Origin: a virus
Reading direction: 5' to 3' (one strand)
IMG/VR virus record: IMGVR_UViG_3300028920_000073
DNA length: 64,000 nucleotides
In this document: in pieces, positions 1-64,000 of the stretch
How positions within the stretch are numbered: the first letter of the stretch is position 1
Layout of the letters: each line of letters opens with the position of its first letter
Notes under the pieces: generated by a model
What the model saw: the letters and a program-made list of their open reading frames with translations, nothing else
Database searches by the model: none
Told to the model about the DNA's origin: nothing
Translations under genes and position numbers: made by a program

Positions 1-2
1 AT

Positions 3-2024
3 GCTTTAAGTGATACATATACGTTACTTTATCACGAAGCGGCAAAATTAAATATTCCGATGGATGAAATTAATACTCTTTTACCTATAATGCAAAAGAG
101 ATTAAAGTTAGTTACATCAGAAGGATTATTAAATGAAAAAGCATACAGAAGAGTTGGTACGGAAATTTTAAGGTTTTCAAAATATCTTGGAGTGGATGCT
201 ACAGAAGCTGTAGAAACATATAGAACATTCACAAAAAGATTAATGATGACAGAAAAAGAAGCTTCTGATGTTATGTCTAGTTTTAGTACTGATACCAGAG
301 TATTTACTACAATTCTTGGTGGAGCAAGAATGGAGTCAGATGCCGTTGCAAAAACATTTTTAGAGATACAACAAAACACAAGATACTGGACACAAGATGT
401 AAAATTGTTAAGTAATAGTTTAAACAGATATGTAGCTCTGCAAATATCCCAAGGAATAAGTATGGATAAATCCCTGGAAACTTTTAAATCCTTCAATGAC
501 TTACTTGAAAAACCTCCATCATTAACTGCTTGGGAAGTAGGTAATGATTTAATAAAAGAGTTAAGATCTACAGGTATAGATTGGACTAAAGATTTAAAAG
601 GTCAAGCAAATGCTTATGAAACACTAGAAAAACAATTTGGATTAACAAAAGGTGAAGCAAACGAATTAGCATTGTCGATGAAATTGATAAAAGAACCTGT
701 TACATTAGCAGAAGAAGTTACTGCAAAATTAGGAAAAACTACAAAAGGTCAAACAGCACTGTTCAAAAACTATTCAGAGAAGATAAGTCAATATGGTGCA
801 GCAGTAGGACTTGATTATATGAATGTAGATCCCGGTAAAATGGGTGCCATGCTTAAACTTATGAAAGATATAAAAGATGCAGAAGGAATGGAAAATTTTG
901 GAAGTGAGGAAGGTCTTGATAAACTACTAAGAAAGATAGCAAAAGGACAAGTAGATGCAGGAGAACTGATACTAGGAAAAGGGGAAACAATTGATGATTA
1001 CATCAATAAACAAAAAGAAATGTTCACTGGTATAAAAGGCAAAGGTAAAAAGGAAACAGATTCTATAGAAGGATTATCAACCGAAGCAAAAAAATTATTA
1101 GCATATCTTAAAAACCCAAAAAGTCAGTTTGCTCTTGGTCTTTTATCTCTAGGTGCAGCAGTGAGTTCTAACAAAGTAGCACTTTGGGCTAATACATCAG
1201 CACTAGAAGGAAGTGCTATTGGTGGAGCAGGAAGTGGATTTATAGGTGGAGCACAACAAGCAAAAAAATTAGCACCTCTTATGGCATTAGTTCCTTGGGC
1301 AACAGTAGCTGCTGGAGTATTTGCTACTATTCAAACAGGCAAACTAGTTAAAGAAATTGGAGGTTGGTGGAAAGCAAACAGTGAACAAAAAAAGGAAGCA
1401 AAGGAATCAGAAGGAAGAATAGAAGGATATCTCAGAGATCAATTTCCAGGTATGTCGGACGAAGACATTAAAGCACTAGCATCTTCAAGATCAGGATCTA
1501 GAAGAGTAATGGAAAAAAGAGCAGGAATATTTGGATCAACAAACCTTGTAGCTAGAGAAGCAACAAACGAAGAAACAAGAGCATTTGAAGCTAGTATAAT
1601 AAAAAAAGAAGTCGCAAGAATGAAAGCTGTTAGAGAATCCAAGTTTAAAGCAGGAGATTTATCAGGTAAGGATTACTTCAGTCAAGTAAGTAAAGAAGCT
1701 AGTATACTTAAAAGTATTGGATTAACATCTGATAAAGTGGAAGATTCAGTTTATAAAGCACTTATGAAAGCGGATGAGATAAAAAAGAAAAAAGCAGTAC
1801 TTACTAAACAAGCAGAAAAAGCAGAAGCAATAAAAGCAGTAGCTACAGGTGGAAACGTTGTTCAAACGTCACAAGGACAAGTAGCAATACCTGCTTATGC
1901 TAGTCAAGGAGAAAACGCAATATTAGAGAGTAAGTATGATCCTTCTACAGAGAAAGTTACTTTTGAGTTGATGCTAGATCAATATATAGCCCAAATAAAT
2001 TCAAAAAATAAAGGTAAACCATAA
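3..2024 (+). CDS. Tape-measure-like tail protein (5' truncated at window edge)
   Basis: Frame is open from position 3 through the ATG at 60; long Ala/Lys/Glu-rich helical protein with a Gly/Ala-rich hydrophobic segment (ALMALVPWATVAAGVFAT) typical of tape measure proteins. Confidence 0.6.
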   Translation, partial: ALSDTYTLLYHEAAKLNIPMDEINTLLPIMQKRLKLVTSEGLLNEKAYRRVGTEILRFSKYLGVDATEAVETYRTFTKRLMMTEKEASDVMSSFSTDTRVFTTILGGARMESDAVAKTFLEIQQNTRYWTQDVKLLSNSLNRYVALQISQGISMDKSLETFKSFNDLLEKPPSLTAWEVGNDLIKELRSTGIDWTKDLKGQANAYETLEKQFGLTKGEANELALSMKLIKEPVTLAEEVTAKLGKTTKGQTALFKNYSEKISQYGAAVGLDYMNVDPGKMGAMLKLMKDIKDAEGMENFGSEEGLDKLLRKIAKGQVDAGELILGKGETIDDYINKQKEMFTGIKGKGKKETDSIEGLSTEAKKLLAYLKNPKSQFALGLLSLGAAVSSNKVALWANTSALEGSAIGGAGSGFIGGAQQAKKLAPLMALVPWATVAAGVFATIQTGKLVKEIGGWWKANSEQKKEAKESEGRIEGYLRDQFPGMSDEDIKALASSRSGSRRVMEKRAGIFGSTNLVAREATNEETRAFEASIIKKEVARMKAVRESKFKAGDLSGKDYFSQVSKEASILKSIGLTSDKVEDSVYKALMKADEIKKKKAVLTKQAEKAEAIKAVATGGNVVQTSQGQVAIPAYASQGENAILESKYDPSTEKVTFELMLDQYIAQINSKNKGKP

Positions 2025-2034
2025 CACAACAACA
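2022..2034 (+). promoter_or_regulatory. TAACACAA leader motif
   Basis: TAACACAACAACA starting at the upstream stop codon, directly before SD AGGAG. Confidence 0.55.
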
Positions 2035-2043
2035 GGAGACAAG

Positions 2044-2280
2044 ATGACTGTAGCACTAACACAAGCGTTTCAAAGAAAAGAAGTAATAGTTAAAAAATTT
2101 GTTACGGGAGAAGTTATTATAAAATTTCCTCCAGAATTGAAAATTGAAAATATCCTTATAAATAACAACAATGATGTTGTCCTAACAAACAGAAAAAACG
2201 TTGATATTAAAGCATTAAAAAAATCTAATTTAAAAAGGCTACTTGAAATAAATATGCTTGGTCTTGTTTTTAACGATTAA
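2044..2280 (+). CDS. Hypothetical protein
   Basis: 78 aa ORF with SD AGGAG. Confidence 0.7.
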   Translation: MTVALTQAFQRKEVIVKKFVTGEVIIKFPPELKIENILINNNNDVVLTNRKNVDIKALKKSNLKRLLEINMLGLVFND

Positions 2281-2291
2281 GGAGTAACACA

Positions 2292-2690
2292 ATGACACAA
2301 CAAACAGAAAAAGGTTTTTTAGTTAGCTTGAAAGGTTTTATAACCACATATATAGTTCCTATTATATTGTTTATAATAACGATATTGGGAGTAATAGCTT
2401 TTATTACAGGCAAAGGACAAGAAGTTTTTAAATGGATAGCACAACTTAAACATAGTAATAAGAAAAAAAAGTATAAGGAAACTGTAAGAAAAGCTATGGT
2501 TAAAGTAGAAAAACGTGAAGAAAAAATAAAAGAAATTGAAGAAGCTATCACACAAAACAAAGGAGACATTAATAAACATAAAACAAAATTGAATCAACTT
2601 GAAATTGAAAAGAAACAATTTGAACAAAAAGCTGATGAAGCAAAGAAAAATGAACAAGAGTTTATGGATTTAGTAGATGATGAGTTATGA
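2292..2690 (+). CDS. Membrane-anchored coiled-coil protein (possible spanin/lysis accessory)
   Basis: One N-terminal TM helix followed by Lys/Glu coiled coil; SD AAGGAG. Confidence 0.5.
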   Translation: MTQQTEKGFLVSLKGFITTYIVPIILFIITILGVIAFITGKGQEVFKWIAQLKHSNKKKKYKETVRKAMVKVEKREEKIKEIEEAITQNKGDINKHKTKLNQLEIEKKQFEQKADEAKKNEQEFMDLVDDEL

Positions 2691-2785
2691 AAATAATCAA
2701 TTTTGAAGATTACAAAAATAAAAAGAAAGACAGAGAGGAAAAAGAAGCAATAAAAAAACATAGTTTGTTCTTTATTAAATCTTAA
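2687..2785 (+). CDS. Small hypothetical protein (32 aa)
   Basis: ATGA overlap with upstream stop; MKIINFEDYKNKKKD...; below ORF-track cutoff. Confidence 0.4.
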   Translation: MKIINFEDYKNKKKDREEKEAIKKHSLFFIKS

Positions 2786-2821
2786 ACAAGATATTCATAA
2801 GCGAAAATGTAGGTAATTATT

Positions 2822-3289
2822 ATGAGAACATTTATTTTACTCTTGCTGTTAATAGGATTTGCTTTTCCTGAAGTACAAACAAAAAAACTTTCTTTTGATG
2901 TTGGTAAAACTAAAAGCGGTACACCCAGACTTAAAATTCCAAATTTAAAAGTAGATGTATCTAAAGATTCTTTATGGACTTGTTTTGATAGGGAAACTGT
3001 AGTTGGTTTTGTTAAAAACAAACACATAGTTATTAACTACGAACAACAAATAAAAGAATTAAAAAGTATAAACGAATTATATAGATTAAACGAAACTAAT
3101 TATTTACAAATAAGAGAACTCCAAGATAAAAATTTAAAGGAGTTAAAAGATCTAAGTAAATACCAAGAAAAGAAATATGATGAACTTTATGATGATCTTA
3201 TTGATGCTGAATCAAAAAAGTATATGTGGGCTATAGGTGGTTTTAGTTTAGGTCTTATAACAGCAACAACTATATTATTATTAAAATGA
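2822..3289 (+). CDS. Signal-peptide, coiled-coil, C-terminal TM protein (possible lysis accessory)
   Basis: N-terminal hydrophobic signal, central coiled coil, C-terminal TM (WAIGGFSLGLITATTILLLK); no lipobox Cys. Confidence 0.5.
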   Translation: MRTFILLLLLIGFAFPEVQTKKLSFDVGKTKSGTPRLKIPNLKVDVSKDSLWTCFDRETVVGFVKNKHIVINYEQQIKELKSINELYRLNETNYLQIRELQDKNLKELKDLSKYQEKKYDELYDDLIDAESKKYMWAIGGFSLGLITATTILLLK

Positions 3290-5811
3290 TTAGATTTAGA
3301 AATTGCGATATACAAGGATCGTTGGCTGAAATTGTTCAGTCAACCAGAGATGAGATTGATAGATCTACTCAACATCTTCTTAATAATATAAAATCTTTAG
3401 ATATTGATGGTGCTAAAAACGATACTGAAGAAATAATAGATGCATTCAACAACATACTTGCAAATGGATCTCTTACTAATACAAACCAAGTAGCAGAAGA
3501 ATTTGGATTAGCATCTAGAAATCCTACTCAACTTGAAGAAGAAACCATTTTAGCTTCTAAGGGTGTAATAAACGTTAGAAACAAAACGATTTATATATGC
3601 GATAACACAAAAAATAATTTACAAATAATAAGAGAATTATACTATGCTGGATTAAGCATTGATCAAATAGATAAATTTATTAAAGATGGTATTCCTGGAG
3701 ATATAGGTGTTATATATACACAACCTACTTTTAAAATAATAAGTAAACCTAACACAGGAACTTTTGATATTAAATATATTAAAAGTTTATATCCAAAAAT
3801 AAAAGAAGAAAATGTAACCTTTTTTAAAGACGATAATATAGCAATTGCTTTAACAGAGCAATACATAACAATGAATGTTTCAAAAGGTAAAGCTGCAAGT
3901 ATTGCAAACATAGAACCTGATCAATTGAATATAAGAGTTATTATTTTTGCATCTCAAGAATTTGTAGATGATGGAAAACCATCAGTAAAGACAAGAGGAT
4001 TAGATTTAAACCTTTTAGATAATACACATTATAACTTAGGAATAGAAGTAAATGGAACAAATTATACTATAGATGTTACTAATAATAAGGGAACAGAATC
4101 TGGTTATCTTCTAAAAGAAATAGCATCTAATATATCTGATATTATACCAGACTTAGAATGCATGACATCAGGAAAAGAACTTTTATTTAAAACTACAAAT
4201 AGCGGAACAAGAGCAACTATTAAATTCTTTTATACTGAAAACAGTTCAGCATATGCATTAGGTATAACAAACACTATAAGAGATGCTATAAAAGGATTAA
4301 AAAATCTTAGAAGAAGAACACAATCTGGTCCTCAAGCAGATATTGAATCAGATTATATATTACCATTAGTTGAAGATACTCCATTAAACATGTTACCAGA
4401 AATAACTTTTCATGGGGGAAGTTTACCTAACAGTACAAGATTATCAAAAGAAACAGTTACAAAAATAAAAGAGTATGGTTTAAATATTGCGAACATCACA
4501 GCAATAGTTTTTAGAGAAAACTATGTTGAAGTTAAAAAACCAGAAATAGAAGCAACAATAGAGAGAGCTATAAAAGATTTTAAAAACTTTTTAAATACTC
4601 TTAATATAAACGATAGAAACATAGCAGAAAGATCTCTTTTAAACCTTTATGGGTTACTGTATTATCAAGTTTATAAAAGTGTTGAAACAAACACAATAGA
4701 TAGATTAAGAGAAGATTTAACTGATAGTGATATTGAGTACCTTTTAATAAACTTTAAATGTAAAGGTATTAACTTTAATATGAGTGATATGGAAGTTACA
4801 AATAATGTAACTGCAATTGTCAATCAATCATCTCCAGGTTCTGGTGATGTTTCAAAATCAGTTTTAGAATCATCAAACCAATATGGTTATTTTGAATTAA
4901 ACTCAGGACAATTATCAAATACTTTAAACTTATTAGAATATGAAAAAATTAAAAAAGAAGATGCTGATAAAAAAGATATTGCTCAAAAAATAATAGATAG
5001 TTTAAACGAAATAGTTATTTTTACAAAAGATGTACAAACATTAATATCTGATTCAGTAGCAATAGCAGAAAAACAAATAAATACATGGGCATCATATTTG
5101 ATAAGGTTACCAGAAAGATTGTTTGAAGCTGCCTTTGATGCTATTGCTAGTTATCTTAAGAAAAACAAAGCATTTCAATCAATAGTTGCTTTTCTAGCTA
5201 TTGTGGAACAACTATATAAAGCTGCTATTAATTTTGTAAGATCAACAGCTGAAGTAGTAGGTGCCTTTCTGAGAACAATAGAACATTTAGGTAATTTAAC
5301 ACTTAATGCAGATCTTTCTCCAGAAGCAACAGGAAAATATATAGTATGTTCTTTAGGAACCTTTTCAGCGGAACTTAATCTTGGAATACCTATTAGTAAT
5401 TTTCTAGCCAAGATAGGAGATAAAATTGAGGGCATCGTTAATACATTAAATGAAATATTTGAGTCAATTAATGAATTTATATTATTTATATTGTGTAAGA
5501 TAAACAATGTATATAGAGAAATTTTTGATAACCAAAACCAACCTTTTTGTAAATTTATAAATATACCTAAAACTTTACCTGATTCTTCTCAATTATTAAG
5601 TGAAATAGAAAATCTTTTTGGTTTATTAACAGCTATAGTAAAACAAGTTAGCAAAGAAGGTGATATTTTAAATATTACAATTCCAAAAATGAAGGATAAA
5701 TTTAAAGATATGTTTGATTCTATTAATAAGTGTGGACTTCCATCTTTTGTTGATCCTTTAAAACCTAAGACGAGATTACAAAAAACGTTAATTGACATAG
5801 AAGGAATATAA
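3286..5811 (+). CDS. Large putative virion structural protein
   Basis: 841 aa ORF in the morphogenesis region; beta-rich middle, helical C-terminus. Confidence 0.5.
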   Translation: MIRFRNCDIQGSLAEIVQSTRDEIDRSTQHLLNNIKSLDIDGAKNDTEEIIDAFNNILANGSLTNTNQVAEEFGLASRNPTQLEEETILASKGVINVRNKTIYICDNTKNNLQIIRELYYAGLSIDQIDKFIKDGIPGDIGVIYTQPTFKIISKPNTGTFDIKYIKSLYPKIKEENVTFFKDDNIAIALTEQYITMNVSKGKAASIANIEPDQLNIRVIIFASQEFVDDGKPSVKTRGLDLNLLDNTHYNLGIEVNGTNYTIDVTNNKGTESGYLLKEIASNISDIIPDLECMTSGKELLFKTTNSGTRATIKFFYTENSSAYALGITNTIRDAIKGLKNLRRRTQSGPQADIESDYILPLVEDTPLNMLPEITFHGGSLPNSTRLSKETVTKIKEYGLNIANITAIVFRENYVEVKKPEIEATIERAIKDFKNFLNTLNINDRNIAERSLLNLYGLLYYQVYKSVETNTIDRLREDLTDSDIEYLLINFKCKGINFNMSDMEVTNNVTAIVNQSSPGSGDVSKSVLESSNQYGYFELNSGQLSNTLNLLEYEKIKKEDADKKDIAQKIIDSLNEIVIFTKDVQTLISDSVAIAEKQINTWASYLIRLPERLFEAAFDAIASYLKKNKAFQSIVAFLAIVEQLYKAAINFVRSTAEVVGAFLRTIEHLGNLTLNADLSPEATGKYIVCSLGTFSAELNLGIPISNFLAKIGDKIEGIVNTLNEIFESINEFILFILCKINNVYREIFDNQNQPFCKFINIPKTLPDSSQLLSEIENLFGLLTAIVKQVSKEGDILNITIPKMKDKFKDMFDSINKCGLPSFVDPLKPKTRLQKTLIDIEGI

Positions 5812-6599
5812 TGGTTTTATATCTTGCACTATATATTGAACCTCATGTGGACAAATATAGAATAAATAAACTTCCTATATCTGATACGTTATCTACTTTA
5901 TATGTAACGATGGATGTAGGAAAATATAAAAATCTTCCATATATAATAATCAACGGAGATGAAAAAACAGTAGAGTTAATACATAAATCTTTAGATATGG
6001 AAAACTTATTTAACAGTGCAGAAGATGCATGGAAAGAATTAGATAGAACAGTTAAAGGAAACAAAATCTCATTAGATTATGATTCAAGAATAGGAGATAA
6101 TATGAAGCATAGACTATTAGCTCAAACTTCGTTTGTATTAGATAACGGAAACGTAATAGAACTTTTAAAAGATTCAGTTGTTGTAGTATCTAAAAAGTCT
6201 GATAATGTTATTATAGATAAACCTGTAGAACATATGGGTAAAAATGGAAGATTTGTTAACAAAGCAGATCTAGAAGTTATTAAAAAGAAAAAACCTATAA
6301 TGGAAAAACCAATAGTAGATCCTTCTAAGGAAGGTGAAAGTGCTTTTGAAACGCTTTTAAGAATAGCATCAGAAAGTCTAAAATCTTTACCTATGGTTCA
6401 TGTTAAAAAATCTGAAGGTAAAAAGATATGTCTTGATTGTGGAAAAGCATCTGAATGGCCAGGATCAATGGATAAGGAATGGAGAAAAAAGGCAAACAGA
6501 ATCATTCCAAACTCTGATTTAAGTTTAGATGTAACTAGTATAACTGAAGATCCAGATGAAAAGCATGTTGTTTTTGTTATACATGACGATTGGAATTAA
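5811..6599 (+). CDS. Hypothetical protein
   Basis: 262 aa, translationally coupled. Confidence 0.7.
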   Translation: MVLYLALYIEPHVDKYRINKLPISDTLSTLYVTMDVGKYKNLPYIIINGDEKTVELIHKSLDMENLFNSAEDAWKELDRTVKGNKISLDYDSRIGDNMKHRLLAQTSFVLDNGNVIELLKDSVVVVSKKSDNVIIDKPVEHMGKNGRFVNKADLEVIKKKKPIMEKPIVDPSKEGESAFETLLRIASESLKSLPMVHVKKSEGKKICLDCGKASEWPGSMDKEWRKKANRIIPNSDLSLDVTSITEDPDEKHVVFVIHDDWN

Positions 6600-6994
6600 T
6601 AAGGGAGTTTATAATGGCAATGATAAAAATAGTAATACACGAAAACACACTTAAGCCGGGTGGAAGATTTCATGGTATTCCAAGAAACAAAATATTCTTT
6701 GTTATCAAACAAGGAAGCCGTTCAAATATGACATTAGGTGGTAATAACGAAACAATAAAAGGAAAAAAATATAAAAGAGGATTAAGTTCCTTTACTATGT
6801 GGGCAGATGTTAATGGACAAATTATATCAGGAGAACAATTAGAATCTCTTGCTTCTGGTTATTCAGATCCTTCTACATATATGGCTCCTCTTATTAATGC
6901 AATGGAAAAAGAAATTGTTAAAGTATACCAAGATGACAGTGGAACAGTTACAGAGTTATCAATAGATGATGTTAGAAACTATACAAACCCTTAA
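6590..6994 (+). CDS. Hypothetical (probably structural) protein
   Basis: 134 aa; start may be the ATG after SD AAGGGAG. Confidence 0.65.
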   Translation: MELIREFIMAMIKIVIHENTLKPGGRFHGIPRNKIFFVIKQGSRSNMTLGGNNETIKGKKYKRGLSSFTMWADVNGQIISGEQLESLASGYSDPSTYMAPLINAMEKEIVKVYQDDSGTVTELSIDDVRNYTNP

Positions 6995-7004
6995 GGAGAT
7001 AAAA

Positions 7005-7472
7005 ATGAAAACTAATTATAATGGAGCATATGATACTCTTACAAAAATTTTAGCAAGTCATATTGAAGCAGATCCAAAAGATGATGACTTTGAAAGCAAG
7101 GCTGAAATAAGTGCTGAAACAAATCCTATAGTAAAACAGATACAAGTTCTTAGAGAACAAATGCAAGAAACAGCACAAGCAGAGTATGCTAAAGCTAAGA
7201 TAGAGGTTACAAAAATATTCAGAGAATTAGCTCATGCTATTACAGAAGTTATTCATTATGCATCTGAAGCTGGAGAAGATACAAACAACTTACAAAAAGT
7301 TGCTACTCAGTTAATCAAACTTAAAAACCAAGCAAACTTAGATGTATCTGGTTTATCTGGTAATAAAGAAATAGAAAAAGAAGATGATAAGGAACCTTCT
7401 GAATTCAATGAGGAAGAGGTAGACGAGTTAGAAAACACTGAAGAAGTTGAACAAAAATCCGAATTTGAATAA
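7005..7472 (+). CDS. Acidic helical hypothetical protein
   Basis: SD AAGGAG favours ATG 7005 over 6966; Glu-rich C-terminus. Confidence 0.65.
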   Translation: MKTNYNGAYDTLTKILASHIEADPKDDDFESKAEISAETNPIVKQIQVLREQMQETAQAEYAKAKIEVTKIFRELAHAITEVIHYASEAGEDTNNLQKVATQLIKLKNQANLDVSGLSGNKEIEKEDDKEPSEFNEEEVDELENTEEVEQKSEFE

Positions 7473-7476
7473 TTAA

Positions 7477-7887
7477 ATGTTTTTAATTATAAAGAAGGAA
7501 AACGAACCTCTTATTGTTATAAGAGATGATGTTTTAATAACTGGTGTTTATGATATAAAATACACGTATACAATTAATAACTATAACACTACATTTAAAT
7601 ATAATAGTACATCTAATCTTGGAGGACCTGGAAAAATAGAAGTTGGAAAGGAAGAAACTATTGAATTTGATACTACAAGTAGAAATATAAACGTCAAAGG
7701 AAAAGTTCCAAACTTAAACATAAGTACAAACGGAAGAACATTTAGTAATGCATCTGGTGTAAACATTAAAGCTTTAAATGATGATGTTTATATAAATATA
7801 GTATCAACTGCTAAAACAAAAGCAACACATACAACAAAAGGACATCCTAATTTTAATAATGGTTTTAACGAGAGTTTCAATAGATAA
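7477..7887 (+). CDS. Hypothetical beta-rich protein
   Basis: 136 aa ORF coupled to terL. Confidence 0.65.
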   Translation: MFLIIKKENEPLIVIRDDVLITGVYDIKYTYTINNYNTTFKYNSTSNLGGPGKIEVGKEETIEFDTTSRNINVKGKVPNLNISTNGRTFSNASGVNIKALNDDVYINIVSTAKTKATHTTKGHPNFNNGFNESFNR

Positions 7888-10800
7888 TGGAAGATCTTTT
7901 ATTTAAAAAAGACAGTCTAATAACAGATGTTTTTAATCCAGAGGATTATGCTGATGAAATTATCATGCATAATATTGATCCTGGATTACTAGAAGATCTT
8001 GATGAAAAAGAAATTCCACGTCCTGCAAATTTTCTTGAGTGTACTGTTGGAAAAGATTTTCTTAATACATCAATATTACCAAGACAGTTACAAATAGCTT
8101 CTTTGTTTTTTGGTGAAATATGTTTCGATTGCTCTGATAAAGAACTGGTATACAACATGTATGATCAAGAAATAGGAGAGATAATAGAACGTATTTCTTT
8201 TTTAAGATTCGGTGTTTGTCCTAAATGTAAACAAACAAGAGCAGATATAGTTAAACAAGAATTATATCATAGACCTAACAGGTTATATGTGTTAGCTGGA
8301 CAAAGATGTGTTACAGGTGATACTTTAATACAAACTAAAGATGGTATATTTGAAATAGAAAAATTTGCAGAAAATAGAAAAGAAGGGTTTTCAGATTTAA
8401 AACTAAAAGTATTTAATGGTGATAAACTAGATACTGTAGATAAATTTTTTATAGGTAATAAAGAAAAAATAAAAACAATAAAAACTAAATATGGAACAAA
8501 AATATCTGGAACATATGATCATCCTATTAAAGTATTTGATGGTTCCTACAACTTACCTTTTAAAAAAATAAAAGATATAAAAAAAGATGATTTTATATTA
8601 ATAAAGTATGGACAAAATATATGGCCAAAAAATCCACCAAATATTTCATCTTTTAAAAGTAATTGGGATAAAAACTACGAAAAAGGTGAATGTTTAAGTT
8701 TTAAATTTGGTAAAAGTAGATTACATAATGATAAAATACCAATAAAAATTACTAAACAATTATCTAGATTGCTTGGTTATTTAGTATCTGAAGGAAGTTT
8801 TGAGGAATCAAGTTTTCAATTTGCGAACCATGATAAAAAACTTTTAAAAGATTTTAGTGATATTGCTATTAAACTATTTGGATCAAATGTTGTTAATATA
8901 CATAAAAAATATATACAAATATCTTCTACAAAAGTAACAAAATTTTTAAATTATATAGGATGTTATGGTACATCCTATAAAAAGGAAGTTCCTTGGTGTA
9001 TATTACAATCTCCAAAACTAATTGTATCTGAATTTTTAAAATCTTATTTTGAAGGAGATGGAGGTTTAGAAAAAAGAGATGTATCTTGTTCATCAGTATC
9101 AGAAAAATTAATTGATCAATTAAGAATATTGTTATTTAATTTTGGTATTTTTTCAAAAAAAAGAAAAAAGCCTATGAAATATTGGGATTATAAAAAGTAT
9201 GTTTATATTTTAAATATATCTTCTCCTGAGTTTCTTAAAATGTTTAAAAAACATATTAATTTTATATCAGATAAAAAAATAAAAAAATTAAATGAAAAAA
9301 TTAAGTGGTATGATAATAAAAGAACAAATAATGCTCCTTTCATCCATGAATATTTAAAACCTTTAAACAACTTTTTCAAAGAAACAATACAACTTTACAA
9401 AAAAATATTAATTAGTAAAAAATTAACTAAAAACATAAACAATATTGAATACTTTGATAGGGTTGGATATGAAAGTGTATTCGGAAAAAAAGATGTTTTA
9501 AGGAGAATAGGAAACAATGTAGGTTATAATAATCGTAGTTTAACAAGAAAATCATTATCTGATTTTTTAGATATATTACTAAACACTGAATATTTTTCTT
9601 TTAGATGGGATAAGGAACTAACAAAAAGAATAAAGTTTTTAATGTGGGTTAATAACAATAAAGTTCTTTTTGATTCAGTTAAAGAAATAAAATATTCAAA
9701 AGCAGTAACCTATGACTTCCACATTCCAAAAACTCATCAATTTTGGAGTAACGGATGTATATCACATAACTCTGGAAAGAGTATAGAAGTATCTATTATA
9801 TCACATTATCACACTATAAGATATCTTACACTAGAAAATAATGATGGTAAAAGAATTCCCCATTATAAAATGTTTGGTATGCCACCATCTCCTATATACT
9901 GGACGTTTACAGCTTCTACATTAAAACAAGCATATGAAAACTTATGGGACCCTTTTAGAGGTTATTATGATAATGCTCCTTGGTATAAAAATTTTAATTC
10001 TCTTTTAAATGATTATGGAAGAAAAAAAGGAGAAAAGCTTTTTTCTGATCCTCAAACTTATTTAAGTTACCATCATAAAAAAGTCGGGTTAATGTGTGAG
10101 TCTCCAAACAAGACAAGACTTCGTGGTAAAACACGTTATGGAGAATCAATTGATGAATTATCATGGTACGACCTAGTTACAGACGAAGATTCAAAACTTG
10201 GATCAGCCGAAGAAATATGCAAAGCACTAAATAACAGTTTGAGAACTTTAAGAATGAAAGCTCTTAAACAATATGAAAAAGGTAATTTTGATTGTCCAAC
10301 TGCCATAGAAGTAAACATATCTTCTCCTGCTGATGTAAACGATATAATGATGCGTAGAAATAGAGAAGCAAAAAGATCAAAATCAATGATGAGCTTCAAA
10401 TATTGTCTTTCTGGAGACAGTCTTATACAAACAGAAAAAGGTTTAAAACGTATTGATGAAATTAACAGCAATATAAAAATATTAGGTGAAACAAGGAAGG
10501 TCAATTTAAGTGAATGGCATTATACAGGTAAAAAAGATCTTTTACAAATCACAAGTGAAACAGGACATTGTTTGAATTCTTCTAAAACTCATAAAATAAA
10601 AACATTTTATAAAAATAATTTTAAATGGGTTAAAGCAAAAGATTTAAAAGTAGGAGATATAATATGTATTAATCCTTTTGAATTTACAAGAAAAAGTAAA
10701 CTCAAATTAAAATTAACACCTTTTAGATTCTTTATAGAGGAATCAAAAAATCCTTGGTCAATAACAAAAGTTAATCCTCCTAATAAAATGAGTATAGAAT

Positions 10801-12704
10801 TAGCTTTTATATTAGGTGCTGTTATTTCAGAAGGAAGTTTTAAAAGGAATAGAATATCTATAGGTAACAAAGACAAAAAATATCTTAAACTTATTCAAAC
10901 ATATTTTAATAAAGTTTTTAAAATAAAACCTAAAACATATCCTTATACTAAACATAAATCTAATAATATAGATTGTATTATTATAACATCTAAGGTTTTG
11001 TCTAAATGGTTTGAAGAATTAGGATTATTAAAAACTACTTCTTATAATAAACAAGTTCCTTGGTGTATAATGGAAGCAGATAAAGAAAGTCAGTTATCCT
11101 TTATAGCATCTTATATAGAAGGTGATGGTTGGATAACATGTGACCAAATAGGTATATCTTCTAATTCAAAAAAATTGTTACATCAAATACAAGTTATTTT
11201 AAGTAGTCATGGTATTATGTCTGTTATAAATAAAAATAACATAAGAGGTGCTTCCAAGTATGATAACTACTTAATATATAACAAAATAAAACCATATTTA
11301 GTTTCAAAGCATTGCAAAATATGGGAAAAGGAACCAGATAAAGAATTACATAAAGGTTTCCCTTTTCAAAGTATAAGAGATTTTTTTAGATCGAGAAAAA
11401 CAAAGGATCAAAGTACCAACTGTATAAATGATGATGGAAAAGAAATTGTTTTAAGTAACTGTTCTTATTATGAACGTAATTGTTTATTTCATAACGAAAA
11501 CAGATTATTCTTTTCTTATTCTGAATATAAAAAGGGAAGATACAATGGTATATTAAAGGATCTTAAAAGAATATCAAAAAAAGAATATCAAAAAATTATT
11601 AATCTTATAAAGTATAATTATTGGTATACACCTATTAAAAGTATAGAAAATATAGAAAAACAAAAAACTTATGATTTAACAATCAACAAACACACTCCTT
11701 CATATACAGCAAACGGTATTGTTGTACATAACTCAACATGGGAATTTAATCCCGATTATAGATCTAAGGAAGATATTGAAGAATTTGAATCAGATCCTGT
11801 TGGGGCTTGGAGAGATTTTGGTGCCTCACCTCCATTAGGTGATAAGCAATGGTACAAAGATGCAATTGAATTAAACCGTATGGTAAGAGAAGATCCTAAT
11901 GATAACATTAAGGTAGAAATTAAAAAAGGTCTTAATAAATTCGGTGACGAAACAGTATATGCAGAATTAAAAGAAATGAATATTGATGCTCGTTATCCTT
12001 ACATAATATCAATTGATAACGGTTTTAGTAATAACTGTTTCGCTTTAACTCTACAACATAGAGAAAAAGAAAAATGTATAACTGATTACGCTTTACAGAT
12101 TTTCCCCGACAATAAACTTAATGTTAATCTAAATAAAACATTTAAAAATTTAGTTGTAAAAATAATACAATCTAAAATAACTGTAGCTCTTGTTGTATAT
12201 GATCAATGGAATTCCTTAACAGACGTTCAGAGATTAAAAGATGATTATAAAATAGAAGCAATACAATACTCAATGAATTATAAAGAGTTCACTGAAGTTA
12301 AGCAACAACTGTTTGCATCATATCATTCGTTTCCTAGACCTAAACGTACTGATCCTAACATATTAGTTAAAATAAACAGTAATGATGATCTGTTAAATAT
12401 ATCTAAACTAGATCCTGATTTTGCATTACTATTACAAATACTAACTGTAAGAGATTTAGGTAGAAGATTAGCAAAACCATCTTATGGAGATGACGATCTT
12501 TTTAGAGCATGGGCTTTAGGATCTTTTATAAGTTTTAATGATGACTATAAAAATAAACTATTACAGTTGGGAAATAATAATAGAGCATTAGGTTCATTGG
12601 GAATGATATCAAATAGTGGACTTGTTGCAAACCAACAATCTGCTACTAATAATTTTGCAAGAGCAGGAAGTAAATCAGACAGAGGAATTGAAGTATATAG
12701 ATAG
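7887..12704 (+). CDS. terL: Terminase large subunit with two inteins (about 674 aa after splicing)
   Basis: Walker A AGQR|SGKS split by intein, Walker B ESIDELSW, RNase H-like nuclease IISIDNGF...VVYDQWNS; upstream of portal. Confidence 0.9.
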   Translation: MEDLLFKKDSLITDVFNPEDYADEIIMHNIDPGLLEDLDEKEIPRPANFLECTVGKDFLNTSILPRQLQIASLFFGEICFDCSDKELVYNMYDQEIGEIIERISFLRFGVCPKCKQTRADIVKQELYHRPNRLYVLAGQRCVTGDTLIQTKDGIFEIEKFAENRKEGFSDLKLKVFNGDKLDTVDKFFIGNKEKIKTIKTKYGTKISGTYDHPIKVFDGSYNLPFKKIKDIKKDDFILIKYGQNIWPKNPPNISSFKSNWDKNYEKGECLSFKFGKSRLHNDKIPIKITKQLSRLLGYLVSEGSFEESSFQFANHDKKLLKDFSDIAIKLFGSNVVNIHKKYIQISSTKVTKFLNYIGCYGTSYKKEVPWCILQSPKLIVSEFLKSYFEGDGGLEKRDVSCSSVSEKLIDQLRILLFNFGIFSKKRKKPMKYWDYKKYVYILNISSPEFLKMFKKHINFISDKKIKKLNEKIKWYDNKRTNNAPFIHEYLKPLNNFFKETIQLYKKILISKKLTKNINNIEYFDRVGYESVFGKKDVLRRIGNNVGYNNRSLTRKSLSDFLDILLNTEYFSFRWDKELTKRIKFLMWVNNNKVLFDSVKEIKYSKAVTYDFHIPKTHQFWSNGCISHNSGKSIEVSIISHYHTIRYLTLENNDGKRIPHYKMFGMPPSPIYWTFTASTLKQAYENLWDPFRGYYDNAPWYKNFNSLLNDYGRKKGEKLFSDPQTYLSYHHKKVGLMCESPNKTRLRGKTRYGESIDELSWYDLVTDEDSKLGSAEEICKALNNSLRTLRMKALKQYEKGNFDCPTAIEVNISSPADVNDIMMRRNREAKRSKSMMSFKYCLSGDSLIQTEKGLKRIDEINSNIKILGETRKVNLSEWHYTGKKDLLQITSETGHCLNSSKTHKIKTFYKNNFKWVKAKDLKVGDIICINPFEFTRKSKLKLKLTPFRFFIEESKNPWSITKVNPPNKMSIELAFILGAVISEGSFKRNRISIGNKDKKYLKLIQTYFNKVFKIKPKTYPYTKHKSNNIDCIIITSKVLSKWFEELGLLKTTSYNKQVPWCIMEADKESQLSFIASYIEGDGWITCDQIGISSNSKKLLHQIQVILSSHGIMSVINKNNIRGASKYDNYLIYNKIKPYLVSKHCKIWEKEPDKELHKGFPFQSIRDFFRSRKTKDQSTNCINDDGKEIVLSNCSYYERNCLFHNENRLFFSYSEYKKGRYNGILKDLKRISKKEYQKIINLIKYNYWYTPIKSIENIEKQKTYDLTINKHTPSYTANGIVVHNSTWEFNPDYRSKEDIEEFESDPVGAWRDFGASPPLGDKQWYKDAIELNRMVREDPNDNIKVEIKKGLNKFGDETVYAELKEMNIDARYPYIISIDNGFSNNCFALTLQHREKEKCITDYALQIFPDNKLNVNLNKTFKNLVVKIIQSKITVALVVYDQWNSLTDVQRLKDDYKIEAIQYSMNYKEFTEVKQQLFASYHSFPRPKRTDPNILVKINSNDDLLNISKLDPDFALLLQILTVRDLGRRLAKPSYGDDDLFRAWALGSFISFNDDYKNKLLQLGNNNRALGSLGMISNSGLVANQQSATNNFARAGSKSDRGIEVYR
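8307..9770 (+). mobile_element. Intein 1 in TerL (488 aa, LAGLIDADG HEN)
   Basis: CVTGDT...GCISHN|S; LLGYLVSEG and FLKSYFEGDG endonuclease motifs. Confidence 0.92.
10404..11732 (+). mobile_element. Intein 2 in TerL (443 aa, LAGLIDADG HEN)
   Basis: CLSGDS...GIVVHN|S; ILGAVISEG and FIASYIEGDG motifs. Confidence 0.92.
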
Positions 12705-12712
12705 GAGGATAC

Positions 12713-13057
12713 ATGGCAATTAAAGCAAAAAATCTAGTTGAACTTATCAATAAGAAAAAATCATTAAAGCTTAAACCAAACGAAGTAAATGCTATTGTGA
12801 ATAAATTAAAAATAGCTGACATTCGTGTTGTAAGAGATAAAGATATAACGAGTGTAACAAAACTAATAATTAAAGCTTCAAGAAGTAAAGCTCCAACTAT
12901 TAAACACACAGTAGTAACAGCAGGAGCATCTGATGTGTTTAAAAGAAAATGTCCAAGATGTAAAGCATCAATGGAAGAAGTTAAACTTTTAAGAAGAGAA
13001 GCTGATTATTGTCCTGAAGATAGAATTGTTTTACCTCGTAAGGTACAGGAGAGTTAA
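12713..13057 (+). CDS. Small basic zinc-ribbon protein
   Basis: CPRC...CPED motif; lies between terL and portal. Confidence 0.65.
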   Translation: MAIKAKNLVELINKKKSLKLKPNEVNAIVNKLKIADIRVVRDKDITSVTKLIIKASRSKAPTIKHTVVTAGASDVFKRKCPRCKASMEEVKLLRREADYCPEDRIVLPRKVQES

Positions 13058-16000
13058 TGTTTTATAAATTTGGTAGAAAAACTGTTGGAAGTTATCTAGG
13101 CGAAGGACAGCCTAATATATCCGGCAAGTTAAAAACAGCAATATCTTCTTTACAAAAAATAGGAGGAGATAAATCTGACCTAGCTAAAATGATCATGGGA
13201 AGTGATTGTGCTAGTAATGGTGCTGGAGGTTTTGGTGGAGGATTGATTCCTGGAGGAGGTAGTGGAAGTACTACTGATCGTTTTGCTCCTAATAACGAAA
13301 GATTAAATGCTCCATCTGTTTTAGATGAGATAACTCCTAAAAGTGAAAGAATATTAGGAACACTGTTTAGAGGATTATATAGGCAAGATGCTGTAGCTGG
13401 ACCTGCTGTAGATTTAATTTCTACTCTTCCGTGGTCTTCATGGAATTTAGAAGGTATAGATGATAAATCAGTTAAGAAGATTTATAGTGATGCTATGGAG
13501 GCTATTGATCCTGAGTCAACAATGCCTGTTTTATCAAGAGAATTTCTTGTGATGGGTAGATTTTGTGGATCATTGATTTTTGATGGTACTAAGGGGACGT
13601 TTGTTGATGTTATACCACATGATCCTGCTTATTTAAAATTTGAAGAAATACCAGTAAGGGGTTTTGATCCTAAAATAGACGTAATGTCTAATGCTACATT
13701 AAGAAGGTTTTTATCTTCTAATGATCCTAGAGATATAGAAGCTCGTAATGCTATTCCTGATTATTTAAGGCAGAGACTACTAAGAGGTAACGCTCCGTTA
13801 GAGCCCTTAAATACGCTGTTTATACCCCGAAAAGTTTTTCCGACTAATTATCTAGGTACTTCTATTTATTACCGCATACTGCCCTTCTATGCCTTAGAGA
13901 AAGCCCTGTGGAATGCCACAATATCTTCTGCCAGAAGACGAGCAAGATCAATAACTCATATTTCAGCAGGAATAGAAAATGTCTGGGAACCAACAGGAGC
14001 AGATCTTAACGAACTTGTTACAATGTTTATGCAGTCTGAGGAAGATCCTGTTGGGGCATATGTTGTAACACGAAACGGTGTGGAAGTAAATGAAGTTCGT
14101 CCTGGTTCTGACTTCTGGAGAATATCAGAAGAATGGGATATGCTTACCAATGGTAAAATGAGAGCAATGGGACTCAATGAAACATTTCTTTGTATCTCTG
14201 GAGATAGTCTTATTCCGACAAAAGAAAAGGGAATCATTAGAATTGATGAAATGTCTTCTGGTAAAAAGAAGATAGAAGATATAAACATAACTGTTGGATC
14301 TAAATATGGGGAATCAAGAGCAGTTAAATGGATATATAGAGGGCATACGGATACATTAAAAATAGAAACAGATTATGGATATTCAATAAAATGTACCCCC
14401 GAACATAAAATACAGATTTTAGATAAAGAAACAGATACTTTAAAATGGAAGGAAGCTCAAAATCTAAAACTAGATGATATATTATGTATTCCAACTAAAA
14501 AATGTGTTCGTAAAACTAAACTTAAACTAAATTTACCTATTTTTAAAAGAAGTGATCATGATTTCAGTTCAATAATTCCAAAAACTCCAAAATATATGAA
14601 TCCTGATTTGGCATTTATTTTAGGATTAATTATATCAGAAGGAACATTTAGAAATTTTGAAGACGGAGATTATACACGATATAAATTTTCATTTAGTAAC
14701 TCAGATAAAAAACTTTTAGATAAATTTGAAAAGTTAATTAATAAAGTTTTCGGATTAGGAGTTACTCGTGATGCATCAATGAAAAAAGGAACAATTTTTT
14801 ATATTAAAGATGTTAAAACTATATGTAATAAAGATACTTATTCTATGGTTGTTCATAATAAGATAGTTTCTAATTGGCTTGATTATCTTGGGTTATATGG
14901 AGATGGTATAAAATATGGAAAACTTCCATCATACTATAAAGAAGTTCCTTGGTGTATACTACAAGCAGATGAAGAATCTCAACTAGCTTATTTAGCTTCA
15001 TATATGGAAGGAGATGGATCAATAGGTGATAAAAAAGAAATAGCTTTTCATTCCAGATCAATTAAAAATCTAAAACAAATGCAGATAATGCTCGCATCTC
15101 ATGGTATTATAAGCAGACTTATGAAAAAATACTATAGACTTAACTTAACTAGGGATAATGCATTATTGTTTTATAACAAAATTGAAAAATATGTAATATC
15201 AAAAAAATATAAACATAGTAGAAGTCCTTATACAAATAGAAAGTTTGGAATAAAAATAAACGGTATAAAAGATTTTCTTAAAGAAAGAATAGTATCAAGA
15301 AACAGTTTAGGTGCTTATTTTTATGATGATAACAATAAAGAAGTATTCATTAAATCTTGGGCAAGTATTGATATAAGTAGGTGGAATATTATGTTGTATT
15401 CTTCATATGATGAAGGATATTATAACAATTTTTTAGAAGTTCTTAAAAAAATATCAAAAAGTAAGTATAATGAGATAATAAATATATTTAAGCTTAGATA
15501 TTTTTATGATAATGTATCATCTGTAAGGAAAAACAGAAAACAAGATGTTTATGATTTGTCAATGAGTATATCACCTCGAAAGTCGCAAAAAAACGATAAC
15601 GCTCCTGCATTTATCGCAAATGGCCTCCTAATCCATAATTCTGGAGAAGCTACCTATAACACAATGGAAGCAGCATTGTCAGTTTTTATAGAAAACATAA
15701 AAGTGTTTAGAGATGATATAACTAAGAGAACTTTTAATAATAAAATATTTTCTAATCTTGCTAGAGCACATGGATTTGTTAAAAGAAAAACAGTTGAAAC
15801 TTCACATAATATAAGATTCGGATCAACAAAAACATTACTTGAAAAACAAAGAAAAAACAGTTTTGTTTTTGGTGACGGTTCAAATGATAAAAACAAAGGA
15901 ATAAACAAAGAATTATCTGTTAAAGATGCTATGAATATTCCTCATGGTGATTTGTTAATACCTGAAGTTGTATGGTCAAAATCACTATCACCAGAAGGAG

Positions 16001-16698
16001 ATTCAGCATATCTTGATATTTTAAATACAATGGAAGAGAAAGGTGTCCCTGTTAATTTAAAGCAATGGGCTGCTGCTGGAGGTGTTAATCTTGAAAAAGC
16101 TATTGAAGGACTAGACGAAGATAAAAAATTAAGAGAAGAAATAAAGCAGAAGAAGGGAGATGGAGAAGAAGGAGATGGTGATGATATGTTTGCAGGTTAT
16201 GTACCTACAATAGCAAACGCCAGTAATCTTTTTTGCTTTCATCCACAGGGTAAAAGAAACTTCTTTGGTGTTACAAGAAAACAATTTAAAAAGATTGTTA
16301 AAAGTCTATTAAAAACTGAAGCATCAAAACGTAAAAAAATATTAAACGATCATAAATATGTTAAAAGAGAATTAAGTAAAGTTTTTGATGGTAATCCTAT
16401 AAAGATAGAAGCATCATGTTATTTACTTAACAGATTTAGACTATGTAAAATACCAATACAAAAGGATTTTCTAGAAAAGGTTTCTGATAAAATAACAGCA
16501 TCACTAACGGAAGAAACAACAAAGGAACAAAAGAGAAGAGTTTTTCAAGAAATGAATTATATACCAGTTGTTTCTAATTTTGATAAAACAATTAAAGAAA
16601 ATGAAGTAAAAACTGAAGTAGGAAACGCTATTAGTAAAATAAATTCAAAAATTAAAAAAACAACAAAAGAAAACAGTAATATATATAGTGGAATGTAG
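13057..16698 (+). CDS. Portal protein with one intein (about 730 aa after splicing)
   Basis: Position after terL; portal-like motifs RGLYRQDAVAGPAVDLISTLP and MGLNETFL|SGEATY...FIENIKVFRDDI. Confidence 0.8.
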   Translation: MFYKFGRKTVGSYLGEGQPNISGKLKTAISSLQKIGGDKSDLAKMIMGSDCASNGAGGFGGGLIPGGGSGSTTDRFAPNNERLNAPSVLDEITPKSERILGTLFRGLYRQDAVAGPAVDLISTLPWSSWNLEGIDDKSVKKIYSDAMEAIDPESTMPVLSREFLVMGRFCGSLIFDGTKGTFVDVIPHDPAYLKFEEIPVRGFDPKIDVMSNATLRRFLSSNDPRDIEARNAIPDYLRQRLLRGNAPLEPLNTLFIPRKVFPTNYLGTSIYYRILPFYALEKALWNATISSARRRARSITHISAGIENVWEPTGADLNELVTMFMQSEEDPVGAYVVTRNGVEVNEVRPGSDFWRISEEWDMLTNGKMRAMGLNETFLCISGDSLIPTKEKGIIRIDEMSSGKKKIEDINITVGSKYGESRAVKWIYRGHTDTLKIETDYGYSIKCTPEHKIQILDKETDTLKWKEAQNLKLDDILCIPTKKCVRKTKLKLNLPIFKRSDHDFSSIIPKTPKYMNPDLAFILGLIISEGTFRNFEDGDYTRYKFSFSNSDKKLLDKFEKLINKVFGLGVTRDASMKKGTIFYIKDVKTICNKDTYSMVVHNKIVSNWLDYLGLYGDGIKYGKLPSYYKEVPWCILQADEESQLAYLASYMEGDGSIGDKKEIAFHSRSIKNLKQMQIMLASHGIISRLMKKYYRLNLTRDNALLFYNKIEKYVISKKYKHSRSPYTNRKFGIKINGIKDFLKERIVSRNSLGAYFYDDNNKEVFIKSWASIDISRWNIMLYSSYDEGYYNNFLEVLKKISKSKYNEIINIFKLRYFYDNVSSVRKNRKQDVYDLSMSISPRKSQKNDNAPAFIANGLLIHNSGEATYNTMEAALSVFIENIKVFRDDITKRTFNNKIFSNLARAHGFVKRKTVETSHNIRFGSTKTLLEKQRKNSFVFGDGSNDKNKGINKELSVKDAMNIPHGDLLIPEVVWSKSLSPEGDSAYLDILNTMEEKGVPVNLKQWAAAGGVNLEKAIEGLDEDKKLREEIKQKKGDGEEGDGDDMFAGYVPTIANASNLFCFHPQGKRNFFGVTRKQFKKIVKSLLKTEASKRKKILNDHKYVKRELSKVFDGNPIKIEASCYLLNRFRLCKIPIQKDFLEKVSDKITASLTEETTKEQKRRVFQEMNYIPVVSNFDKTIKENEVKTEVGNAISKINSKIKKTTKENSNIYSGM
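14191..15639 (+). mobile_element. Intein in portal (483 aa, LAGLIDADG HEN)
   Basis: CISGDS...GLLIHN|S; ILGLIISEG and YLASYMEGDG motifs. Confidence 0.92.
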
Positions 16699-16711
16699 TA
16701 ACACAGTAACA
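16699..16711 (+). promoter_or_regulatory. TAACACA leader motif
   Basis: TAACACAGTAACA immediately after the portal stop and before SD GGAGG. Confidence 0.5.
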
Positions 16712-16722
16712 GGAGGAATAGA

Positions 16723-17196
16723 ATGCTTAATATCCTCTGTATAGAAGATACACAGGAAGATAACTCAGTAATAAAAAGGTATCTAAAGGAGTTTCATCCA
16801 AAGCATGTTTTTTCACATGTTAGATCTTACACAAAAGCTGTTAAAATAATAGAGGATAAGTCTTTTGATATAGTATTTTTAGATGTTAATATAGATAATG
16901 GATTGTCTCCAGAGGATGCAACTAGAATAATTTTACAAAAGTGTTCTGGAACACCCATATTTTTAATGACAGATTCAAAAGGAGAAGATATAAAAGATTT
17001 TGTTAAATATGGTGCTTTTTATTTTTTGCATAAGAGTAATATAGAAACAAAACCAACAAGAGAATACTTAAATATATCTATAGAACAAGCAAAATGGAGA
17101 TTAAAAAACAAAAGCAATAAAAACAATAGAATAATAAAGGCTATTGATAATTTTAAAAGTAAAATAAATGACCAATCAAGGATAACTTGTATATGA
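16723..17196 (+). CDS. Stand-alone CheY-like response regulator receiver protein
   Basis: IED acidic pocket, FLDVN phospho-acceptor Asp, LMT Thr, LHK Lys all present. Confidence 0.85.
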   Translation: MLNILCIEDTQEDNSVIKRYLKEFHPKHVFSHVRSYTKAVKIIEDKSFDIVFLDVNIDNGLSPEDATRIILQKCSGTPIFLMTDSKGEDIKDFVKYGAFYFLHKSNIETKPTREYLNISIEQAKWRLKNKSNKNNRIIKAIDNFKSKINDQSRITCI

Positions 17197-17630
17197 CAGA
17201 AAGTTTAGTAGCGTTTAAAACATGGCATTTAATATTTGTAACATTATCAGCAGCAGCTACCCTTATACTAACAGCAGGATTGATTGCAAAAATGTATTTC
17301 AATTCCAAAAAAGAAGAAAAAAAAGATAATTCGAATAAACCAAGAAACGAAGTAACAGATAGAGAATACGAAACAATAAAAACAGAATTAAGTTTTATAA
17401 GAACACAATATGAATCACAAGGTAAATCTTTATCAGAATTAATAGGTAAAACAAAAGAAAATTCTGATTTAAAAAAGAATGTAGATGATGCAGTAAAGGA
17501 ATTATCTGAATTAAAAGGAACAGTAACCGGACTAGAAAGGTATATAAGTAATATAAGAGATGACTTTAACACATTAAGATCTGATACAACAAAATTTTTA
17601 CAAGATCTATTAACTTCATTTAAAGATTAA
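17187..17630 (+). CDS. Single-TM coiled-coil protein (holin/XhlA-like architecture)
   Basis: One TM (LIFVTLSAAATLILTAGLIA) followed by coiled coil. Confidence 0.5.
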   Translation: MYMTESLVAFKTWHLIFVTLSAAATLILTAGLIAKMYFNSKKEEKKDNSNKPRNEVTDREYETIKTELSFIRTQYESQGKSLSELIGKTKENSDLKKNVDDAVKELSELKGTVTGLERYISNIRDDFNTLRSDTTKFLQDLLTSFKD

Positions 17631-17633
17631 TAT

Positions 17634-18614
17634 ATGGGTTTATGCTCACAAAATAGAACTGATAAAAGACTACAAAGCAAAAGAGATAATTCTCAGTTTG
17701 ATCAAAGTAGAACTAGTCATTATGGAGACAAAGTTAGAATAATGGCAGAAGATATTGGTTCCCAAGTAGCTAATATGAACTCAAACACACTAAAAGTAGA
17801 TGTAAGAGAGTTTTATTTCTACCAAAGAATAAAATCAGGAAGAATTTGTTCATGTTTCTTAGGAGAACAAGCAACTCCTGAAGGTAAATGTCAGATATGT
17901 TTTGGAACTGGTTTTGTTGGTGGTTACAATAAGTATGGAACTAAATTAGAAGTAATAGATGTAACTTCTAAGATGAATACAGTAGGAATTGAACCTGATT
18001 ATACAATAAACATAAGACCAGTACTTTTAAAACTAATGGATAATAGATACAAAGGTTATTTTGTATCTACAATAAAAATAAATAATAATACAGGAGATAT
18101 AGATGCTTTTCAAATAATAACAAGTGGTGTAAACAGAGACGCTTCTATAGAAGTCCTTGTTAAAGGAAGCCATCAAAATGATTCTGATTACAGAAAAGCT
18201 ACACTTGAAAACGTTAAAAGTTTAATAAGTTTTTCTTCACTTGATTTTAAAGTTATATTTGAAAGGGTAAACCTTAAAACAGAAACACCAAGATTTTCAC
18301 ATATATATTTAAGATATAAACAAAAAGAAAATTTAATAATAAGAGGAGATATACCAAAAACAACAACATCCTTTTCATTAGGAGAACAAGGTTTCTTAGA
18401 CCAATTTACTTCAATTAGAGTGTTTTTTGATAATACTATAACAAATTATACGTCAGATGATTTCTTTTATTTAACAAGGACTTCTGATCCTATGCAAAGA
18501 TTCTGGAAGATTTTTGGTGTAGAATTACATAATTCGTTTGGAGCAACGTTACACTCTGACGTGGATATAACAGTTATTCAAAGTTTTGAAATGTACACAA
18601 AGGTGCCTATATAA
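17634..18614 (+). CDS. Virion neck/head-closure-type structural protein
   Basis: RICSC...CQICFGTGFVGGY motif seen in large-phage neck proteins. Confidence 0.6.
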   Translation: MGLCSQNRTDKRLQSKRDNSQFDQSRTSHYGDKVRIMAEDIGSQVANMNSNTLKVDVREFYFYQRIKSGRICSCFLGEQATPEGKCQICFGTGFVGGYNKYGTKLEVIDVTSKMNTVGIEPDYTINIRPVLLKLMDNRYKGYFVSTIKINNNTGDIDAFQIITSGVNRDASIEVLVKGSHQNDSDYRKATLENVKSLISFSSLDFKVIFERVNLKTETPRFSHIYLRYKQKENLIIRGDIPKTTTSFSLGEQGFLDQFTSIRVFFDNTITNYTSDDFFYLTRTSDPMQRFWKIFGVELHNSFGATLHSDVDITVIQSFEMYTKVPI

Positions 18615-18898
18615 TGTTAGAATTTTTTTCTTCAATAGGAATAACTATTGTTATAACACAAGGTTTTATAATTACATGGTTTTCTGATAAGATACCGTTT
18701 AAATGGCTAAATTACTTAGTTAGATGTTCTATGTGTACAGGTTTTTGGGTTGGACTTTTTATGTTTTCATTTAATTTAAAAATGGCTTTTTGTATTTCGT
18801 TAGCAAGTTACATAACAGGATTACTTTTAGATTTAATACAAAGCTTAATATCTTTTATTATAAATAAAAACAAAATTATGAATAATAACGAGGAATAA
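18614..18898 (+). CDS. DUF1360-like membrane protein
   Basis: Hydrophobic helices with LVRCSMCTGFWVG motif. Confidence 0.6.
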   Translation: MLEFFSSIGITIVITQGFIITWFSDKIPFKWLNYLVRCSMCTGFWVGLFMFSFNLKMAFCISLASYITGLLLDLIQSLISFIINKNKIMNNNEE

Positions 18899-18900
18899 AC

Positions 18901-19059
18901 ATGGGTTGTTGTGGAGGTAGTGTAAACAGAAAACCTACAATTAAAAACACAGTAAGGAAAATAGGTTCTTTTATGTGTCATATATGTGGACATCAAATGG
19001 TAGCACAAAGTAATTTTATGAAATGTAAAAAATGTAAAGCAGTAAGAAAATTAAAGTAA
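18901..19059 (+). CDS. Small zinc-ribbon protein (52 aa, MGCCGG N-terminus)
   Basis: SD GAGG; CHIC...CKKC; below ORF-track cutoff. Confidence 0.65.
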   Translation: MGCCGGSVNRKPTIKNTVRKIGSFMCHICGHQMVAQSNFMKCKKCKAVRKLK

Positions 19060-19068
19060 GGAGATAAA

Positions 19069-19695
19069 ATGGAATTATATGCAAATGCTGTTTATCAAAT
19101 CGTACCAAGTGAAGATGGATTGGTTCAAGATTATGATAAAAAATATGATGAAATAATCGATTCACATATTAAAACAGGAAAAAGTAATGACTCTGTTATA
19201 AAAAGTATTTCTAAAAAAACAAGTTATGCTGAAGTAAGATCTTTTAATAAAGAAGATGAAACTGCTGATATAAAAATAATACATGGAACAAACAAAGGAA
19301 AAACAAGAGTAATTGATGTAAGTAAACTTAAGGAACCTGATATTTATCCTCGTTTTATGTATTCTCCAAAAGTATGGTGTGAGAAAGTAAATGCAGGAAA
19401 AGCTATAGTAGAAGAAGAAATTAATGCAAAAATAGAAGAAGCATTAAAATCTGAAGAAATACAAAACGAACTTATTGGTTTTAGTTTTTTTGAACAAAAA
19501 CAACCTACAATTGACAGAACATTAAGAACAGTAAAAATGTTATTACAACCTTACTTTGGAGGTTTTCTACTAGCTTTATTAATAGGTTATATTAAGAAAA
19601 AAATAGATACATATTTAAATAAAAAACAAAAGGTTCAAAGAGATCCTAAACTTCAAAAGATAGCAGGACCTCAAAAATCCTTAAAAGGTTTTTAA
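19069..19695 (+). CDS. Hypothetical protein
   Basis: 208 aa, SD AAGGAG. Confidence 0.7.
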   Translation: MELYANAVYQIVPSEDGLVQDYDKKYDEIIDSHIKTGKSNDSVIKSISKKTSYAEVRSFNKEDETADIKIIHGTNKGKTRVIDVSKLKEPDIYPRFMYSPKVWCEKVNAGKAIVEEEINAKIEEALKSEEIQNELIGFSFFEQKQPTIDRTLRTVKMLLQPYFGGFLLALLIGYIKKKIDTYLNKKQKVQRDPKLQKIAGPQKSLKGF

Positions 19696-19696
19696 T

Positions 19697-20389
19697 ATGA
19701 ATAAAGCAGAAGCTAGAGTTAGAAGAAAAAGAAAATTTGGAAAAAGAATACCTTTTTCAAAAAAACATAAAATAACTCCTAAACAACTTCTAGACAAAAT
19801 AAAGAAAGGAAATAATACAATGGAAAAGATAACAGAAGAAGAAAAACAATCTATACTTCCAGAAGCAATAATTGATGTAACTGATCTTTTAAACAAATGT
19901 AATCAATTATTACATAATAGATTTAAACCTGCTCCAGAGTATATAAAAGATTATCTAAGAGAGACTTCTTTAAACCTATCAGATTTAGTTGATGAGTTAA
20001 CTAAGAAACTTAAGAGTAAAGCAGACTCTTACAGAAACGGTAGAGAAGAAAGAGATATAAAGGAAGAAGGTGCAGAAGAACTTGTTAAAACAGTTTCTAA
20101 TGTAAAAAAGGAATTGTCAGAGGAACCTGAGTTAGTTAAAGAACTTGATGCCTGGATGCAACAAACAATAAAAAGATCTCCAAAACTTTCTCCGGAAGTT
20201 ATAGCATCAAACATTAAAACATTAAGAGTTGAAGATAACTCAAGATTAGTTGCTTCCTTAGATGGTATATTTTTTGATGCTAATAATTCTAAGTTCGAGA
20301 TAGAAATAGATGGTAAGATGTTCGGATGCACTATTGAGCATAAAGCAAACATACCAACAAGAGTTATGAGGTTACATAGAATTGATTAG
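19697..20389 (+). CDS. Hypothetical protein with basic N-terminus
   Basis: 230 aa, coupled. Confidence 0.65.
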   Translation: MNKAEARVRRKRKFGKRIPFSKKHKITPKQLLDKIKKGNNTMEKITEEEKQSILPEAIIDVTDLLNKCNQLLHNRFKPAPEYIKDYLRETSLNLSDLVDELTKKLKSKADSYRNGREERDIKEEGAEELVKTVSNVKKELSEEPELVKELDAWMQQTIKRSPKLSPEVIASNIKTLRVEDNSRLVASLDGIFFDANNSKFEIEIDGKMFGCTIEHKANIPTRVMRLHRID

Positions 20390-21014
20390 TAATGTTCCAG
20401 TAGTTAAAAATTCAGAAGAATTTGAACTACAAGTTGATAATAGTATAAGAGAATTCCTTAGTCAAGGAATGTATGTTGATGATATTGCTATTAAGCTTGA
20501 TGTATCTATTGAAAGAATAAAAAATGTTCAAAGATTAGGTTTAATAGAACAGGATACGTCAAATCCAGAAGTTAAAAATCCAAAAAAACTATTTAAAAGA
20601 AAATTAGAAGAAGTTATACAAGCTTCAGATATAGCATTTATGGAATATAAGCTATATCCAAGTCTTGATAATCAAATAAACCTAACTTCTTTTATTAAAT
20701 CGTCTAAGGAGGTTTTAGAAGAGCTTAACTCGATGTTTGATGGTCAAGAAGCATCGGAAACTCTTGTTAATGAAATAATAAAACCAATGCTTAAAAATAT
20801 TATTGATCTTGTTTATGAAAAACTAAAAGAAGCTGAAAAAGAATTCGGCAAATATATGAATGAACAAGCACAAGAAATGACAAAAGATTTTGTTAAAAGA
20901 ACAATGAAACAGCTTGGTAAAGAAATGCTTAAATCATATGGTACATCATTAGAAAAAATAGAAAAACTAATGTCATCTGATTTGAAAAATTTAAAACCGG
21001 AAAAAAAGAAATGA
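20382..21014 (+). CDS. HTH-containing helical protein (terminase small subunit candidate)
   Basis: N-terminal HTH-like QGMYVDDIAIKLDVSIERIK followed by long helices. Confidence 0.45.
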   Translation: MISNVPVVKNSEEFELQVDNSIREFLSQGMYVDDIAIKLDVSIERIKNVQRLGLIEQDTSNPEVKNPKKLFKRKLEEVIQASDIAFMEYKLYPSLDNQINLTSFIKSSKEVLEELNSMFDGQEASETLVNEIIKPMLKNIIDLVYEKLKEAEKEFGKYMNEQAQEMTKDFVKRTMKQLGKEMLKSYGTSLEKIEKLMSSDLKNLKPEKKK

Positions 21015-23914
21015 CAGCTATCCCATTAAAAACTTTTAGTAGAGATACCACAGCAGAATTATATGTATCTTTTTTTGAAGATGCTTCTATGACTGTTCCT
21101 TTAGAACCTAGTGATCCTTCAAAGTATCCTAGTTATAGTATATGTAATCCAGATGGGATTGTTGTTGATACAGGAGTTACAACATTAGTAGGTGCTGGTG
21201 ACTATAAAGTATCTTACTATATTCCTCTTGATGCTAAACTAACAAACGATTCTCAAAAATACACAATACAATATACATTACTTACAAATACAAACAGACA
21301 GATACAAAAAGAAGATGTTTTTAGTGTATGTGATAAAACGATTGCAAACGAAGACGACAGAGAAATAATAGGAATAGGTATTGAGAATAAACCTGTAAGA
21401 ATATCAAACAGATTTCCATTCCAACCAGAAGAATTAAAACTGGAGGTATATCAAAGTAGTGCTCCAAACAGAGAAGACTGTGCTTTAGTAACTGAAATTG
21501 ATAAAGATCATATATCAGGTCCTGTTATTGAAGGTGATAGCTTTGGTTATTATGTAGATGTACCTATTGCAAAAAAAGGTGATTACACTGCATTGTGGTC
21601 TATAAGAGAAACAGTGTTATCTGAAGAGCAACATGAGTTTAAACAACTAAGAATTGTTGAAAAAGGAATGCTCAAACACATATCTTCTTTGAGAATTTTA
21701 ATTGATAGATTTCAAAAAAGATTAGGTGCTCCAAATGCTTATCAAGATTCTGATCTTGTTGAATTTCTACATAAAGGATTACAACTTATAAACAGTTGGT
21801 ATCCACCTAATGTTCCTATGATATTTTCAATATGTAATATGCCTCAAGCATACGATGTATTTCTAATGATTGCATCTGGATGGTATGGATTACAGAGTCA
21901 ATACCTATTAGAAACTGATTTAAGCTTCAGCTTTTGTGTGGATGAAGATACATTAATAAATACCGAAAAAGGATTAGTACCTATTAAGTATTTAGATCAT
22001 AATAGATTCAACAAAGAAATTATGAAAGAAACAGCTTCTTTTATTGTGAGAAAGGAAGATAAAAAAATATTAACAAACGTAATTAAAAATTTCAATGGTG
22101 TTCCTGCTTATGCTCAAGAAATACTGGATAAAACAAATATAGATCTTACAGCACAAAAGTTAGGATTATTGTTTACCAGATTAGGATTAAATAAATTTAG
22201 AGCATCAGATGGTGCAGGATATTATACTTGGGATATAAACGACCAGTTTATCACTAGTATATTTAATATGGGAATTTTAAATACTAAATTAAAAGTTAAA
22301 CAATTTGACAGTCATTTTAATTTAGATACTCCTGATGGTGTGCAAGAACCTGTAACTGTTTGGGATCTTGGGTATAAAGATACATTAGAATATACAACTA
22401 GATTAGGATATTCATTAAAAGCTACAGAAAATCATCCTGTGTTAACTCTTGATAAAAATTGTAATTTTAAACAAAAGAGAATGGATGAATTAAAAGATAA
22501 CGATTATGTAGCAATCAATAAAAATTTTAATGAATTAGAAAGTTGGGATGTATCTTTTAAACCCATTAAAAAATATATTGAAAAAATAAAAACAATAACT
22601 GAAGATAAAGCTGCTTTTGGAAGTGGAAGTTCTATTAACTTACCTGATGAAATGACTCCTGAACTTGCTAGAGTATTAGGTTATTTAATATCTGAAGGAT
22701 CTATTGAAAAAAATGGAAGAGTTAGTTTCTGTAATTCCGATGATAGATTACATAAAGATTATATAAATTGTTTCAGAAAAGTTTTTGGTATAAGTCCAAA
22801 AGATGAAGGAGGTTATACAACAGAAGGAGGAAAATATGTTCATTATTCTGGAATCAATAGTTCTAAACTAGTGAAATTCCTAAGTGCAATAGGATGTGGC
22901 GTAAAAACAGCAAGATATAAAGAAGTACCTTGGTCTATACTTCAATCTCCTAAACATATTGCAAAAGAATTTCTTATTACTTTCTTTGAAGGAGATGGTT
23001 GTGCTTGGGAAGACCAAATATTCTTTTCCTCCAGTAGTAAAAAGATGCTTAGTCAAATGCAATCTTTATTATTAAGATTTGGTATAATAAGCAGATTAGA
23101 TAAAGGACAACTTTGCCACTTTGAAGGATATGAAACCAAAAATAAAGTATATGCTTTAACTGTTAGAGGTCCTTCGTTAGTTACATATTCAGAAGAACTG
23201 GGTTGGTTTATAAAAGGTAAAGACTTTAAGGAAAAAACCAAATATTATCCTAAAAGAGAAGCCTTACCTGATTTTGTTTTACATTATGTAAGATCTTTAG
23301 TAACAAATAATGATGGTAAAAAACATTCCTGTTGGAGAAATCATCCAACAACAGGAAAACGTGTTAAGATTTCTTTAAGCTTCAGACCTTATTGTGATTA
23401 TTATGCTAAAACAATAACTTATGAACACTTAGAAAAATATTTTAATGATAAAAAAGAAACTCTTAAAATATTTGAACCAAAAGCTTATAAAAAAATAAAA
23501 AGAATATTAAAGTATAAGTATCAATGGGATAATATAACTAGTATAGAAAAATCAGGAAAAGCAAGAGTATATGATCCTACATTACCAACATTATTCAATA
23601 AAAAGAATAAACCTACATTGATGTCTAACTTATTTTATACTAATGGAATGGTAACACATAATTCTGGACAAACATCTACCTTAGATTATGATAGAACAGG
23701 AAACATAGATTCTGCTTTGGCAAGAATGATAGAATATCTAAATGAACATCTAACTAAATTAAAAACTGCTATGGGAAGAAGTGCAAATCTTGGTACTGTA
23801 GGAGTAAGACCTTACAGAATAGGATCATACCAAAATATTGTTAGAAGAGTAAATGTGATGTTTCCAGGTGACAGAGTTGAAGACTTATTTGTACACATAG
23901 GATTAAATCCGTAA
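21011..23914 (+). CDS. Head-tail adaptor/neck protein with one intein (about 391 aa after splicing)
   Basis: C-terminal extein LRILIDR...YQDSDLVEFLHKGLQLIN...QSQYLLETDLSFSF|SGQTSTLDYDR resembles head-tail connector fold; N-terminal Ig-like beta domains. Confidence 0.6.
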   Translation: MTAIPLKTFSRDTTAELYVSFFEDASMTVPLEPSDPSKYPSYSICNPDGIVVDTGVTTLVGAGDYKVSYYIPLDAKLTNDSQKYTIQYTLLTNTNRQIQKEDVFSVCDKTIANEDDREIIGIGIENKPVRISNRFPFQPEELKLEVYQSSAPNREDCALVTEIDKDHISGPVIEGDSFGYYVDVPIAKKGDYTALWSIRETVLSEEQHEFKQLRIVEKGMLKHISSLRILIDRFQKRLGAPNAYQDSDLVEFLHKGLQLINSWYPPNVPMIFSICNMPQAYDVFLMIASGWYGLQSQYLLETDLSFSFCVDEDTLINTEKGLVPIKYLDHNRFNKEIMKETASFIVRKEDKKILTNVIKNFNGVPAYAQEILDKTNIDLTAQKLGLLFTRLGLNKFRASDGAGYYTWDINDQFITSIFNMGILNTKLKVKQFDSHFNLDTPDGVQEPVTVWDLGYKDTLEYTTRLGYSLKATENHPVLTLDKNCNFKQKRMDELKDNDYVAINKNFNELESWDVSFKPIKKYIEKIKTITEDKAAFGSGSSINLPDEMTPELARVLGYLISEGSIEKNGRVSFCNSDDRLHKDYINCFRKVFGISPKDEGGYTTEGGKYVHYSGINSSKLVKFLSAIGCGVKTARYKEVPWSILQSPKHIAKEFLITFFEGDGCAWEDQIFFSSSSKKMLSQMQSLLLRFGIISRLDKGQLCHFEGYETKNKVYALTVRGPSLVTYSEELGWFIKGKDFKEKTKYYPKREALPDFVLHYVRSLVTNNDGKKHSCWRNHPTTGKRVKISLSFRPYCDYYAKTITYEHLEKYFNDKKETLKIFEPKAYKKIKRILKYKYQWDNITSIEKSGKARVYDPTLPTLFNKKNKPTLMSNLFYTNGMVTHNSGQTSTLDYDRTGNIDSALARMIEYLNEHLTKLKTAMGRSANLGTVGVRPYRIGSYQNIVRRVNVMFPGDRVEDLFVHIGLNP
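21935..23662 (+). mobile_element. Intein in neck/adaptor protein (576 aa, LAGLIDADG HEN, extra N-terminal insert)
   Basis: CVDEDT...GMVTHN|S; VLGYLISEG and FLITFFEGDG motifs. Confidence 0.92.
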
Positions 23915-24322
23915 ATGAAAATAATTAAATATTTACTACTGTTTATATGTCTAAACTTTGGAGGAGATCTTACAGGGGGGTTTGAAGATGCAGATGGTTT
24001 TGATGAAAATACTTATGAAGAAGATCCAAAGGAAACATATCAACAAGAACAAGTAATACCTCCTCCAGAAAAAAATGAGTTAGGAATTCCGAAAATTGAT
24101 CCAAATAAATTAGCATTACTTAGAAGTTTTATAGTAAGTCTGGATACTATGCAATGTGATTCATTATTTCATTTAAGAAATAAACTCCTAGAAAAGGAAC
24201 ACACTGCAAAAGAAGAAGTAACAAGCGATCTTTATTCTTTTTTAGTAGATGTTGTTATGGATAAAGCCAGAAAAAAAAGATGTCCACTGGTTTCTGATTC
24301 TGTTGAGGGGCACAATGAATAA
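23915..24322 (+). CDS. Secreted acidic protein
   Basis: N-terminal signal peptide, acidic low-complexity segment, two distal Cys. Confidence 0.55.
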   Translation: MKIIKYLLLFICLNFGGDLTGGFEDADGFDENTYEEDPKETYQQEQVIPPPEKNELGIPKIDPNKLALLRSFIVSLDTMQCDSLFHLRNKLLEKEHTAKEEVTSDLYSFLVDVVMDKARKKRCPLVSDSVEGHNE

Positions 24323-24776
24323 AGTTTTGATAGTTATGATAACTTTGTATGTTGGTTTAGCTTTTACTCAAGTTGACTTATTGTTACAAGACATAAAAAA
24401 CAAAGAACAAGACTTAACTGAAGCTGTTAAAAAATCTACCACTGTTGCAGTTAAAACAGACGAGATAAAATCAGATGTTAAAAAGAAAAAGTATGGATTA
24501 AAATTACACGAATCTTATTATAGACTTTGGTTATCTTTGGCTTTAATATTTAGCTCTACCGCATTTTTAGTAATAATATTAAAATATGTAAAAGACGTAG
24601 ATAAGGAAACACTGGTTACAGTCGTAGGGCTTATATTGGTAATACAAGGGTCTTTATACATAGTCACAGCATCAATATCTTCAGAAGCTTTAACAGCAGC
24701 AATCGGTCTACTGGCAGCCGTAGGAGGTTATGTACTTAGAGGTGTTGGTGATAAATTTAAGGAAGAAAAAGGATGA
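24315..24776 (+). CDS. Membrane protein (signal + coiled coil + 3 TM)
   Basis: SD GAGGGG favours ATG 24315; three hydrophobic helices. Confidence 0.65.
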   Translation: MNKVLIVMITLYVGLAFTQVDLLLQDIKNKEQDLTEAVKKSTTVAVKTDEIKSDVKKKKYGLKLHESYYRLWLSLALIFSSTAFLVIILKYVKDVDKETLVTVVGLILVIQGSLYIVTASISSEALTAAIGLLAAVGGYVLRGVGDKFKEEKG

Positions 24777-24850
24777 GGGCATTTATGCGGATTTACTAGG
24801 AATAATCGGAGACTGGCCTAGCTCCTAGTGTAAACAGTCTCTCTCATCTT
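24770..24850 (+). ncRNA. Candidate structured RNA element (pseudoknot closed by a 10-bp stem)
   Basis: P1 24770-79/24841-50; S1 24795-801/24823-29 (or 24796-800/24817-21); S2 24810-15/24835-40; 44% GC. Confidence 0.55.
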
Positions 24851-24858
24851 AAAAAATA

Positions 24859-25095
24859 ATGTGTAACAAATATAGAACTTTAAGAGAATATACACACGTT
24901 GCTAGTAAGGAACATTGGTGTGATAATTGTATGTCATATATTAGTCCTGGAGAGATGTATGAAGGTTCTGTTCAAATTTGTGGAGGAAAATTTATAGTGT
25001 ATAAAAGACACATTCACCCAAGATGCGAATTTCCAGATGAACCTGACGATTATAAAGAAATGGAAATGAAACAAGAATATAGAATGGCAGCATAA
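24859..25095 (+). CDS. Small phage zinc-finger protein with ssrA-like C-terminus (EYRMAA)
   Basis: HWCDNC..ISPGEMY...HIHPRC; no SD before the ATG. Confidence 0.7.
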   Translation: MCNKYRTLREYTHVASKEHWCDNCMSYISPGEMYEGSVQICGGKFIVYKRHIHPRCEFPDEPDDYKEMEMKQEYRMAA

Positions 25096-25102
25096 ATCAT
25101 AA

Positions 25103-25115
25103 TAACACAAAAACA
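25103..25115 (+). promoter_or_regulatory. TAACACAA leader motif
   Basis: TAACACAAAAACA followed by GGAGG. Confidence 0.55.
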
Positions 25116-25146
25116 GGAGGTTTAATAAACAAATTAGGAGAAATAT

Positions 25147-25467
25147 ATGATATTGCTAATACTAGCGTTATTCCTTTTGTCGTGTGATTATGATTCTTGT
25201 TACGATTGTACTATAACGGAAACAGATACTCTTTACTTGGAGAAAACAGATACCCTTTATATTGAATCTAAAACTGTAAAACCTTATAACTATTTAAGGA
25301 TAGATACATTAAAAGATGAACCTTATAACTGGTATGCTATGAAATTTAAAGATTTTGATTACTATACTGTATGTTATGCTTTTGGAGTTGAAGCATATTG
25401 TGTAGAAGTTAATTCATGCCCAATAGATGAAAACTTTAAAGAAATAAATTATCATGGGGAGTTCTAA
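25147..25467 (+). CDS. Lipoprotein
   Basis: Hydrophobic signal ending in lipobox LLSC; internal TDTLYLE/TDTLYIE repeat. Confidence 0.7.
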   Translation: MILLILALFLLSCDYDSCYDCTITETDTLYLEKTDTLYIESKTVKPYNYLRIDTLKDEPYNWYAMKFKDFDYYTVCYAFGVEAYCVEVNSCPIDENFKEINYHGEF

Positions 25468-25616
25468 TGATTGGTATCAAAAGTATGTTAAAAATAATTG
25501 CGACAGAAGCAGTTGAAGAATTTCCAGAAGAAAATGAAAATGAAAATCCAAGTATACCTTTTAAATTAAAAGTGATTAAAAAAGAAGATAATACATTAGA
25601 CTGGATTGACGATTAA
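25467..25616 (+). CDS. Small acidic hypothetical protein (49 aa)
   Basis: TAATG overlaps at both ends; below ORF-track cutoff. Confidence 0.55.
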   Translation: MIGIKSMLKIIATEAVEEFPEENENENPSIPFKLKVIKKEDNTLDWIDD

Positions 25617-25927
25617 TGAATAAAGCATATAAAATATTATCCAAAGCTGGCATTAATTATATTATCCAAAGTGAAAGTAAAGTTGATATTGATGACCTAG
25701 TTAAAAGATCCAAAGAGATACTTAAACAAAAGAAAGTGGCTGAAGATGATTACAAAAAATCTGTATCAAAAATTAAGAAGTCTGGTATAAGTAAAAGAAT
25801 AAAACTACAAAGTAACTATCTTAAAGATGATACTGTTAAAAATACTATATACATGGCTATGGGTATTTTAGAGGATATTCTTAAAATACCTAAAACAACT
25901 AAATATATGTTAAGTATTGTGAAGTAG
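25616..25927 (+). CDS. Basic hypothetical protein
   Basis: 103 aa, coupled. Confidence 0.65.
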   Translation: MNKAYKILSKAGINYIIQSESKVDIDDLVKRSKEILKQKKVAEDDYKKSVSKIKKSGISKRIKLQSNYLKDDTVKNTIYMAMGILEDILKIPKTTKYMLSIVK

Positions 25928-26127
25928 CCAATAAAGAGCATTGGTGCGATAACTGTATGTCTTATATTCTACCAGGAGAAATGTATGAAGGTAGAGTAGA
26001 GATATGTGGTGGAAAATTTATAGTTTTAAAACGTCATGTAAGCCCCTTATGTGAATGGCCAGAAGACCCAGATCCTGATGAGTACAAAGAGATTGAAATT
26101 GAACATGAATACAAAATGGCGGCTTAA
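25903..26127 (+). pseudogene. Paralog of the 24859 zinc-finger gene lacking a canonical start (ends EYKMAA)
   Basis: VANKEHWCDNCMSYILPGEMYEGRVEICGGKFIVLKRHV...EYKMAA*; in-frame TAA at 25900, only ATA upstream of the homologous region. Confidence 0.7.
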
Positions 26128-26224
26128 ATTAAACAATAATTTTAAAAAAAATTAATAAGAAATAAAAGTTATTGTAAATGTTAGATTTTTTTAAATAAAC
26201 ATACAATCAACAAAGGAGAAAAAA

Positions 26225-26407
26225 ATGCCAAAAGGAAGAGGACAAGGTAGTTGCGGTGGTACACCAAGAAGAGACGGTTCTGGTGGTGGCATCGGAAATC
26301 GAGGAATAAAAAGAGGGGGACAAGGTAATTGTGATGGTATACCAAGAAGAGACGGTTCTGGTGGTGGCATCGGAAATCGAAATACAATAAATCAACCAAA
26401 AAAATAA
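26225..26407 (+). CDS. Gly/Arg-rich small protein with two 26-aa repeats
   Basis: SD AAGGAG; GQGxCxGxPRRDGSGGGIGNR x2. Confidence 0.7.
   Translation: MPKGRGQGSCGGTPRRDGSGGGIGNRGIKRGGQGNCDGIPRRDGSGGGIGNRNTINQPKK
26240..26380 (+). repeat. 78-nt-period tandem duplication
   Basis: 40-nt identical block at 26263-26302 and 26341-26380. Confidence 0.9.
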
Positions 26408-26420
26408 ATAAAAAATAAAT

Positions 26421-26465
26421 CTAGCCTACCTTCTATTTGACTTTTAAAATATGAAGGTAGGATAG
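26421..26465. terminator. Hairpin, possible terminator (U-tract only on - strand)
   Basis: CCTACCTTC 26425-33 / GAAGGTAGG 26453-61; A-rich tract upstream. Confidence 0.4.
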
Positions 26466-26506
26466 AAATATGATGAATATAATATCACAAAATCATAGGA
26501 ACATTT

Positions 26507-26761
26507 ATGAAAAACGGTCCCTTGACAGAAGGTAAAACAAAAAGCCAACATAAAAAAATTGAACACTTTGGTCTTGAACCTCCTCCACCACCTCCTCCTA
26601 GACCTACAGGTGAAATAATAATGGAAGGGTTTACTAAACCTCATAGAACACTGGGATCATTCATATCTAAATTATTTAAAAAAGAAGAAAATAATCAAGG
26701 TGGAGGATATCAACCTTTACCTAGAAAATATACAGGACAAACACCACCTTTTAAACCGTAA
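26507..26761 (+). CDS. Pro-rich small protein
   Basis: GPLTEGKTK...PPPPPPPRP. Confidence 0.65.
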   Translation: MKNGPLTEGKTKSQHKKIEHFGLEPPPPPPPRPTGEIIMEGFTKPHRTLGSFISKLFKKEENNQGGGYQPLPRKYTGQTPPFKP

Positions 26762-26762
26762 C

Positions 26763-27875
26763 AATTTAACCTGGAAGGAGCGTAACTATAAGGAGATATC
26801 ATGATTAGACAATTTATCGAATCAATCAAGGAGGAGAAAGAAGGTTATTCTTTTGACCGACCTTGGAGATTAGAAGAGAAGTCGCTAGGCGTAATTTTAC
26901 CTATTATTCGCAAAACGGATAAGAAACGAGATTACATCACTTTTGCAGAAGCTCAACAAATTAAAGTTGAGGATACAGGTCAAATAGATCATGTATATGT
27001 AAAAAATGATGAAGACAAGTCAGTGTTTATTTCAAGAGGTGAAATCTTTAGAGGTAAGACACAAGAACGAGCGGCAATTCACGGTTACATAATACCTTCA
27101 GGTAAAGGACTAAGAGTTGCTGTAAGATGTATTCATCAAAGTAAGGGAATATCAAGTGGAGCTGAAATGGAGTATGGTGGAAGAGCACCTTATTCTATAG
27201 ATTTTTCAGATCAAAGCAAAACTTGGAATACTGTACATCAATATAGTTCATCAGTAAGAGGAGAATCTACTCCAGAAACTCTTTGTTCTACAAATATAAG
27301 AGAGGGTGCTGTTTTGGATGATCTTGTTTTCGGATCAACTGGTGGACCCAACATACTGAGAACTATGGAAATGAATATGGGTGCTCAAGGACCACAAGGT
27401 AATATGGGTTCTCAAGGTATCCAAGGTTCTGATGACTTAGTGAATACAATAGGAGAGCTTTCAGGTTCAATAAAAGAGGCAATGAAAAGAATCCCTTTTA
27501 TTGAGAATCAAGCAGGAGCTATCTTTTTCAAAGAGAATGAACTTATGGGTATGGATGTTTATGACGTACCCGAATCATGGGATTCTGTAAAAAAGGATAT
27601 CGTGGAAAAAGAAGGTTCAGACTTTATGGAAAGAGAAGATGAAACAGAAATGTTTGAGTTTAAACCTGAAAAGGCAGTAGCTCTAGCAAAGAAAAAATTA
27701 TCCGTGGATTTTGAAGAAAAAGAAATTTACAACAAAGAATATAAAGTTGTAGAAATCAGATCTAAAAAGGTTCTCGGAGAAGCGACTATTTTTAATAACT
27801 GTGTTATTCATTTAACACTTTGGAAAAAACAATAATTAATTAATCATGCTCCTTTCAGGTTTCTTTAATTTAACC
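26763..27875 (+). mobile_element. Putative inserted gene cassette carrying ARPP-1 gene
   Basis: 9-bp direct repeat AATTTAACC at 26763 and 27867; 16-bp inverted repeat 26768-83/27846-61. Confidence 0.45.
26801..27835 (+). CDS. ARPP-1 (DUF6569-like) domain protein
   Basis: YITFAEA...VYVKN...VFISRGEIFRGKTQER...VRCIHQ pattern matches the family as recalled. Confidence 0.65.
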   Translation: MIRQFIESIKEEKEGYSFDRPWRLEEKSLGVILPIIRKTDKKRDYITFAEAQQIKVEDTGQIDHVYVKNDEDKSVFISRGEIFRGKTQERAAIHGYIIPSGKGLRVAVRCIHQSKGISSGAEMEYGGRAPYSIDFSDQSKTWNTVHQYSSSVRGESTPETLCSTNIREGAVLDDLVFGSTGGPNILRTMEMNMGAQGPQGNMGSQGIQGSDDLVNTIGELSGSIKEAMKRIPFIENQAGAIFFKENELMGMDVYDVPESWDSVKKDIVEKEGSDFMEREDETEMFEFKPEKAVALAKKKLSVDFEEKEIYNKEYKVVEIRSKKVLGEATIFNNCVIHLTLWKKQ

Positions 27876-27885
27876 GGAGAATACT

Positions 27886-28152
27886 ATGTTAGGTTTTTTT
27901 AAACAAAAAGATAAAAGAGATCATTTGGTTTATAGTGCCTTTATCTTTTTAACTTTTTTTATGCTTCTTAGAGAAAGTTATATATATGCTTCATTAATAA
28001 CAATTGTTATAGGAGTAGGAAAAGAAATATATGATAAAAACACACCTGGAAGAGAATGTGATATAAAAGATGTTATCGCAGATGCTTTAGGAATACTTTT
28101 AGGAATAATGATTTGTTATATAGGAAAACTACATTTTAGTTTTTTTAGTTAA
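27886..28152 (+). CDS. VanZ-like membrane protein
   Basis: DKRDH...GKEIYD...DVIADALG motif with TM helices. Confidence 0.7.
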   Translation: MLGFFKQKDKRDHLVYSAFIFLTFFMLLRESYIYASLITIVIGVGKEIYDKNTPGRECDIKDVIADALGILLGIMICYIGKLHFSFFS

Positions 28153-28195
28153 TAAATCTATATTATTTATATATAGAAAAAATACTGTAAAATAA

Positions 28196-28219
28196 TAACA
28201 CAACATCACAATAACACAG
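28196..28219 (+). promoter_or_regulatory. Three-unit TAACACAA-type leader
   Basis: TAACACAA|CATCACAA|TAACACAG then GAG SD. Confidence 0.55.
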
Positions 28220-28228
28220 GAGATAAAA

Positions 28229-28930
28229 ATGGAAGCGGAAGAAAAGATTAAAACAGAAAATAAAATGAAGCACGTAGAAAATTTTTATGAAGACATTCTT
28301 TATGATCTTTCTGATTCAGAAGAAAAAGGAAAAACAATAAACGGTATTGATTCTTCAAGTATAGTAAAACCAAAAATAATAACTAACGAAGAAAAAAATA
28401 TTAAAATAGATATTGGAAAAATTCTTAATTTTTTCCATCCAGAAAGAAAGTGTGCTTATAGTGATAAGGAAGATGATGGTTTATTGTGGATAGATACTAA
28501 TAGGAAAAACATTTTAATAACAAATCTAATAAGAGTAAATACAGATTACCAAAGTAAAATAGGAATAGGAAAGTTTGTTTATATATCTAGAAGTGAAGAT
28601 ATTGATCTAGGAATAGATAATATTATTGTTAACTATAAAACATTATTACCATGTTCTATCGATGGACAAACATACCTTAATGATGGATTTAATCAGTATG
28701 TAACATCTATTTGGAAAAAGAATATACAAGAAAATATAAAAAGTGGTTTACCAAAATCATATGTTCTTATTTATCTTTGGAAAGTTTTTAGTCATATCTT
28801 TAAAATAAAAGGATTAAGAGAGATAACTCTTAGTATAAAAAATGAAAGTCCTGTAACATCTTCAGTATCCTATTCAATGAACTATATGGAGTTTTTAAAC
28901 ATAACAAACAATGCTCTTTTTGATGTATAA
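28229..28930 (+). CDS. Hypothetical protein
   Basis: 233 aa, SD AGGAG. Confidence 0.7.
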   Translation: MEAEEKIKTENKMKHVENFYEDILYDLSDSEEKGKTINGIDSSSIVKPKIITNEEKNIKIDIGKILNFFHPERKCAYSDKEDDGLLWIDTNRKNILITNLIRVNTDYQSKIGIGKFVYISRSEDIDLGIDNIIVNYKTLLPCSIDGQTYLNDGFNQYVTSIWKKNIQENIKSGLPKSYVLIYLWKVFSHIFKIKGLREITLSIKNESPVTSSVSYSMNYMEFLNITNNALFDV

Positions 28931-28940
28931 CACAATAACA
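28928..28940 (+). promoter_or_regulatory. TAACACAA leader motif
   Basis: TAACACAATAACA beginning at the stop codon. Confidence 0.55.
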
Positions 28941-28965
28941 TAACTACATTAATATGGAGGTAGTT

Positions 28966-29127
28966 ATGAATGTAAGAAGTTATATTCGTAAGGAATATGA
29001 AGAAATGAAATTGTATATTTTAAAAGAAAGAAAAAATAATTCAATCAAAAGTGATAACGATCTTGCTATTGAATGGGTTAGAAAATACGCTAAGGATTTT
29101 TCAGATAAAAACACAATAACACAATAA
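28966..29127 (+). CDS. Small hypothetical protein (53 aa)
   Basis: SD GGAGG; MNVRSYIRKEYEEMKLY...AIEWVRKYAKDF; stop falls inside the octamer array. Confidence 0.6.
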   Translation: MNVRSYIRKEYEEMKLYILKERKNNSIKSDNDLAIEWVRKYAKDFSDKNTITQ

Positions 29128-29150
29128 CACAATAACACAATAACACAATA
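29111..29150 (+). repeat. Perfect 5 x 8-bp tandem repeat (ACACAATA)
   Basis: Directly read; degenerate units continue to about 29163. Confidence 0.95.
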
Positions 29151-29213
29151 ACATAACATCAAAAAACCACAAGATGTTATAAAAATTGTTCAAAACCAAA
29201 AAAGGAGATTAAA

Positions 29214-29852
29214 ATGAGTGCACCTCTTTCATTAGACAGACTTATCCGTGAAAAGGATAATATTTTTATTATGAATAATACTCCAGGTATTATTATTCTT
29301 TCTATTAAGGATAAAGCAGGAAGGCCACAAGCTTTTCATGTTCCTAACACTTTTATTCCGATAGAAGTCACAGCAAAATTCAGTCATGATATTATTTCTG
29401 ATTCTGTTGATCTTAGAACAGCTATTAACAATGGTTCTATAACATTGTTAGAAAAGGAAGAAGCATATGAAATGCTTAAACCTGAAGCTGCTCAGGAAGA
29501 ACAAATAAGATTAAACAGAACAACGAAAATAACTGACAGGATATCAAGAAATGATCAGAGTACAGAAATAAAGGATGGTATAACTGGAAACAGGATTACA
29601 ACTAATCCTAAAATTCTTTCTCTTGTTGCTATGTGTCAAGAAAAAACACAAAAACCAAAAGATGCACTTATTAGATTAAGAACATTAAGTAGACAACTTA
29701 GAAAGGAAGATTGGTCTTACTTAATATCTCAATTAAATTCAACTGATGGGTATGATGCTGTTACACAGTATGCAACAGAACAACTTTCGTTAGATAGCCA
29801 GCAGAGTGTTATTACTAAGAGTAAAGAAAAGCCTTTCGCATCTCAAAGCTAA
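29214..29852 (+). CDS. Hypothetical (probably structural) protein
   Basis: 212 aa, SD AAGGAG. Confidence 0.7.
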   Translation: MSAPLSLDRLIREKDNIFIMNNTPGIIILSIKDKAGRPQAFHVPNTFIPIEVTAKFSHDIISDSVDLRTAINNGSITLLEKEEAYEMLKPEAAQEEQIRLNRTTKITDRISRNDQSTEIKDGITGNRITTNPKILSLVAMCQEKTQKPKDALIRLRTLSRQLRKEDWSYLISQLNSTDGYDAVTQYATEQLSLDSQQSVITKSKEKPFASQS

Positions 29853-29862
29853 AAGGAGTTAA

Positions 29863-29888
29863 TATCCCCTCTAATTTTAGAGGGGATA
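29863..29888 (+). promoter_or_regulatory. 11-bp perfect hairpin covering the SD of the 29896 gene
   Basis: TATCCCCTCTA-ATTT-TAGAGGGGATA; ATG 8 nt downstream. Confidence 0.55.
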
Positions 29889-29895
29889 ATATGTT

Positions 29896-30660
29896 ATGAC
29901 TTCACAAAACGAAGAAGCAAAGCAACAAGCTGATATATATTCAAACGATACAAGAGCCTCTCGAACTCCTTGGATATTAACAACTACTAAGAGAGAAGGA
30001 TCGTTTAGAAAGAATTCAGAGGATAAAGAATCTGCTAACGTGAACAGATATAATAACAGTATTATCTTTTACTGCAATCCTGGAGAGTATCAATTCTCAA
30101 TTGATTTTAGACAGAATGAAGTTATAACTAAAAACGGAACAGTTACACATAATTGGAGAAACCCAAGACCACCACATTCAATGTTTCATTTTCCTGTTTT
30201 TACAGTTACGTTTCAAGCAGGAAACATATTACCAAAAATAAAACAAAGCTATATAAAAAGAATAAGAGAATTAAGAGATATAAGAGAAAAATCTCCAGAT
30301 GCTAGATTTTTTGAATTTGAAACTAGAATAAAATTTGAGGATATAGCTGGTGTTCCTGAAGGATTAGAAAATTTTTATCAGTTTCTTGATATTATTGATG
30401 AAGACAAGATAGGTACAGATGGTGGTTTATCTTACACAAACTATGCTACCTTATATATGAATACTTTAGTTTTTCCAAGTCTTGTATTAAAAGGGTTTTT
30501 TACAAATAATATTCAATGGAATGAAAATGCTGAAACACCTTCGGATTTTTTTTGGCAGGGTACAATGACTATACATGAAACTGTACCTAAAATAGGAGTA
30601 GGCCAGTTTATACAATTAATGAAAAGCTACAAAAATAATATTAAAGCACCAGTACAATGA
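29896..30660 (+). CDS. Putative tail tube initiator/baseplate structural protein
   Basis: IIFYCNP...VFTVTFQAGNI...VLKGFF..IQWNENAETP..FFWQGTM pattern typical of contractile-tail hub accessory proteins. Confidence 0.45.
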   Translation: MTSQNEEAKQQADIYSNDTRASRTPWILTTTKREGSFRKNSEDKESANVNRYNNSIIFYCNPGEYQFSIDFRQNEVITKNGTVTHNWRNPRPPHSMFHFPVFTVTFQAGNILPKIKQSYIKRIRELRDIREKSPDARFFEFETRIKFEDIAGVPEGLENFYQFLDIIDEDKIGTDGGLSYTNYATLYMNTLVFPSLVLKGFFTNNIQWNENAETPSDFFWQGTMTIHETVPKIGVGQFIQLMKSYKNNIKAPVQ

Positions 30661-30673
30661 TAACACAAAAACA
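30661..30673 (+). promoter_or_regulatory. TAACACAA leader motif
   Basis: TAACACAAAAACA immediately after TGA, upstream of primase. Confidence 0.55.
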
Positions 30674-30687
30674 AAACCACAGGAATT

Positions 30688-31668
30688 ATGTCAAAACCAC
30701 AGACAAGGGATTTTATTTTATCTGAACTTAAAAGAATTGGAAGAAAGTATAAAGTAGAAAAAGATAACGCAAGTATCACATGTCCTTATCACAGACCTGG
30801 ACAAAACAGTTTTTACAATTCTAGTTTAAGTATAAATCTAAAGGAACATTACTACAGAGATAAAATAGTACCTGTAGGATTTTTTAGATGTTGGTCATGT
30901 AAAATAGCTGGTGTTTGGAATAGGTTAGTAAGTGATAAAAAACTTGATGTCAAACCTATTTCAGATCAAATAACTCCAGAAGATCCATTACTTGATTTTG
31001 ATATATTAGAAGATGAAGATAAAATATATACAAGACCTCCATCTTTTTTCTTATCAGAGTGGGAAGGATCATGGAGAGGAATACCTGAAGATCTGTTAAA
31101 AAATATAGGATGCTTAAAATGGTTTGATTATGATGGTGTAAAAGAAAGTAGTTATGGTGGAAAATATGATAGAGGAGGAGAAGATAGACTTTGGATTCCT
31201 GTTTCAATGTGGAATAGAGAAATAGGATATATAGGAGCACTACTAAGAAAAAGAACTAAAAAAGAAATTAGATTTAAAAAACCTGTTAAATACAGAAACT
31301 CCAATGGGGAATGGGCAAGTGAAGCTCTATTCCCCTTTGATCTCTTAGAAGATGATCAACCAATTGTTTTAGTGGAAGGTCCATATGACGCACTTAGATT
31401 AATTAATGAAGGAATACCAGCTTTATCAATATTAGGAACTCAAAACTGGACTGAAACAAAAAGAACTGCATTATTACAAAAAGCATCTAAAGTTATTTTA
31501 TGTATGGATGGAGATAGATCAGGAAGAGAATGTGCAAGATATATAGAAGATGATATTGAGGATTATATTGATATAAAAAAATATAATATTCCTCTTAAAA
31601 GAAAAAAAAGCTTAGATCCTGGAAACATGCCAATGAGATATATAGAAGAACTAGGAGAAATGATATAA
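30688..31668 (+). CDS. dnaG: DnaG-type DNA primase
   Basis: Zn finger CPYH...FRCWSC; Toprim VLVEGPYDAL and CMDGDRSG. Confidence 0.88.
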   Translation: MSKPQTRDFILSELKRIGRKYKVEKDNASITCPYHRPGQNSFYNSSLSINLKEHYYRDKIVPVGFFRCWSCKIAGVWNRLVSDKKLDVKPISDQITPEDPLLDFDILEDEDKIYTRPPSFFLSEWEGSWRGIPEDLLKNIGCLKWFDYDGVKESSYGGKYDRGGEDRLWIPVSMWNREIGYIGALLRKRTKKEIRFKKPVKYRNSNGEWASEALFPFDLLEDDQPIVLVEGPYDALRLINEGIPALSILGTQNWTETKRTALLQKASKVILCMDGDRSGRECARYIEDDIEDYIDIKKYNIPLKRKKSLDPGNMPMRYIEELGEMI

Positions 31669-31871
31669 TGTATGGTAAAAAATCTTTTTGGGAATCTGTG
31701 ATATGGTGGAATGATCTTTCTTGGTTCTGTATAGGAATAAGTGTTATAGCTTTATTATGGTTTGCTTTATCAAGATGGAAATACTTATTATATATCCCTG
31801 TAGTAAGTGGAATAATTTATAGTATATATACATTAACCAATCATTTAATCGAATACTGGAAATATAAATGA
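31668..31871 (+). CDS. Small two-TM membrane protein
   Basis: Two hydrophobic, Trp-rich helices. Confidence 0.6.
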   Translation: MYGKKSFWESVIWWNDLSWFCIGISVIALLWFALSRWKYLLYIPVVSGIIYSIYTLTNHLIEYWKYK

Positions 31872-31920
31872 AGCAAGTAGCATAATATACAATTGGAAAC
31901 AAACAAACAAAGGAGTAAAA

Positions 31921-32076
31921 ATGAGTGAGGAAACAAAAAACGAAGAAAAAGAAGAAAAAGAACCTATTGATATACAGGCAAAAGTAAACGAAGCAAAAAC
32001 AAAACCAAACGAAGGACAAGAAACTACCGCTGTTTATGGTGATGTAGTAGAATCAGATTCCATCAAAAAAGATTAA
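31921..32076 (+). CDS. Small acidic hypothetical protein (51 aa)
   Basis: SD AAGGAG preceded by (AAAC)3; below ORF-track cutoff. Confidence 0.6.
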   Translation: MSEETKNEEKEEKEPIDIQAKVNEAKTKPNEGQETTAVYGDVVESDSIKKD

Positions 32077-32083
32077 TAAGGAA

Positions 32084-32104
32084 TAACACAATATCACAAT
32101 AACA
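32084..32104 (+). promoter_or_regulatory. Multi-unit TAACACAA-type leader
   Basis: TAACACAA|TATCACAA|TAACA abutting the helicase ATG. Confidence 0.55.
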
Positions 32105-34947
32105 TGAAAATAAAGAAAAAACCAAAGTTAGAAGCCTTTTTATCAGATGCCTTATATGTACATGAAGATCTTGTTACATCCTATCATAGAGATAGTTTTA
32201 CAGATACAATATTTGGTTTTTATAACCAAGGACTACAAGAAACTGATGATTTTGATGATGGATCATCAGATTTAGTTGTTAAAAGTTATAGAAACATACC
32301 AGCAAAACATCTAGTTGCCTTTGCAAGAGGTGACCTTAAAAAAATATCAAAAGTATTTAAAAAATTTACTATATATGATGAAAGATCTAGATGTAAAATA
32401 AAAGGATATAAATTAAAATTTAAACTAAAAAAGGAAGCTAAAGAAGTTCATAACGGAAATGTATCTAAGATACAAGTTAAAGAACAAGAAAGAGTTAAAA
32501 AAGTATGGTTTAAAAAGAAGTATGGATTAATTGAAGCTCCTCCTCGATCTGGTAAAACAGTATTGATGATTAAGATGTTATGTACAAGTAACAGAAAAGC
32601 ATTAATATTAGCTCATCAAAAAGATTTATTAGATCAATTCCATAAAGATTTTATGGTTCTTACAAATGTCAAAAGTATAAGAGATGAAACAGGAAAACCA
32701 GTTATTGGTTATTTAAAAAAGTGGGAAGATGTAGATACTTATGATATTTTGTTATCAACATGGCAAAAATGGGCAAGTAAAAAATCTTATAAAAAACTAA
32801 AAAAATATAAAAAATCTTTTGGTATTTTAATGGTTGATGAGTGTTTTACATATGATACTCCTGTATTAATAGATTATGATAAAGCATTACCTATAGGAGA
32901 CATAATAAATAATAAAAGTATAACTCATGTATTATCATATGATCTAAAAAATAAAAAAATAATAAAAAGAAAAATAACAAGAAGAGTAGCAATAGAACAT
33001 AATGAAAAACTTTATGATATTTTTATAGGGCAAAATAAAATAACTTGTTCTGGAAATCACGAAATATATTTGAAATATAATAAAAAGATAAAAGCACAAG
33101 ATTTAAAAGTAGGAGATCAAATAATAACATATGATGGTTATTTTTCACAAAAACACATATGCGAAAAATGTAATGAATTATTTAATTCACATCAAGAATT
33201 AATGTTTCATAAATATCATAAACATGGAGATGATAAAAGCAAAAAACATTATAAAAAATGTAAGGTATGTGGAAAAAAAATACATAAGTATTCGATGGGT
33301 TTTCATATAAAAACACACGATAAAAAATTTATGGAAATTTTTTCAAATAATAAAATAAACGAAAGAGAAAAATTTTTTAAAACTGCAAAAGGTAAAAACT
33401 ATAAGAAATGGTTAAGTGAAACAAGACAAGGAAATAATAATCCTTTTATAAGAGGTAAATCTAAAAAAGAAATAGAAAAAACAATAATAAAACAAAGAAA
33501 AAAACAAAAGGTTTGGTGGGATAGTTTATCTGAGAAAGAAAAAAACTCTAGGATAAAGACTTTCATAAATGCACCATCTTACAAAAATAATCCTAATATA
33601 TGTGAAACAAATATTATAAATCAAAAAATAAAACATTTAAAATTTACTGGAGATGGTAAATATTTTGTTACACTAAATAATAAAAAGAAAAATCCAGATT
33701 TTATAGCAACTAATTGTTTATCTAAAAACAAAAGAACAAGTAAAGTTATTGAAATAATGGATTTTGAATATTGGCATACTAAAAAGGAAGCATCTTATAT
33801 TAAAAAACAATATAAAAATAATGGAATAGATTGTTTAATTATTGATGCCAAAAGGTGCTATAAAACACAAGACATAATGGAAGTAAGAGGAGAAATTGAA
33901 TCTTTTATAAACAATCATTATAAAAAAATAACAAAAATAAAAACAAGAACAACAAGAAAACCTCACTTACTATATAATTTAGAAATACATGGAACACATA
34001 ATTATTTTGTAGTTGCTGATAAATTAACAGAAACAAGATATAGACAAAAATTAGGATGGAAACCAGTAGGTGTTAACTATAATGCTAAAAATAATAGTTA
34101 TTTTGATACAGAAAAATATAATAGAATTCCTGTTCTTGTAAGTAATTGCCACAAAACACCAGCTCAATGCTACAGTAAAGTAGTTACTAACTTTTCTGCG
34201 TTACATAGAATAGGAGTTACTGCTACCTTCGAAAGAAAAGATCAATTACAAGTTGTTACAAAAAACATAATGGGTCCTGTTGTTGTTAAAGCAAAAATAC
34301 CTCAAATGGATTGTACTTATCAAATAGTGGAAACAGGATATGATCCTGGGAAGTTCTCATTATGGTCAACTCTTGAAAACAGATTAGCAAACGCAAAAAA
34401 TAGAAATGATCTTATAGTTAAACTTATTGAAAAAGATGTTAAAGCAGGACATCATGTTGTTGTTGCTACAAGACGTGTTAAACACTGTAAAATACTAGTA
34501 GATAGATTAAGAGAATTAGATATAGAAGCAGAAGTATTTAATAGTACCCTTGTTAAAAGAGAAGAAGTTTTAAATAAGGCTAGAAAAGGAGAAATAAAAG
34601 TTATTGTAGCAATGAGAGCAATGTTACTTGGAATAAATGTTCCTATATGGAGTTCTTTTCATAATACAATGCCAACGTCAAATCCTCCTGCTTATTACCA
34701 AGAATATAGTAGAATAAGAACAAAACAGCCAGGAAAGAGAAATCCTGTAATAAGAGATTATGTTGATTTAGGAAGGGCTTGTGTATCTACAAAATTCATA
34801 AGAATAAAATGTTATAAAAAAGATGGTTTTAGAATGGAAAAAACATTATCACCTGAAGGGAAAATAAGAGCTAGAAAAAATGCAGGGAAATGGAATAAAA
34901 TAAACGAAAAAAGAAAAAGTACATGGGTTAAATATAAACTAAAATGA
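32104..34947 (+). CDS. Superfamily 2 (UvsW-like) helicase with intein (about 512 aa after splicing)
   Basis: Walker A APPRSGKT, motif II VDE|CH, motif III GVTAT, motif VI QEYSRIRT. Confidence 0.88.
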   Translation: MKIKKKPKLEAFLSDALYVHEDLVTSYHRDSFTDTIFGFYNQGLQETDDFDDGSSDLVVKSYRNIPAKHLVAFARGDLKKISKVFKKFTIYDERSRCKIKGYKLKFKLKKEAKEVHNGNVSKIQVKEQERVKKVWFKKKYGLIEAPPRSGKTVLMIKMLCTSNRKALILAHQKDLLDQFHKDFMVLTNVKSIRDETGKPVIGYLKKWEDVDTYDILLSTWQKWASKKSYKKLKKYKKSFGILMVDECFTYDTPVLIDYDKALPIGDIINNKSITHVLSYDLKNKKIIKRKITRRVAIEHNEKLYDIFIGQNKITCSGNHEIYLKYNKKIKAQDLKVGDQIITYDGYFSQKHICEKCNELFNSHQELMFHKYHKHGDDKSKKHYKKCKVCGKKIHKYSMGFHIKTHDKKFMEIFSNNKINEREKFFKTAKGKNYKKWLSETRQGNNNPFIRGKSKKEIEKTIIKQRKKQKVWWDSLSEKEKNSRIKTFINAPSYKNNPNICETNIINQKIKHLKFTGDGKYFVTLNNKKKNPDFIATNCLSKNKRTSKVIEIMDFEYWHTKKEASYIKKQYKNNGIDCLIIDAKRCYKTQDIMEVRGEIESFINNHYKKITKIKTRTTRKPHLLYNLEIHGTHNYFVVADKLTETRYRQKLGWKPVGVNYNAKNNSYFDTEKYNRIPVLVSNCHKTPAQCYSKVVTNFSALHRIGVTATFERKDQLQVVTKNIMGPVVVKAKIPQMDCTYQIVETGYDPGKFSLWSTLENRLANAKNRNDLIVKLIEKDVKAGHHVVVATRRVKHCKILVDRLRELDIEAEVFNSTLVKREEVLNKARKGEIKVIVAMRAMLLGINVPIWSSFHNTMPTSNPPAYYQEYSRIRTKQPGKRNPVIRDYVDLGRACVSTKFIRIKCYKKDGFRMEKTLSPEGKIRARKNAGKWNKINEKRKSTWVKYKLK
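32842..34146 (+). mobile_element. Intein in SF2 helicase (435 aa; C2H2 fingers + PD-(D/E)xK-type nuclease)
   Basis: CFTYDT...VLVSN|C; block B TCSGNHEI; block F LYNLEIHGTHNYF. Confidence 0.85.
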
Positions 34948-35525
34948 AAGAAGTTGTAAAAGAAATTAAAAAACATAAAAGGATAAAAAAGATATTATCC
35001 TATATAAAAACAATCCATCCCGATACTGAATTGTTAAATAAAGAACTTGATAAAATGTATATGTCAAGTAAAAGATTAGGTAAGGCTGTTAGAAAACATA
35101 AATTACCTGTGGGATTTTCAGTACCAAAGGAATCTTTCGGAAAATTATCAAAAGCTTTGATACTAAACCAATGTAATAGAGATAGAACTGTAGAAATATT
35201 AAGCACACTTAAATATTTTTATAGTGATATAAATACATACAGAGAAGATGTTGAAAGTATTATAATGTTAGAATTTGATAAAGATTTTAAACCTTTAAAA
35301 GTAGATGCAAAGAAAGCTTTACTTAGAAGAAGTTTAAGTATATTACATAAAAAACTTAATAAAATAAAAAAGGTAAAAGATAAAGCATCTGACATACTAG
35401 ATAACATTGATAAAATATATTGGACAATAAAAGAAATAGTAGTTATAGGCGAATCCATTATAAACATGGAAATGTATAAAAGAGAACCAGGATCAAAAAT
35501 AGAAGGGAAAGCAAGAGAAGTATAA
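34944..35525 (+). CDS. Helical hypothetical protein (possible recombination mediator)
   Basis: 193 aa all-alpha, coupled to helicase. Confidence 0.5.
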   Translation: MKEVVKEIKKHKRIKKILSYIKTIHPDTELLNKELDKMYMSSKRLGKAVRKHKLPVGFSVPKESFGKLSKALILNQCNRDRTVEILSTLKYFYSDINTYREDVESIIMLEFDKDFKPLKVDAKKALLRRSLSILHKKLNKIKKVKDKASDILDNIDKIYWTIKEIVVIGESIINMEMYKREPGSKIEGKAREV

Positions 35526-35872
35526 TGCCAAGAAAAAAAATAAAACATGAGCCTGTAGGAAATTCTTTAAATCAATTTATATTTACTGATCAAAGTGATT
35601 CATTTAAGCAACAGGATATACCTTCCTTTGATGTTCCTTATATGATAGCAACAGATGCTAGTATGTGTATTATCGGAAGTAGTGTTGTTTTAAGATTTAA
35701 AGGTAAGTTAGGTAAATCGTTTAAAGTTAAAGTCCCTTTGACTTTGATTGATGCATACGCTGATGCCTTATCTGATTATAGAACAAACGGATCTCCTATC
35801 GATTCATCTGAGTTAATGAGCAGTCTTCAAAACAAATTATCTGAGATTGAGAATGAAAAAGAAAAAAAGTAA
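35525..35872 (+). CDS. Hypothetical protein
   Basis: 115 aa, coupled. Confidence 0.65.
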   Translation: MPRKKIKHEPVGNSLNQFIFTDQSDSFKQQDIPSFDVPYMIATDASMCIIGSSVVLRFKGKLGKSFKVKVPLTLIDAYADALSDYRTNGSPIDSSELMSSLQNKLSEIENEKEKK

Positions 35873-36431
35873 AAAAGAAACAGAAACAGAAAAATTAAAT
35901 CATCTATATGAACAACTAGATGAAGATGATCAAAAATTAATTGATGATAATATAAAAAGGTTAACTAATAAAAATCTCCGTCAAGATATAATAGATGCCT
36001 GTGATAAAAACCCATTAAAATTTGATCATACATTTAAAACAAAACATATTGATGAGGTATTCCAAAATAAAATATCAAAAGTATTCGAAAGAAGTTTTAA
36101 AAAATCTTTTGCTGTTTATTTGTTTTGTGCTGATATTGGAGATCAAATAACTCAGAAAGGTTTACCTGTATGGTTTGATTTAGAAAAATCTGGTGAGTTT
36201 ATAAACAAAATACTTGAAATAGAATCATTGGTAGATGTACTTGAAGAAACAAAGTTAAAGGAAGAAATAAAAAACGAAATAGTACTAAGGGAAATAGATA
36301 GTAGATTTGGAACAGCAGTCGAAGAAAAAGGAAAAAACCAAGCAAATAAAAGAAAAGAAGATTTGTTTAGGAAGACCTTATTAGAAGAAGTAAGAGGATT
36401 AACTGTTGCATTAGGTAGGGTTAAAAAATGA
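35853..36431 (+). CDS. Hypothetical protein
   Basis: In-frame ATG at 35853 (track uses TTG 35847). Confidence 0.65.
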   Translation: MKKKKSKKETETEKLNHLYEQLDEDDQKLIDDNIKRLTNKNLRQDIIDACDKNPLKFDHTFKTKHIDEVFQNKISKVFERSFKKSFAVYLFCADIGDQITQKGLPVWFDLEKSGEFINKILEIESLVDVLEETKLKEEIKNEIVLREIDSRFGTAVEEKGKNQANKRKEDLFRKTLLEEVRGLTVALGRVKK

Positions 36432-36462
36432 TTAAAAAGGTAGGGTTAAAAAATGATTAAAA
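36413..36462 (+). repeat. 25-bp perfect tandem duplication across a stop/start junction
   Basis: AGGTAGGGTTAAAAAATGATTAAAA at 36413 and 36438. Confidence 0.9.
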
Positions 36463-36920
36463 AAACAATCTTTTGTATAGCTTCAAAAGAGTTTAACTGG
36501 GTTAAATTGTTAGAAAGTAAAAACATTTATAGTATTTACTATTGTAATGGGTTTGATGAAGAAAAAATCCAACATTCATTAGAATGTCCTGTAAATGAAA
36601 AAGCTTTACAAAACAGAGATAAATATGAGGAATGTATAACCTTAAAAAAAGATTTAAATAATATTAATTTAAATTCAATAGGTTCTTTAGATTTAATTGA
36701 GACTTCTGTTTTAATAAGATCTTGTATTGTTATTTATGATACAAGAATGAATATAGGATTTGATAAATTGATATATGCAACAAACTTAGATATACCTATT
36801 ATCACAATATCAACAGATGTAACAAACTATTATCCAGTTGGAATTTATTCTACAGCAGTTATAACAAATCCAACTGAAAATAACATTATTAAAGTTGTTA
36901 AGGGTATTGTAAATGGCTGA
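36453..36920 (+). CDS. Degenerate nucleoside 2-deoxyribosyltransferase-like protein
   Basis: LIRSCIVIYD..NIGFDKLIYATNLDIPIITI resembles NDT pattern but lacks the catalytic Glu. Confidence 0.35.
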   Translation: MIKKTIFCIASKEFNWVKLLESKNIYSIYYCNGFDEEKIQHSLECPVNEKALQNRDKYEECITLKKDLNNINLNSIGSLDLIETSVLIRSCIVIYDTRMNIGFDKLIYATNLDIPIITISTDVTNYYPVGIYSTAVITNPTENNIIKVVKGIVNG

Positions 36921-39279
36921 GCAAATGTTTAAAGAAAAGCAACACGTGGTTTTAAACCATGATTTTCGTGTGTTTATATATGGTACAGAAGTTACTCCTT
37001 TTGTAACTCAGTCGATTACTATAAACAGGACTGACAGAGAAGGAACAGGATTATGTACTTTTATATTATCCAATCCTAACAATATCTTTGTTGTTACTCC
37101 TGAAAACTTAGGTTATGAAAATTTTTATAATAAGGAAAAAGATAAAATAGGACTTCGTAAAATAAAAAACAAAAACGAACAGAAAAAAAGAGAAAGCAAC
37201 TATTCAAATTTACAAAAAAGAACAGAAGAAAGAATTGAAAAATTAAATGAAGAATTAAAACAAATAGAAGGATCTGATTATGATGATCTTCAAGAACAAT
37301 CAAAATCAAAGCAATCAAAATTAAGCAGACTAAATAGAACTATAAATTCACTTAATAATCAAAGAAAAAGAGCAGTTGAAGAATTACATCTGTCGCCAAC
37401 AATAAGAAGAAGAACGGAAGAGGAAATAAATAAAAATATAAATGAGATAGATAGAAAAATAGAAGTTGTAAAAGGTCAAATAGCAACAACTTCAGCATCA
37501 AAAAATGAAACAATCAGATCTAAGTTTCTTAAAAGAAGTATAGAACAAGAAAAGAAAATACAACAAGAGATAAGTGAAATTGCATCTGGCAAAGAAGAAA
37601 AATTTACAAATGCAAGATTTAGAGTATCAAATATATATGATTCAAGAGAAACAGATATATACAGTGAATTTGTAAAACAACAATTATTCATTAATAAAAA
37701 AGCAATGAATGATTTGTCAAAACCAGATCCTATAACAGGTCAAAAAATGTATAGCTTAGATATTGGATCAGTTATATTTCATAAAAATGATGCTGTCAGA
37801 GTGTTTATATCAGACCCCCAAAGTGAGGCTGCAATAAGTCAAGAAGATGACAAAGGAAGATGGATTCCTATGTTTACAGGATTTATACAATCACATCCAA
37901 AATCAACTGAGTACAGACAAGGAATGTCAACAATAACAATATCTTGTTATGATATAAAAGCATTGATGCAAAAAAGCAGAGTACAAACAAATTGGTATCT
38001 AACTTCAAAAAAAATGCCCAAACAAATAAGGTTTAAAGAAGATGCTGGATACTTTAGAGATGTTGTAAGAAAAGGAAATAATGGGTTTATGAACTCTTAT
38101 GCAGGAACAACTTTTGACAGAATTATTCTTGAATTAACAACAGGTGTAACTTCCTTTGATGAAGGTTTTTTAGATAACAATAGAGGAAAAATAGGTGCTT
38201 ATATTATCACAAGTAAAGGTCTCAGCAGTAGAATAGAAAATAATAAAGATATAGCCTTTGGTAACTTTGTTCCAGGAGCAAAATTCGAATTTTCAGGATT
38301 AAAACAAGGACAAACACAAGAACAAGTTGTTGAAATGTTAGAAGAGTGGAATGACCTTCTTGTTTTTGGAACAAACATGAAATTCTTTACATCAAAAGAA
38401 GTTGAAGATGTTGGAGCAGGAACAAAACTCTATGGGGAATATGATCCTTGGGATGGTGCTGTACATGCTTTATTACCTGCTAAAGGAGTAGGTGATAATT
38501 CTACAATTAAACTTTTTGATCAAGTAAGAACCATAAAAAACGAACATGGAACTCAATTAGAATTCAGTACAAGATATGATCTGATAAATGAAGTATGCAA
38601 TAGAATAGATTATCAATGGCACGTTAACGGTATTGGTGATATTGTATTTGAATTCCCTATGTATGATTTTGATCCTTCTGATTTTGGAAAATACAGAGAT
38701 ACATATGTTATAAATGAAACACTTTATGAAGATTTAATAAATGATGAGTCAGGAGATATAGTTTCTGGTATACAATTAACAGGAGAAAGATCTTCATCTG
38801 ATGTAGAAAGCACTCAAGCTAAAATAGGTAGCTGGAAACAGCAAACATATGTAAAATCAGATCACCTAGCATCTAGATATGGAGTTACTATTGAACAATA
38901 CCAAGTACCTTACATATTTGCTAATACATTAGGACAAAGGAAGGCATTAGAAACACAAGGTCTTGTTGAATTTATAAAAAAATTAGCAAATGCTAATGAA
39001 ATAGATATGCAATTCTGTTACAGACCTTATTTGTACCCAAATAAACCAATAATAAATGTTGAAAACAGAAGAGCAGGATGGATATCTGGAATTGCTTTCG
39101 CTTTTAATTTATTTGCTGATGTTACTTCTGGAGTTACTATCAAGTATGTAAGACATGCTGACGAAGAAGGAAATTATAGATTTATTTTCGGTGGAAAAAG
39201 TCTACCTATATCATACAAAAAAGGAACAATACAAATATCAAAAAAAGGATCTGATGGTATTGATGTATTATCTTCCTAA
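36913..39279 (+). CDS. Baseplate hub-type tail protein
   Basis: DFRVFIYGTEVTPFV..ITINR..GLCTFILSN; ITISCYDIKALMQK; RPYLYPNKPI late-control-D-like C-terminus; next to spike gene. Confidence 0.65.
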   Translation: MAEQMFKEKQHVVLNHDFRVFIYGTEVTPFVTQSITINRTDREGTGLCTFILSNPNNIFVVTPENLGYENFYNKEKDKIGLRKIKNKNEQKKRESNYSNLQKRTEERIEKLNEELKQIEGSDYDDLQEQSKSKQSKLSRLNRTINSLNNQRKRAVEELHLSPTIRRRTEEEINKNINEIDRKIEVVKGQIATTSASKNETIRSKFLKRSIEQEKKIQQEISEIASGKEEKFTNARFRVSNIYDSRETDIYSEFVKQQLFINKKAMNDLSKPDPITGQKMYSLDIGSVIFHKNDAVRVFISDPQSEAAISQEDDKGRWIPMFTGFIQSHPKSTEYRQGMSTITISCYDIKALMQKSRVQTNWYLTSKKMPKQIRFKEDAGYFRDVVRKGNNGFMNSYAGTTFDRIILELTTGVTSFDEGFLDNNRGKIGAYIITSKGLSSRIENNKDIAFGNFVPGAKFEFSGLKQGQTQEQVVEMLEEWNDLLVFGTNMKFFTSKEVEDVGAGTKLYGEYDPWDGAVHALLPAKGVGDNSTIKLFDQVRTIKNEHGTQLEFSTRYDLINEVCNRIDYQWHVNGIGDIVFEFPMYDFDPSDFGKYRDTYVINETLYEDLINDESGDIVSGIQLTGERSSSDVESTQAKIGSWKQQTYVKSDHLASRYGVTIEQYQVPYIFANTLGQRKALETQGLVEFIKKLANANEIDMQFCYRPYLYPNKPIINVENRRAGWISGIAFAFNLFADVTSGVTIKYVRHADEEGNYRFIFGGKSLPISYKKGTIQISKKGSDGIDVLSS

Positions 39280-39314
39280 TCAGATTCAGAACCGGAAGAT
39301 AAGGAAAGCTAATT

Positions 39315-40496
39315 ATGTCAAATTTTCAAACACCAGAACAGCTAAATAGAAAAGCTGATAAAGAGCTAAGAGAAAGACAGAAAAATATATATGGTGGTAC
39401 TGTACATGATCAAGTAATGAGTGTTAATCATATTAATGAAAAAATAACATTAAGGTTTAGAGAAACTCCTATAGGTATTAGACATCCTCATTTAAGTATT
39501 AATTCTTGGATAAGATCTACAGTTGAAGTAGGAACTTCATGTACAACACAATACTCACAAGATTTAAAAACTCCAGAAATAGCAAGCTATAAAGAATTAG
39601 ATTCAACTGATAGATTAGAAGCATATGGTAGAGAAAAAAGCCTGTATAGACCACTTGATCAAGGAGCCATAGATATTATGAGTAAAGGAATGGCTACAGT
39701 GTACTTTGGGAAAAGAACAGTAAAAGAAAGTACAACTGGTGTTATAAGATCTTGGGAAGATAATGATACTTTAGAGCATGGTGTTTTTTCTCCTATACAT
39801 AGAAGAACAATGAATAAGCATGTTCCAGAAGAATATGGAGATGAAGAAAGACTTGGAGTTGTTAAAAGAAAGACGTCACCCAATTTTTCTAAATATCCAA
39901 AATTAGAGGATGAAAGTTTCGCTAAAGAACATTCTTTTAATCTAAAAGATTTTAATAATAATGAACTTGTAGATTTTAAAGAGGGTCATGTTTTCGATGG
40001 AAAGGGACAAAGAGTAACAAGCACTAAAACAAGTATACCTTTAAGATTATTAAAAAAGCTTTTTACTTTAACTGGAAAAGATCTTAAAATTGAAGTAGAT
40101 GAAAAAGGAAATTTAGTTATTAATTTTCCTGAAGATGCAGAACTAGCAGCAATGATAAACATTCCAGAAGGTTCTTTTGAGTTAACAATTGGAAAAGATA
40201 AGAAAATAAACGTTTCAGGTTTAACTCAAGTAATAACATCAGGAGATACAACAATCATATCATCAAAAGGTGATGTTACAATAGATGGTCAAAAAAATAG
40301 AATATTGTTAGGACAAAATTCAACACATCCTTTATTATATGGTGACACCTTTCTTACTGCTTTGACAAGTTTTTTAACAAAACTTTCTGCTCATGTTCAT
40401 CCAGGAGTAGGTCCCTCTCCAACAATAGCAGCAGATTCTTCAGTGTTTTTAAAGGATGTTGCTAACGCACAAAGTAGAACCGTTACAACTAAATAG
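39315..40496 (+). CDS. Baseplate central spike (gp5/gpV-like)
   Basis: N-terminal OB-like region, beta-helical repeats, C-terminal AHVHPG (HxH metal-binding tip). Confidence 0.75.
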   Translation: MSNFQTPEQLNRKADKELRERQKNIYGGTVHDQVMSVNHINEKITLRFRETPIGIRHPHLSINSWIRSTVEVGTSCTTQYSQDLKTPEIASYKELDSTDRLEAYGREKSLYRPLDQGAIDIMSKGMATVYFGKRTVKESTTGVIRSWEDNDTLEHGVFSPIHRRTMNKHVPEEYGDEERLGVVKRKTSPNFSKYPKLEDESFAKEHSFNLKDFNNNELVDFKEGHVFDGKGQRVTSTKTSIPLRLLKKLFTLTGKDLKIEVDEKGNLVINFPEDAELAAMINIPEGSFELTIGKDKKINVSGLTQVITSGDTTIISSKGDVTIDGQKNRILLGQNSTHPLLYGDTFLTALTSFLTKLSAHVHPGVGPSPTIAADSSVFLKDVANAQSRTVTTK

Positions 40497-40504
40497 GAAT
40501 AAAA

Positions 40505-40954
40505 ATGAGTGATGTATTACCAGATCCAGTAGAAGAAGTTAAAGATATAGAACAATCAACACAACAAAAATTAACTCCTCCTATTAAAAAACCGATAGTA
40601 GAAGGATCTGGAATAAATGCAACTCTTCCTTCTTTCATAAGTAATCTTAAAAAAGTTTTTATTGATTTTGAGATAGAAAAAATAAGAATTTTTGGTGGGG
40701 ACATAGAAGAATCTTTAAAAAAAGATACAAGATTACAAAAAGCAATAGAAAAGATGTCAGAAGAATTAGGAGAACAAGTTAAAAAGTATATACTTGCTCA
40801 ATTAATAACTGTTAAAACAACAGTAAATAATGCATCTGTGATTCCGGCACCTGGTTATGCTGTTCCACCAGGAGGATTACTTACTGGTGTTTCTCAAGGA
40901 ACAGCAACAACATTAAATAATCAGCCAGGACCAGCTAACGTTGTTATAAAATGA
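40505..40954 (+). CDS. Putative baseplate-associated protein
   Basis: 149 aa directly after spike; Gly/Pro-rich beta C-terminus. Confidence 0.5.
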   Translation: MSDVLPDPVEEVKDIEQSTQQKLTPPIKKPIVEGSGINATLPSFISNLKKVFIDFEIEKIRIFGGDIEESLKKDTRLQKAIEKMSEELGEQVKKYILAQLITVKTTVNNASVIPAPGYAVPPGGLLTGVSQGTATTLNNQPGPANVVIK

Positions 40955-41187
40955 ACAATCAAGAAATACTTGATGATATTTGTAGTAGGTTCAAAAAAAG
41001 AATCAGTAAATGGGATTTTAATAAAAAACTTTCTAGAAAAGATTATATGGAAAAATGTATGATGGAAGTAAATGATATAATGGAAAAAATGGAAATAAAA
41101 CATTTACATATTCCCATACTAATTAAAGTTAGTTTTGTTAATAGAATTATAGATGTTTCTTTTTTCCTTCAAGAACCTACAAAATAA
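40951..41187 (+). CDS. Hypothetical protein
   Basis: 78 aa, ATGA overlap. Confidence 0.55.
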   Translation: MNNQEILDDICSRFKKRISKWDFNKKLSRKDYMEKCMMEVNDIMEKMEIKHLHIPILIKVSFVNRIIDVSFFLQEPTK

Positions 41188-41283
41188 TACCCATAATAGA
41201 TGTTTATATTAAAGGTTTTGTTACCGTTTTGTTTCAATGAACTAAATAAACTAAAGTTTAATTTTTATAAACACTGTAAAAAC

Positions 41284-41655
41284 ATGTTGAAGAGATCTTA
41301 TATAATTAAAAATGGTAAAATAGAACAAACGTTAAGATCAAAGAAAAAAAGAAAAACATCATTAACAAGTATACATAGACAACTGATATTAATATGCAAA
41401 GAATTAAAATTAAGATATGTAATAGAAAAAAAATTTGGTAGATATAAGGCTGATATATATCTTCCTGATTATAACATCATTCTTGAAGCAGACGGATCTT
41501 ATTGGCATAATCTAAACAAAAAAAGAGATAGAATAAGAGACATAAGATTGGAAAGAGATTTTAAAGTTAAAGTTTACAGATTTTCAGATATCGAACTAGA
41601 GAACGAACCAAGAACAGTATTTTCTAAACTAAAAGAAATAACAACAAACAAATAA
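41284..41655 (+). CDS. DUF559/Vsr-like PD-(D/E)xK endonuclease
   Basis: RYKADIYLP..IILEADGSYWH...RDRIRD..L...VYRF; start may be 41200. Confidence 0.8.
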   Translation: MLKRSYIIKNGKIEQTLRSKKKRKTSLTSIHRQLILICKELKLRYVIEKKFGRYKADIYLPDYNIILEADGSYWHNLNKKRDRIRDIRLERDFKVKVYRFSDIELENEPRTVFSKLKEITTNK

Positions 41656-41665
41656 AGGAGAAAAA

Positions 41666-41911
41666 ATGAATTTATATGTAGGAAACCTTAACTACAGGAC
41701 AACAGAAGAAGAATTAAAAGATATTTTTTCACAACATGGAAATGTTGTAAGTGCAAAGATCATAAACGATAGAGAAACAGGACGACCTAAAGGATTCGGT
41801 TTTGTTGAAATGAGTAATGATGATCAAGCAAGAAAAGCTATTGCAGAACTTGATGGATCAGAACAATCCGGACGGCAGATAAAAGTTAATGAAGCAAGAC
41901 CTAGAAAATAA
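41666..41911 (+). CDS. Bacterial-type RRM RNA-binding protein
   Basis: RNP2 LYVGNL and RNP1 KGFGFVEM; ends IKVNEARPR. Confidence 0.95.
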   Translation: MNLYVGNLNYRTTEEELKDIFSQHGNVVSAKIINDRETGRPKGFGFVEMSNDDQARKAIAELDGSEQSGRQIKVNEARPRK

Positions 41912-41913
41912 AG

Positions 41914-42174
41914 ATGGATATTCTTGAAGTTGTTTCGGAGTTAAATAGTAAAGCTCTTTATCCTACAGATCTAAAAGATGCTGTTATAGGATGGGTAGAG
42001 AGGTTTGGAATGGAACCTCAAGTTTTACTAGATAAAAACAAGTGCATAGATATTCTCATGAAAAGGGATGGAATGAGTCAGTCAGAAGCTTTTGAATTTT
42101 TTGATTTTAATATTATAGGATCAGGAATGGGACATGATTCAAGCCCATGTTTTGCAGTTTTAGATAAAGGTTAA
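41914..42174 (+). CDS. Conserved phage hypothetical protein
   Basis: AVIG...CIDILMKRDGMSQSEAFEFFDFNIIG motif common in environmental phages. Confidence 0.65.
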   Translation: MDILEVVSELNSKALYPTDLKDAVIGWVERFGMEPQVLLDKNKCIDILMKRDGMSQSEAFEFFDFNIIGSGMGHDSSPCFAVLDKG

Positions 42175-42176
42175 AT

Positions 42177-42539
42177 ATGGATTTAAAAAATCTAAGTGAT
42201 ATACCAAAGGAAATACTAGAAAATAAAAAGGCTTTTCTTTTAACTAACTTAAATGATCTTAATATTTATGCTCAAGAAACATATATATCAAACAAATATA
42301 AAAGAAAAGAAAATGGTAATAATGTATACCAAGATCATACGAAGTTATTTCAACTTATAAAAGATGTAAAAGATATGAAGGGAACTATTATTGCTTACTC
42401 AGAAGGAGTACATTGTCCTGTTAAAATGATAGATGATCATGCTGATATATATGATGGTTATTTTCTTTATTATATAAGAAAGGAACCTTTTCCAAAAATA
42501 GAAATACTTCCATTTAAAACAAGAACTGTATTCAGATAA
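42177..42539 (+). CDS. Hypothetical protein
   Basis: 120 aa. Confidence 0.6.
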   Translation: MDLKNLSDIPKEILENKKAFLLTNLNDLNIYAQETYISNKYKRKENGNNVYQDHTKLFQLIKDVKDMKGTIIAYSEGVHCPVKMIDDHADIYDGYFLYYIRKEPFPKIEILPFKTRTVFR

Positions 42540-42561
42540 AAAATATTTATAGGAGATTGAT

Positions 42562-42921
42562 ATGGCAATAGCCCTTTTATATAGGAAAGATATTGTAAAA
42601 GTAATTGAAAAATCATATAACGTTAAGGTACCTGAAAAATTCCTAGATAAAATACCTGAAAAATTAAAGGTCAAACTTAAAGAAGGTGAAATTGAAAAAC
42701 TAGAAGTTAAACCAAAGGATGAACCTAACAATGAACCTGTTGTTGAATCAAAAAAAGAACAAAAGGAAGTAAAAAAACCAGAAAAAAACGGGTTAACAAA
42801 AAGCCAAACAGAACAATTAGAAAAAAAGAATTTTTTCACAAAACCTCCAAAGGAAAAACCCAAGCAACCAGAAACATATGATAACAGAAGACCACCTAAA
42901 TCAAAGACATTTATAAAATGA
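42562..42921 (+). CDS. Lys/Glu/Pro-rich hypothetical protein
   Basis: SD AGGAG; low-complexity C-terminus. Confidence 0.65.
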   Translation: MAIALLYRKDIVKVIEKSYNVKVPEKFLDKIPEKLKVKLKEGEIEKLEVKPKDEPNNEPVVESKKEQKEVKKPEKNGLTKSQTEQLEKKNFFTKPPKEKPKQPETYDNRRPPKSKTFIK

Positions 42922-45900
42922 GTATAGTTAAAAAATCTTGGTCAAAATTAGGTAAGACAACTGTATTAGGTACTTACTCTGAAGTCATGGATTACATAGA
43001 CTTCCTAATGTATGATGCAAATTGTCCTGTAGCATTTGATTCTGAAACAGATAATCTAAATAAAATAGAGAATACTTTAGCTGTTATGCAGTTTGCAACT
43101 GATACTAAAGAAGGTGTTATTTTTTATAATGATCATAAGTTTGGTAAATTCGATCCAGATCATCTTATAAAAATAAGAAAAAAATTCAGAAAATTGTTTA
43201 GACTTAAAAACAGTGTTAAATACTGGGTTATGCATAATGGTACATTTGATTTAGCTCAATTAATGGTTCAGCTTGGTATTGATTATGTATATGCTCCTAT
43301 AATTGATACAATGGTTTTTGCATTTCTTTTAAACGAAAATAGACTTCATTCAGATGTTGATGGTCCATATACATTAAAAACATTAGCTAAAGAAAAATTT
43401 AATTTTACTAGTTATGATGAAGATGTATTAGTAAAGAGATCAGAAGGAAATATACTCGACTTAACATATAAACAATTATCTGATTACTCTGCAATGGATG
43501 CATATGTAACAATGAGGTTACTAAAAGTATTAATAGCTTATGCAGACAAACAAAAATATAGAAAGAAGGTTATAAAACTTTTAAAGCATCTTATTTCTCC
43601 CTGTATTAAAATGTTCACAAGAATGTCTTTAAACGGTGCTTATGTAGATAAGGATCTTTTAAAGTTATTACTTAGATCAGATTCTCCTATAAGACATAGA
43701 GTTGATGAAATAAACAGAGAATACAAAAAAGATAAAAGATTAATAAAAGTAAACGAAGAATTATTTAGAAGTGAATCTCCAGGAGGAGTAAAACCAATGT
43801 TTAATACTGGAACTCCTTGGATGTTAGATTTATCAAAGAAAAAGCATAAGGAGATGATTTTCTATACATCAAAACATGGTTTCCGTTATAAAGACAAAAA
43901 GAATAAAAAGGGAAACTATGAGATGGGAAAAAAGTTCCAACAAAAATATAAAAACACAAATAAAATTGTCGCAATGTTTGAGGAACAACAACAATTAAAC
44001 AAACTTAAAAACTCATATATAGATGCTATTTTTAAACAGTTTAATGTTAGAGATGAAGAACTTAGTGATAACAAAGATGGAAGAGTAAGAGCTAACTTTC
44101 ATATGATAAGAACTGTTACAGGAAGAACGGCTTCATGTATTTCTAAAGGGACTTTTATAGAAGTAGTAAGAGATGTAAAAAGATATCCAAAAGGAATAAA
44201 AATTGAAAATATTAAAAAGGGAGATTTGGTATACTGTTTTAATAAAAACTGTAAACCTACTTTAAGAGAAGTTGAATGGTCTGGAAAAACAGGCTACAGG
44301 GAAGTAATAAGAGTACATTGGCAAAGTGCAGGTAATAGTGGATATTTAGATGTCACACCAGAACATAAAATAAGACTTGTAAACGGAAAATACAAAGAAG
44401 CACATAAATTAATTAAAGGTGATAGAACTTTAGCTATGCATAGGCATACTTGTTTAGATAAAGTTACATTTACAGGTCAAGATACAAGACATGATCATAG
44501 ATTTATTTGGGAAAAAACAAATAACAAAAAATTATCAAAAGAAGATAAGATACATCATATAGACGAAAATCATTATAATAACATCCCATCTAATTTAGAA
44601 AAAACAAATCTAAGCCTTCATGCTAAATTACATAACAATAAAGAAAAACATCCAAACTGGAGAAACATTTCCAGATATAGTATTATTAGATTATTATTCC
44701 TGTGTGGAGGAAAACCAGTTATAGCTAAAAATAAATATAAAGGCGATTACTCTTGTTTAATGAATAAAATCAAAAGATATAAAATAAACTGGAAGGATAT
44801 ATCTTTTAGATTTGGGAAAGATGGAAAATACATATCAAAACAAAGATTAAAAAAGTATGTGGGAATAAATATAGAAACCGCAACAAAGGAATTAAAAATA
44901 GGAAGTAGACGATTAAAAGAATTATCTTCTTTTTATAGTTTACCTTATGGAATACTATCAAAAAAAACATACCAACCTAAGTTGGGTATGCAAAAAAGAA
45001 AAGGCAATTCAGTTTTAAATAATCATGTAATAACAAAAATAGAAATTTTAAATAAAAAAGTTGATGTATATGATATAGAAGTAAAAGGAATACATAACTT
45101 TATAGCAAATGAAATCTGTGTACATAACTCAAATCCTAATCTTCAACAAGTTCCAAGAGCTGATAATCCAGTTAAAAAACTCATAAAAAGTTTATACTGT
45201 GCATCACCTGGAAAAATAAGTGTTCAAGTGGATTTTGCTTCTAACGAATATAGATTATGGGCAGCATTATCTGAAGACTCTTATTTGTGTGATCTACTAA
45301 ACGATTCTTATGAGGCAGGAGAAAAGTTTAGAAGAAACCCAAGTAAAAAGCTAGAAAAGAGATATAAGGATATGGCTGATTTTCATAAGATAACAGCTTC
45401 AATTATGTATAACAAAAATATCAGTGATGTGACAAAGGATTTAAGACAAATATCTAAGGGTATTAACTTCGGTTTACTTTATGGTATGGGAATAAAAACA
45501 TTAGCAGTTCAGTTAGGAAAATCTGTTGATGAAACACAGGAGCTAAAAAATAAGGTATTTAATAAATTTAAAGATGGTAGTAAGTGGATTGAAAACACAC
45601 AAAGAATTGTTCAGTTACAAGGGTATGTTGAAACTCCTATATTTAGACGTAGAAGATTACATAATCTTTTGAAAAGTGGTGATGAAGAGAAGGTAGCAAG
45701 AGCTATAAGATTTGCTGTTAACTCTCCTGTACAAGCTATAGCATCTGACGTTTCTTTGATATCATGTTTTTTATTAGATGAATATATTAGAAAAAATAAA
45801 AAGGATTGGTTACTTGTAAACAGTGTTCATGATTCATGTATGGCAGAAATATATCCAGATGATTTAATGGAGTATGCAAGAGTAGTTAGACAAATATTTT

Positions 45901-46157
45901 GTATAGATGTTGTGAATTACATAGATAAAAAATTTGGATGGAGAATGCCTTGTCCTGTTGATATTGACTTTGAAGTTAGTCAAGGTAAAGCATGGAAATG
46001 TAAAAAATGTAATAACCAGTATATATACTCTGAAAAAAGATGTCCTAAATGTGAGTCCCTTAAAAAAGAAAAAATAAAACTTAATAATGGATGGGGAACT
46101 TTAGTTGATTTCAATGAAACAAAACAAGATTATGAAAGAGTAAGTATGGGTTTTTAA
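42918..46157 (+). CDS. polA: Family A DNA polymerase (3'-5' exo + pol) with intein (about 748 aa after splicing)
   Basis: ExoI FDSET, ExoII HNGTFD, ExoIII YSAMD; TGRTAS|SNPNLQQVP; motif A VDFASNEYR, B KGINFGLLYG, C VHDS. Confidence 0.93.
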   Translation: MSIVKKSWSKLGKTTVLGTYSEVMDYIDFLMYDANCPVAFDSETDNLNKIENTLAVMQFATDTKEGVIFYNDHKFGKFDPDHLIKIRKKFRKLFRLKNSVKYWVMHNGTFDLAQLMVQLGIDYVYAPIIDTMVFAFLLNENRLHSDVDGPYTLKTLAKEKFNFTSYDEDVLVKRSEGNILDLTYKQLSDYSAMDAYVTMRLLKVLIAYADKQKYRKKVIKLLKHLISPCIKMFTRMSLNGAYVDKDLLKLLLRSDSPIRHRVDEINREYKKDKRLIKVNEELFRSESPGGVKPMFNTGTPWMLDLSKKKHKEMIFYTSKHGFRYKDKKNKKGNYEMGKKFQQKYKNTNKIVAMFEEQQQLNKLKNSYIDAIFKQFNVRDEELSDNKDGRVRANFHMIRTVTGRTASCISKGTFIEVVRDVKRYPKGIKIENIKKGDLVYCFNKNCKPTLREVEWSGKTGYREVIRVHWQSAGNSGYLDVTPEHKIRLVNGKYKEAHKLIKGDRTLAMHRHTCLDKVTFTGQDTRHDHRFIWEKTNNKKLSKEDKIHHIDENHYNNIPSNLEKTNLSLHAKLHNNKEKHPNWRNISRYSIIRLLFLCGGKPVIAKNKYKGDYSCLMNKIKRYKINWKDISFRFGKDGKYISKQRLKKYVGINIETATKELKIGSRRLKELSSFYSLPYGILSKKTYQPKLGMQKRKGNSVLNNHVITKIEILNKKVDVYDIEVKGIHNFIANEICVHNSNPNLQQVPRADNPVKKLIKSLYCASPGKISVQVDFASNEYRLWAALSEDSYLCDLLNDSYEAGEKFRRNPSKKLEKRYKDMADFHKITASIMYNKNISDVTKDLRQISKGINFGLLYGMGIKTLAVQLGKSVDETQELKNKVFNKFKDGSKWIENTQRIVQLQGYVETPIFRRRRLHNLLKSGDEEKVARAIRFAVNSPVQAIASDVSLISCFLLDEYIRKNKKDWLLVNSVHDSCMAEIYPDDLMEYARVVRQIFCIDVVNYIDKKFGWRMPCPVDIDFEVSQGKAWKCKKCNNQYIYSEKRCPKCESLKKEKIKLNNGWGTLVDFNETKQDYERVSMGF
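44136..45128 (+). mobile_element. Intein in PolA (331 aa, HNH HEN)
   Basis: CISKGT...EICVHN|S; HRFIWE...IHHIDENHYNN.PSNL HNH motif. Confidence 0.92.
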
Positions 46158-46349
46158 ATGAAAAAATGTCCTAGTTGTTTTGGTGAAGGTAAAAGACATT
46201 ATCAAGGTGAAGGTCTTTGTGAGTGTTGGGAATGTGGTGGTTCAGGTAAACATGACGATTATCTTAAAATAGATAAAGAAAAAAAGAAAAAGGAAGATGA
46301 TTTTTGGGAAAGACTTAAAAAGGAAGATCAAAAAATAAAGGAGAAATAA
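46158..46349 (+). CDS. Small DnaJ-type zinc-finger protein
   Basis: CPSCFGEG...CWECGGSG. Confidence 0.7.
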   Translation: MKKCPSCFGEGKRHYQGEGLCECWECGGSGKHDDYLKIDKEKKKKEDDFWERLKKEDQKIKEK

Positions 46350-46350
46350 A

Positions 46351-46794
46351 ATGAAACTAACAATAAAGGATATAACAAAAATAGGTTTTTCTGAAGCATT
46401 AGGAGAACTGCTTAAATACAGCTTTCCGATAAAAACAACTATGCAGATAGCAGAAAGTACAACTATAATAGATACAAAGTTAGAAGAGTACGCAAAAATA
46501 GAAAATGCAAAACTAGACATGTATGGAAAGAAAGATGAAAACAATAAATTAGTTAAAAAGGATATAATGAACATGCCTGGAAGATCTATTGTAGAATTTG
46601 CAACCAAAGAAGACGAAGATAAATATATAAATGAAATGAATGAAGTTAAGAAAAAAGAAATAGAAATACCTCTTTCTGAACCCATTGATATAATTGAAGT
46701 TGAAAAAAGACATAAGGAATTAAAAAAGCCTTTTGATGTAACTCCTGAAACCATCATTAACCTTGGAAAGCTGGTTAAACCTTTAAAAGGATAA
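46351..46794 (+). CDS. Conserved phage hypothetical protein
   Basis: 147 aa, SD AAGGAG. Confidence 0.7.
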   Translation: MKLTIKDITKIGFSEALGELLKYSFPIKTTMQIAESTTIIDTKLEEYAKIENAKLDMYGKKDENNKLVKKDIMNMPGRSIVEFATKEDEDKYINEMNEVKKKEIEIPLSEPIDIIEVEKRHKELKKPFDVTPETIINLGKLVKPLKG

Positions 46795-46796
46795 AA

Positions 46797-46958
46797 ATGT
46801 TAAGCAAAAAGCTAGAACCCTTTGCGAACAAATTGTTAAAAAACATACAAAAGGATTGTAAAAAGCTTAGTCCGGATGAAGTTCTGTTGATATTAGAATA
46901 TTTAAAAATAGATATTTCTTTATCAACAGTTCAGGCATTAGCGAATCAAGAAAAATGA
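46797..46958 (+). CDS. Small hypothetical protein (53 aa)
   Basis: Fills gap, ATGA overlap with next gene. Confidence 0.5.
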   Translation: MLSKKLEPFANKLLKNIQKDCKKLSPDEVLLILEYLKIDISLSTVQALANQEK

Positions 46959-47569
46959 AAATTCCTTTTGATAGTCATCTAACAAGAAAGCAAAGAATAT
47001 TTAATGTATTAGGTATTCCCTTAAAATATGTAAATGCAAGTGTAAAGGGTATCGAGTTTAATCCTATAAAAAAGATAGACTCTTCATATGAAAGTATTAC
47101 TCCAAGTAAACAAAAGAAATGGATTAAAAAGATAGCAACATATATAAAAAAACAAGATCTAGATAAATTAAAAAGTAAAAAAATATTTTTATATAGTCAG
47201 CCAACAGATAATACTGCGTTTAAACTAGCATCTATATTATTAATAAGAGCTTACAATGCTGGAAGAAAAATAAGATGTTTAAACTTAGATTTTATTAAGT
47301 ATAATGAAATTGATAAATATCAGGAAGATGAGTTTATAGTATTATATAGTGTTTATGAGAATTCAGTATATAAAAAATTTGATTTAATAAGAGGTTTACT
47401 AAGAAAGTTTGACACTAGTTTTGTAATGGTTATAGGTGGAACAAGATCATTATTAAAAGATGGAAAAGATCCTTTAGGTATACAAGAATTTAATGAGTTA
47501 CATATTGGTTATCCTTTTGATTATTTTATTCAGCCGTATGAAAACAATAAATTTACTAGAACAGTATGA
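46955..47569 (+). CDS. Degenerate DnaC/IstB-like helicase loader
   Basis: LGIPLKYVNAS N-terminal motif and AAA+-like strand pattern, Walker A not intact; upstream of dnaB. Confidence 0.45.
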   Translation: MKIPFDSHLTRKQRIFNVLGIPLKYVNASVKGIEFNPIKKIDSSYESITPSKQKKWIKKIATYIKKQDLDKLKSKKIFLYSQPTDNTAFKLASILLIRAYNAGRKIRCLNLDFIKYNEIDKYQEDEFIVLYSVYENSVYKKFDLIRGLLRKFDTSFVMVIGGTRSLLKDGKDPLGIQEFNELHIGYPFDYFIQPYENNKFTRTV

Positions 47570-48183
47570 ATAGAAATTTAAAAAATCATAGACCTGATTT
47601 AAGATTTTGGTTTGACAATTTATGGAGATGGAAACTTAATCTCCCAGAAATAGTTCCTAAAGAATGGAATTCCTTACCTCCACTAGAAAATATGTGGAAA
47701 TCAGAATGGAGTCCTTATTTTGAGGAACTTTGTAAAAAGGTTTATATAGGAAGATGGAATAAAAAATTTATTAAAAAACTAAAAGAGCATTTAATAATAG
47801 GAGCGGTAAGATATGGTTTGCTTCATGCAGTAAACAAACCTGTATATGATAGAGTAGAATCAATAATTAAAAGGATTAGGTTATATAAAGAAAACGGTAA
47901 CTTGGAGTATTTAGTAGATTGTGCAAATCTATGTTTATTAGAATTTGAAGAAGGTATACATCCAAAGAAAAACATGAATGAGTTATATACAATAAGAGAA
48001 CCAAAACTATCTTGTACAGAAATATATCTTAAAATGTACAAAAAAACAGGATGTTTATATTATCTTATTTTTACTTTTTGTAAATGTATGCATGAGTATA
48101 CACATTGTAAACATCCAAATAAACATTATAGACCAATAGAAGACGGAGAAGTAACAAGAGTAAAAGGAAAGGAAAAATTATGA
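47566..48183 (+). CDS. Conserved phage protein (GAxRYG...GNLEYLVDxAN; all-alpha NTP-PPase-like)
   Basis: Motif seen directly; family assignment tentative. Confidence 0.55.
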   Translation: MNRNLKNHRPDLRFWFDNLWRWKLNLPEIVPKEWNSLPPLENMWKSEWSPYFEELCKKVYIGRWNKKFIKKLKEHLIIGAVRYGLLHAVNKPVYDRVESIIKRIRLYKENGNLEYLVDCANLCLLEFEEGIHPKKNMNELYTIREPKLSCTEIYLKMYKKTGCLYYLIFTFCKCMHEYTHCKHPNKHYRPIEDGEVTRVKGKEKL

Positions 48184-48470
48184 GTGCAGAAGAAAAAGGA
48201 TCAACAGGTAAAACAGGATCAAAAGAAAATGTTTTAGTATTTAAAAAGGAAGATGTTGGAATTGGAGATAATGCTGCCAGAGATGAAGCTCTCATAAAAC
48301 TAAAGCATACAAAAGCATTTACTTTAATATATCTTGATGAAAACAATGTTCCTGGTTCTATATACAGTCATTCAGGTATATCACATATAGCTTCAAGAGG
48401 AATGGTAAATTTTTCTGAAAGGTTACATGATAAAATAGAAGAAAATCTTGATAAGGACTGTGGACTGTAA
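48180..48470 (+). CDS. Hypothetical protein
   Basis: 96 aa. Confidence 0.65.
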   Translation: MSAEEKGSTGKTGSKENVLVFKKEDVGIGDNAARDEALIKLKHTKAFTLIYLDENNVPGSIYSHSGISHIASRGMVNFSERLHDKIEENLDKDCGL

Positions 48471-48473
48471 TAA

Positions 48474-50855
48474 ATGGATAAAAAGGGTGATATAAAAACA
48501 GAAGTAAGAGTTATTAAAACTCTCTGTGATGGAAAATCAAAACATAAAGCAGAACTTTGGAATGTTCTTGATAACGATTTTTTTAGTTATCCTGATACAA
48601 TAGAAATATTTGAAAGATTAAAAGAACTACTAAGTAAAAACAAAACAGATGTACCTTCCTTAAAAGTTTTTAAAAAGGATATAAGTTTATCAAAAAATGC
48701 AAAAATAGTACTAAAGAATAAATCAAAGAAACTATCAAAAAGTTCTGACGTTGAAACTTCTATAAATATATTAAAGGAGTATAGAAGTAAAAGAATAATT
48801 GCGGAAGGGATTAAAAAGAGTTACAGCTTTTTAAAGGAAGGTAAACTTCGTAAATCAGAAATGATAATAGAAAAAGCTTTATTTAGAAGTAGATCAACAT
48901 CGTCAATAAAACGTCTTGTTCATGGAGGAGTAGAAGATCCAGGTAGCTATGAGGTATATAAAAAGGTTCTAAGCAAAGATGATGTTTCCTTAATACCAAC
49001 TGGATTTAAAGAATTTGACAAAGTAGTAGGAGGTTTTAAAAGAGGAAATCTTGTTATAATAACAGCCAATACAGGAGGTGGAAAATGCTTCAAAAAAAAT
49101 ACTAAAGTTCTTATGTACAATGGAAATATTAAAAACATACAAGATATAAAACCAAACGATAAAGTTATGGGAATAGATTCCAATTGTAGAACTGTTAAAA
49201 GCATACATAATGGAAAATCTATTATGTATAAAGTAACCCCAGTTAAAGGGGAACCTTTTGTTTGTAACAAAAATCATATATTATCATTACAATTAAACAG
49301 AAAAACAGGTAAATATGAAAAGGATTGCATTGTTAATATTAGTATTGAAGATTACTTAAAAGAAACAATTTCTTTTAAACATTATGCTAAACTGTTTAGA
49401 ACAGGAGTAGCATTTAAAGAACAAAAAACAAAATTACCACCATATCTTTTAGGACTTTTTTTAGGAGATGGGACTGTAGAATGTAAAAGAATAACTACCC
49501 CAGATAAAGAAATAATAAGTTATTTAAAAAAGTATTCCAAAAAAATAGGATATAGATTATCAAAAACAGAAACCCCAAAAGTAAAATCTGATGTTTATTT
49601 TATAGCTGCTAACAAACAGGGTAAAAGGGAAAGAGTAAATAAAGTAAAAGAATATTTAGATGAAGCATTACATGGAAAAGAAAAATATATACCTAAAGAG
49701 TATCTTATAAACTCAGAGCAAAAAAGATTAAAACTTCTTGCAGGTTTACTGGATACAGATGGATTTCTTCATCATAATTTTTATGAAATAACCACAAAAT
49801 ACAAAAGTCTCAAAAGGGATATTCTTTTCTTATCTAGGTCTTTGGGTTTTGGAGCAACTTGTAAAGACAAGTTTGTTTGTATTAATAATAAAAAATTAAA
49901 ATACTATAGAATAAACATAACAGGAGATGTAAATAAAATACCATGTAAAGTAAAAAGAAGAATAGCTTTACCAAGAAAACAGATTAAAAGTGTTCTAAGA
50001 ACTGGATTCAAAATAAAAAAACTAAAAAAAGATTCATACTATGGTTTTGAATTAAAAGAAAAAGATGGTTTGTTTTTATTAAATGATTTTACTGTTGTTC
50101 ATAATTCAACATTTTCTCAACAGCTTCTTATTAATATGTATAGAAAAAGATTCAGTGTTGCTATTATATCACTAGAAATGGAAGAAGATGAGCTAATGGA
50201 AAGACTGTTAGCAAACATAGCTCATGTTAAGCATTCAAGAATAAGATTAAAAAAGATAGGATCAAAAGAAAGAAGAAAAATAAAGGAAGCATTTGCTACC
50301 TTTGAAGAAGTTGGTCTTAATTATGGTAACAGATATACATTTTATTGTCCAACAGAAGACTTTACTTTACCACAACTAATGGCTCAGATAAAACATATAA
50401 ATTATGATGTTGTTATACTTGATTATGCTAGTTTAGTACAAGCTGAATCAGACAGAGAAACAGAAGCTAAAAGTTTAGGAGAGCTCGCAAGAAAATTTAA
50501 AAGATTAGGTGTTTCAAATAATTCAGTTAACGTATTATTAGCACAAGGTAAAGATGATGGAGATGTAAAATATTCAAGAGCAATTAAGGAACATGCTAAT
50601 TACTGGTTAAATTGGAATTACAGCAAAGAAGATAGAATAAAACAAAGTGTAGATATAAATTTAGGTAAAGCAAGAAATGCACCTCTATTTACGTTTCCTT
50701 CTTCAATGGAAGTTAAATATATGAAAATGAGAGATTTAACACCTTCCTTAAAAGCAAAACTTGAAGAAGAAGGAATTGAAAAGGAAATGAAAAAGGAAGA
50801 AGCTGAAATAGCTGAAAAGAAAATAAAAGAGAATGATGACTTTGATGATTTTTAA
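48474..50855 (+). CDS. dnaB: DnaB-type replicative helicase with intein (about 453 aa after splicing)
   Basis: TGFKEFDKVVGGFKRGNLVII; Walker A ANTGGGK|S; IISLEM; VILDYASL; arginine finger GKARN. Confidence 0.92.
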   Translation: MDKKGDIKTEVRVIKTLCDGKSKHKAELWNVLDNDFFSYPDTIEIFERLKELLSKNKTDVPSLKVFKKDISLSKNAKIVLKNKSKKLSKSSDVETSINILKEYRSKRIIAEGIKKSYSFLKEGKLRKSEMIIEKALFRSRSTSSIKRLVHGGVEDPGSYEVYKKVLSKDDVSLIPTGFKEFDKVVGGFKRGNLVIITANTGGGKCFKKNTKVLMYNGNIKNIQDIKPNDKVMGIDSNCRTVKSIHNGKSIMYKVTPVKGEPFVCNKNHILSLQLNRKTGKYEKDCIVNISIEDYLKETISFKHYAKLFRTGVAFKEQKTKLPPYLLGLFLGDGTVECKRITTPDKEIISYLKKYSKKIGYRLSKTETPKVKSDVYFIAANKQGKRERVNKVKEYLDEALHGKEKYIPKEYLINSEQKRLKLLAGLLDTDGFLHHNFYEITTKYKSLKRDILFLSRSLGFGATCKDKFVCINNKKLKYYRINITGDVNKIPCKVKRRIALPRKQIKSVLRTGFKIKKLKKDSYYGFELKEKDGLFLLNDFTVVHNSTFSQQLLINMYRKRFSVAIISLEMEEDELMERLLANIAHVKHSRIRLKKIGSKERRKIKEAFATFEEVGLNYGNRYTFYCPTEDFTLPQLMAQIKHINYDVVILDYASLVQAESDRETEAKSLGELARKFKRLGVSNNSVNVLLAQGKDDGDVKYSRAIKEHANYWLNWNYSKEDRIKQSVDINLGKARNAPLFTFPSSMEVKYMKMRDLTPSLKAKLEEEGIEKEMKKEEAEIAEKKIKENDDFDDF
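49086..50105 (+). mobile_element. Intein in DnaB P-loop (340 aa, LAGLIDADG HEN)
   Basis: CFKKNT...FTVVHN|S; LLGLFLGDG and LLAGLLDTDG. Confidence 0.92.
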
Positions 50856-50875
50856 CATTTAAAAAGGAAATAAAA

Positions 50876-51547
50876 ATGAGATTTGACGAATATCAAAAAA
50901 AGGCTTCTACTACAGCTATATTTATGAACAAAGTTAAAGAAAAATATGGTGACCAAATACCAGAAGAAATATATAAAGTTATGGGTATATCTTATTGTGC
51001 TTTGGGTATGGGAGAATCTGGAGAGGTTCAAGAAAAAATAAATAATATAATAATAGATAAATCTGGATTAATAGATGACGATGATATAAAGCAAATAAAA
51101 GGAGAAATGGGAGATCAACTTTGGTATATATCTGCAATGTGTACATTCTTAGATTTTCAAATGCAAAGCATTGCTAATGGATATATTGATTTTGAAATAT
51201 TTCAAAATAATGTAGTAACAATAGATATATCAAAATTAAGAATCGACAATATAGATATACATGATAATATTGCACATATTATGGAAGTATCTTGTTGTGC
51301 TTTAGGTATGGGAGAATCTGGTCAAATACAAGGTAAAGTTAAAAAAATAATAAGAGATGCTGGTGGTGACATAAATAAAAAAATTATTGATAACATTGTA
51401 AAAAGTATGACAATACAACTTGAATGGATTGCTAATATGTGTAATCTACTAAACATAAATATGTCTGATGTTGCAGAAGGTAATATAGATAAACTTTTTG
51501 ATAGGAAAGATAGAGGAGTTTTAACAGGCAGTGGAGATAACAGATAA
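50876..51547 (+). CDS. mazG: MazG-like nucleotide pyrophosphohydrolase, internally duplicated
   Basis: CALGMGESGE...EMGDQLWY; C-terminal NIDKLFDRKDRGVLTGSGDNR; CALGMGESG occurs twice 100 codons apart. Confidence 0.8.
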   Translation: MRFDEYQKKASTTAIFMNKVKEKYGDQIPEEIYKVMGISYCALGMGESGEVQEKINNIIIDKSGLIDDDDIKQIKGEMGDQLWYISAMCTFLDFQMQSIANGYIDFEIFQNNVVTIDISKLRIDNIDIHDNIAHIMEVSCCALGMGESGQIQGKVKKIIRDAGGDINKKIIDNIVKSMTIQLEWIANMCNLLNINMSDVAEGNIDKLFDRKDRGVLTGSGDNR

Positions 51548-51557
51548 CACAAAAACA
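51545..51557 (+). promoter_or_regulatory. TAACACAA leader motif
   Basis: TAACACAAAAACA beginning at the mazG stop, upstream of the clamp gene. Confidence 0.55.
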
Positions 51558-51574
51558 TTTAAAAAGGGAAAGTA

Positions 51575-52753
51575 ATGAAAAAGAAAAAAACAGAAAGTTA
51601 TGAAGACTTTGCTGTAACAGTAAACTTCAATGACTTTAAAAAGCAACTTAGTTTTATTGATCAGCTATCAAAGGTTATAGCTTTAGGAGATTCAAAAGCA
51701 TCTGATTTAGTATTAGTTAAAACAACTAAAACTGGTATAAGCATGGAGTTCGCACGTGGAGGTTTATACGCTAAACTAAAAACCGATGCTACTATACTAG
51801 GGAAGGGTGGGTTTGTTATACCATTTCCTTATCTGACATCAATACGAGGAAGAAAAAAAGAAGTAACTCTAAGTGTAAGTAATATTGATAAAGAAGATAT
51901 GCTTTGCTTTAAAAGCGGTGTTACTAAAGGAGAAATAAAAGTATCAAAAAAATATGATTCAGTTGAAAACGCAATACCAGAAAACAAAATTAAATGTAAG
52001 ATTATATTAAATCCAAAAACTATCAAAGATAATGTAAACAAAGTTGTTTTTAACACATATGATCCTCATATAGATAAAGGAATAGGTCTTCCTATTGTAA
52101 TAAAAGGTGAAAAAAAATCTTTGAGTATGACTTCAAATGATAAATTTTGTGCATCAAAAATAAATATAAGCACAGATGATAAAGTTGATAATGTATTAAT
52201 TACTTTACAAGCAACTATTTTTGATTTAATATTAAAGAATTGTGAATCTGATAAACTTAAAATAGGTAAGGATGATTCATCAACTAAATTTTTATCTGAA
52301 AGATTTACTATTATTGCACCAACACAAGATCTAAGTTCTATTGATTTTGATGAATGGGTTGTTAGTAACATAGATAAAGATAGTAAGGAAGCTGAGGTAA
52401 CTTTTGATACAGAAAACACAACAAATATAATCGAAGATGTAAGTGCATTATCAAAAGTAGTAGAATCAGAACCTACAGTACTAATGGTTTTTTCTCCAGA
52501 TAAAATGAAAACTAATGTTAAGGTAGAATCTGCTGTTGGTAAAACAACATCGTCATTTAAAATCAAAAAAATGACTAAGAATGGAAATAAAACAAAAAAA
52601 CCTATTAAAATAAAAGTAACAGGTTATTTACTGGAAGAATTCTTAAAAATAATGAGTAAAAATAAAACAACAGTATTAGATGTATATACAAATCTTGTTG
52701 TGATAAAAGATACTGATAATAATTTTAACTATATAATTCCTTTATTAACATGA
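51575..52753 (+). CDS. dnaN: DNA polymerase sliding clamp (beta/DnaN-like)
   Basis: 392 aa, three repeated beta-alpha-beta domains; GGFVIP, LSMTSND, GYLLEEFLK...FNYIIP patterns; in replication cluster. Confidence 0.7.
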   Translation: MKKKKTESYEDFAVTVNFNDFKKQLSFIDQLSKVIALGDSKASDLVLVKTTKTGISMEFARGGLYAKLKTDATILGKGGFVIPFPYLTSIRGRKKEVTLSVSNIDKEDMLCFKSGVTKGEIKVSKKYDSVENAIPENKIKCKIILNPKTIKDNVNKVVFNTYDPHIDKGIGLPIVIKGEKKSLSMTSNDKFCASKINISTDDKVDNVLITLQATIFDLILKNCESDKLKIGKDDSSTKFLSERFTIIAPTQDLSSIDFDEWVVSNIDKDSKEAEVTFDTENTTNIIEDVSALSKVVESEPTVLMVFSPDKMKTNVKVESAVGKTTSSFKIKKMTKNGNKTKKPIKIKVTGYLLEEFLKIMSKNKTTVLDVYTNLVVIKDTDNNFNYIIPLLT

Positions 52754-53550
52754 GAACACCTATAGCATATTATGGTGGTAAACAAAAACTTATAAAAGAA
52801 ATAATACCACTAATTCCTAGACACAAACAGTATGTGGAACCATTTTTTGGTGGTGGTGCTGTATTCTTTGCTAAAGATAAAAGCAAAAACGAAGCAATTA
52901 ATGATTTAGATAAAAGTGTAATTAACTTTTATAAAGTCTTACAAAATAATTTTAAAAAACTTCAAAAAAGAATAAAAGAAACTCTCCATCACGAACACTT
53001 ACATACTAAAGCTCATAAAATATTGAAAAAACCTATGAAGGATAAAATAGAGTATGCATGGGCTTTTTGGGTTCAAACAAACATGAGTTTTGGAAACACA
53101 ATGTTCGGTGGTTTTGCTTTTAGTAATGATGGAGAAGCAAAAAACACAAGAAACAAAAGAAAAAACTTTGATGAAAGATATCTTAACAGAATAGAACATG
53201 CTGAAATATTTTGTAGAGATGCTATAGGACTTATTAAAATAAAAGATTCAAAAGACACATTCTTTTATGTTGATCCTCCATATGTTAGTTCTGATTGTGG
53301 ACATTATAAAGGTTATACTAAAAAAGATTTTAGAAAACTACTTATAACACTGGCTAATATAAAAGGAAAGTTTTTATTAAGCAGTTATCCAGAAGATGAT
53401 CTAATCAGGTTTAGAAAAAAACATAAATGGAATAAAAAAGATAGAGAATTAAATGTAGCAGTTACAGGTAAAAGAAAAGGACAGCTAAAAAAGTTAGAAT
53501 GCTTGACATGGAATTACAAAAAAGAAAATACATTAAAAAGTTTGTTTTAA
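52750..53550 (+). CDS. dam: Dam-like (D12 class) N6-adenine DNA methyltransferase
   Basis: YYGGKQKL, YVEPFFGGGAVFF, FYVDPPY; target sequence not determinable. Confidence 0.9.
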   Translation: MRTPIAYYGGKQKLIKEIIPLIPRHKQYVEPFFGGGAVFFAKDKSKNEAINDLDKSVINFYKVLQNNFKKLQKRIKETLHHEHLHTKAHKILKKPMKDKIEYAWAFWVQTNMSFGNTMFGGFAFSNDGEAKNTRNKRKNFDERYLNRIEHAEIFCRDAIGLIKIKDSKDTFFYVDPPYVSSDCGHYKGYTKKDFRKLLITLANIKGKFLLSSYPEDDLIRFRKKHKWNKKDRELNVAVTGKRKGQLKKLECLTWNYKKENTLKSLF

Positions 53551-53925
53551 ATGTTTGATGACTATAAGATAAGAGAGTTTCAACCATCTAGAGATATCAA
53601 AAAAACTTATATCTTAAGATTACTTAATACTGTTGGAACAGTAGATGATTATATGACAAAAATATACAAATATCAATCTTTAAAACTTATTGAATATAGG
53701 TTTAACAACAATGGAGTTCTTGTTGGTTACACTTTTTCAACAGATCTAGAAGTTATATGCTCTAGCTGGCTCGCATTAGTTAAACCTAAAGTTGATTTTG
53801 ATAACAATTTAAAAATATCAAACAAAGATATATTTGATAATGATGAGTTAAGAATTAGTTTACATACACAAAATAGTAAAACAAACATAGGATATATTTT
53901 AGTTCCTTTTAAAGAGAAGATTTAG
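53551..53925 (+). CDS. Hypothetical protein
   Basis: 124 aa. Confidence 0.6.
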   Translation: MFDDYKIREFQPSRDIKKTYILRLLNTVGTVDDYMTKIYKYQSLKLIEYRFNNNGVLVGYTFSTDLEVICSSWLALVKPKVDFDNNLKISNKDIFDNDELRISLHTQNSKTNIGYILVPFKEKI

Positions 53926-53932
53926 ATTATTT

Positions 53933-54283
53933 ATGGGAGAAGTTGATGTATATATAAAGGTCATTAGTGATCCAGGTGCAAAGGAAAGAGGTTTCTCAAT
54001 ACTTGGAAGACAGTTTAAACCTGCATTTCCTGCAATATATACAACAAAGGCAATATCAATAATAGATGGTAGAGAAGAAACTGTAAGTGTTTGGATAATA
54101 GCAGAAAAAGAATACTTAAGAGTTGTTCCTGAGCATGAAAATTTTAGACCAACAAGTCAGTTTTGGGTTTTTCCAGCAGAGCTATGTTCACCTATTGTTC
54201 CTACTCACGGAAAATTTAAAAAGGAAGTATCACAAAAGGAACTAGATTTTATTAAAAAAATAAGAGAAGAAGGAATTAAATAA
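53933..54283 (+). CDS. Hypothetical beta-rich protein
   Basis: 116 aa upstream of tubulin gene. Confidence 0.6.
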   Translation: MGEVDVYIKVISDPGAKERGFSILGRQFKPAFPAIYTTKAISIIDGREETVSVWIIAEKEYLRVVPEHENFRPTSQFWVFPAELCSPIVPTHGKFKKEVSQKELDFIKKIREEGIK

Positions 54284-54294
54284 AGGAGATTAAC

Positions 54295-55410
54295 ATGAAC
54301 AGTCTTAACTTAGATGACTTTAAAGATATTGAGCTTGAAGAACAAGCTGAGGATGTTGTAGAGGATAATAATGAAGTAGGTGTTAAAATGGCATTTGTTG
54401 GTGGTGGACAATGTGGATGTCGTATAGCTGACACCTTTTATGATAAATTTGGATACAGAAGAGTATTATTGTTTAATACAACAAAAAAAGATATGGAAGG
54501 ATTAAAAACTCCTGAAGCTAATCAAGTTCTATCTGAAAAAACAGATGGTGCTGGTAAAGATTATAGTAAAGGAAGGAAAGCTATTGAACAATCTAAAAAC
54601 GAAGTACTTAAGGTGATGAAAAATAGATTTAAAGAAGGTATTGATAAAATTATGGTCTGTATAGGAGCAGGTGGTGGAACTGGATCTGGGACAGCTAAAA
54701 TTTTAGCGGATATATCTGAAGATTATCTATACAAACAAGGAATGGATAATGCAAAAAATAATATTGGTTTTATTGTTACGTTACCTGATAGATCTGAAGG
54801 ATCAATTGTTTTTAACAATGCATATAAAGTATTAAAAGATATTATAGGAAAAGGATACTCTCCTATAATGATATTAGATAATGCAAAAGTTACAAAAATG
54901 TTATCAGGACAAAATCTTACAGAAGCTAACAGATGGTTTATGATTAATAATGTTGCTTGCAAATTATTTGATATCTTTAACACTATCTCTGCACAACAAT
55001 CAAAATATACAAACTTTGATCCTACCGATTTAAAGGATGTTTATAATAGTGGTATAATAACTGTTGGTCTTACAAAACTTGAAAAAGTATCAAAGGATAC
55101 AGACATAGCTGATGCTCTTTATAAAAATCTTAAAAACAATCTTCTTGTAGAAGGATTAAGTATTAACAGTGCAACTCATGGAGCTGTAATAATAGCAACG
55201 GAAGAAGAAACAATTAAAAATATTCCTGCATCTTCAACAGATAACGCTTTTAACACTTTAATATCGATGATGAATGGTGGAGACACATCTAAAAAGGTTG
55301 CTTTACATAGAGGTGTATATGAAGCATCTGGATCTGGTATAACTGTTTTTTCAATGATTGGTGGATTTGAATTTCCACAAGATCGCTTAGATTCCTACAA
55401 AAGAGGTTAA
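54295..55410 (+). CDS. Tubulin/FtsZ-family GTPase (TubZ/PhuZ-like)
   Basis: T1 GGGQCG, T3 GAGKD, T4 GAGGGTGSG, T5 TLP..EG, T6 ILDN, T7 NFDPTD. Confidence 0.93.
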   Translation: MNSLNLDDFKDIELEEQAEDVVEDNNEVGVKMAFVGGGQCGCRIADTFYDKFGYRRVLLFNTTKKDMEGLKTPEANQVLSEKTDGAGKDYSKGRKAIEQSKNEVLKVMKNRFKEGIDKIMVCIGAGGGTGSGTAKILADISEDYLYKQGMDNAKNNIGFIVTLPDRSEGSIVFNNAYKVLKDIIGKGYSPIMILDNAKVTKMLSGQNLTEANRWFMINNVACKLFDIFNTISAQQSKYTNFDPTDLKDVYNSGIITVGLTKLEKVSKDTDIADALYKNLKNNLLVEGLSINSATHGAVIIATEEETIKNIPASSTDNAFNTLISMMNGGDTSKKVALHRGVYEASGSGITVFSMIGGFEFPQDRLDSYKRG

Positions 55411-55424
55411 TATTTAAATTTTTG

Positions 55425-55457
55425 TATCGGTATTTTATCGGTATTTTATCGGTATTT
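55425..55457 (+). repeat. Perfect 3 x 11-bp direct repeat (TATCGGTATTT)
   Basis: Copies at 55425, 55436, 55447, 15 nt after the tubulin stop. Confidence 0.95.
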
Positions 55458-55533
55458 ATAAAAAGATATTCGAAAAATGTCTTTTTATTATAAATACCCA
55501 ACTTTGTTCTGTTTATACAAAATTAAGGTAATT

Positions 55534-56127
55534 ATGGTAAGTCACAAACATAAAGTTATATGGATTAGAATAGATAAGACAGCAGGATCAACTTTACAAA
55601 CTGCTTTCAGAGAAGCTGGAATGTTTTGTGATGAACCTATTTGCCCTGGATGTAAAAAATTCAATAACTGTCATGATCGTGCAGATAAAATATCAAAACT
55701 TCCTTTTTGGGATGATTATTTTAAAATGACTTTTGTAAGAAATCCATTTGATAAAATTTTATCTGGTTTCTGTTTTGTAAATCAAAGACCTGGACTCAAA
55801 AGTAAATTTAAAACGTTTAAAGAATTAATAGATCATATATACACACAATACAAAGAAGGAATAAACCTTCCTATATGGTATAAGAATCAAGTTGATTGGT
55901 TAAAAGATAATAAGGGCGAAATCAAAATGGATTTCATTGGAAAGTTTGAAAGCCTTGAATATGATTACATTAATTTATGTAATATATTAGGACTTAAAAA
56001 AATAGAATTGAAAAGTATAAATAAAACAAATCATAAATCATACAGAGAATATTATGACGATGATATGATTAAAAAATTTACAGAAATGTTTGAGCCTGAC
56101 TTAGAATATTTTGGTTATAGTTATTAA
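55534..56127 (+). CDS. Sulfotransferase family 2 protein
   Basis: 5'-PSB IDKTAGSTL, 3'-PB FVRNPFDKILSGF, DFIGKFESL; ATG 55534 preferred over 55477. Confidence 0.88.
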   Translation: MVSHKHKVIWIRIDKTAGSTLQTAFREAGMFCDEPICPGCKKFNNCHDRADKISKLPFWDDYFKMTFVRNPFDKILSGFCFVNQRPGLKSKFKTFKELIDHIYTQYKEGINLPIWYKNQVDWLKDNKGEIKMDFIGKFESLEYDYINLCNILGLKKIELKSINKTNHKSYREYYDDDMIKKFTEMFEPDLEYFGYSY

Positions 56128-56130
56128 AAA

Positions 56131-57021
56131 CTACAAATAATTCTTTTTATACCAATATATAAATTCTGATAAACCTTCTTCTAAACTATATAATGGTCTA
56201 TAGTTTAAAAAATTAACTGCTTCACTTATATCTAAGGCATTACTAGAAGTATCACCATACTTCCTTTCCTTCTCTTCAATAATTGCTTCTTTACCTATTA
56301 TTTTAGATATTAACAATATAACATCCTTAATAGATGTTGCTATACCTGTTCCTATATTAAAAGTCAAACAACCTCCAACGGGAAAATCTATTGCTTTAAT
56401 TATTCCTTGAACACAATCATCTATGTATAAAAAATCTCTCATAGAAGATCCATCATACATAGTTATAGTTTTACCTTTATAAATAGAATCAACAAAAGTA
56501 GGAATTCCCATTTCCATTCTAAGACCAGAACCATAAGTAGTAGATATTCTCAAAATTATTGAGTTTAATCCTCTCCCTGAAGCCATATCACACATATACT
56601 CACCTGTTATTTTTGTAATCTCGTTAGGATTACTTGGTTTGATAGGTGATGTTTCTGTTAATCTGTTTATGGAAGTTTGATATACTCCAGAGGAAGAAGA
56701 AAATATTAATTTTTCAACTTTATGTTTGATACATTTTTCAATAATATTGTTTGTTCCTATTATATTATTGAAATAAAACTTATTTGGATAGTTAACAGAA
56801 AGTCTTGAACCAACTCTTGAAGCTAAATGTATAACACATTCAGGTTTAAATTTTTCAAAAATTTTACTTGATTCTACTATATCAGAATTTATAAACGGAA
56901 AATCAGGAGATGTTAATTCATAATTATCAATACCTAATATATTATATGTAGGAACATCTTTAATTTTATCTACTAAATGAGATCCGATAAAACCATTACA
57001 TCCTGTGATTAGTATTTTCAT
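56131..57021 (-). CDS. NAD-dependent sugar epimerase/dehydratase (extended SDR), catalytic Tyr replaced by Asn
   Basis: TGCNGFIG, HLAS, SSSSGVY, NEITK in place of YxxxK, RDFLYIDD. Confidence 0.88.
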   Translation of the reverse strand: MKILITGCNGFIGSHLVDKIKDVPTYNILGIDNYELTSPDFPFINSDIVESSKIFEKFKPECVIHLASRVGSRLSVNYPNKFYFNNIIGTNNIIEKCIKHKVEKLIFSSSSGVYQTSINRLTETSPIKPSNPNEITKITGEYMCDMASGRGLNSIILRISTTYGSGLRMEMGIPTFVDSIYKGKTITMYDGSSMRDFLYIDDCVQGIIKAIDFPVGGCLTFNIGTGIATSIKDVILLISKIIGKEAIIEEKERKYGDTSSNALDISEAVNFLNYRPLYSLEEGLSEFIYWYKKNYL

Positions 57022-57728
57022 ATTTTACTTTTTTTCCAGGAACCTAATCTAAAGAACTTATCTTCAGTTCTTTTTATTTTAAGGTTAAAAGAACACAACA
57101 AAGTAAAGAGTTCGTTATACTGTTTTATTGTTTTTAACAGCGTACTTTTTGTAAAAACCTTTTTAAACATTATAAGTTTAGAACTTCCATACTGATCAAG
57201 ATTATAAATATCCTTTTTCTTCATTTGTTCTCTAAAAGACTTATTACTAAATAACCTATCCCAACCATAAGAAAATACAAACATATAATAATCTTTGTAT
57301 TTTGAAGTTATATCTCCGTAATTATACAATGAACCATTTGCTTGTATGTTTTTTGTTATTTCTATACTCCTATTAAAATCATCTGCAAAGGAAGTAATAT
57401 CTTTGTTTGATTTTTTTACAGTTTCATTTATTATAGTTATCTCTTTTTTCCAATGAGTAATCCAATTTACATAACGGAGATCCCCTGTACCATATATTTG
57501 CACAGTATAATTTTTAGGATCGTTTTCATAAACTAAATAAGTTAGTTTCTCTTTGTCCTTAAAACATCTAAAACCAGAAACAGGTTTAAACTCTTTGTAT
57601 GCTTTACAACTAAACAACCAACTTCTTTTTTCCTCATTGGTTGTTCCTGTACATTTACCATTAGAGTTAATATGTTTACATTCATATCTTATTTTATCAA
57701 AATCTATTTTTAATATTTTTTCTTTCAA
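57018..57728 (-). CDS. Hypothetical protein
   Basis: 236 aa, TTG start with SD AAGGA. Confidence 0.6.
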   Translation of the reverse strand: MKEKILKIDFDKIRYECKHINSNGKCTGTTNEEKRSWLFSCKAYKEFKPVSGFRCFKDKEKLTYLVYENDPKNYTVQIYGTGDLRYVNWITHWKKEITIINETVKKSNKDITSFADDFNRSIEITKNIQANGSLYNYGDITSKYKDYYMFVFSYGWDRLFSNKSFREQMKKKDIYNLDQYGSSKLIMFKKVFTKSTLLKTIKQYNELFTLLCSFNLKIKRTEDKFFRLGSWKKSKI

Positions 57729-57738
57729 TTGTTATTCC

Positions 57739-58380
57739 TTATTTAAAATAAATTTGTTCTGCAAAAGAAACTCTGTCAATCCAAGGACATTTTCCTTTAT
57801 TGTTTTCATCAAAATCAGCAGGAGTATATCCATTAACAACATATTCTGTAGATAAAAGTCCTATTTTAATTAATGTATGTGCTACTAATTCGGAACAAAA
57901 ATAAGAATCTGATGAAGAAACCTTATTTTTAAACCTTCCTTCAAATAACTCTTCTGCTAAATCTTTTAGAGATGGGAATCCAGCACCTTTATTAGTAAGT
58001 GTAACCATAAACCTTTTTAACACAGTAAAATGTGCAGAATCTAAACAAGGAGAAATTAATCTCCTTAAAGCGAACTTACTATCTGTTTTCTCAGAATGAT
58101 CTGATTCTATTCTGTCTTCAAACCTAACTAACATGGGTCCTGGTTTAGATTGTTTTTCTATCAACACATTTACAAGGTCTTCTGAATCAGATGACTCCCA
58201 TATTAAAACTTCATCGTTTAATCCAATGTCTTTACCTTGAACGATCATGCACACATGACTCCATTCTGATAACTCCACAGCTTCAATTACTTTGCTTGTT
58301 GCTTCAGTTCCATGAGCAAGCATTATATCACCTGTTTTCAATGTAGGCATTAAATCTTTATAACTACAATATCTTCTCAT
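57739..58380 (-). CDS. Permuted papain-like (YiiX/YebB, NlpC/P60) amidase
   Basis: LKTGDIML, WSHVCMI (His) before YFCSEL (Cys), YTPADF. Confidence 0.85.
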   Translation of the reverse strand: MRRYCSYKDLMPTLKTGDIMLAHGTEATSKVIEAVELSEWSHVCMIVQGKDIGLNDEVLIWESSDSEDLVNVLIEKQSKPGPMLVRFEDRIESDHSEKTDSKFALRRLISPCLDSAHFTVLKRFMVTLTNKGAGFPSLKDLAEELFEGRFKNKVSSSDSYFCSELVAHTLIKIGLLSTEYVVNGYTPADFDENNKGKCPWIDRVSFAEQIYFK

Positions 58381-58383
58381 TAT

Positions 58384-58764
58384 TTACTCCTTTATAATTT
58401 TCATACCATAATTTTTTTGATCAACAACAAAATGTGTTGATAGTTCTACAGGATTACTTGATTTTATGTTTATAGTAAACTCTGGGTTTTTATAATTGAT
58501 AAAATTCTTATTAAATTTTGCATATCTAATATTAAACTTAGCTTTTGGTAAGGGAATATCTTTTATGATTACAGATGTGTTTATAAAAATAGATACTATA
58601 AAAACATTTGGAGAATTCCAAAAAAGATTAACTGGATATAATAAAACGTTACCGTTTATTTTATATTTAAAAATATAAGAAGAAAATGTTCTTTCTGTGA
58701 AAATACTTTTAAGAACAAGCATATTATCTTCCTTCTTCTTATACCAAGCAAAATCTGAACGCAT
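58384..58764 (-). CDS. Hypothetical protein
   Basis: 126 aa. Confidence 0.55.
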   Translation of the reverse strand: MRSDFAWYKKKEDNMLVLKSIFTERTFSSYIFKYKINGNVLLYPVNLFWNSPNVFIVSIFINTSVIIKDIPLPKAKFNIRYAKFNKNFINYKNPEFTINIKSSNPVELSTHFVVDQKNYGMKIIKE

Positions 58765-59084
58765 TATTTTACCCCTATTTCAAATTCCAGTAAACTTATT
58801 TTATCACGTAACAAAAAATATCTTTCATTAAAATCTATATCAAACATATAATGTTTCTCACAAATATGCAAAGTACACATTTGTCGCAGATGAGGCTCTA
58901 ATCTGCATTTATTATTTACTAAAAAAGGAAGTTCTAAATCTATTCCTAAAGTTTTTTTAGTTATTTCTTTAGTTAATAGACATTGGTATTCTGAACAACA
59001 AGTAACTGTATCACAAGTAGAACATTTTTCTTGTGTTAAATTAAACATCTCTTTATATAAAACTTTTAGTTTTTTCTTGCTCAT
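58764..59084 (-). CDS. Cys-rich metal-binding protein (YkgJ-like)
   Basis: CSTC...CC...C...CRL...RQMC..HIC. Confidence 0.55.
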   Translation of the reverse strand: MSKKKLKVLYKEMFNLTQEKCSTCDTVTCCSEYQCLLTKEITKKTLGIDLELPFLVNNKCRLEPHLRQMCTLHICEKHYMFDIDFNERYFLLRDKISLLEFEIGVK

Positions 59085-59085
59085 G

Positions 59086-59556
59086 TTATTTAGGAGTTTC
59101 TTCCATTAAGTAACAAAAACTAACGTCTATTTTTTGTCTGTTTTCTTCTTTTTTATTCTGTAAACATCCTTCTTCTCTAGCTCCTATATAGTTGAGATAC
59201 TCATGATAACTCATTTCATATCTACTATCTATTTCATAATATTTGTATGCTCTTGTTTTTTGTTCTATGTAATGCTCGTTACCAAATATGAATTTTATAG
59301 TAACTCCATTACATTTCCAGTTATGTTTATCAATAACCTCAATATTTAATTCATGTTCTATTAAAACATCGTGAAGCATAGGTTTTATGTGATCAAACCA
59401 ATAACCATAAGGAGCTTTCCAAAATATATTTTTTATATCTTTATTAGTTTCAATAATACCAGCAAGTTCATGACAAGAAGCATATGTTTTTCCAGCACCT
59501 CTACCAGATTTTTGTCCGGCAACTACATCATGTAATCTGTTTATATTGGTTTTCAT
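59086..59556 (-). CDS. Small P-loop protein (terminase-ATPase-like fragment)
   Basis: GRGAGKT Walker A near N-terminus, only 156 aa. Confidence 0.55.
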   Translation of the reverse strand: MKTNINRLHDVVAGQKSGRGAGKTYASCHELAGIIETNKDIKNIFWKAPYGYWFDHIKPMLHDVLIEHELNIEVIDKHNWKCNGVTIKFIFGNEHYIEQKTRAYKYYEIDSRYEMSYHEYLNYIGAREEGCLQNKKEENRQKIDVSFCYLMEETPK

Positions 59557-59917
59557 ATATAGATTTTACAGTATTATTTTTAAAATTATGCCTTTTATTT
59601 CTCTGTAAAATAACAAAACAAAGAAAAAGATAATAATAAACAAAGGTATCTTTCCTGCTGTTGAATAATAAACAAGAATTAGAAAACCTATTACCTTTAA
59701 AAATATTTTAAAAACTATCATAACTTAAAATAATCTATATTATAGCAATACAACAATATTATTTACTCCTTTATTTGTTCATAAAAGCAATGGCTTCATC
59801 GCTTCATCTAATGTCTTTGAATACATTGTACCAATCTCCCAAGTCATACGTTTCCTCAACCAATCATTTTCTCTTTTATCAATTATAAAAATAATCAATC
59901 CTTTGTCCAAATTTCTT

Positions 59918-60424
59918 TTAATAAGAAGGATTTTGATTAATAATATCAATAGCCTCAATAATATTATTAATAGTTTCAAATTCACCTTGTTCTTTCCAAT
60001 TAATTCTAGATTCTTTATATTCCTTATTTACTTTAAATTTTTTTTGATTAGCCCAAGAAAATAATTCTTCTTTAGTTTCAAATCTAGTAGGTAATCTATG
60101 ATCATAAGGTTTATGCCAATCTTTTAATTGATTCCATATTTTACCTCTATAATCGTCTGCCTTATATTCTATCCATTTAGTTTTTTTATTAAAAGGTATT
60201 CCCCAATTAGCATCTTTATCTTGATACCATTCATAATAAATAATCAATTTTCTAATACATTTTGTACACTTTTTATATTTGGAATGAGAGTATCCACTAA
60301 AATCTAACTCACCTTTATAAGGAATACCACAACAGCTATAAGTAAATGTTCCTTTTTTAAATTCGGGGAGTTTATTATGTAACTGCTGTATAAACTCCTG
60401 AACTGAATTTTGTATTTCGTACAT
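59918..60424 (-). CDS. Hypothetical protein
   Basis: 168 aa, SD AAGG. Confidence 0.6.
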   Translation of the reverse strand: MYEIQNSVQEFIQQLHNKLPEFKKGTFTYSCCGIPYKGELDFSGYSHSKYKKCTKCIRKLIIYYEWYQDKDANWGIPFNKKTKWIEYKADDYRGKIWNQLKDWHKPYDHRLPTRFETKEELFSWANQKKFKVNKEYKESRINWKEQGEFETINNIIEAIDIINQNPSY

Positions 60425-60548
60425 ATTATTTTCCTTTTTTAAAAAATCTTAATCTTTAAAGAATTTAGTTCTTATCAAAGAATTTAGATAGTAATTAAAT
60501 CCAAACCAAGCATTACCATTACAACTACTCCAGACACAATAGCTGTTC

Positions 60549-60782
60549 TTATTTTCTAATACAAGTACATTCCTCAAATTTACAAGATGTATGTCCTAAT
60601 TCTTCAAACATAGGCCAGAATACTTTGCCATTAAAGTATGGCGGTATCCCACGTAAAACTTTTGGCATTATTAAACCGCCTTCAGGATCATCTTTTGGTA
60701 TAGGAATGTTAAGCATTTTTAACATACAATTTCTGTAGTCCCTCATGTGATTCATTCTTGTTTTCCAGAATATCATTTTCAT
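60549..60782 (-). CDS. Hypothetical protein
   Basis: 77 aa, SD AAGGAG. Confidence 0.6.
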   Translation of the reverse strand: MKMIFWKTRMNHMRDYRNCMLKMLNIPIPKDDPEGGLIMPKVLRGIPPYFNGKVFWPMFEELGHTSCKFEECTCIRK

Positions 60783-60791
60783 TGTTCTCCT

Positions 60792-60986
60792 TTAGCAAAT
60801 CAATCCTTCTATATTTTCATCATATAATCCTAAAGCTAATGCTATTTCTTCACAATCCTCTTTTCTTCTGAATAGCTTAGGATCTACTCTAATAAATTTA
60901 TGAGATACTTTGTTTAACTCAGGCATTATTTTTTCTAAAATCTTATTACCTCTTTCTAAAGTTCTTTTATATAGATATTTGTTCAT
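60792..60986 (-). CDS. Hypothetical protein
   Basis: 64 aa, SD AAGGA. Confidence 0.6.
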   Translation of the reverse strand: MNKYLYKRTLERGNKILEKIMPELNKVSHKFIRVDPKLFRRKEDCEEIALALGLYDENIEGLIC

Positions 60987-61113
60987 GCTATTCCTTTTGT
61001 CTTAGGTACAATTTTCCTACATCAAAACAACCACAATTGGCAAATTCCTCACTGAACTTATCACAAACAGTTCTAGTTTGGGTTTGTCCATTGTTTCTCC
61101 ATCTACTTATATT

Positions 61114-61746
61114 TTACAGTGTACTATTTCTGTTATAACCTAAAACTTCCATAATATCATTAGGAAAAATAACTTTAAATTTCTGATAATGTTTTGTTTT
61201 AAAAAATTTTTTATAAGTGTAACATCTTTTTTCTGTAGTCGCATTAACCTTTGTGGCGTTTATTATTTTTATTGCTTCATGCATTTTTTTAAAATCTGTT
61301 TTGATAAAATTACAAATTTTATGTGCTATGTTTATTTCGTTATCTTTGCTAAAAAATTCTTCCAATCTTATAATCAAACATTTATTTATTTTATCTTGTT
61401 TAAAACCATCATACATAAATTTTATAATATTTCCTGCACTGTGTTCCATTTCAAAAAATATTTTTTCATCATAATTTAAATCTCTAAGATGTTCCCAATA
61501 AGGCTTTCCTTTTATTATTGTTTTTCTCATCCATTTTTCTTTTCCTGTTTGGTTGTACCTAACTGAAGATACTATAAGCTCTAAAGGATTTCTTATAAAC
61601 AATACACACCTATCTTCAACTTTTTTAACATTATTAAAATGTCCAGTTGAATTATAACTAAAACTATCATCAAGTTTTCCGTACAAATTAAAAAGTCTTT
61701 TAGACAAGTATGTTCCTGTCTTATGGTAAGAAGCAATAAGTATCAT
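61114..61746 (-). CDS. Second sulfotransferase-like protein
   Basis: SYHKTGTYL 5'-PSB loop, FIRNPLELIVSS 3'-PB motif, IIRLEEF. Confidence 0.75.
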   Translation of the reverse strand: MILIASYHKTGTYLSKRLFNLYGKLDDSFSYNSTGHFNNVKKVEDRCVLFIRNPLELIVSSVRYNQTGKEKWMRKTIIKGKPYWEHLRDLNYDEKIFFEMEHSAGNIIKFMYDGFKQDKINKCLIIRLEEFFSKDNEINIAHKICNFIKTDFKKMHEAIKIINATKVNATTEKRCYTYKKFFKTKHYQKFKVIFPNDIMEVLGYNRNSTL

Positions 61747-62474
61747 TAAGTTATTTTGGATAAAAGAAAATCACCTAATTCGGGAGAGCCATATATATCT
61801 TCTGGAATATCTTTAAAATCTTTTTTTGGTATATCTTTTTTTGTCTTCCATATTTTGTTTATATAAACTGTTTTTAGTAGTAATACAGACTGTACTTTCT
61901 GATATATTGTTAACGCAATAAAAGGATTATCGTCTTTATTCTTTTTTATTCTACAAGCAAGATAAATATTAGAACCCTTGACATAATAAGAACTAGAAGT
62001 AGATGTTATCCATATTAAAAATTTTAAAGAGTTTGCTTCGTAGTTTCTTTCTATGTAGTCAAAAAGTTCTTTTTTATCCTTGTTTCTTATTCTTTGTTCA
62101 AACCGTAAAATAGCATGAGAAGTAATGACTATCCTAGGAATAACATCTGGGTCAAGGTACAGTCTTCCTTTAGGTGTTTTAAAAATATGTTCTACATTGG
62201 AATAAGCTTTTTTATTTTTCTGATGAAACATAGCATAAGGATCATAACGAAGTTTTAATTCTCTTTTTATTATATTCGTAGCTTTCTTGGCTTTTCTCAT
62301 AGACATTTTTTTAAGAGGATTTTTCTTCATTACCTTATCTACAGATTGTTCTATAAGAACTCCAAGTGAAGTTTCAAAATGTTTATCAAGAGGTTTTGCT
62401 TTAAACCTTTTTTTAAGAATTTTATTTGTATCAATAAGATGATCTGGATCTTTATTAACTTTAGTAGTTTTCAT
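61746..62474 (-). CDS. Basic protein with HAxxRFxxR motif (RelE/BECR-like nuclease candidate)
   Basis: IVITSHAILRFEQRI; LLKTVY. Confidence 0.4.
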   Translation of the reverse strand: MKTTKVNKDPDHLIDTNKILKKRFKAKPLDKHFETSLGVLIEQSVDKVMKKNPLKKMSMRKAKKATNIIKRELKLRYDPYAMFHQKNKKAYSNVEHIFKTPKGRLYLDPDVIPRIVITSHAILRFEQRIRNKDKKELFDYIERNYEANSLKFLIWITSTSSSYYVKGSNIYLACRIKKNKDDNPFIALTIYQKVQSVLLLKTVYINKIWKTKKDIPKKDFKDIPEDIYGSPELGDFLLSKIT

Positions 62475-62483
62475 AGATGATTT

Positions 62484-62942
62484 TTACTTGAACCAATATG
62501 GAATATTTCCCATCTTCCATTTTGCAAAACTTTTCTTTTCGCATACATAGTAATTTCTATAAGCCAAAACCGTGTTTTTTCTTTTATATTGATCAGGCAT
62601 GGCTTGTATATTAAAGTGCACGTTTCTACAAAGTAATATTTCTGGTGGATTTAAATTTTTTATAATACTTTCACACTTATGTGTTTTACCGTATCTAATT
62701 GTGTATTCCTTACACAAGCAAATCCCTAAGTCTCTTAACCATATCCAGTTCCCTAAAGAATGTCTTGTCCATTTAGCACAAGGATGATTCTTATGTGTTA
62801 ATTTATATTGAGCCGATTCCCCACAATATATTATAGCTCCACATAACAGTTGTGCTGTTTCTAGTATCATTTTTACCACATGTTTATCACAGTGGTATTC
62901 AGCACACTTAGATGGATCTTTATCAAGAACAAAAATATTCAT
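62484..62942 (-). CDS. Pyrimidine-dimer DNA glycosylase family (T4 EndoV-related)
   Basis: MNIFVLD...CDKHVVKMILETAQLL...THKNHPC..W...EYTIRYGKTH. Confidence 0.88.
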   Translation of the reverse strand: MNIFVLDKDPSKCAEYHCDKHVVKMILETAQLLCGAIIYCGESAQYKLTHKNHPCAKWTRHSLGNWIWLRDLGICLCKEYTIRYGKTHKCESIIKNLNPPEILLCRNVHFNIQAMPDQYKRKNTVLAYRNYYVCEKKSFAKWKMGNIPYWFK

Positions 62943-62993
62943 CTTGTAATTGTCTTTATAAATCAACCTCTGGATCTTCAATATATTTATTCA

Positions 62994-63410
62994 TTACCAA
63001 ATCGAGAGTTGCACAATCCTCTTTTTCAGTTTCAACATCGAAATCATTACAACTATGATTATTTTGTGGATTGGATATAAAGGATCTACTTCTATAAGTT
63101 CAAGCCATTGTGGATCAACAATAGCACTTAATCCATCAGCTACTTCTATTTTTTTACCATGCTCAATACTTCTTAACAGAGTATTTATATTAGCCTCTTC
63201 GGAAGCTTGTATAACAACTATACGAACATTTCCGTTTTCTATATGAGAAGCTATTGCAACAATACTTCCAGGAGCAGTTATGGAATAAGGTGCTTTATCT
63301 TTAACACTATAAAAACCATAAGGATATTTGTTTATCAAGTCTTTAATATGTTGTGGTCTTTCTTCCCACCATAATTGAAGTTCTTTGTCTGCTTTTTTAA
63401 TATCTATCAT
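62994..63410 (-). CDS. Hypothetical protein
   Basis: 138 aa, SD AAGG. Confidence 0.55.
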   Translation of the reverse strand: MIDIKKADKELQLWWEERPQHIKDLINKYPYGFYSVKDKAPYSITAPGSIVAIASHIENGNVRIVVIQASEEANINTLLRSIEHGKKIEVADGLSAIVDPQWLELIEVDPLYPIHKIIIVVMISMLKLKKRIVQLSIW

Positions 63411-63476
63411 TGCTTTTCCTTTTGACCTTTTATTCTACCAAGAAATTTTCTCCTTCTTACAAATAACTCTGCTTTT

Positions 63477-63731
63477 TCATCTTTGCTCCAATCCACAATA
63501 TCTACAATATTTATCATCCTTCCATAAAGCTCTATTACATTTTTTACACCAAGTACGTTCAGTCTTAGGTTCAGTCTTTTTGGGATTATGTTCCTCTTCT
63601 TCGCATTCAGGACACCATTCTACGTAAACCCGTTTTTCTGAATTATCATTATAACTAAAATCTATACCGCCAAATTCATATTCCCATTTTCCTTCATAAT
63701 ATCTTTTATGCTTGCTACAATATTTTGACAT
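63477..63731 (-). CDS. Small zinc-ribbon protein
   Basis: CPEC and CKKC...CRYC motifs. Confidence 0.65.
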   Translation of the reverse strand: MSKYCSKHKRYYEGKWEYEFGGIDFSYNDNSEKRVYVEWCPECEEEEHNPKKTEPKTERTWCKKCNRALWKDDKYCRYCGLEQR

Positions 63732-64000
63732 GTTTTTACCTCTTGTAAGTTTTCATATGTCCTAATTTAAACCTAACTCATTTCTAATTCTTTCTTGTTT
63801 TTCCTTTTGTCCTTTTATTCTACCTAAATTAAAAACAGCAAGAATTATTTTTTATGGAACTGAATCTTTCAAAGTGAGTTTTTTTAAGTGTTGATTCCAT
63901 ATAATCTCCTTTAAAACTCGAAATCTAATTGTTCACCTTTTAATGTTGGAAACCTATATCTAACATTATCAAGAATACCCCATTCTCTTCCTTGAGATTT

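What the first reader, a model, noticed from the sequence alone, without database searches (positions are those of the whole stretch)
2022..51557. Phage-specific 8-nt-periodic TAACACAA element at gene boundaries
Seen: TAACACAA (or one- or two-base variants) sits just upstream of a ribosome-binding site or start at 2022, 2285, 16699, 25103, 26483, 28196, 28928, 29109, 30661, 32084 and 51545, always on the sense strand. It recurs with strict 8-nt phasing (TAACACAA|TATCACAA|TAACA at 32084; TAACACAA|CATCACAA|TAACACAG at 28196; TAACACAA|TGACACAA at 2285). In three cases the TAA is the upstream stop codon, and in two more it follows the stop directly. Downstream genes include primase, SF2 helicase, clamp and the response regulator. 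It was not seen upstream of the minus-strand genes. Inference: a phage regulon signal, either a middle/late promoter or operator, an RNA processing site, or a single-stranded translational enhancer bound by a protein.
Basis: partly seen in the sequence, partly recalled or inferred. Interest (0 to 1): 0.8.

Follow-up and report, generated by a model that had tools for sequence, protein, structure and literature searches.

The report
C/A-rich octamer leader before gene starts
A short C/A-rich sequence (TAACACAA, usually followed in phase by a second AACA) really does sit between the stop codon and the ribosome-binding site of at least ten genes of this uncultured phage. It is not phage-specific: the same repeat precedes start codons in unrelated phages and in many bacteria, so it is most likely an untranslated mRNA leader that helps ribosomes start.

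Summary

- **Enrichment:** TAACACAA occurs 17 times against 5.5 expected. TAACACA is the most enriched intergenic 7-mer, about 30-fold and above the Shine-Dalgarno sequence.
- **Functional unit:** it is a 13-mer, TAACACA(A/G)-N-(A/G)-W-CA. It has 15 matches, all on the + strand; 14 lie at 10 gene boundaries and none on the minus strand.
- **Setting:** the unit lies in G-free tracts of 20-68 nt that usually end at the SD.

Two sites rule out a promoter for the downstream gene. At 2285 the motif is the SD-AUG spacer. At 32084 three units abut an SD-less ATG.

The element is not phage-specific. The double octamer lies just 5' of the SD or ATG of a T4-type major head gene, an SSB, a GroES-like gene and a portal gene in unrelated viral contigs. 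In bacterial genomes (over half Bacteroidota) it lies upstream of housekeeping genes, 33 times in sense against 9 antisense.

My best reading (about 0.5) is a C/A-rich, ACA-type translational enhancer or ribosome standby leader. Rivals are an operator for an RNA-binding protein (the phage encodes an RRM protein), a phage promoter, a processing site, and a recombination linker.

I rate it a new variant of a known kind, of moderate interest.

The parts
2022..2034 (+). 13-mer TAACACAACAACA. Its TAA is the stop codon of ORF 3-2024. GGAG follows directly; start codon at 2044 (78-aa ORF).
2285..2297 (+). 13-mer TAACACAATGACA. It fills the spacer between the SD AAGGAG (2279-2284) and the ATG at 2292, and runs into the ORF. 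This is incompatible with a promoter for that gene.
16699..16711 (+). 13-mer TAACACAGTAACA directly after the TAG stop of the intein-bearing portal gene. GGAGG follows; start at 16723 (response-regulator receiver).
25103..25115 (+). 13-mer TAACACAAAAACA within a 25-nt G-free tract; start at 25147 (106-aa ORF).
26483..26490 (+). Weak variant TATCACAA within a 22-nt G-free tract; start at 26507. It does not match the 13-mer, so membership is uncertain.
28196..28219 (+). Three phased units (TAACACAA, CATCACAA, TAACACAG) running into the SD; start at 28229. This is the left boundary of a gene cassette that exists as divergent alleles in the source sample.
28928..28943 (+). Two phased units (TAACACAA, TAACATAA). 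The TAA is the stop of gene 28229-28930. The start of the small ORF is at 28954 or 28968. This is the right boundary of the variable cassette.
29109..29156 (+). Six phased units (AAACACAA, four exact TAACACAA, TAACATAA) inside the longest G-free tract of the + strand region (29105-29172). The small ORF ends inside the array. The next start is at 29214 (212 aa, phrog_17686).
30661..30673 (+). 13-mer TAACACAAAAACA directly after the TGA stop; weak SD; start at 30688 (Toprim primase).
32084..32103 (+). Two and a half phased units (TAACACAA, TATCACAA, TAAC) abutting the ATG at 32104 of the intein-bearing SF2 helicase. There is no SD. The start is confirmed by alignment of N-termini with relatives.
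51545..51557 (+). 13-mer TAACACAAAAACA. Its TAA is the stop of the MazG-domain gene. Start at 51575 (sliding-clamp-like, phrog_947).
31897..31911 (+). Related but different C/A-rich leader, (AAAC)x3.8, directly 5' of AAGGAG; start at 31921. Similar C/A-rich leaders without the octamer lie at about 26193-26214 and 41635-41655.
41666..41911 (+). 81-aa single-RRM RNA-binding protein with canonical RNP2 and RNP1 motifs. It is a speculative candidate trans-acting factor only.

Best explanation
The element is an untranslated 5'-leader module on the mRNA: a G-free, C/A-rich tract built from 8-nt-phased AACA/ACA units. The core is TAACACA(A/G)-N-A-W-CA.

**Position.** It sits between the upstream stop codon and the Shine-Dalgarno sequence. 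Where no SD exists, it abuts the AUG directly.

**Proposed action.** It acts at translation initiation as a C/A-rich (ACA-type) enhancer or ribosome standby site. It keeps the region ahead of the start single-stranded and gives the 30S subunit, probably through S1-like contacts, a landing platform for de novo initiation on genes that are not translationally coupled to the gene before.

**What is shown.**
- Position, strand, enrichment, phasing and G-free context.
- Incompatibility with a promoter at two sites.
- Convergent use of the same sequence before starts in unrelated phages and bacteria.

**What is inferred.**
- The enhancer activity itself.
- The ribosomal contact.
- That the exact octamer spread in this lineage by tandem slippage and by recombination between leaders.
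For: 1. **Strictly untranslated and sense-strand.** All 14 intergenic 13-mer matches begin at or after the upstream stop codon. None is on the minus strand and only one is inside a gene.
2. **Architecture.** The order is stop codon, then a G-free tract of 20-31 nt (68 nt at 29105), then SD, then AUG. The tract ends 6-12 nt before the start in most sites.
3. **Accessibility.** Predicted unpaired probability averages about 0.68 for the motif blocks against 0.51 +/- 0.17 for random blocks.
4. **Flexible geometry.** Copy number (1.5 to 6 units) and distance to the start (0 to about 60 nt) both vary. Published ACA enhancers show no strict positioning either.
5. **Site 2285.** The motif is the SD-AUG spacer.
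6. **Site 32084.** Three units abut an SD-less ATG whose position is confirmed by relatives.
7. **Other leaders in the same phage** are C/A-rich without the octamer: 26193, 31897 and 41635.
8. **Unrelated IMG/VR contigs.** The double octamer lies directly 5' of the SD of a T4-type major head gene. That gene has a separate TATAAATA 12 nt upstream, which is the T4 late-promoter consensus by my own knowledge. It also precedes an SSB, a GroES-like gene and a portal gene.
9. **GTDB genomes.** In 33 cases the double octamer is sense-upstream of an ATG ORF within 60 nt, against 9 antisense (p = 3e-4). The downstream genes include EtfA, ProRS, DnaE, RuvC, Tgt and 2-oxoacid:ferredoxin oxidoreductase subunits. 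Many hits are in SD-less Bacteroidota.
10. **Literature.** ACA motifs and C/A-rich elements upstream of the SD enhance translation independently of position, and ACAA repeats work without an SD (PMC3879156). CA-repeat tails of 16-18 nt give maximal standby activity (PMC5934652).
Against: - **Precision.** The motif is far more exact than 'C/A-rich' requires: 10 loci against 0.37 expected even after keeping each spacer's own composition. The second box is in strict 8-nt phase. This looks like specific recognition or common descent.
- **Coverage.** Only about a third of + strand genes with a usable spacer carry it, and no minus-strand gene does.
- **Relatives.** Phages at about 40% protein identity, with similar gene order and SD use, lack it at gene boundaries. 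They show only a weaker AACAGTAACA or TAAACA theme.
- **Unknowns.** There are no expression data, and host and ribosome properties are unknown.
Confidence: 0.5

Rival explanations
1. **Operator for a sequence-specific single-strand RNA-binding protein.** The phased UAACACAA/AACA units would be bound by a phage- or host-encoded protein, for example the phage's own 81-aa RRM protein. That protein would co-regulate translation or stability of a set of mRNAs, in the manner of a T4 RegA-type post-transcriptional regulon.
For: - The motif is much more exact than composition predicts, and its second box is in strict 8-nt phase.
- RRM domains typically read 5-8 nt (bioRxiv 10.1101/2021.04.27.441718).
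- The phage encodes a canonical RRM_1 protein, E = 4.8e-26.
- No RRM homolog was found in the regions held for relatives that lack the motif expansion, including the syntenic stretch between the helicase module and PolA.
- Targets include replication genes (primase, helicase, clamp). By my own knowledge, T4 RegA targets replication genes as well.
Against: - The same double octamer serves as a leader in unrelated phages and bacterial housekeeping genes, where no shared dedicated factor is expected.
- Twenty-six RRM-encoding viral loci show no TAACACA enrichment and no common leader.
- The phage RRM is 60-70% identical to ordinary bacterial cold-inducible-type RRM proteins.
- Published RbpB ligands give no C/A-rich motif.
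- The co-occurrence is n = 1.
Confidence: 0.2
2. **Promoter for a phage-directed RNA polymerase.** The first AACA box would lie at about -11 to -8, and the invariant CA at +11/+12 of the motif would be the -1/+1 start. This resembles the AR9 non-virion RNAP late promoter, AACA-N6-T-A/G.
For: - The geometry AACA-N6-C-A is invariant in 10 of 10 loci. It matches the published AR9 layout except for C in place of T at -1 (PMC7598289).
- The phage is a fragment of a jumbo-phage-like genome: relatives are 232-252 kb, and a relative carries a tubulin gene.
- At nine sites the predicted start would lie upstream of the start codon.
Against: - At 2285 the predicted start falls inside the ORF, downstream of a perfect SD and ATG.
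- At 32084 it would leave an 8-nt leader.
- Tandem arrays would create four promoters 8 nt apart.
- All copies avoid the upstream coding sequence, which promoters need not do.
- The CA at +11/+12 is simply the second AACA box of an 8-nt repeat.
- No RNAP-like domain was found in the window's large proteins.
- In the T4-type contig L099 the same sequence lies downstream of a separate late-promoter-like TATAAATA.
- Relatives do not keep the N6-Y-R spacing.
- The sigma-70 scan shows no excess over shuffles.
Confidence: 0.1
3. **RNA processing site.** The single-stranded ACA-rich tract would be the target of an endoribonuclease (host RNase E/Y-like, an ACA-specific MazF-type enzyme or a phage enzyme). 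Cleavage would cut polycistronic transcripts at gene boundaries and so set differential stability.
For: - The element lies at cistron boundaries in long co-directional gene arrays.
- It is single-stranded and contains ACA.
- ACA is the MazF recognition sequence, as noted in PMC3879156.
Against: - The octamer is not avoided inside coding sequence: 11 observed against 9.1 expected under synonymous shuffling.
- No nuclease candidate was identified.
- Use before single monocistronic-looking housekeeping genes in bacteria does not call for processing.
Confidence: 0.07
4. **Recombination linker, or neutral spread.** The repeated leader would persist mainly because it provides microhomology for swapping gene cassettes, like the PeSL cassettes of T4-type phages or the boundary sequences of lambdoid phages. 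Tandem slippage would expand it, and it would have little direct role in expression.
For: - In the probable source sample, gene 28229-28930 exists as two or three divergent alleles on an otherwise identical backbone.
- The assembly bubble opens at 28216/28217, inside the left array, and closes at 28927, 1 nt before the right motif.
- The 29109 array is perfect, which suggests recent slippage.
- The expansion is lineage-specific.
Against: - There is only one cassette example. The pattern equally fits purifying selection on a functional leader.
- This reading does not explain the strict sense orientation, the placement just 5' of the SD, or the convergent use in bacteria.
Confidence: 0.08
5. **Double-stranded DNA operator of the 'stoperator' type.** An asymmetric 13-bp site at gene ends, co-oriented with transcription, would be bound by a phage repressor that blocks elongation.
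For: The element is 13 nt, asymmetric, in short intergenic regions, often overlaps stop codons and has a single orientation. These are the properties described for Cluster A mycobacteriophage stoperators.
Against: - Overlapping tandem copies at 8-bp spacing do not suit a duplex-binding repressor.
- No repressor or integrase was found in the window.
- The same sequence stands before bacterial housekeeping genes.
Confidence: 0.03

Closest known systems
C/A-rich (ACA) translational enhancers and CA-repeat ribosome standby tails of enterobacterial mRNAs (gltI, dppA, yifK; Sharma et al. 2007; Yang et al. 2014, PMC3879156; Sterk et al. 2018, PMC5934652)
   Same: - Single-stranded, G-poor tract rich in ACA, just upstream of or next to the SD.
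- Position-flexible.
- Works in multiple copies.
- The effective length of about 16-18 nt matches the two-to-three-unit arrays here.
- ACAA repeats can act without an SD, which fits site 32084.
   Different: - Here it is a discrete, near-exact 13-mer with strict 8-nt phasing, reused at ten or more gene boundaries of one phage.
- It often starts with the upstream stop codon.
- No sRNA partner of the GcvB type is known.
- Activity is untested.
Start-Associated Sequences (SAS) of Cluster K mycobacteriophages (Pope et al. 2011, PMC3203893)
   Same: - 13-nt asymmetric repeat in one orientation, immediately upstream of many gene starts.
- Sometimes overlaps the upstream stop codon.
- More conserved than rRNA pairing explains.
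- Function still unknown; a role in translation is proposed.
   Different: - SAS contains the SD itself and sits 3-7 bp from the start.
- The element here lies 5' of the SD at variable distance, occurs in tandem, and is not restricted to one phage cluster.
AR9 non-virion RNAP late promoter, AACA-N6-T-A/G(+1) (PMC7598289)
   Same: An AACA box followed, after six bases, by a pyrimidine-purine pair that is invariant here (C-A). Both are in jumbo-phage-like genomes.
   Different: - The predicted start is incompatible with site 2285.
- Tandem copies.
- No RNAP genes were found in the window.
- The second conserved part is another AACA box, not a start site.
- AR9 needs uracil DNA.
Stoperators of Cluster A mycobacteriophages
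   Same: 13-bp asymmetric sites in short intergenic regions near stop codons, co-oriented with transcription.
   Different: - Stoperators are duplex repressor sites in temperate phages.
- Here there are overlapping 8-nt tandem copies and no repressor, and the same sequence occurs in cellular leaders.
PeSL mobile regulatory cassettes of T4-type phages and boundary sequences of lambdoid phages
   Same: Repeated regulatory sequences that flank small variable genes and coincide with cassette-exchange junctions (one case here, 28217-28926).
   Different: PeSLs are an early promoter plus a stem-loop. Here there is no stem-loop and no promoter evidence, and there is a single example.

Membership tests
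C/A-rich (ACA) translational enhancer / ribosome standby leader | Lies in the untranslated leader, upstream of or adjacent to the SD or start codon, on the sense strand | tested here: met
   14 of 15 13-mer matches are intergenic, all on the + strand, and all begin at or after the upstream stop.
C/A-rich (ACA) translational enhancer / ribosome standby leader | C/A-rich, G-poor, with repeated ACA triplets | tested here: met
   G-free tracts of 20-68 nt at 9 of 11 sites, with C at 14-30% against an 11% background.
C/A-rich (ACA) translational enhancer / ribosome standby leader | Single-stranded in the mRNA | tested here: inconclusive
   Predicted unpaired probability averages about 0.68 against 0.51 +/- 0.17 for random blocks, but three sites score 0.42-0.53. 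This is prediction only.
C/A-rich (ACA) translational enhancer / ribosome standby leader | No strict spacing to the SD or AUG | tested here: met
   The distance from the end of the motif to the start ranges from 0 to about 60 nt.
C/A-rich (ACA) translational enhancer / ribosome standby leader | Mutation of the ACA units lowers translation; 30S or S1 binding is increased | not testable with these tools
   No expression data exist. No RNA run holds the phage.
AR9-type jumbo-phage late promoter | AACA at -11 to -8, six bases, then pyrimidine-purine at -1/+1 | tested here: met
   AACA-N6-CA is present in 10 of 10 loci. It is also explained by the 8-nt repeat itself.
AR9-type jumbo-phage late promoter | The predicted start lies upstream of the regulated gene's ribosome-binding site | tested here: not met
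   At 2285 the predicted start falls inside the ORF. At 32084 only 8 nt of leader remain.
AR9-type jumbo-phage late promoter | The phage encodes beta/beta'-like RNAP subunits | tested here: inconclusive
   None was detected in the window. The window is only about a quarter of a probable jumbo genome, and the relatives' records could not be searched.
Start-Associated Sequence (Cluster K) | Contains the SD core and sits 3-7 bp from the start codon | tested here: not met
   The motif lacks GGAG and lies 5' of the SD at variable distance.
Stoperator | Discrete duplex sites bound by an immunity repressor in a temperate phage | tested here: not met
   Overlapping tandem copies with an 8-nt period. 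No repressor or integrase domains were found in the scanned proteins.
RegA-type translational operator regulon | A dedicated RNA-binding repressor gene is present and its sites overlap initiation regions | tested here: inconclusive
   No RegA family hit was found. An RRM_1 protein is present, but there is no evidence that it binds the motif.

The most novel reading that the evidence does not exclude
The phased UAAC(A/G)CAA octamer would be a specifically recognised start-site element rather than merely unstructured RNA.

- It would be read either by a ribosome-associated factor or by single-RRM proteins.
- In this phage, a captured bacterial RRM protein (41666-41911) together with ten or more UAACACAA-N-AWCA leaders would form a post-transcriptional regulon covering replication and small middle genes.
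- In Bacteroidota, the same octamer repeats would act as an undescribed initiation enhancer on SD-blind ribosomes.
Probability: 0.18. Interest if true: 0.8.

Novelty: new variant of a known kind. Interest (0 to 1): 0.45.

Why it matters
C/A-rich enhancers are known from a handful of enterobacterial mRNAs, and how they work is still called puzzling (PMC5934652).

This window shows a natural, compact, phased form of such an element. One phage reuses it at ten or more gene boundaries, including one SD-less start of an essential helicase.

The follow-up shows that the same double octamer recurs before start codons of abundant phage proteins. It also recurs before housekeeping genes in many bacteria, especially Bacteroidota, whose ribosomes ignore SD sequences (PMC6847099, PMC13000453).

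The open-access library holds no paper containing the double octamer. The finding therefore supplies a defined sequence, ready-made natural variants (1.5 to 6 units, with and without an SD) and a candidate RNA-binding protein for testing how C/A-rich leaders recruit ribosomes.

For annotation, it also marks true gene starts and cassette boundaries in this phage.

Tried and rejected
- **Close relatives.**
  - There is no DNA match in cultured phages. The primase peptide scan of IMG/VR found nothing.
  - The nearest primase homologs are 40% identical or less.
  - A 67%-identical homolog of the 233-aa protein sits on a 968-bp contig whose DNA was not retrievable, and the JGI scan found nothing.
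- **Whole-record search of relatives** was not possible.
- **RNA evidence.** No RNA run holds the phage. The second holder, X2, carries the same phage at low depth, so it adds no comparison.
- **Rfam and tRNA scans** were empty.
- **The sigma-70 promoter and terminator scan** found no more than shuffles do.
- **Avoidance of the octamer in coding sequence** was not seen.
- **Function of the neighbouring genes.** The 212-aa, 233-aa and large unknown proteins gave no informative family, PDB, phage tblastn or Atlas match.
- **Association of RRM genes with the motif.** It is absent across 26 viral RRM loci. An apparent RRM hit in L099 was a portal-like ORF.
- **Complementarity of the motif to 16S rRNA.** I considered this but did not test it, because the host is unknown.
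- **Hfq (ARN)n, CsrA (ACA-GGA), Rho rut and boxA resemblances.** I considered these from memory. I set them aside as partial pattern matches with no test available.


Full report
**Source and layout.**
- The window is almost all of a 64.7-kb metagenomic contig. The contig comes from a marine-sediment sample. GC content is 28%.
- Genes run on the + strand up to 56127 and on the minus strand from 56131.
- The contig encodes terminase, portal and neck proteins interrupted by inteins, a Toprim primase, an SF2 helicase, PolA, a DnaB-like helicase, a clamp-like protein and other phage functions.
- The nearest relatives share about 40% protein identity and gene order, and lie on 232-252 kb contigs. 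The window is therefore probably about a quarter of a jumbo-phage-like genome.
- There is no close relative in cultured phages or IMG/VR.

**Observation.**
- The exact octamer occurs 17 times against 5.5 expected.
- Twelve copies lie in eight short intergenic loci.
- TAACACA is the most enriched intergenic 7-mer: 13 in 2.3 kb against 11 in 61 kb, about 30-fold, p = 3e-13. This exceeds AAGGAG.
- Shuffling each intergenic region on its own composition gives 0.37 loci against 10 observed. This is a discrete motif, not just a composition bias.
- Aligning one copy per locus shows a second conserved box in strict 8-nt phase. Positions 0-6 are invariant, A stands at +9 in nine of ten loci, A or T at +10, and C-A at +11/+12 in all ten.
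- The resulting 13-mer has 15 matches, all on the + strand. Fourteen lie at ten gene boundaries and one in coding sequence. The four purely coding octamers lack the second box.
- TRF confirms period-8 arrays at 28194, 29110 (5.5 perfect copies) and 32082.

**Anatomy.**
- Every intergenic copy begins at or after the upstream stop codon. In three cases the TAA is that stop, and in two the motif follows it directly.
- The motif sits in G-free tracts of 20-31 nt. At 29105-29172 the tract is 68 nt, the longest on the + strand part.
- These tracts usually end 6-12 nt before the start, that is, at the SD.
- Predicted accessibility is above background on average.
- Other leaders in the same phage are C/A-rich without the exact octamer.

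**RNA level or DNA level.**
- At 2285 the motif is the spacer between a perfect SD and the ATG, and it continues into the ORF.
- At 32084 two and a half units abut the ATG of the helicase, which has no SD. That start agrees with the N-termini of relatives. A promoter for the downstream gene cannot work at either site.
- The AR9 late promoter (AACA-N6-T-A/G; PMC7598289) has the same geometry as AACA-N6-CA here. However, the CA is simply the second AACA box of an 8-nt repeat, and tandem arrays would give promoters every 8 nt.
- No RNAP-like protein was found in the window. This is weak negative evidence, because most of the genome is missing.
- All copies avoid the upstream coding sequence. An RNA element that ribosomes must not run over needs this; a promoter does not.

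**Relatives.**
- Three lineages at about 40% identity lack TAACACAA at boundaries.
- They do show a weaker AACA theme. AACAGTAACA occurs three times in two spacers of one phage, including the spacer before the ortholog of the gene that follows the 5.5-copy array here. TAAACA and AAACAG are among the most enriched intergenic words in the others.
- Forty kb of that relative hold no further copies. The octamer expansion is therefore specific to this lineage.

**Generality.**
- *Viral contigs.*
  - The 16-mer made of two octamers occurs in 105 IMG/VR stretches.
  - In 14 of 82 distinct blocks it lies within 70 nt upstream of an SD-led ORF in sense, against 5 in antisense.
  - The downstream genes include a T4-type major head protein, an SSB, a GroES-like protein and a portal.
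  - In the T4-type contig a TATAAATA, the T4 late-promoter consensus by my own knowledge, lies 12 nt further upstream. The octamers there are therefore leader, not promoter.
- *Bacterial genomes.*
Of the 80 rows printed, 41 have Bacteroidota names.
  - Of 106 usable blocks, 33 lie sense-upstream of an ATG ORF within 60 nt, against 9 antisense (p = 3e-4). They often extend as TAACGCAA/TAACACAA arrays right up to the ATG.
  - The downstream genes are ordinary housekeeping genes: EtfA, ProRS, DnaE, RuvC, Tgt, oxidoreductase subunits and a peroxiredoxin.
- The element is therefore not phage-specific.
- The open-access library holds no paper with the double octamer.

**Mechanism.**
- These features fit the known class of C/A-rich, ACA-type translational enhancers and CA-repeat standby tails.
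- ACA triplets upstream of the SD raise translation up to 100-fold, independently of exact position. ACAA repeats support initiation without an SD (PMC3879156).
- CA tails of 16-18 nt give maximal standby activity, and S1 contacts mRNA about 11 nt upstream of the SD (PMC5934652).
- I take this as the best explanation, at about 0.5.
- What it does not explain is the precision and the 8-nt phase of the motif.

**A candidate factor.**
- The phage encodes an 81-aa single-RRM protein with canonical RNP motifs. RRM domains read 5-8 nt.
- The protein is 60-70% identical to common bacterial RRM proteins. It was not found in the regions held for relatives.
- Twenty-six other RRM-encoding viral loci show no such motif, and published RbpB ligands are not C/A-rich.
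- The link is therefore speculative, at about 0.2.

**Population observation.**
- In the probable source sample, gene 28229-28930 exists as two or three divergent alleles on an identical backbone.
- The divergent segment runs from 28217, inside the left array, to 28926, 1 nt before the right motif.
- The leaders therefore also mark, and may promote, cassette exchange. This is one case only.

**Verdict.** The feature is real, statistically strong and sharper than first described. It most likely acts on the mRNA at translation initiation. It is a new, phased and modular variant of a known kind of element, and it is shared with cellular genomes.

Noticed in passing
28217-28926: Gene 28229-28930 (233 aa, no family) exists as two or three divergent alleles (about 80% identity, with indels near the N-terminus) in the probable source sample, on an otherwise identical backbone. 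The variable segment is bounded exactly by the two motif blocks.
   Followed up: partly
41666-41911: Phage-encoded 81-aa single-RRM RNA-binding protein (RRM_1, E = 4.8e-26). It is 60-70% identical to bacterial cold-inducible-type RRM proteins, so it looks like a captured host gene. Its own leader is C/A-rich.
   Followed up: partly
28185-28193 (+), 59571 and 61119 (minus strand); L001, L002, L005, L112 intergenic regions: A second motif, (A)TCTGTAAAA(T)A, is conserved in the larger intergenic regions of the relatives (before primase and DnaB). It occurs three times in the window just upstream of starts. It is a candidate family-wide promoter-like element.
   Followed up: partly
L149, L156, L163, L173, L180, L193, L212, L224 and others (bacterial loci): In Bacteroidales and other Bacteroidota genomes, tandem TAACGCAA/TAACACAA octamers form the leader right up to the ATG of housekeeping genes. 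I found no description of this in the searched literature.
   Followed up: partly
36413-36463: Perfect 25-nt tandem duplication that includes an SD-like AGGTAGGG and an ATG, at the junction of genes 35847-36431 and 36453-36920. The initiation region has been duplicated.
   Followed up: no
29863-29888: Strong 11-bp hairpin (5 G-C pairs) between genes 29214-29852 and 29896-30660, without a T tract. It directly precedes the ATG.
   Followed up: no
26424-26460: Hairpin (CCTACCTTC ... GAAGGTAGG) in the 99-nt spacer, upstream of the TATCACAA variant and gene 26507.
   Followed up: no
7887-12704, 13057-16698, 21011-23914, 32104-34947, 42918-46157, 48474-50855: Six genes carry intein or homing-endonuclease insertions: terminase, portal, neck, SF2 helicase, PolA and DnaB-like helicase. 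This is an unusually high load for 64 kb.
   Followed up: partly
26801-27835; 27886-28152; 50876-51547; 52750-53550: Accessory genes: an ARPP-1 family protein, a VanZ-like small membrane protein, a MazG-domain pyrophosphohydrolase and a D12-class adenine methyltransferase.
   Followed up: no
55425-55457: Three perfect 11-bp repeats (TATCGGTATTT) after the tubulin-like gene region, as another first-stage note says. TRF confirms them.
   Followed up: no

What the first reader, a model, noticed from the sequence alone, without database searches (positions are those of the whole stretch)
26763..27875. ARPP-1 gene bracketed by split halves of an att-like palindrome: signature of an integrated circle or long-range RNA stem
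Seen: AACCTGGAAGGAGCGT (26768-83) and ATGCTCCTTTCAGGTT (27846-61) are complementary over 16 bp, and both imperfections are G-U on the sense strand. AATTTAACC is directly repeated at 26763 and 27867. Recombination between the 9-mers would excise a 1104-bp circle whose junction is arm-TCTTTAATTT-arm (a compact hairpin) and would leave a clean junction ...AATTTAACC-GGAG-AATACT-ATG in front of the VanZ gene. No integrase is in the window. Inference: a single-gene mobile cassette inserted by site-specific recombination, or an RNase III-type stem that excises or circularises the ARPP-1 mRNA.
Basis: partly seen in the sequence, partly recalled or inferred. Interest (0 to 1): 0.75.

Follow-up and report, generated by a model that had tools for sequence, protein, structure and literature searches.

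The report
End-pairing RNA clamp around phage ARPP-1
The two complementary 16-base arms around this phage gene are real. The same arrangement recurs, with different sequences and compensating mutations, around related ARPP-1 genes in many other phages. It is therefore most likely a conserved RNA helix tying the two ends of this gene's message together, not the scar of an integrated DNA circle.

Summary
The arms are at 26768-83 and 27846-61 (14 Watson-Crick pairs plus 2 G-U), and the 9-mer AATTTAACC occurs twice, 1104 bp apart.

The arms are not chance. ARPP-1 ranks first of 80 genes in the window for 5'-flank/3'-flank complementarity (z 6.0). Across ARPP-1 loci from other metagenomes, 9 of 38 show such a bracket at p<=0.01, against 0 of 200 neighbouring control ORFs (Fisher 3e-8). 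In five newly fetched lineages, four scored on the preset test and the fifth with a wider window.

Arm sequences differ between lineages but the geometry holds. The 5' arm lies just upstream of the Shine-Dalgarno sequence and the 3' arm just after the stop codon. Related phages share flanking genes and differ in the arms by compensatory double changes and G-U wobbles. Relatives without the bracket carry a strong local hairpin after the stop.

Best reading (about 0.55): a long-range mRNA helix that insulates or stabilises the ARPP-1 cistron, possibly as an RNase III site.

The integrated-circle/att reading is not supported. No recombinase was found, the direct repeat does not recur elsewhere, and inheritance is vertical.

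No RNA data exist. This scan had not noted the bracket before.

The parts
26768..26783 (+). 5' arm of the bracket (AACCTGGAAGGAGCGT). It lies 6 nt after the upstream gene's stop and 17 nt before the ARPP-1 ATG, and contains a decoy SD-like AAGGAG.
   Evidence: (I4); pairs with 27846-61 in the full-length MFE with probability about 1
27846..27861 (+). 3' arm of the bracket (ATGCTCCTTTCAGGTT). It starts 10 nt after the ARPP-1 stop and contains the anti-SD-like CTCCTT.
26790..26795 (+). Shine-Dalgarno AAGGAG of ARPP-1. It lies between the 5' arm and the ATG, so it is inside the closed loop and not in the helix.
   Evidence: the same layout is seen in L012, L013, L017, L021, L078 and L082
26801..27835 (+). 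ARPP-1 gene (344 aa), the cargo enclosed by the helix
   Evidence: PF20208 E 3.4e-27; 86 homologues at 33-64% identity; all 21 invariant residues of the 33-sequence family alignment are defined on this protein, including C110 and Q138
26763..26771 (+). Left copy of the 9-mer direct repeat AATTTAACC; it overlaps the 5' arm by 4 nt
27867..27875 (+). Right copy of AATTTAACC, 5 nt after the 3' arm and directly before the VanZ SD (GGAG, 27876-79). Its AACC plus GGAG can pair locally with the 3' arm as a weak alternative hairpin.
26507..26761 (+). Upstream co-oriented 84-aa gene (proline-rich, no family). Its stop lies 6 nt before the 5' arm.
27886..28152 (+). Downstream co-oriented VanZ-like 88-aa gene
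   Evidence: PF04892 E 2.2e-8

Best explanation
The arms are the two strands of a conserved long-range RNA helix. In the polycistronic phage transcript, the leader just upstream of the ARPP-1 Shine-Dalgarno sequence pairs with the trailer just after the ARPP-1 stop codon. This closes the whole cistron (SD, ORF, stop) into a loop of about 1.05 kb.

Shown:
- The bracket is a recurrent, ARPP-1-specific feature of one phage-borne ARPP-1 clade and of a second, smaller clade.
- Its sequence changes between lineages while pairing and geometry are kept.
- Where it is absent, a strong local hairpin sits after the stop codon instead.

Inferred:
- The helix does what that local hairpin does. It gives the ARPP-1 message a structured, exonuclease-resistant 3' boundary, and a paired 5' boundary as well. 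This insulates its stability and expression from neighbouring cistrons without terminating transcription into the downstream gene.
- Cleavage of the 13-21 bp duplex by a host RNase III-type enzyme, which would release an end-paired monocistronic ARPP-1 mRNA, is a plausible extra step but is not shown.
- The 9-mer direct repeat in this window is either chance or a local alternative partner for the 3' arm next to the VanZ ribosome-binding site.
For: 1. Specificity. The complementarity score of the 5' flank (-70..+15) against the 3' flank (-6..+90) reached p<=0.01 (z>4) in 9 of 38 non-redundant ARPP-1 loci. It did so in 0 of 200 control ORFs in the same loci (Fisher p 2.8e-8). ARPP-1 is the top outlier of 80 genes in the window.
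2. Replication. Of five newly fetched Logan lineages, L077, L078, L081 and L082 scored z 4.5-8.4. The fifth (L079/L080) has a perfect 13-bp pair once the search window is widened. Its 3' arm lies behind an extra 50-aa ORF.
3. Geometry. The 5' arm ends 7-24 nt before the ATG with the SD in between. The 3' arm starts 0-26 nt after the stop.
4. Covariation.
   - L012 versus L077: four paired positions changed on both sides (A-U to G-C twice, G-U to C-G, G-U to U-A).
   - L017 versus L079: two double changes.
   - L001 versus L081: at least one.
   - L078 adds two U-G wobbles.
   RNAalifold on the full-length trio recovers the end-to-end helix, with both-sides-changed pairs at columns 27/1095, 28/1094 and 32/1090.
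5. Strand asymmetry. Transition mismatches in the stems are G-U on the sense strand 10 times and A-C 3 times. Without the doubtful 5-bp extension in this window the count is 10:1 (binomial p 0.046 and 0.006).
6. Full-length folds. Folding each roughly 1.1-kb unit puts the end-to-end helix in the MFE in all 12 loci tested, with 16-47 long-range pairs and pair probability about 1. Twenty-four control genes gave a mean of 7.5 long-range pairs and a longest helix of 11.
7. Complementary distribution. Within the window's clade, bracket-negative loci carry a strong local hairpin within 80 nt after the stop (median -18.5 kcal/mol). Bracket-positive loci do not (median -4.5; Mann-Whitney p 0.0003).
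8. Context. In every bracket-positive locus with gene calls or reliable ORF calls on both sides, the gene sits between co-oriented, closely spaced genes, so the 5' arm is expected to be transcribed. A 17-nt spacer leaves no room for a promoter between the arm and the ATG.
9. Flanking genes of related bracketed loci are homologous, so the helix has been kept through substantial divergence.
Against: - There is no RNA evidence of any kind. Transcript ends, processing and pairing in vivo are all unobserved.
- Covariation of two arms is also expected if both arms bind one co-evolving protein, as with terminal inverted repeats. It does not by itself prove an RNA helix.
- The G-U over A-C excess is modest (10:3). 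It could partly reflect strand-biased mutation, since the sense strand is purine-rich.
- Some loci have a -35-like TTGACA or TTGAAA at the 5' edge of the arm (L013, L047, L012 group). If a promoter fires from there, the 5' arm would be absent from the gene's own transcript and present only in read-through RNA.
- Stems of 13-17 bp are short for classical RNase III substrates.
- Why this gene family alone should need such a clamp is unexplained.
- Roughly half of the window's clade, and all other clades, lack the bracket.
Confidence: 0.55

Rival explanations
1. DNA-level mobile cassette. The arms are terminal inverted repeats or split att/attC-like half-sites of a single-gene element that moves by site-specific recombination or transposition. 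The enzyme would be encoded elsewhere, or ARPP-1 itself would be the enzyme.
For: - The unit is compact (about 1.05-1.25 kb) and holds one gene tightly bounded by inverted repeats, as insertion sequences are.
- ARPP-1 occurs in unrelated gene contexts in different phage lineages (the window shares no flank homology with L001 or L012).
- In the L012/L077/L078 trio, nucleotide conservation starts about 12 nt before the 5' arm and stops at the 3' arm.
- The window has a locally improbable 9-bp direct repeat next to the arms.
- The joined arms would form a compact hairpin, as in cassette recombination sites.
- Arms that bind one protein would also co-vary.
Against: - None of the 47 window ORFs scanned hit a recombinase, transposase or integrase family.
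- ARPP is predicted to be a sugar-acting enzyme with a Cys/Gln centre, not a recombinase (PMC9503650).
- There are no consistent target-site duplications. Only 3 of 13 loci have a nominally significant flanking repeat, at different positions and of low complexity.
- The arm termini share no conserved end sequence.
- Each fetched locus carries a single ARPP-1 match.
- Related phages keep the bracketed gene between homologous flanking genes.
- Imperfections are biased to sense-strand G-U.
- Bracket-negative relatives have a local hairpin instead, which a transposon model does not predict.
Confidence: 0.15
2. Evolutionary relic. The ARPP-1 gene was inserted, once or several times, into the loop of a pre-existing intergenic palindrome or hairpin, for example after a break at the hairpin tip. 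This left the two half-stems on either side, and the bracket has no present function.
For: - Arm sequences differ between lineages, as expected if each derives from a local target.
- No conserved element ends and no target duplications are seen.
- This phage does carry solo intergenic hairpins of similar stem length, for example 29860-29891 and 26415-26471.
- Relatives have gene-plus-hairpin arrangements that are circular permutations of half-stem/gene/half-stem.
Against: - Without selection the arms should decay. Instead, lineages whose flanking proteins have diverged to about 60-70% identity keep pairing through compensatory double substitutions and wobble intermediates.
- Several stems are still perfect over 13-17 bp.
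- The feature is specific to ARPP-1 among 200 neighbouring ORFs, which random palindrome-tip insertion does not explain.
Confidence: 0.1
3. DNA-level switch or operator pair. The arms are recombination sites of an invertible segment (gene ON/OFF by inversion), or two binding sites of a regulator that loops the DNA around the gene.
For: - Inverted repeats of 13-21 bp flanking a roughly 1-kb segment are the classical anatomy of invertible DNA.
- The arms lie next to promoter-like hexamers in some loci.
Against: - In every bracketed locus with reliable gene calls, the gene is in the same orientation as its neighbours.
- No invertase was found among the 47 window ORFs scanned.
- Sense-strand G-U bias.
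- A local RNA-type hairpin substitutes for the bracket in relatives.
Confidence: 0.07
4. Coincidence in this window. An anti-SD-like sequence in the ARPP-1/VanZ spacer, which would normally mask the VanZ ribosome-binding site, happens to match an SD-like sequence upstream of ARPP-1.
For: - Both arms are built around AAGGAG/CTCCTT.
- The 3' arm can also pair locally with AACC...GGAG at 27872-79.
Against: - 14 of 16 Watson-Crick pairs plus 2 G-U, z about 6, and the top of 80 genes.
- The local alternative fold is weak (z -1.3).
- About half of the window's ARPP-1 clade has the same bracket with unrelated, non-SD sequences.
Confidence: 0.03

Closest known systems
hok mRNA end-pairing (tac/fbi stem) of type I toxin-antitoxin loci
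   Same: A long-distance helix between the 5' and 3' untranslated regions closes the whole message. It stabilises the full-length hok mRNA and controls its translation, as summarised in PMC9841398.
   Different: - hok mRNA is a monocistronic transcript encoding a small toxin peptide, whose own ends pair, and the closure sequesters the mok SD.
- Here the loop is about 1.05 kb, holds a 344-aa enzyme gene inside a phage operon, and leaves the SD unpaired.
- No antisense RNA or toxin is evident.
Long-range processing stalks of bacterial rRNA operons (RNase III substrates) and phage T7-type RNase III sites
   Same: From established knowledge, sequences flanking a long RNA pair to form a duplex at which the enclosed RNA is released. 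Phage polycistronic mRNAs are commonly cut between cistrons.
   Different: - rRNA stalks enclose non-coding RNA.
- T7 sites are local hairpins.
- Cleavage is not shown here, and several stems (13-17 bp) are shorter than typical substrates.
Intercistronic stabiliser hairpins (REP-type 3' barriers in operons) and intrinsic-terminator hairpins after morons
   Same: A stable structure immediately after the stop codon. Bracket-negative ARPP-1 relatives have exactly such a local hairpin in the same place.
   Different: The partner strand is supplied from about 1 kb upstream instead of locally, so the 5' boundary is fixed as well.
PeSL mobile regulatory cassettes of T4-type phages (PMC2839356, PMC4122927)
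   Same: Accessory phage genes bounded by short structured regulatory repeats.
   Different: - PeSLs are complete promoter-plus-stem-loop units present as direct repeats on both sides and at many sites in a genome.
- Here each side carries only half of one helix, in inverted orientation, and the motif is unique in the window.
Integron gene cassettes (ORF plus attC) and insertion-sequence terminal inverted repeats
   Same: A single compact ORF with an imperfect palindrome or inverted repeats at its boundary.
   Different: - No integrase or transposase.
- No local attC-type hairpin, and no R/L boxes were recognised.
- No target duplication, no conserved termini, and single copy with vertical inheritance.

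Membership tests
ARPP-1 protein family (Pfam PF20208 / DUF6569) | Full-length match to the family profile above the gathering score | tested here: met
   96 bits against a cut-off of 27, residues 32-341 on profile positions 15-297 of 297
ARPP-1 protein family (Pfam PF20208 / DUF6569) | Absolutely conserved Cys and Gln described for the family (PMC9503650) | tested here: met
   C110, Q88, Q138 and Q237 are invariant in a 33-sequence alignment that includes the window protein
ARG-centred ARPP conflict system (Iyer et al. 2022) | ARPP gene linked to ADP-ribosylglycohydrolase, rhodanese-phosphatase, HIRAN, WYL or deacetylase partner genes | tested here: not met
   The neighbours are an 84-aa protein with no family and a VanZ-like protein. 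This is a stand-alone phage copy.
Integron gene cassette | A complete attC hairpin directly downstream of the ORF, and an integron integrase or cassette array nearby | tested here: not met
   The 3' spacer has no significant local fold (z -1.3). No tyrosine recombinase was found in the window.
Insertion sequence / TIR transposon | Terminal inverted repeats directly abutted by a target-site duplication | tested here: not met
   The window's 9-mer overlaps the left arm by 4 nt but lies 5 nt beyond the right arm. Ten of 13 loci have no significant flanking repeat.
Insertion sequence / TIR transposon | Encoded transposase and multiple copies or variable sites in related genomes | tested here: not met
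   The only ORF is ARPP-1, a predicted sugar-acting enzyme. Each locus has a single copy, and related phages share flanking genes.
Invertible DNA segment (inverton) | Both orientations present in populations, and an invertase | tested here: inconclusive
   Every bracketed locus with reliable gene calls is co-oriented with its neighbours, and no invertase is in the window. Only assembled contigs, not raw reads, could be examined.
RNase III processing site | Double-stranded RNA of about two helical turns that is cleaved in vivo to give staggered ends | not testable with these tools
   Stems of 13-21 near-perfect pairs are predicted. No RNA data are available.
mRNA end-pairing element (hok tac/fbi type) | 5'-UTR/3'-UTR helix conserved by covariation | tested here: met
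   Compensatory double changes in three lineage groups, plus wobble intermediates
mRNA end-pairing element (hok tac/fbi type) | Small toxin ORF, antisense antitoxin RNA, and SD sequestration by the closed form | tested here: not met
   The enclosed gene is a 344-aa enzyme gene, and the SD lies in the unpaired spacer. No antisense element was recognised, and there was no Rfam hit.
PeSL-type mobile regulatory cassette | Repeated promoter-plus-terminator stem-loop units as direct repeats at many sites | tested here: not met
   The arm motif occurs only twice in the window, in inverted orientation, and there is no local stem-loop at either side.

The most novel reading that the evidence does not exclude
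The end-to-end helix is a dedicated processing signal. The ARPP-1 cistron is cut out of the phage polycistronic RNA at the duplex and persists as an end-paired, or even ligated circular, translatable mRNA. In other genomes the ARPP-1 family sits in RNA-repair-type contexts, and the protein may itself recognise or act on this RNA, for example on its ribose ends. That would make the clamp part of an autoregulatory RNA-protein unit. A more radical DNA-level variant is that ARPP-1 with its arms is a new kind of self-mobilising single-gene element.
Probability: 0.1. Interest if true: 0.85.

Novelty: new variant of a known kind. Interest (0 to 1): 0.66.

Why it matters
Conserved kilobase-range helices that enclose a whole protein-coding cistron are hardly documented in phages or bacteria outside small toxin mRNAs and rRNA precursors. 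I found no paper describing one for ARPP-1.

Here a specific, experimentally uncharacterised enzyme family carries such a clamp in many unrelated phage lineages. Iyer et al. 2022 link the family by genomic context to ADP-ribose and nucleic-acid conflict systems. The clamp shows covariation, and relatives carry an alternative local hairpin solution.

This gives three things:
- a testable cis-regulatory element for phage operon biology, namely how one cistron is insulated without terminating transcription;
- a handle on when and how much ARPP-1 must be made, and so on what it does;
- a simple comparative test (5'-flank against 3'-flank complementarity, with neighbouring genes as controls) that could be run on all phage gene families.

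Tried and rejected
- **Close relatives or empty-site alleles of the window's phage.** None were found.
  - Megablast and tblastn against GenBank phages found nothing. tblastn with the 212-aa neighbour hit only distant jumbo phages.
  - IMG/VR scans with ARPP-1, the 212-aa and 254-aa neighbours and the primase found nothing.
  - The 233-aa neighbour has one 67% relative, on a 968-nt contig.
  - Exact look-ups of ARPP-1, VanZ and the 84-aa protein found only two short contigs, which carry the same arrangement and have no DNA available.
- **Whole genome.** None is held.
- **Sequencing runs.** Only two DNA holders were listed, both kept as contigs, and no RNA holder was listed.
- **Laying the contigs.** One contig of the probable source run runs unbroken from 26351 to 28216 across both arms. 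No joint 26771>27876 or 27875>26772 was listed. The listed joints have short sides (20-24 nt) and lie elsewhere. Contigs cannot exclude rare circles, inversions or empty sites.
- **Rfam.** Nothing relevant.
- **Local folds of either spacer.** Not significant.
- **Intrinsic-terminator reading of the joined arms.** Rejected. There is no consistent U-run after the 3' arm, and in L012 and L021 the T-run precedes the 5' arm.
- **Archaeal bulge-helix-bulge splice-site reading.** Rejected. The helices are continuous, with at most single-base bulges.
- **Promoter reading of the 5' arm.** -35-like hexamers are seen in some loci, but no consistent -10. This is left open.
- **GTDB genome scan with the family alignment.** Nothing.
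- **Second IMG/VR scan with another alignment.** It returned only loci already held.
- **Last exact look-up (P0078) and P0002, P0040.** No DNA.
- **Literature searches.** No paper was found on ARPP-1 flanking repeats or on kilobase-range helices around phage genes.
Full report
**1. What is in the window**

The window is a 28% G+C, gene-dense, mostly one-strand contig. Its content is:
- terminase, portal and connector-type genes carrying LAGLIDADG inteins;
- family A DNA polymerase, DnaB and a Toprim primase;
- Dam methylase, MazG and a tubulin/FtsZ-like gene.

It is an uncultured tailed phage. The run that holds all of it is a marine-sediment metagenome.

The finding lies in a run of small co-oriented genes:
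- an 84-aa proline-rich ORF at 26507-26761;
- ARPP-1 at 26801-27835 (PF20208, E 3e-27);
- a VanZ-like ORF at 27886-28152.

**2. The observation**

- The arms are 26768-83 and 27846-61. They form 14 Watson-Crick pairs, and both exceptions are G(left)-T(right), which is G-U in the sense RNA.
- AATTTAACC sits at 26763 and 27867, 1104 bp apart.
- The arm motif is unique to these two sites in 64 kb.

I scored the best ungapped complementarity between -70..+15 around a start codon and -6..+90 around the matching stop codon. ARPP-1 scores z 6.0, the highest of 80 genes in the window, the next being 3.5.

The 9-mer repeat is locally improbable (p about 0.008).

**3. The decisive lead: other ARPP-1 genes are bracketed too**

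The nearest ARPP-1 homologues are only 55-64% identical. The first one fetched was L001, a different phage-like contig with DnaB, DUF968 and NT5C. It showed a perfect GC-rich 13-bp pair, GACAGCCCGCGCC / GGCGCGGGCTGTC. The 5' arm lies 15 nt before the homologous ATG and the 3' arm 7 nt after the stop.

I then fetched 75 more loci with a family alignment and ran the same test.
- Nine of 38 non-redundant complete loci reached p<=0.01 (z>4).
- None of 200 control ORFs of at least 100 aa in the same loci did (Fisher 2.8e-8).

Replication used five further lineages fetched by exact protein look-up.
- Four scored z 4.5-8.4.
- The fifth (L079/L080) has a perfect 13-bp pair once the downstream window is widened. 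There an extra 50-aa ORF lies between ARPP-1 and the 3' arm.

On a protein tree the bracket occurs in 11 of 21 rows of the window's well-supported clade. This count includes L018, a duplicate of L017 that was mislabelled negative in the tree. The bracket also occurs in all three rows of a second clade, and in none of the remaining, mostly higher-G+C clades.

**4. Anatomy shared by the bracketed loci**

- Arm sequences are unrelated between lineages. Examples are TTTTGCTTTCGGGACAC, CTTCGGGCAGATTATTA, TTTTGTCAAGCATAGTAT, TTGAGAGCGCGGTTC and AACCTGGAAGGAGCGT.
- Stems are 13-21 near-perfect pairs.
- The 5' arm ends 7-24 nt before the ATG, with the Shine-Dalgarno sequence in the unpaired spacer.
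- The 3' arm starts 0-26 nt after the stop.
- There is no U-run after the 3' arm, no conserved arm termini, and no consistent flanking direct repeat.
- Wherever gene calls or reliable ORF calls are available, the neighbouring genes on both sides are co-oriented and close.

**5. Evidence that pairing is selected, probably in RNA**

*Vertical inheritance.* Related bracketed loci share homologous flanking genes: L001/L081, L017/L079 and L047/L055/L057. The bracket has therefore been inherited through divergence to about 60-70% protein identity.

*Compensatory change.* Within these groups the arms differ by compensatory changes.
- L012 versus L077: four paired positions changed on both sides.
- L017 versus L079: two.
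- L001 versus L081: at least one.
- L078 adds two U-G wobbles.
- One disruptive C-A mismatch was seen, in L081.

RNAalifold on the full-length L012/L077/L078 alignment recovers the end-to-end helix, with three both-sides-changed pairs.

*Mismatch type.* Transition mismatches inside stems are G-U on the sense strand 10 times and A-C 3 times, or 10:1 without the doubtful extension in this window (p 0.046 and 0.006).

*Full-length folds.* Folding each roughly 1.1-kb unit puts the end-to-end helix in the MFE with pair probability about 1 in all 12 loci tested. Twenty-four control genes averaged 7.5 long-range pairs, with a longest helix of 11.

*Complementary distribution.* In the window's clade, loci without the bracket carry a strong local hairpin within 80 nt after the stop (median -18.5 kcal/mol). 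Several look like intrinsic terminators. Bracketed loci do not have one (median -4.5; p 0.0003). One or the other structure follows the ARPP-1 stop codon.

**6. Interpretation**

The simplest account is an RNA helix that ties the leader and trailer of the ARPP-1 cistron together.

It would provide the structured 3' boundary that a local hairpin provides in relatives, and a paired 5' boundary as well. A local GC-rich hairpin with a U-run would end transcription. The long-range helix would not, which fits the closely following co-oriented downstream genes in bracketed loci.

The following are inferences, none of them shown:
- whether the duplex is also cut by RNase III, releasing an end-paired monocistronic mRNA;
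- whether terminating ribosomes, which would reach the first bases of the 3' arm, modulate it;
- whether the window-specific second AACC...GGAG copy lets the 3' arm toggle onto the VanZ ribosome-binding site.

**7.

- No recombinase, integrase or transposase hit in any of the 47 window ORFs scanned.
- ARPP is described as a probable sugar-acting enzyme with conserved Cys and Gln, found in ARG-centred conflict systems and with HIRAN, WYL or deacetylase partners (PMC9503650). It is not described as a recombinase.
- The 9-mer does not abut the arms symmetrically, and no equivalent recurs elsewhere.
- Inheritance is vertical.

An empty-site allele could not be sought, because the phage has no sampled close relative. 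Only assembled contigs, not raw reads, could be laid on the region. Rare excision or inversion is therefore not excluded.

Covariation alone cannot separate an RNA helix from two co-evolving protein-binding ends. For that reason I keep a combined 0.2-0.3 on DNA-level readings.

**8. Comparison with known systems**

- The nearest functional analogy is the tac/fbi end-pairing of hok mRNA (PMC9841398).
- Next are the long-range processing stalks of rRNA precursors.
- The nearest positional analogy is the stabiliser or terminator hairpin after accessory phage genes.
- PeSL cassettes (PMC2839356), integron cassettes and insertion sequences share the idea of a bounded accessory gene, but their defining features were tested and not met (see the membership table).
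- I found no paper describing this bracket.
- Earlier notes of this scan mention many ARPP-1 cassettes but no flanking inverted repeats.

**9. Verdict**

- The att/circle interpretation is not supported.
- The RNA-stem interpretation is supported at the comparative level.
- It is a new variant of a known kind (mRNA end-pairing or processing helices) and of moderate to high interest, because it is specific, recurrent, shows covariation and is directly testable.

Noticed in passing
L017:3001-4047; L079:1501-2541; L080:1460-2500: These ARPP-1 genes have in-frame TGA codons exactly at invariant Trp positions (W142, W260 and the C-terminal LTLW). The look-up tool reports 'with_TGA=W'. These phage contigs therefore use TGA as tryptophan (code 4-type recoding), and they still keep the bracket helix.
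   Followed up: partly
window 26507-26804 (ENA contig of sample ERZ27252253, no DNA available): A second assembly carrying the identical ARPP-1 and VanZ proteins calls the upstream gene as 98 aa, ending 4 nt inside ARPP-1. Its start-to-start distance is 293 nt instead of 294. This implies a 1-nt indel variant in which the upstream ORF reads through the 5' arm and the SD.
   Followed up: no
window 26181-26410: A repeated proline/glycine-type coding repeat lies on both strands. The source run's summed contig depth doubles here (109 versus about 55) and the Logan contigs break at 26292/26351. This suggests a repeat or population variation just upstream of the 84-aa gene.
   Followed up: no
window 29860-29891 and 26415-26471: Two strong solo intergenic hairpins: TAATATCCCCTCTAA/TTAGAGGGGATAATA (15-nt arms, 93% complementary, 2 nt between them) and a 19-nt-arm hairpin (84% complementary, 19 nt between the arms). 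This phage therefore also uses local structures between genes.
   Followed up: no
L081:1257-1511: A phage-encoded ribosomal protein bS21 homologue (PF01165) lies immediately upstream of the bracketed ARPP-1 gene in this 70-kb contig.
   Followed up: no
L012:2945-2960, L077:1452-1470, L078:1452-1472: A conserved GTTCTTTGAAA(A) block directly precedes the 5' arm in three related phages, while the sequence further upstream is unalignable. It contains a -35-like TTGAAA. It could be a promoter element or an extra part of the cis-element.
   Followed up: partly
window 54295-55410: A tubulin/FtsZ-family gene (PF00091, E 2.5e-15). Together with distant protein matches to Erwinia and Burkholderia jumbo phages, it suggests the contig is a fragment of a larger, jumbo-type phage genome.
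   Followed up: no
window, 30 sites (e.g. 28196, 28212, 29117-29147, 30661, 32084): TAACACA is over-represented (30 sites against 13.6 expected) and often sits just upstream of genes. No copy precedes ARPP-1. The nearest is a TAACAAT variant at 26759-26765.
   Followed up: partly

What the first reader, a model, noticed from the sequence alone, without database searches (positions are those of the whole stretch)
54295..55410. Tubulin-family GTPase in a phage with a PolA/DnaB/beta-clamp replisome
Seen: all GTP-binding loops and the T7 catalytic loop are intact. There is a 28-aa acidic N-terminal extension and almost no C-terminal tail. Established: PhuZ of nucleus-forming phiKZ-like phages and TubZ of plasmids and phage c-st polymerise through C-terminal tails, and phiKZ-like phages use a different polymerase type. 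No chimallin-like gene was recognised here. Inference: a distinct phage tubulin lineage with a different filament contact, used for genome positioning or segregation, or for interfering with host FtsZ.
Basis: partly seen in the sequence, partly recalled or inferred. Interest (0 to 1): 0.7.

Follow-up and report, generated by a model that had tools for sequence, protein, structure and literature searches.

The report
TubZ-like phage tubulin with N-terminal arm
An uncultured large phage encodes an intact tubulin/FtsZ-type filament GTPase from a large, apparently virus-borne and unstudied branch next to plasmid TubZ; it carries a short acidic peptide at its front end and lacks the usual C-terminal tail, which suggests that phages without a 'phage nucleus' also build their own cytoskeleton.

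Summary
ORF 54295-55410 (+, 371 aa, RBS AAGGAG 6 nt upstream) is a complete tubulin/FtsZ-fold GTPase. Its T1 (GGGQCG), T4 (GGGTGSG) and T7 (NFDPTD) loops are intact. It has a 30-aa acidic N-terminal extension and only 11 residues after the core. It closes a PolA/DnaB/clamp/Dam gene block of a phage.

It is neither PhuZ nor a classical TubZ. Its nearest solved relatives are the Bacillus plasmid TubZ/RepX proteins (Z 36.5). It belongs to a large, mostly metagenomic family (538 clusters at E<=1e-30) carried by phage contigs of up to 230 kb. Eight such records lack chimallin, and five near-complete ones lack a tyrosine integrase.

The family hallmark is a short acidic-hydrophobic motif (canonically hydrophobic-D-hydrophobic-P-[DE]-hydrophobic-P) about 25 residues before the core. 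This comes with a truncated H11 helix, no C-terminal tail and an unusually non-acidic core.

Most likely it is a self-polymerising, TubZ-like filament that organises phage DNA or assembly during lytic growth, with the N-terminal arm replacing the C-terminal tail. Cargo and arm function are untested; the dimer prediction gave no verdict.

This scan found the same family earlier on other DNA. No paper describing it was found.

The parts
54295..55410 (+). Gene for a 371-aa TubZ-like tubulin/FtsZ-fold GTPase (P0001).
   Evidence: ORF listing and translation. Pfam Tubulin at 2.5e-15. AF2 model with pLDDT 89.8. Structural match to Bacillus cereus TubZ 4ei7, Z 36.5, rmsd 2.5 A over 330 residues.
54283..54288 (+). 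Shine-Dalgarno sequence AAGGAG, 6 nt upstream of the ATG and overlapping the stop codon of the upstream ORF. This suggests translational coupling.
   Evidence: Read directly from the sequence.
54304..54342 (+). N-terminal acidic-hydrophobic motif LNLDDFKDIELEE (residues 4-16). It is the proline-less version of the family motif (canonically hydrophobic-D-hydrophobic-P-[DE]-hydrophobic-P). An acidic linker follows, up to residue 30.
   Evidence: Alignments A1 and A2. Motif listing. Right-anchored profile of 97 non-redundant members. Charge count.
54400..54417 (+). T1 loop, GGGQCG (residues 36-41), which binds the nucleotide phosphates.
   Evidence: G36, G38 and G41 are invariant in A1; G38 and G41 stay invariant and G36 is at least 90% conserved in A2.
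54664..54690 (+). T4 tubulin signature, GAGGGTGSG (residues 124-132).
   Evidence: G126-G132 are invariant or nearly invariant.
55009..55029 (+). T7 synergy loop, TNFDPTD (residues 239-245). D242 and D245 are the catalytic acids inserted into the next subunit's GTP site.
   Evidence: D242 is invariant and D245 is conserved in at least 90% of 106 sequences.
55372..55407 (+). C-terminal end, FPQDRLDSYKRG. It is a short helix equivalent to the first turns of TubZ H11, with no tail after it.
   Evidence: AF2 secondary structure shows helix 362-370. The model superposes on TubZ chains up to residue 371. Architecture statistics.
53933..54283 (+). 116-aa ORF of unknown fold immediately upstream. It is the only neighbour with a relative beside another family member's gene (L004 9263-9574). 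It is a possible partner but unproven.
   Evidence: blastp and jackhmmer. No Pfam or PHROG match. The Atlas search gave only weak leads.
55425..55457 (+). Three perfect tandem copies of TATCGGTATTT, starting 15 nt after the stop codon. They could be a protein-binding site. They are not conserved beside relatives' genes.
Evidence: Sequence and pattern search: 3 exact copies, found only here. TRF over 63 loci.

Best explanation
The gene encodes a GTP-dependent, self-polymerising tubulin-family protein, a cytomotive filament of the TubZ kind. It belongs to a large family carried by uncultured large phages that have no chimallin nucleus.

It is probably transcribed with the replication genes it follows. 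Its filaments would position or move phage DNA, replication sites or assembly sites inside the infected cell.

TubZ and PhuZ use a flexible C-terminal tail to latch subunits and bind partners. This family has lost that tail. Instead it carries an acidic-hydrophobic peptide about 25 residues ahead of the core, which probably docks on the less acidic core or on an adaptor.

What is shown: the fold, intact GTPase and T7 residues, clade placement, architecture and motif conservation. What is inferred: polymerisation, the role of the arm, and the cargo.
For: Fold and catalytic apparatus
- Pfam Tubulin matches above its cut-off.
- The T1, T4 and T7 residues are invariant or nearly so across 106 sequences.
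- The AF2 model has pLDDT 89.8.
- Best structural matches are TubZ chains 4ei7 and 2xka (Z 36.5 and 35.2), followed by CetZ2 (Z 35.0), c-st TubZ (31.1) and FtsZ (about 30).
- Both polymer faces are conserved, which is what selection for polymerisation-coupled hydrolysis predicts.

Family
- 538 clusters at 50% identity match at E<=1e-30.
- 65 viral contigs of up to 230 kb carry it.
- The nearest ESM Atlas clusters are 87-100% viral.
- 40 of 106 members match Pfam TubZ-like_C, and none matches the PhuZ, c-st or RepX C-terminal models.

Not a nucleus spindle and probably not a prophage partition system
- Chimallin (phrog_4795) is absent from 8 related records, 5 of them at least 90% complete. The phiKZ positive control scored 1.8e-232.
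- Five near-complete relatives have no tyrosine integrase, and three have direct terminal repeats.
- No TubR or TubY relatives were found in the window or in 65 loci.

The N-terminal arm
- The motif recurs across the family, with a median of 26 residues from its start to the core.
- A right-anchored profile shows a hydrophobic and proline peak at -28 to -22, flanked by acidic residues.
- 126 of 195 members have an N-extension of at least 20 aa and a C-extension of at most 25 aa. Every characterised TubZ, RepX and bacterial FtsZ tested has 53-102 C-terminal residues.
- The arm has a median net charge of -7 and the core a median pI of 6.6, against pI 4.4-5.8 in TubZ, PhuZ and FtsZ. In this protein the arm has 11 acidic and 1 basic residue and the core pI is 8.8.
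- In an AF2 model of P0019, which has the canonical motif, the arm reaches pLDDT 62-78 without regular secondary structure. That pattern suggests a docked extended peptide.

Gene position
- The gene is co-directional with and tightly spaced after PolA, DnaB, MazG, the clamp and Dam. Its RBS overlaps the upstream stop codon, and the scan found no terminator-like site on that strand in the scanned stretch 51000-56300.

Literature
- C-terminal tails of TubZ and PhuZ mediate subunit contacts and partner binding (PMC3678025, PMC5322520).
Against: - No experiment or reliable complex model shows polymerisation or arm docking.
- In the model of the window protein itself, residues 1-18 have pLDDT below 50. 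Its motif lacks the prolines of the canonical version.
- No neighbour is conserved across the family, so no cargo adaptor is identified.
- The contig is a 64.7-kb fragment, so chimallin elsewhere in this particular phage cannot be excluded.
- The IQ-TREE mixture tree nests TubZ, RepX, c-st TubZ and phage G among family members, so 'distinct clade' depends on method and rooting. Monophyly of the tail-less members is merely not rejected (p-AU 0.50).
- Some relatives carry both an N-extension and a TubZ-type basic C-tail, so this is not a simple tail swap.
Confidence: 0.6

Rival explanations
1. A type III (TubZRC-like) partition system of a plasmid prophage. The tubulin would segregate the phage genome as an episome. 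The three 11-bp repeats downstream would be the centromere, and a small upstream ORF would be an unrecognised TubR-like adaptor.
For: - The closest characterised relatives are the partition motors TubZ and RepX, and phage c-st uses TubZ in this way.
- Three perfect 11-bp direct repeats start 15 nt after the stop codon and occur nowhere else in the window as exact copies.
- The 116-aa upstream ORF has a homologue upstream of the tubulin gene in L004.
Against: - No TubR or TubY relatives were found by phmmer or by a five-sequence TubR profile, in the window or in 65 related loci.
- No iteron arrays lie beside the gene in 62 other loci.
- The C-terminal tail that TubZ uses to bind TubR is missing.
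- Five near-complete relatives have no tyrosine integrase, and three have direct terminal repeats typical of virion DNA.
- ParB_N genes occur in only 2 of 5 relatives.
- The gene sits in a lytic-type replication block.
Confidence: 0.12
2. A host-takeover factor aimed at cell division. The phage tubulin would co-assemble with or cap host FtsZ. Alternatively its N-terminal peptide, whose canonical form D-I-P-x-hydrophobic resembles the FtsZ C-terminal peptide LDIPxFL, would compete for FtsA, ZipA or SepF.
For: - The canonical family motif (VDIPDIPLP) shares D-I-P-x-hydrophobic with the E. coli and Bacillus FtsZ tails (DIPAFL, DIPTFL) seen in the reference sequences.
- The fold is as close to FtsZ as Z of about 30.
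Against: - The resemblance is short, and a second proline disrupts it.
- The window protein's own motif has no proline at all.
- Both polymer faces and the T7 acids are conserved, as expected for a self-assembling GTPase and not for a cap.
- Identity to FtsZ is only about 20%.
- Four of the seven genome-bin contigs carrying the family are binned with Planctomycetota, a phylum whose members, to my knowledge, mostly lack FtsZ. This is a weak host hint.
Confidence: 0.1
3. A divergent PhuZ-type spindle protein of a nucleus-forming phage, with the chimallin gene lying outside the 64.7-kb contig.
For: - There is a weak PHROG match to the PhuZ family (phrog_4733, 8.1e-7, residues 34-138 only).
- The portal resembles those of jumbo phages.
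- The contig is incomplete.
Against: - The PhuZ clade is separate at 100* in both trees.
- BFVD PhuZ models match at TM 0.50-0.57, against 0.75-0.78 for TubZ.
- The PhuZ C-terminal Pfam model matches 0 of 106 family members.
- Chimallin is absent from 8 related records that carry the family.
- The polymerase here is family A, not the divergent family B enzyme of phiKZ.
Confidence: 0.05
4. A non-polymerising GTPase or decaying gene that retains only the fold.
For: No direct evidence of assembly exists.
Against: - The frame is intact with a strong RBS.
- All nucleotide-binding and T7 residues are conserved across hundreds of clusters at 26-40% identity. This indicates purifying selection on both polymer interfaces.
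Confidence: 0.03

Closest known systems
TubZ/RepX of Bacillus virulence plasmids (pXO1 RepX; B. cereus TubZ, PDB 4ei7; pBtoxis TubZ, PDB 2xka, 2xkb, 3m89)
   Same: - Best sequence match in the PDB (1.1e-14) and among plasmids (24-28% identity over about 90% of the protein).
- Best structural match (Z 36.5 and 35.2; TM 0.75-0.78).
- Nearest characterised group in both trees.
- Same two-domain GTPase with a T7 loop.
- The short C-terminal helix matches the start of H11.
   Different: - It lacks 53-102 C-terminal residues: the rest of H11 and the flexible tail that contacts the next subunit and binds TubR.
- It has an acidic N-terminal arm instead.
- Its core is near-neutral or basic, not acidic.
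- No adjacent TubR or TubY and no conserved centromere.
- Pfam TubZ_C does not match.
- It sits in large phages, not Firmicute plasmids.
TubZ of Clostridium botulinum phage c-st (PDB 3v3t, 4xcq)
   Same: Phage-borne tubulin of the TubZ kind. Structural match at Z 31.1 and sequence match at E 1.6e-6.
   Different: - c-st TubZ has no N-extension and a 53-residue acidic tail ending INDFFSKYM.
- It is flanked by tubR and tubY.
- It carries Pfam TubZ_C_3, which the family lacks.
- It falls in a separate group in the trees, together with P0049-P0051, which have C-terminal tails.
PhuZ of nucleus-forming (chimallin) jumbo phages (phiKZ gp39, 201phi2-1 gp59)
   Same: A phage-encoded tubulin. It uses an acidic peptide outside the core, the C-terminal 'knuckle', to bind the neighbouring subunit (PMC3678025). 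This is the best functional analogy for the acidic arm.
   Different: - Separate clade at 100*.
- TM only 0.50-0.57.
- The Pfam TubZ_C_2 domain is absent.
- The peptide is at the other end of the chain.
- No chimallin in related phages.
- Different DNA polymerase family.
CetZ (archaeal tubulin-like cell-shape proteins, PDB 4b45, 3zid)
   Same: Structural match nearly as good as TubZ (Z 35.0 and 31.4) and a sequence match at E 6e-10.
   Different: CetZ proteins are archaeal chromosomal genes with their own CetZ_C domain. No CetZ sequence could be placed in my trees, so the relationship is unresolved.
FtsZ
   Same: Same fold (Z about 30). The T7 motif N-x-D-x-x-D is identical in pattern to FtsZ.
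   Different: About 20% identity. It has no FtsZ_C domain and no C-terminal linker or conserved peptide. FtsZ is the outgroup in the trees.

Membership tests
Tubulin/FtsZ superfamily | GTPase domain with the T1 glycine loop and the T4 signature GGGTG[ST]G | tested here: met
   PF00091 at 57.7 bits against a cut-off of 33. GGGQCG at residues 36-41 and GAGGGTGSG at 124-132.
Tubulin/FtsZ superfamily | T7 loop with acidic residues that activate hydrolysis in the next subunit | tested here: met
   TNFDPTD at residues 239-245. D242 is invariant and D245 is conserved in at least 90% of 106 sequences.
Tubulin/FtsZ superfamily | Two-domain fold joined by helix H7 | tested here: met
   AF2 model with pLDDT 89.8. 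All 732 aligned tubulin-family chains scored Z of 8 or more, the best 36.5.
Tubulin/FtsZ superfamily | GTP-dependent polymerisation | not testable with these tools
   This needs biochemistry or imaging.
TubZ (type III plasmid/prophage partition) | Long helix H11 plus a flexible C-terminal tail used for filament contacts and TubR binding | tested here: not met
   Only 11 residues follow the core, against 53-102 in c-st TubZ, RepX and TubZ-Bt. The role of the tail is described in PMC5322520 and PMC3678025.
TubZ (type III plasmid/prophage partition) | Adjacent tubR (and tubY) genes | tested here: inconclusive
   No sequence relatives were found at E<=0.1 (phmmer) or E<=1 (TubR profile) in the window or in 65 loci. 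TubR proteins are very divergent, and the fold of the 116-aa upstream ORF is unresolved.
TubZ (type III plasmid/prophage partition) | Iterated centromere repeats next to the operon | tested here: inconclusive
   Three 11-bp repeats lie at 55425-55457. No arrays lie beside relatives' genes, and no binding protein is known.
TubZ (type III plasmid/prophage partition) | Placement inside the Bacillus TubZ/RepX clade; Pfam TubZ_C (PF21493) | tested here: not met
   The protein lies outside the RepX clade (100*) in both trees. PF21493 matches RepX at 4.7e-91 but 0 of 106 family members.
PhuZ (chimallivirus spindle tubulin) | Placement in the PhuZ clade; Pfam TubZ_C_2 (PF22334) | tested here: not met
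   The PhuZ clade excludes it at 100*. PF22334 matches phiKZ PhuZ at 1.7e-37 but 0 of 106 family members.
PhuZ (chimallivirus spindle tubulin) | C-terminal acidic knuckle that binds the neighbouring subunit | tested here: not met
   There is no C-terminal tail. The acidic peptide is N-terminal instead.
PhuZ (chimallivirus spindle tubulin) | Co-occurrence with chimallin (phrog_4795) | tested here: inconclusive
   No window ORF of 450 aa or more matches chimallin, and it is absent from 8 related records. The phiKZ control scored 1.8e-232. The window's own genome is incomplete.
Phage c-st type TubZ | Pfam TubZ_C_3 (PF22340) and the c-st clade | tested here: not met
   PF22340 matches c-st TubZ at 2.8e-47 but 0 of 106 family members. 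It branches separately in the trees.
Pfam TubZ-like_C (PF22453) proteins | C-terminal domain matching PF22453 | tested here: inconclusive
   40 of 106 family members match (best 1.8e-9), but P0001 itself does not, even at E<=1.
FtsZ | FtsZ_C domain, a variable linker and a conserved C-terminal peptide | tested here: not met
   No FtsZ_C match was found. The protein ends 11 residues after the core. FtsZ is the outgroup in the trees.

The most novel reading that the evidence does not exclude
The N-terminal acidic-hydrophobic arm is a trans-acting latch. It would be the counterpart of the PhuZ acidic knuckle or the TubZ tail, but attached at the opposite end of the chain, and so would reach the neighbouring subunit from the other direction. 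If so, this family builds a filament with a new lattice or new end dynamics. It would also define a third, widespread phage cytoskeleton, used by large phages without a nucleus to organise lytic replication with no dedicated adaptor gene.
Probability: 0.25. Interest if true: 0.75.

Novelty: new variant of a known kind. Interest (0 to 1): 0.55.

Why it matters
Phage cytoskeletons are known from two cases: PhuZ spindles of nucleus-forming jumbo phages, and TubZ partition of the c-st prophage.

This gene belongs to a much larger family of hundreds of sequence clusters. It is spread over unrelated large phages that lack chimallin, and no study of it was found. If these proteins polymerise, intracellular organisation by a virus-encoded tubulin would be common among large phages, not a speciality of nucleus formers.

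The architecture is an N-terminal peptide at fixed spacing, no C-terminal tail and a charge-inverted core. It offers a natural experiment on how tails control tubulin-family filament assembly, and it gives a directly testable construct pair (with and without residues 1-30).

Within this scan the family has already been met on other DNA. The added value here is the analysis of architecture, motif and charge, the chimallin, TubR and integrase controls, and the PolA-type context.

Tried and rejected
- Complex prediction of two copies with GTP and Mg gave no verdict (score 0.00). It counts neither for nor against assembly.
- Whole genome of the window: none is held.
- The first IQ-TREE run on 59 rows was lost. 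I replaced it with FastTree on 59 rows and IQ-TREE on 40 rows.
- PhuZ structures did not appear among the 50 best PDB rows of either structural search. This is an absence from a list, not a test.
- Conserved neighbours were sought by blastp clustering of ORFs within 3 kb in 63 loci, and by Pfam on representatives. Recurrent neighbours exist only within sub-clades: a ClpB-like ATPase, a 75-aa ORF, a 630-aa protein and the large terminase. None is shared with the window.
- The 116-aa and 124-aa upstream ORFs have no Pfam or PHROG family. The Atlas gave only weak WYL-like or SH3-like leads. jackhmmer found one homologue, in L004.
- tblastn of the protein against 50,697 GenBank phage records found only Bacillus phage G gp138, at 23% identity.
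- The genome collection gave only 7 short contigs from metagenome bins.
- A promoter and terminator scan showed nothing above chance.
- M32 as an alternative start was rejected. That position is a conserved hydrophobic residue of strand S1, and homologues conserve the extension.
- No CetZ, artubulin or eukaryotic tubulin sequences could be fetched for the trees, so deep rooting remains open.
Full report
THE OBSERVATION

The ORF at 54295-55410 (+) is real and encodes 371 aa. AAGGAG lies at 54283-54288, 6 nt before the ATG, and overlaps the stop codon of the preceding 116-aa ORF. Pfam Tubulin matches at 2.5e-15, above its cut-off. PHROGs gives only a weak partial match to the PhuZ family.

The nucleotide-binding loops are all present:
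- T1, GGGQCG, residues 36-41
- T3, DGAGKD, residues 84-89
- T4, GAGGGTGSG, residues 124-132
- T6, LDNAK, residues 194-198
- T7, TNFDPTD, residues 239-245

The corresponding glycines, D195/N196, N218, D242 and D245 are invariant or nearly invariant in alignments of 24 and 106 relatives.

Thirty residues precede strand S1, with 11 acidic and 1 basic residue. Eleven residues follow the last strand.

CONTEXT

The window is a phage fragment.
- Large terminase and portal are present, and both carry inteins.
- A primase is present.
- The replication block holds an SF2 helicase, PolA with an intein, DnaB with an intein, MazG, a weakly matching sliding clamp and a Dam methylase. Two small unknown ORFs and the tubulin gene follow, all co-directional and tightly spaced.
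- A sulfotransferase follows. Beyond it, a convergent block on the other strand begins with an epimerase.
- The portal resembles those of jumbo phages: Xanthomonas PhiXhv, PaBG, Vibrio GR7B and Rhizobium RHph.
- The contig is only 64.7 kb and no genome is held.
- No window ORF of 450 aa or more matches chimallin.

WHAT THE PROTEIN IS

The AF2 model is confident (pLDDT 89.8), apart from residues 1-18.

Foldseek and VIA-align both put Bacillus TubZ first: 4ei7 at Z 36.5, rmsd 2.5 A over 330 residues, and 2xka at Z 35.2. CetZ2 follows at 35.0, c-st TubZ at 31.1 and FtsZ at about 30. The model superposes on TubZ from residue 25/26 to 371. The terminal helix 362-370 is therefore the stump of TubZ helix H11.

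By sequence the best solved relative is RepX/TubZ 4ei7 (1.1e-14). The only plasmid hits are RepX-like 'plasmid replication proteins' of Bacillales, at 24-28% identity. The only GenBank phage hit is phage G gp138, at 23%. BFVD PhuZ models match at TM 0.50-0.57 only. The top viral hit is an uncultured Caudovirales protein auto-named FtsZ.

THE FAMILY

- The word-indexed search found 50 metagenomic homologues at 28-43% identity.
- A profile search of 1.84 billion representatives found 538 clusters at E<=1e-30.
- IMG/VR holds 65 loci on contigs of up to 230 kb. Three of the five largest have direct terminal repeats.
- The genome collection gave only seven short contigs from metagenome bins, four of them binned with Planctomycetota.
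- The nearest ESM Atlas clusters are 87-100% viral.
- Forty of 106 members match Pfam TubZ-like_C (PF22453). None matches TubZ_C_2, TubZ_C_3 or TubZ_C, which mark phiKZ PhuZ, c-st TubZ and RepX respectively.

PHYLOGENY

FastTree on 59 rows recovers the family as one clade (95*). Its sister, with weak support (83), is TubZ-Bt plus RepX. PhuZ, c-st TubZ, phage G and a small group with C-terminal tails (P0049-51) fall elsewhere.

IQ-TREE with a site-mixture model on 40 rows keeps PhuZ (100*) and RepX (100*) separate. It also places TubZ, RepX, c-st TubZ and phage G, together with three C-tailed metagenomic members, in a 99* group nested among family members.

An AU test does not reject monophyly of the 20 tail-less members (difference in lnL 0.23, p 0.50).

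The window protein sits in a starred subclade with P0002, P0110 and P0059. Whether TubZ is sister to this viral radiation or derived from it stays open.

ARCHITECTURE

Across 195 family proteins the median N-extension is 48 aa. The median C-extension beyond residue 360 of P0001 is 15 aa. In 126 proteins the N-extension is at least 20 aa and the C-extension at most 25 aa. All characterised TubZ, RepX and bacterial FtsZ proteins tested have 53-102 C-terminal residues.

The extensions share a short motif: VDIPDIPLP, FDFxMPDIPEP, IDLPELEL or LDLEQYEP. In the window's subclade it takes a proline-less form, FNFSDLDDLE or LNLDDFKDIELEE. In the members that match the strict pattern its start lies a median of 26 residues before the core.

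A right-anchored profile of 97 non-redundant members shows the hydrophobic and proline peak at -28 to -22, with acidic flanks. A second conserved stretch lies just before S1.

The arm has a median net charge of -7. The core has a median pI of 6.6, and 8.8 in this protein. The cores of C-tailed relatives, TubZ, RepX, PhuZ and FtsZ have pI 4.4-5.8.

In an AF2 model of P0019, which has the canonical motif, built with 81 sequences, the arm reaches pLDDT 62-78 without regular secondary structure. This suggests an extended peptide docked on the core.

Lower-scoring relatives with C-extensions have a TubZ-like long H11 helix and a basic tail, and they lack the acidic motif.

WHAT IT IS NOT

Chimallin (phrog_4795) is absent from eight related viral records, five of them at least 90% complete. 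The same search finds phiKZ chimallin at 1.8e-232. The phiKZ polymerase is a divergent family B enzyme, whereas the polymerase here is family A.

No TubR or TubY relatives occur in the window or within 10 kb of the gene in 65 loci. No neighbour is conserved across sub-clades. The 116-aa upstream ORF has one homologue, upstream of the tubulin gene of L004.

Three perfect TATCGGTATTT repeats start 15 nt after the stop codon. They are unique to this window, and no comparable arrays flank the gene elsewhere.

Five near-complete relatives lack a tyrosine integrase, and only two have ParB_N genes.

MECHANISM

Both polymer faces are conserved. The most probable reading is therefore a GTP-driven, self-assembling filament of the TubZ kind, made together with the replication proteins of a large phage that is probably virulent and does not form a nucleus.

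In PhuZ an acidic C-terminal 'knuckle' binds the side of the next subunit. In TubZ the C-terminal tail contributes to filament geometry and disassembly and carries the partner-binding site (PMC3678025, PMC5322520).

Here that tail is gone. In its place are an acidic peptide at fixed spacing on the other terminus and a de-acidified core. I infer that the arm takes over the latch or docking role. This step is inference. The one complex job gave no verdict, and the arm of the window protein itself is modelled as disordered.

The cargo is unknown. It could be DNA, replication factories or capsids.

LITERATURE AND EARLIER NOTES

The searched library contains no description of this family.
- Reviews of jumbo phages and of the phage nucleus treat only PhuZ.
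- The 2023 survey of the FtsZ/tubulin family contains no viral sequences (PMC9871819).

Earlier agents of this scan reported the same kind of virus-only TubZ-like family on other DNA: e1-5364049, e1-5411260 and e1-3420088. My neighbour analysis agrees with their view that it moves as a single gene.

VERDICT

I class it as a new variant of a known kind, with moderate interest.

Noticed in passing
Relatives P0056, P0063, P0080, P0084, P0169, P0177, P0181, P0182 (proteins): Several family members are 800-980 aa long and match the profile in two pieces, mostly split near profile position 131 (T4 region). P0056 carries an intein with a LAGLIDADG homing endonuclease there. Phage tubulin genes are therefore intein targets, like the PolA, DnaB, helicase, terminase and portal genes of this window.
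   Followed up: partly
Relatives P0054, P0192, P0117, P0118, P0143, P0026 (N-terminal regions): Some members carry strongly basic, low-complexity segments upstream of the acidic motif. P0054 has about nine TARKRTTTKAKAKP-like repeats (net +23 in 50 aa). This hints at direct nucleic-acid binding by the tubulin in those phages.
   Followed up: partly
Relatives P0060, P0064, P0175: Fusions occur. P0060 and P0064 have an AAA+ lid (AAA_lid_14) with further unassigned sequence after the tubulin core. P0175 has a glycosyltransferase before it. These may be real fusions or gene-call artefacts.
   Followed up: partly
window 55411-55534: The sulfotransferase probably starts at the ATG at 55535 (preceded by AAGGT), not at 55477. 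The Pfam match begins at residue 19 of the long ORF. This leaves a 124-bp intergenic region that holds the three 11-bp repeats.
   Followed up: partly
L080-L082, L085 (genome contigs): Four of seven genome-bin contigs with the family are binned with Planctomycetota (Pirellulales, Sedimentisphaerales). This is a possible host hint, and to my knowledge most members of that phylum lack FtsZ. The contigs are short and may be binned phage DNA.
   Followed up: no
L014 9913-9963, L034 9925-9959, L008 9913-9960, L039 1902-1939: The N-terminal linker regions of several relatives contain in-frame 12-bp or 18-bp tandem repeats. In L039 the DIPDLP-coding unit itself is duplicated. The arm therefore evolves by repeat expansion.
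   Followed up: no
L041-L045, L056 (ClpB-like ORF at about 7487-9895 where the gene sits at 10001) and the locus of P0040: In the largest sub-clade the tubulin gene follows a phage ClpB-like double AAA+ ATPase and a DNA polymerase III alpha with an intein. A 75-aa ORF and a 630-aa protein with a faint DUF4214 match follow it. The replisome type next to the gene therefore differs between sub-clades.
   Followed up: partly
window 62484-62981 (-) and 41200-41655 (+): A pyrimidine-dimer DNA glycosylase (Pyr_excise, 5.7e-7) and a DUF559/Vsr-like endonuclease ORF (7.8e-6) were seen while annotating the neighbourhood.
   Followed up: no
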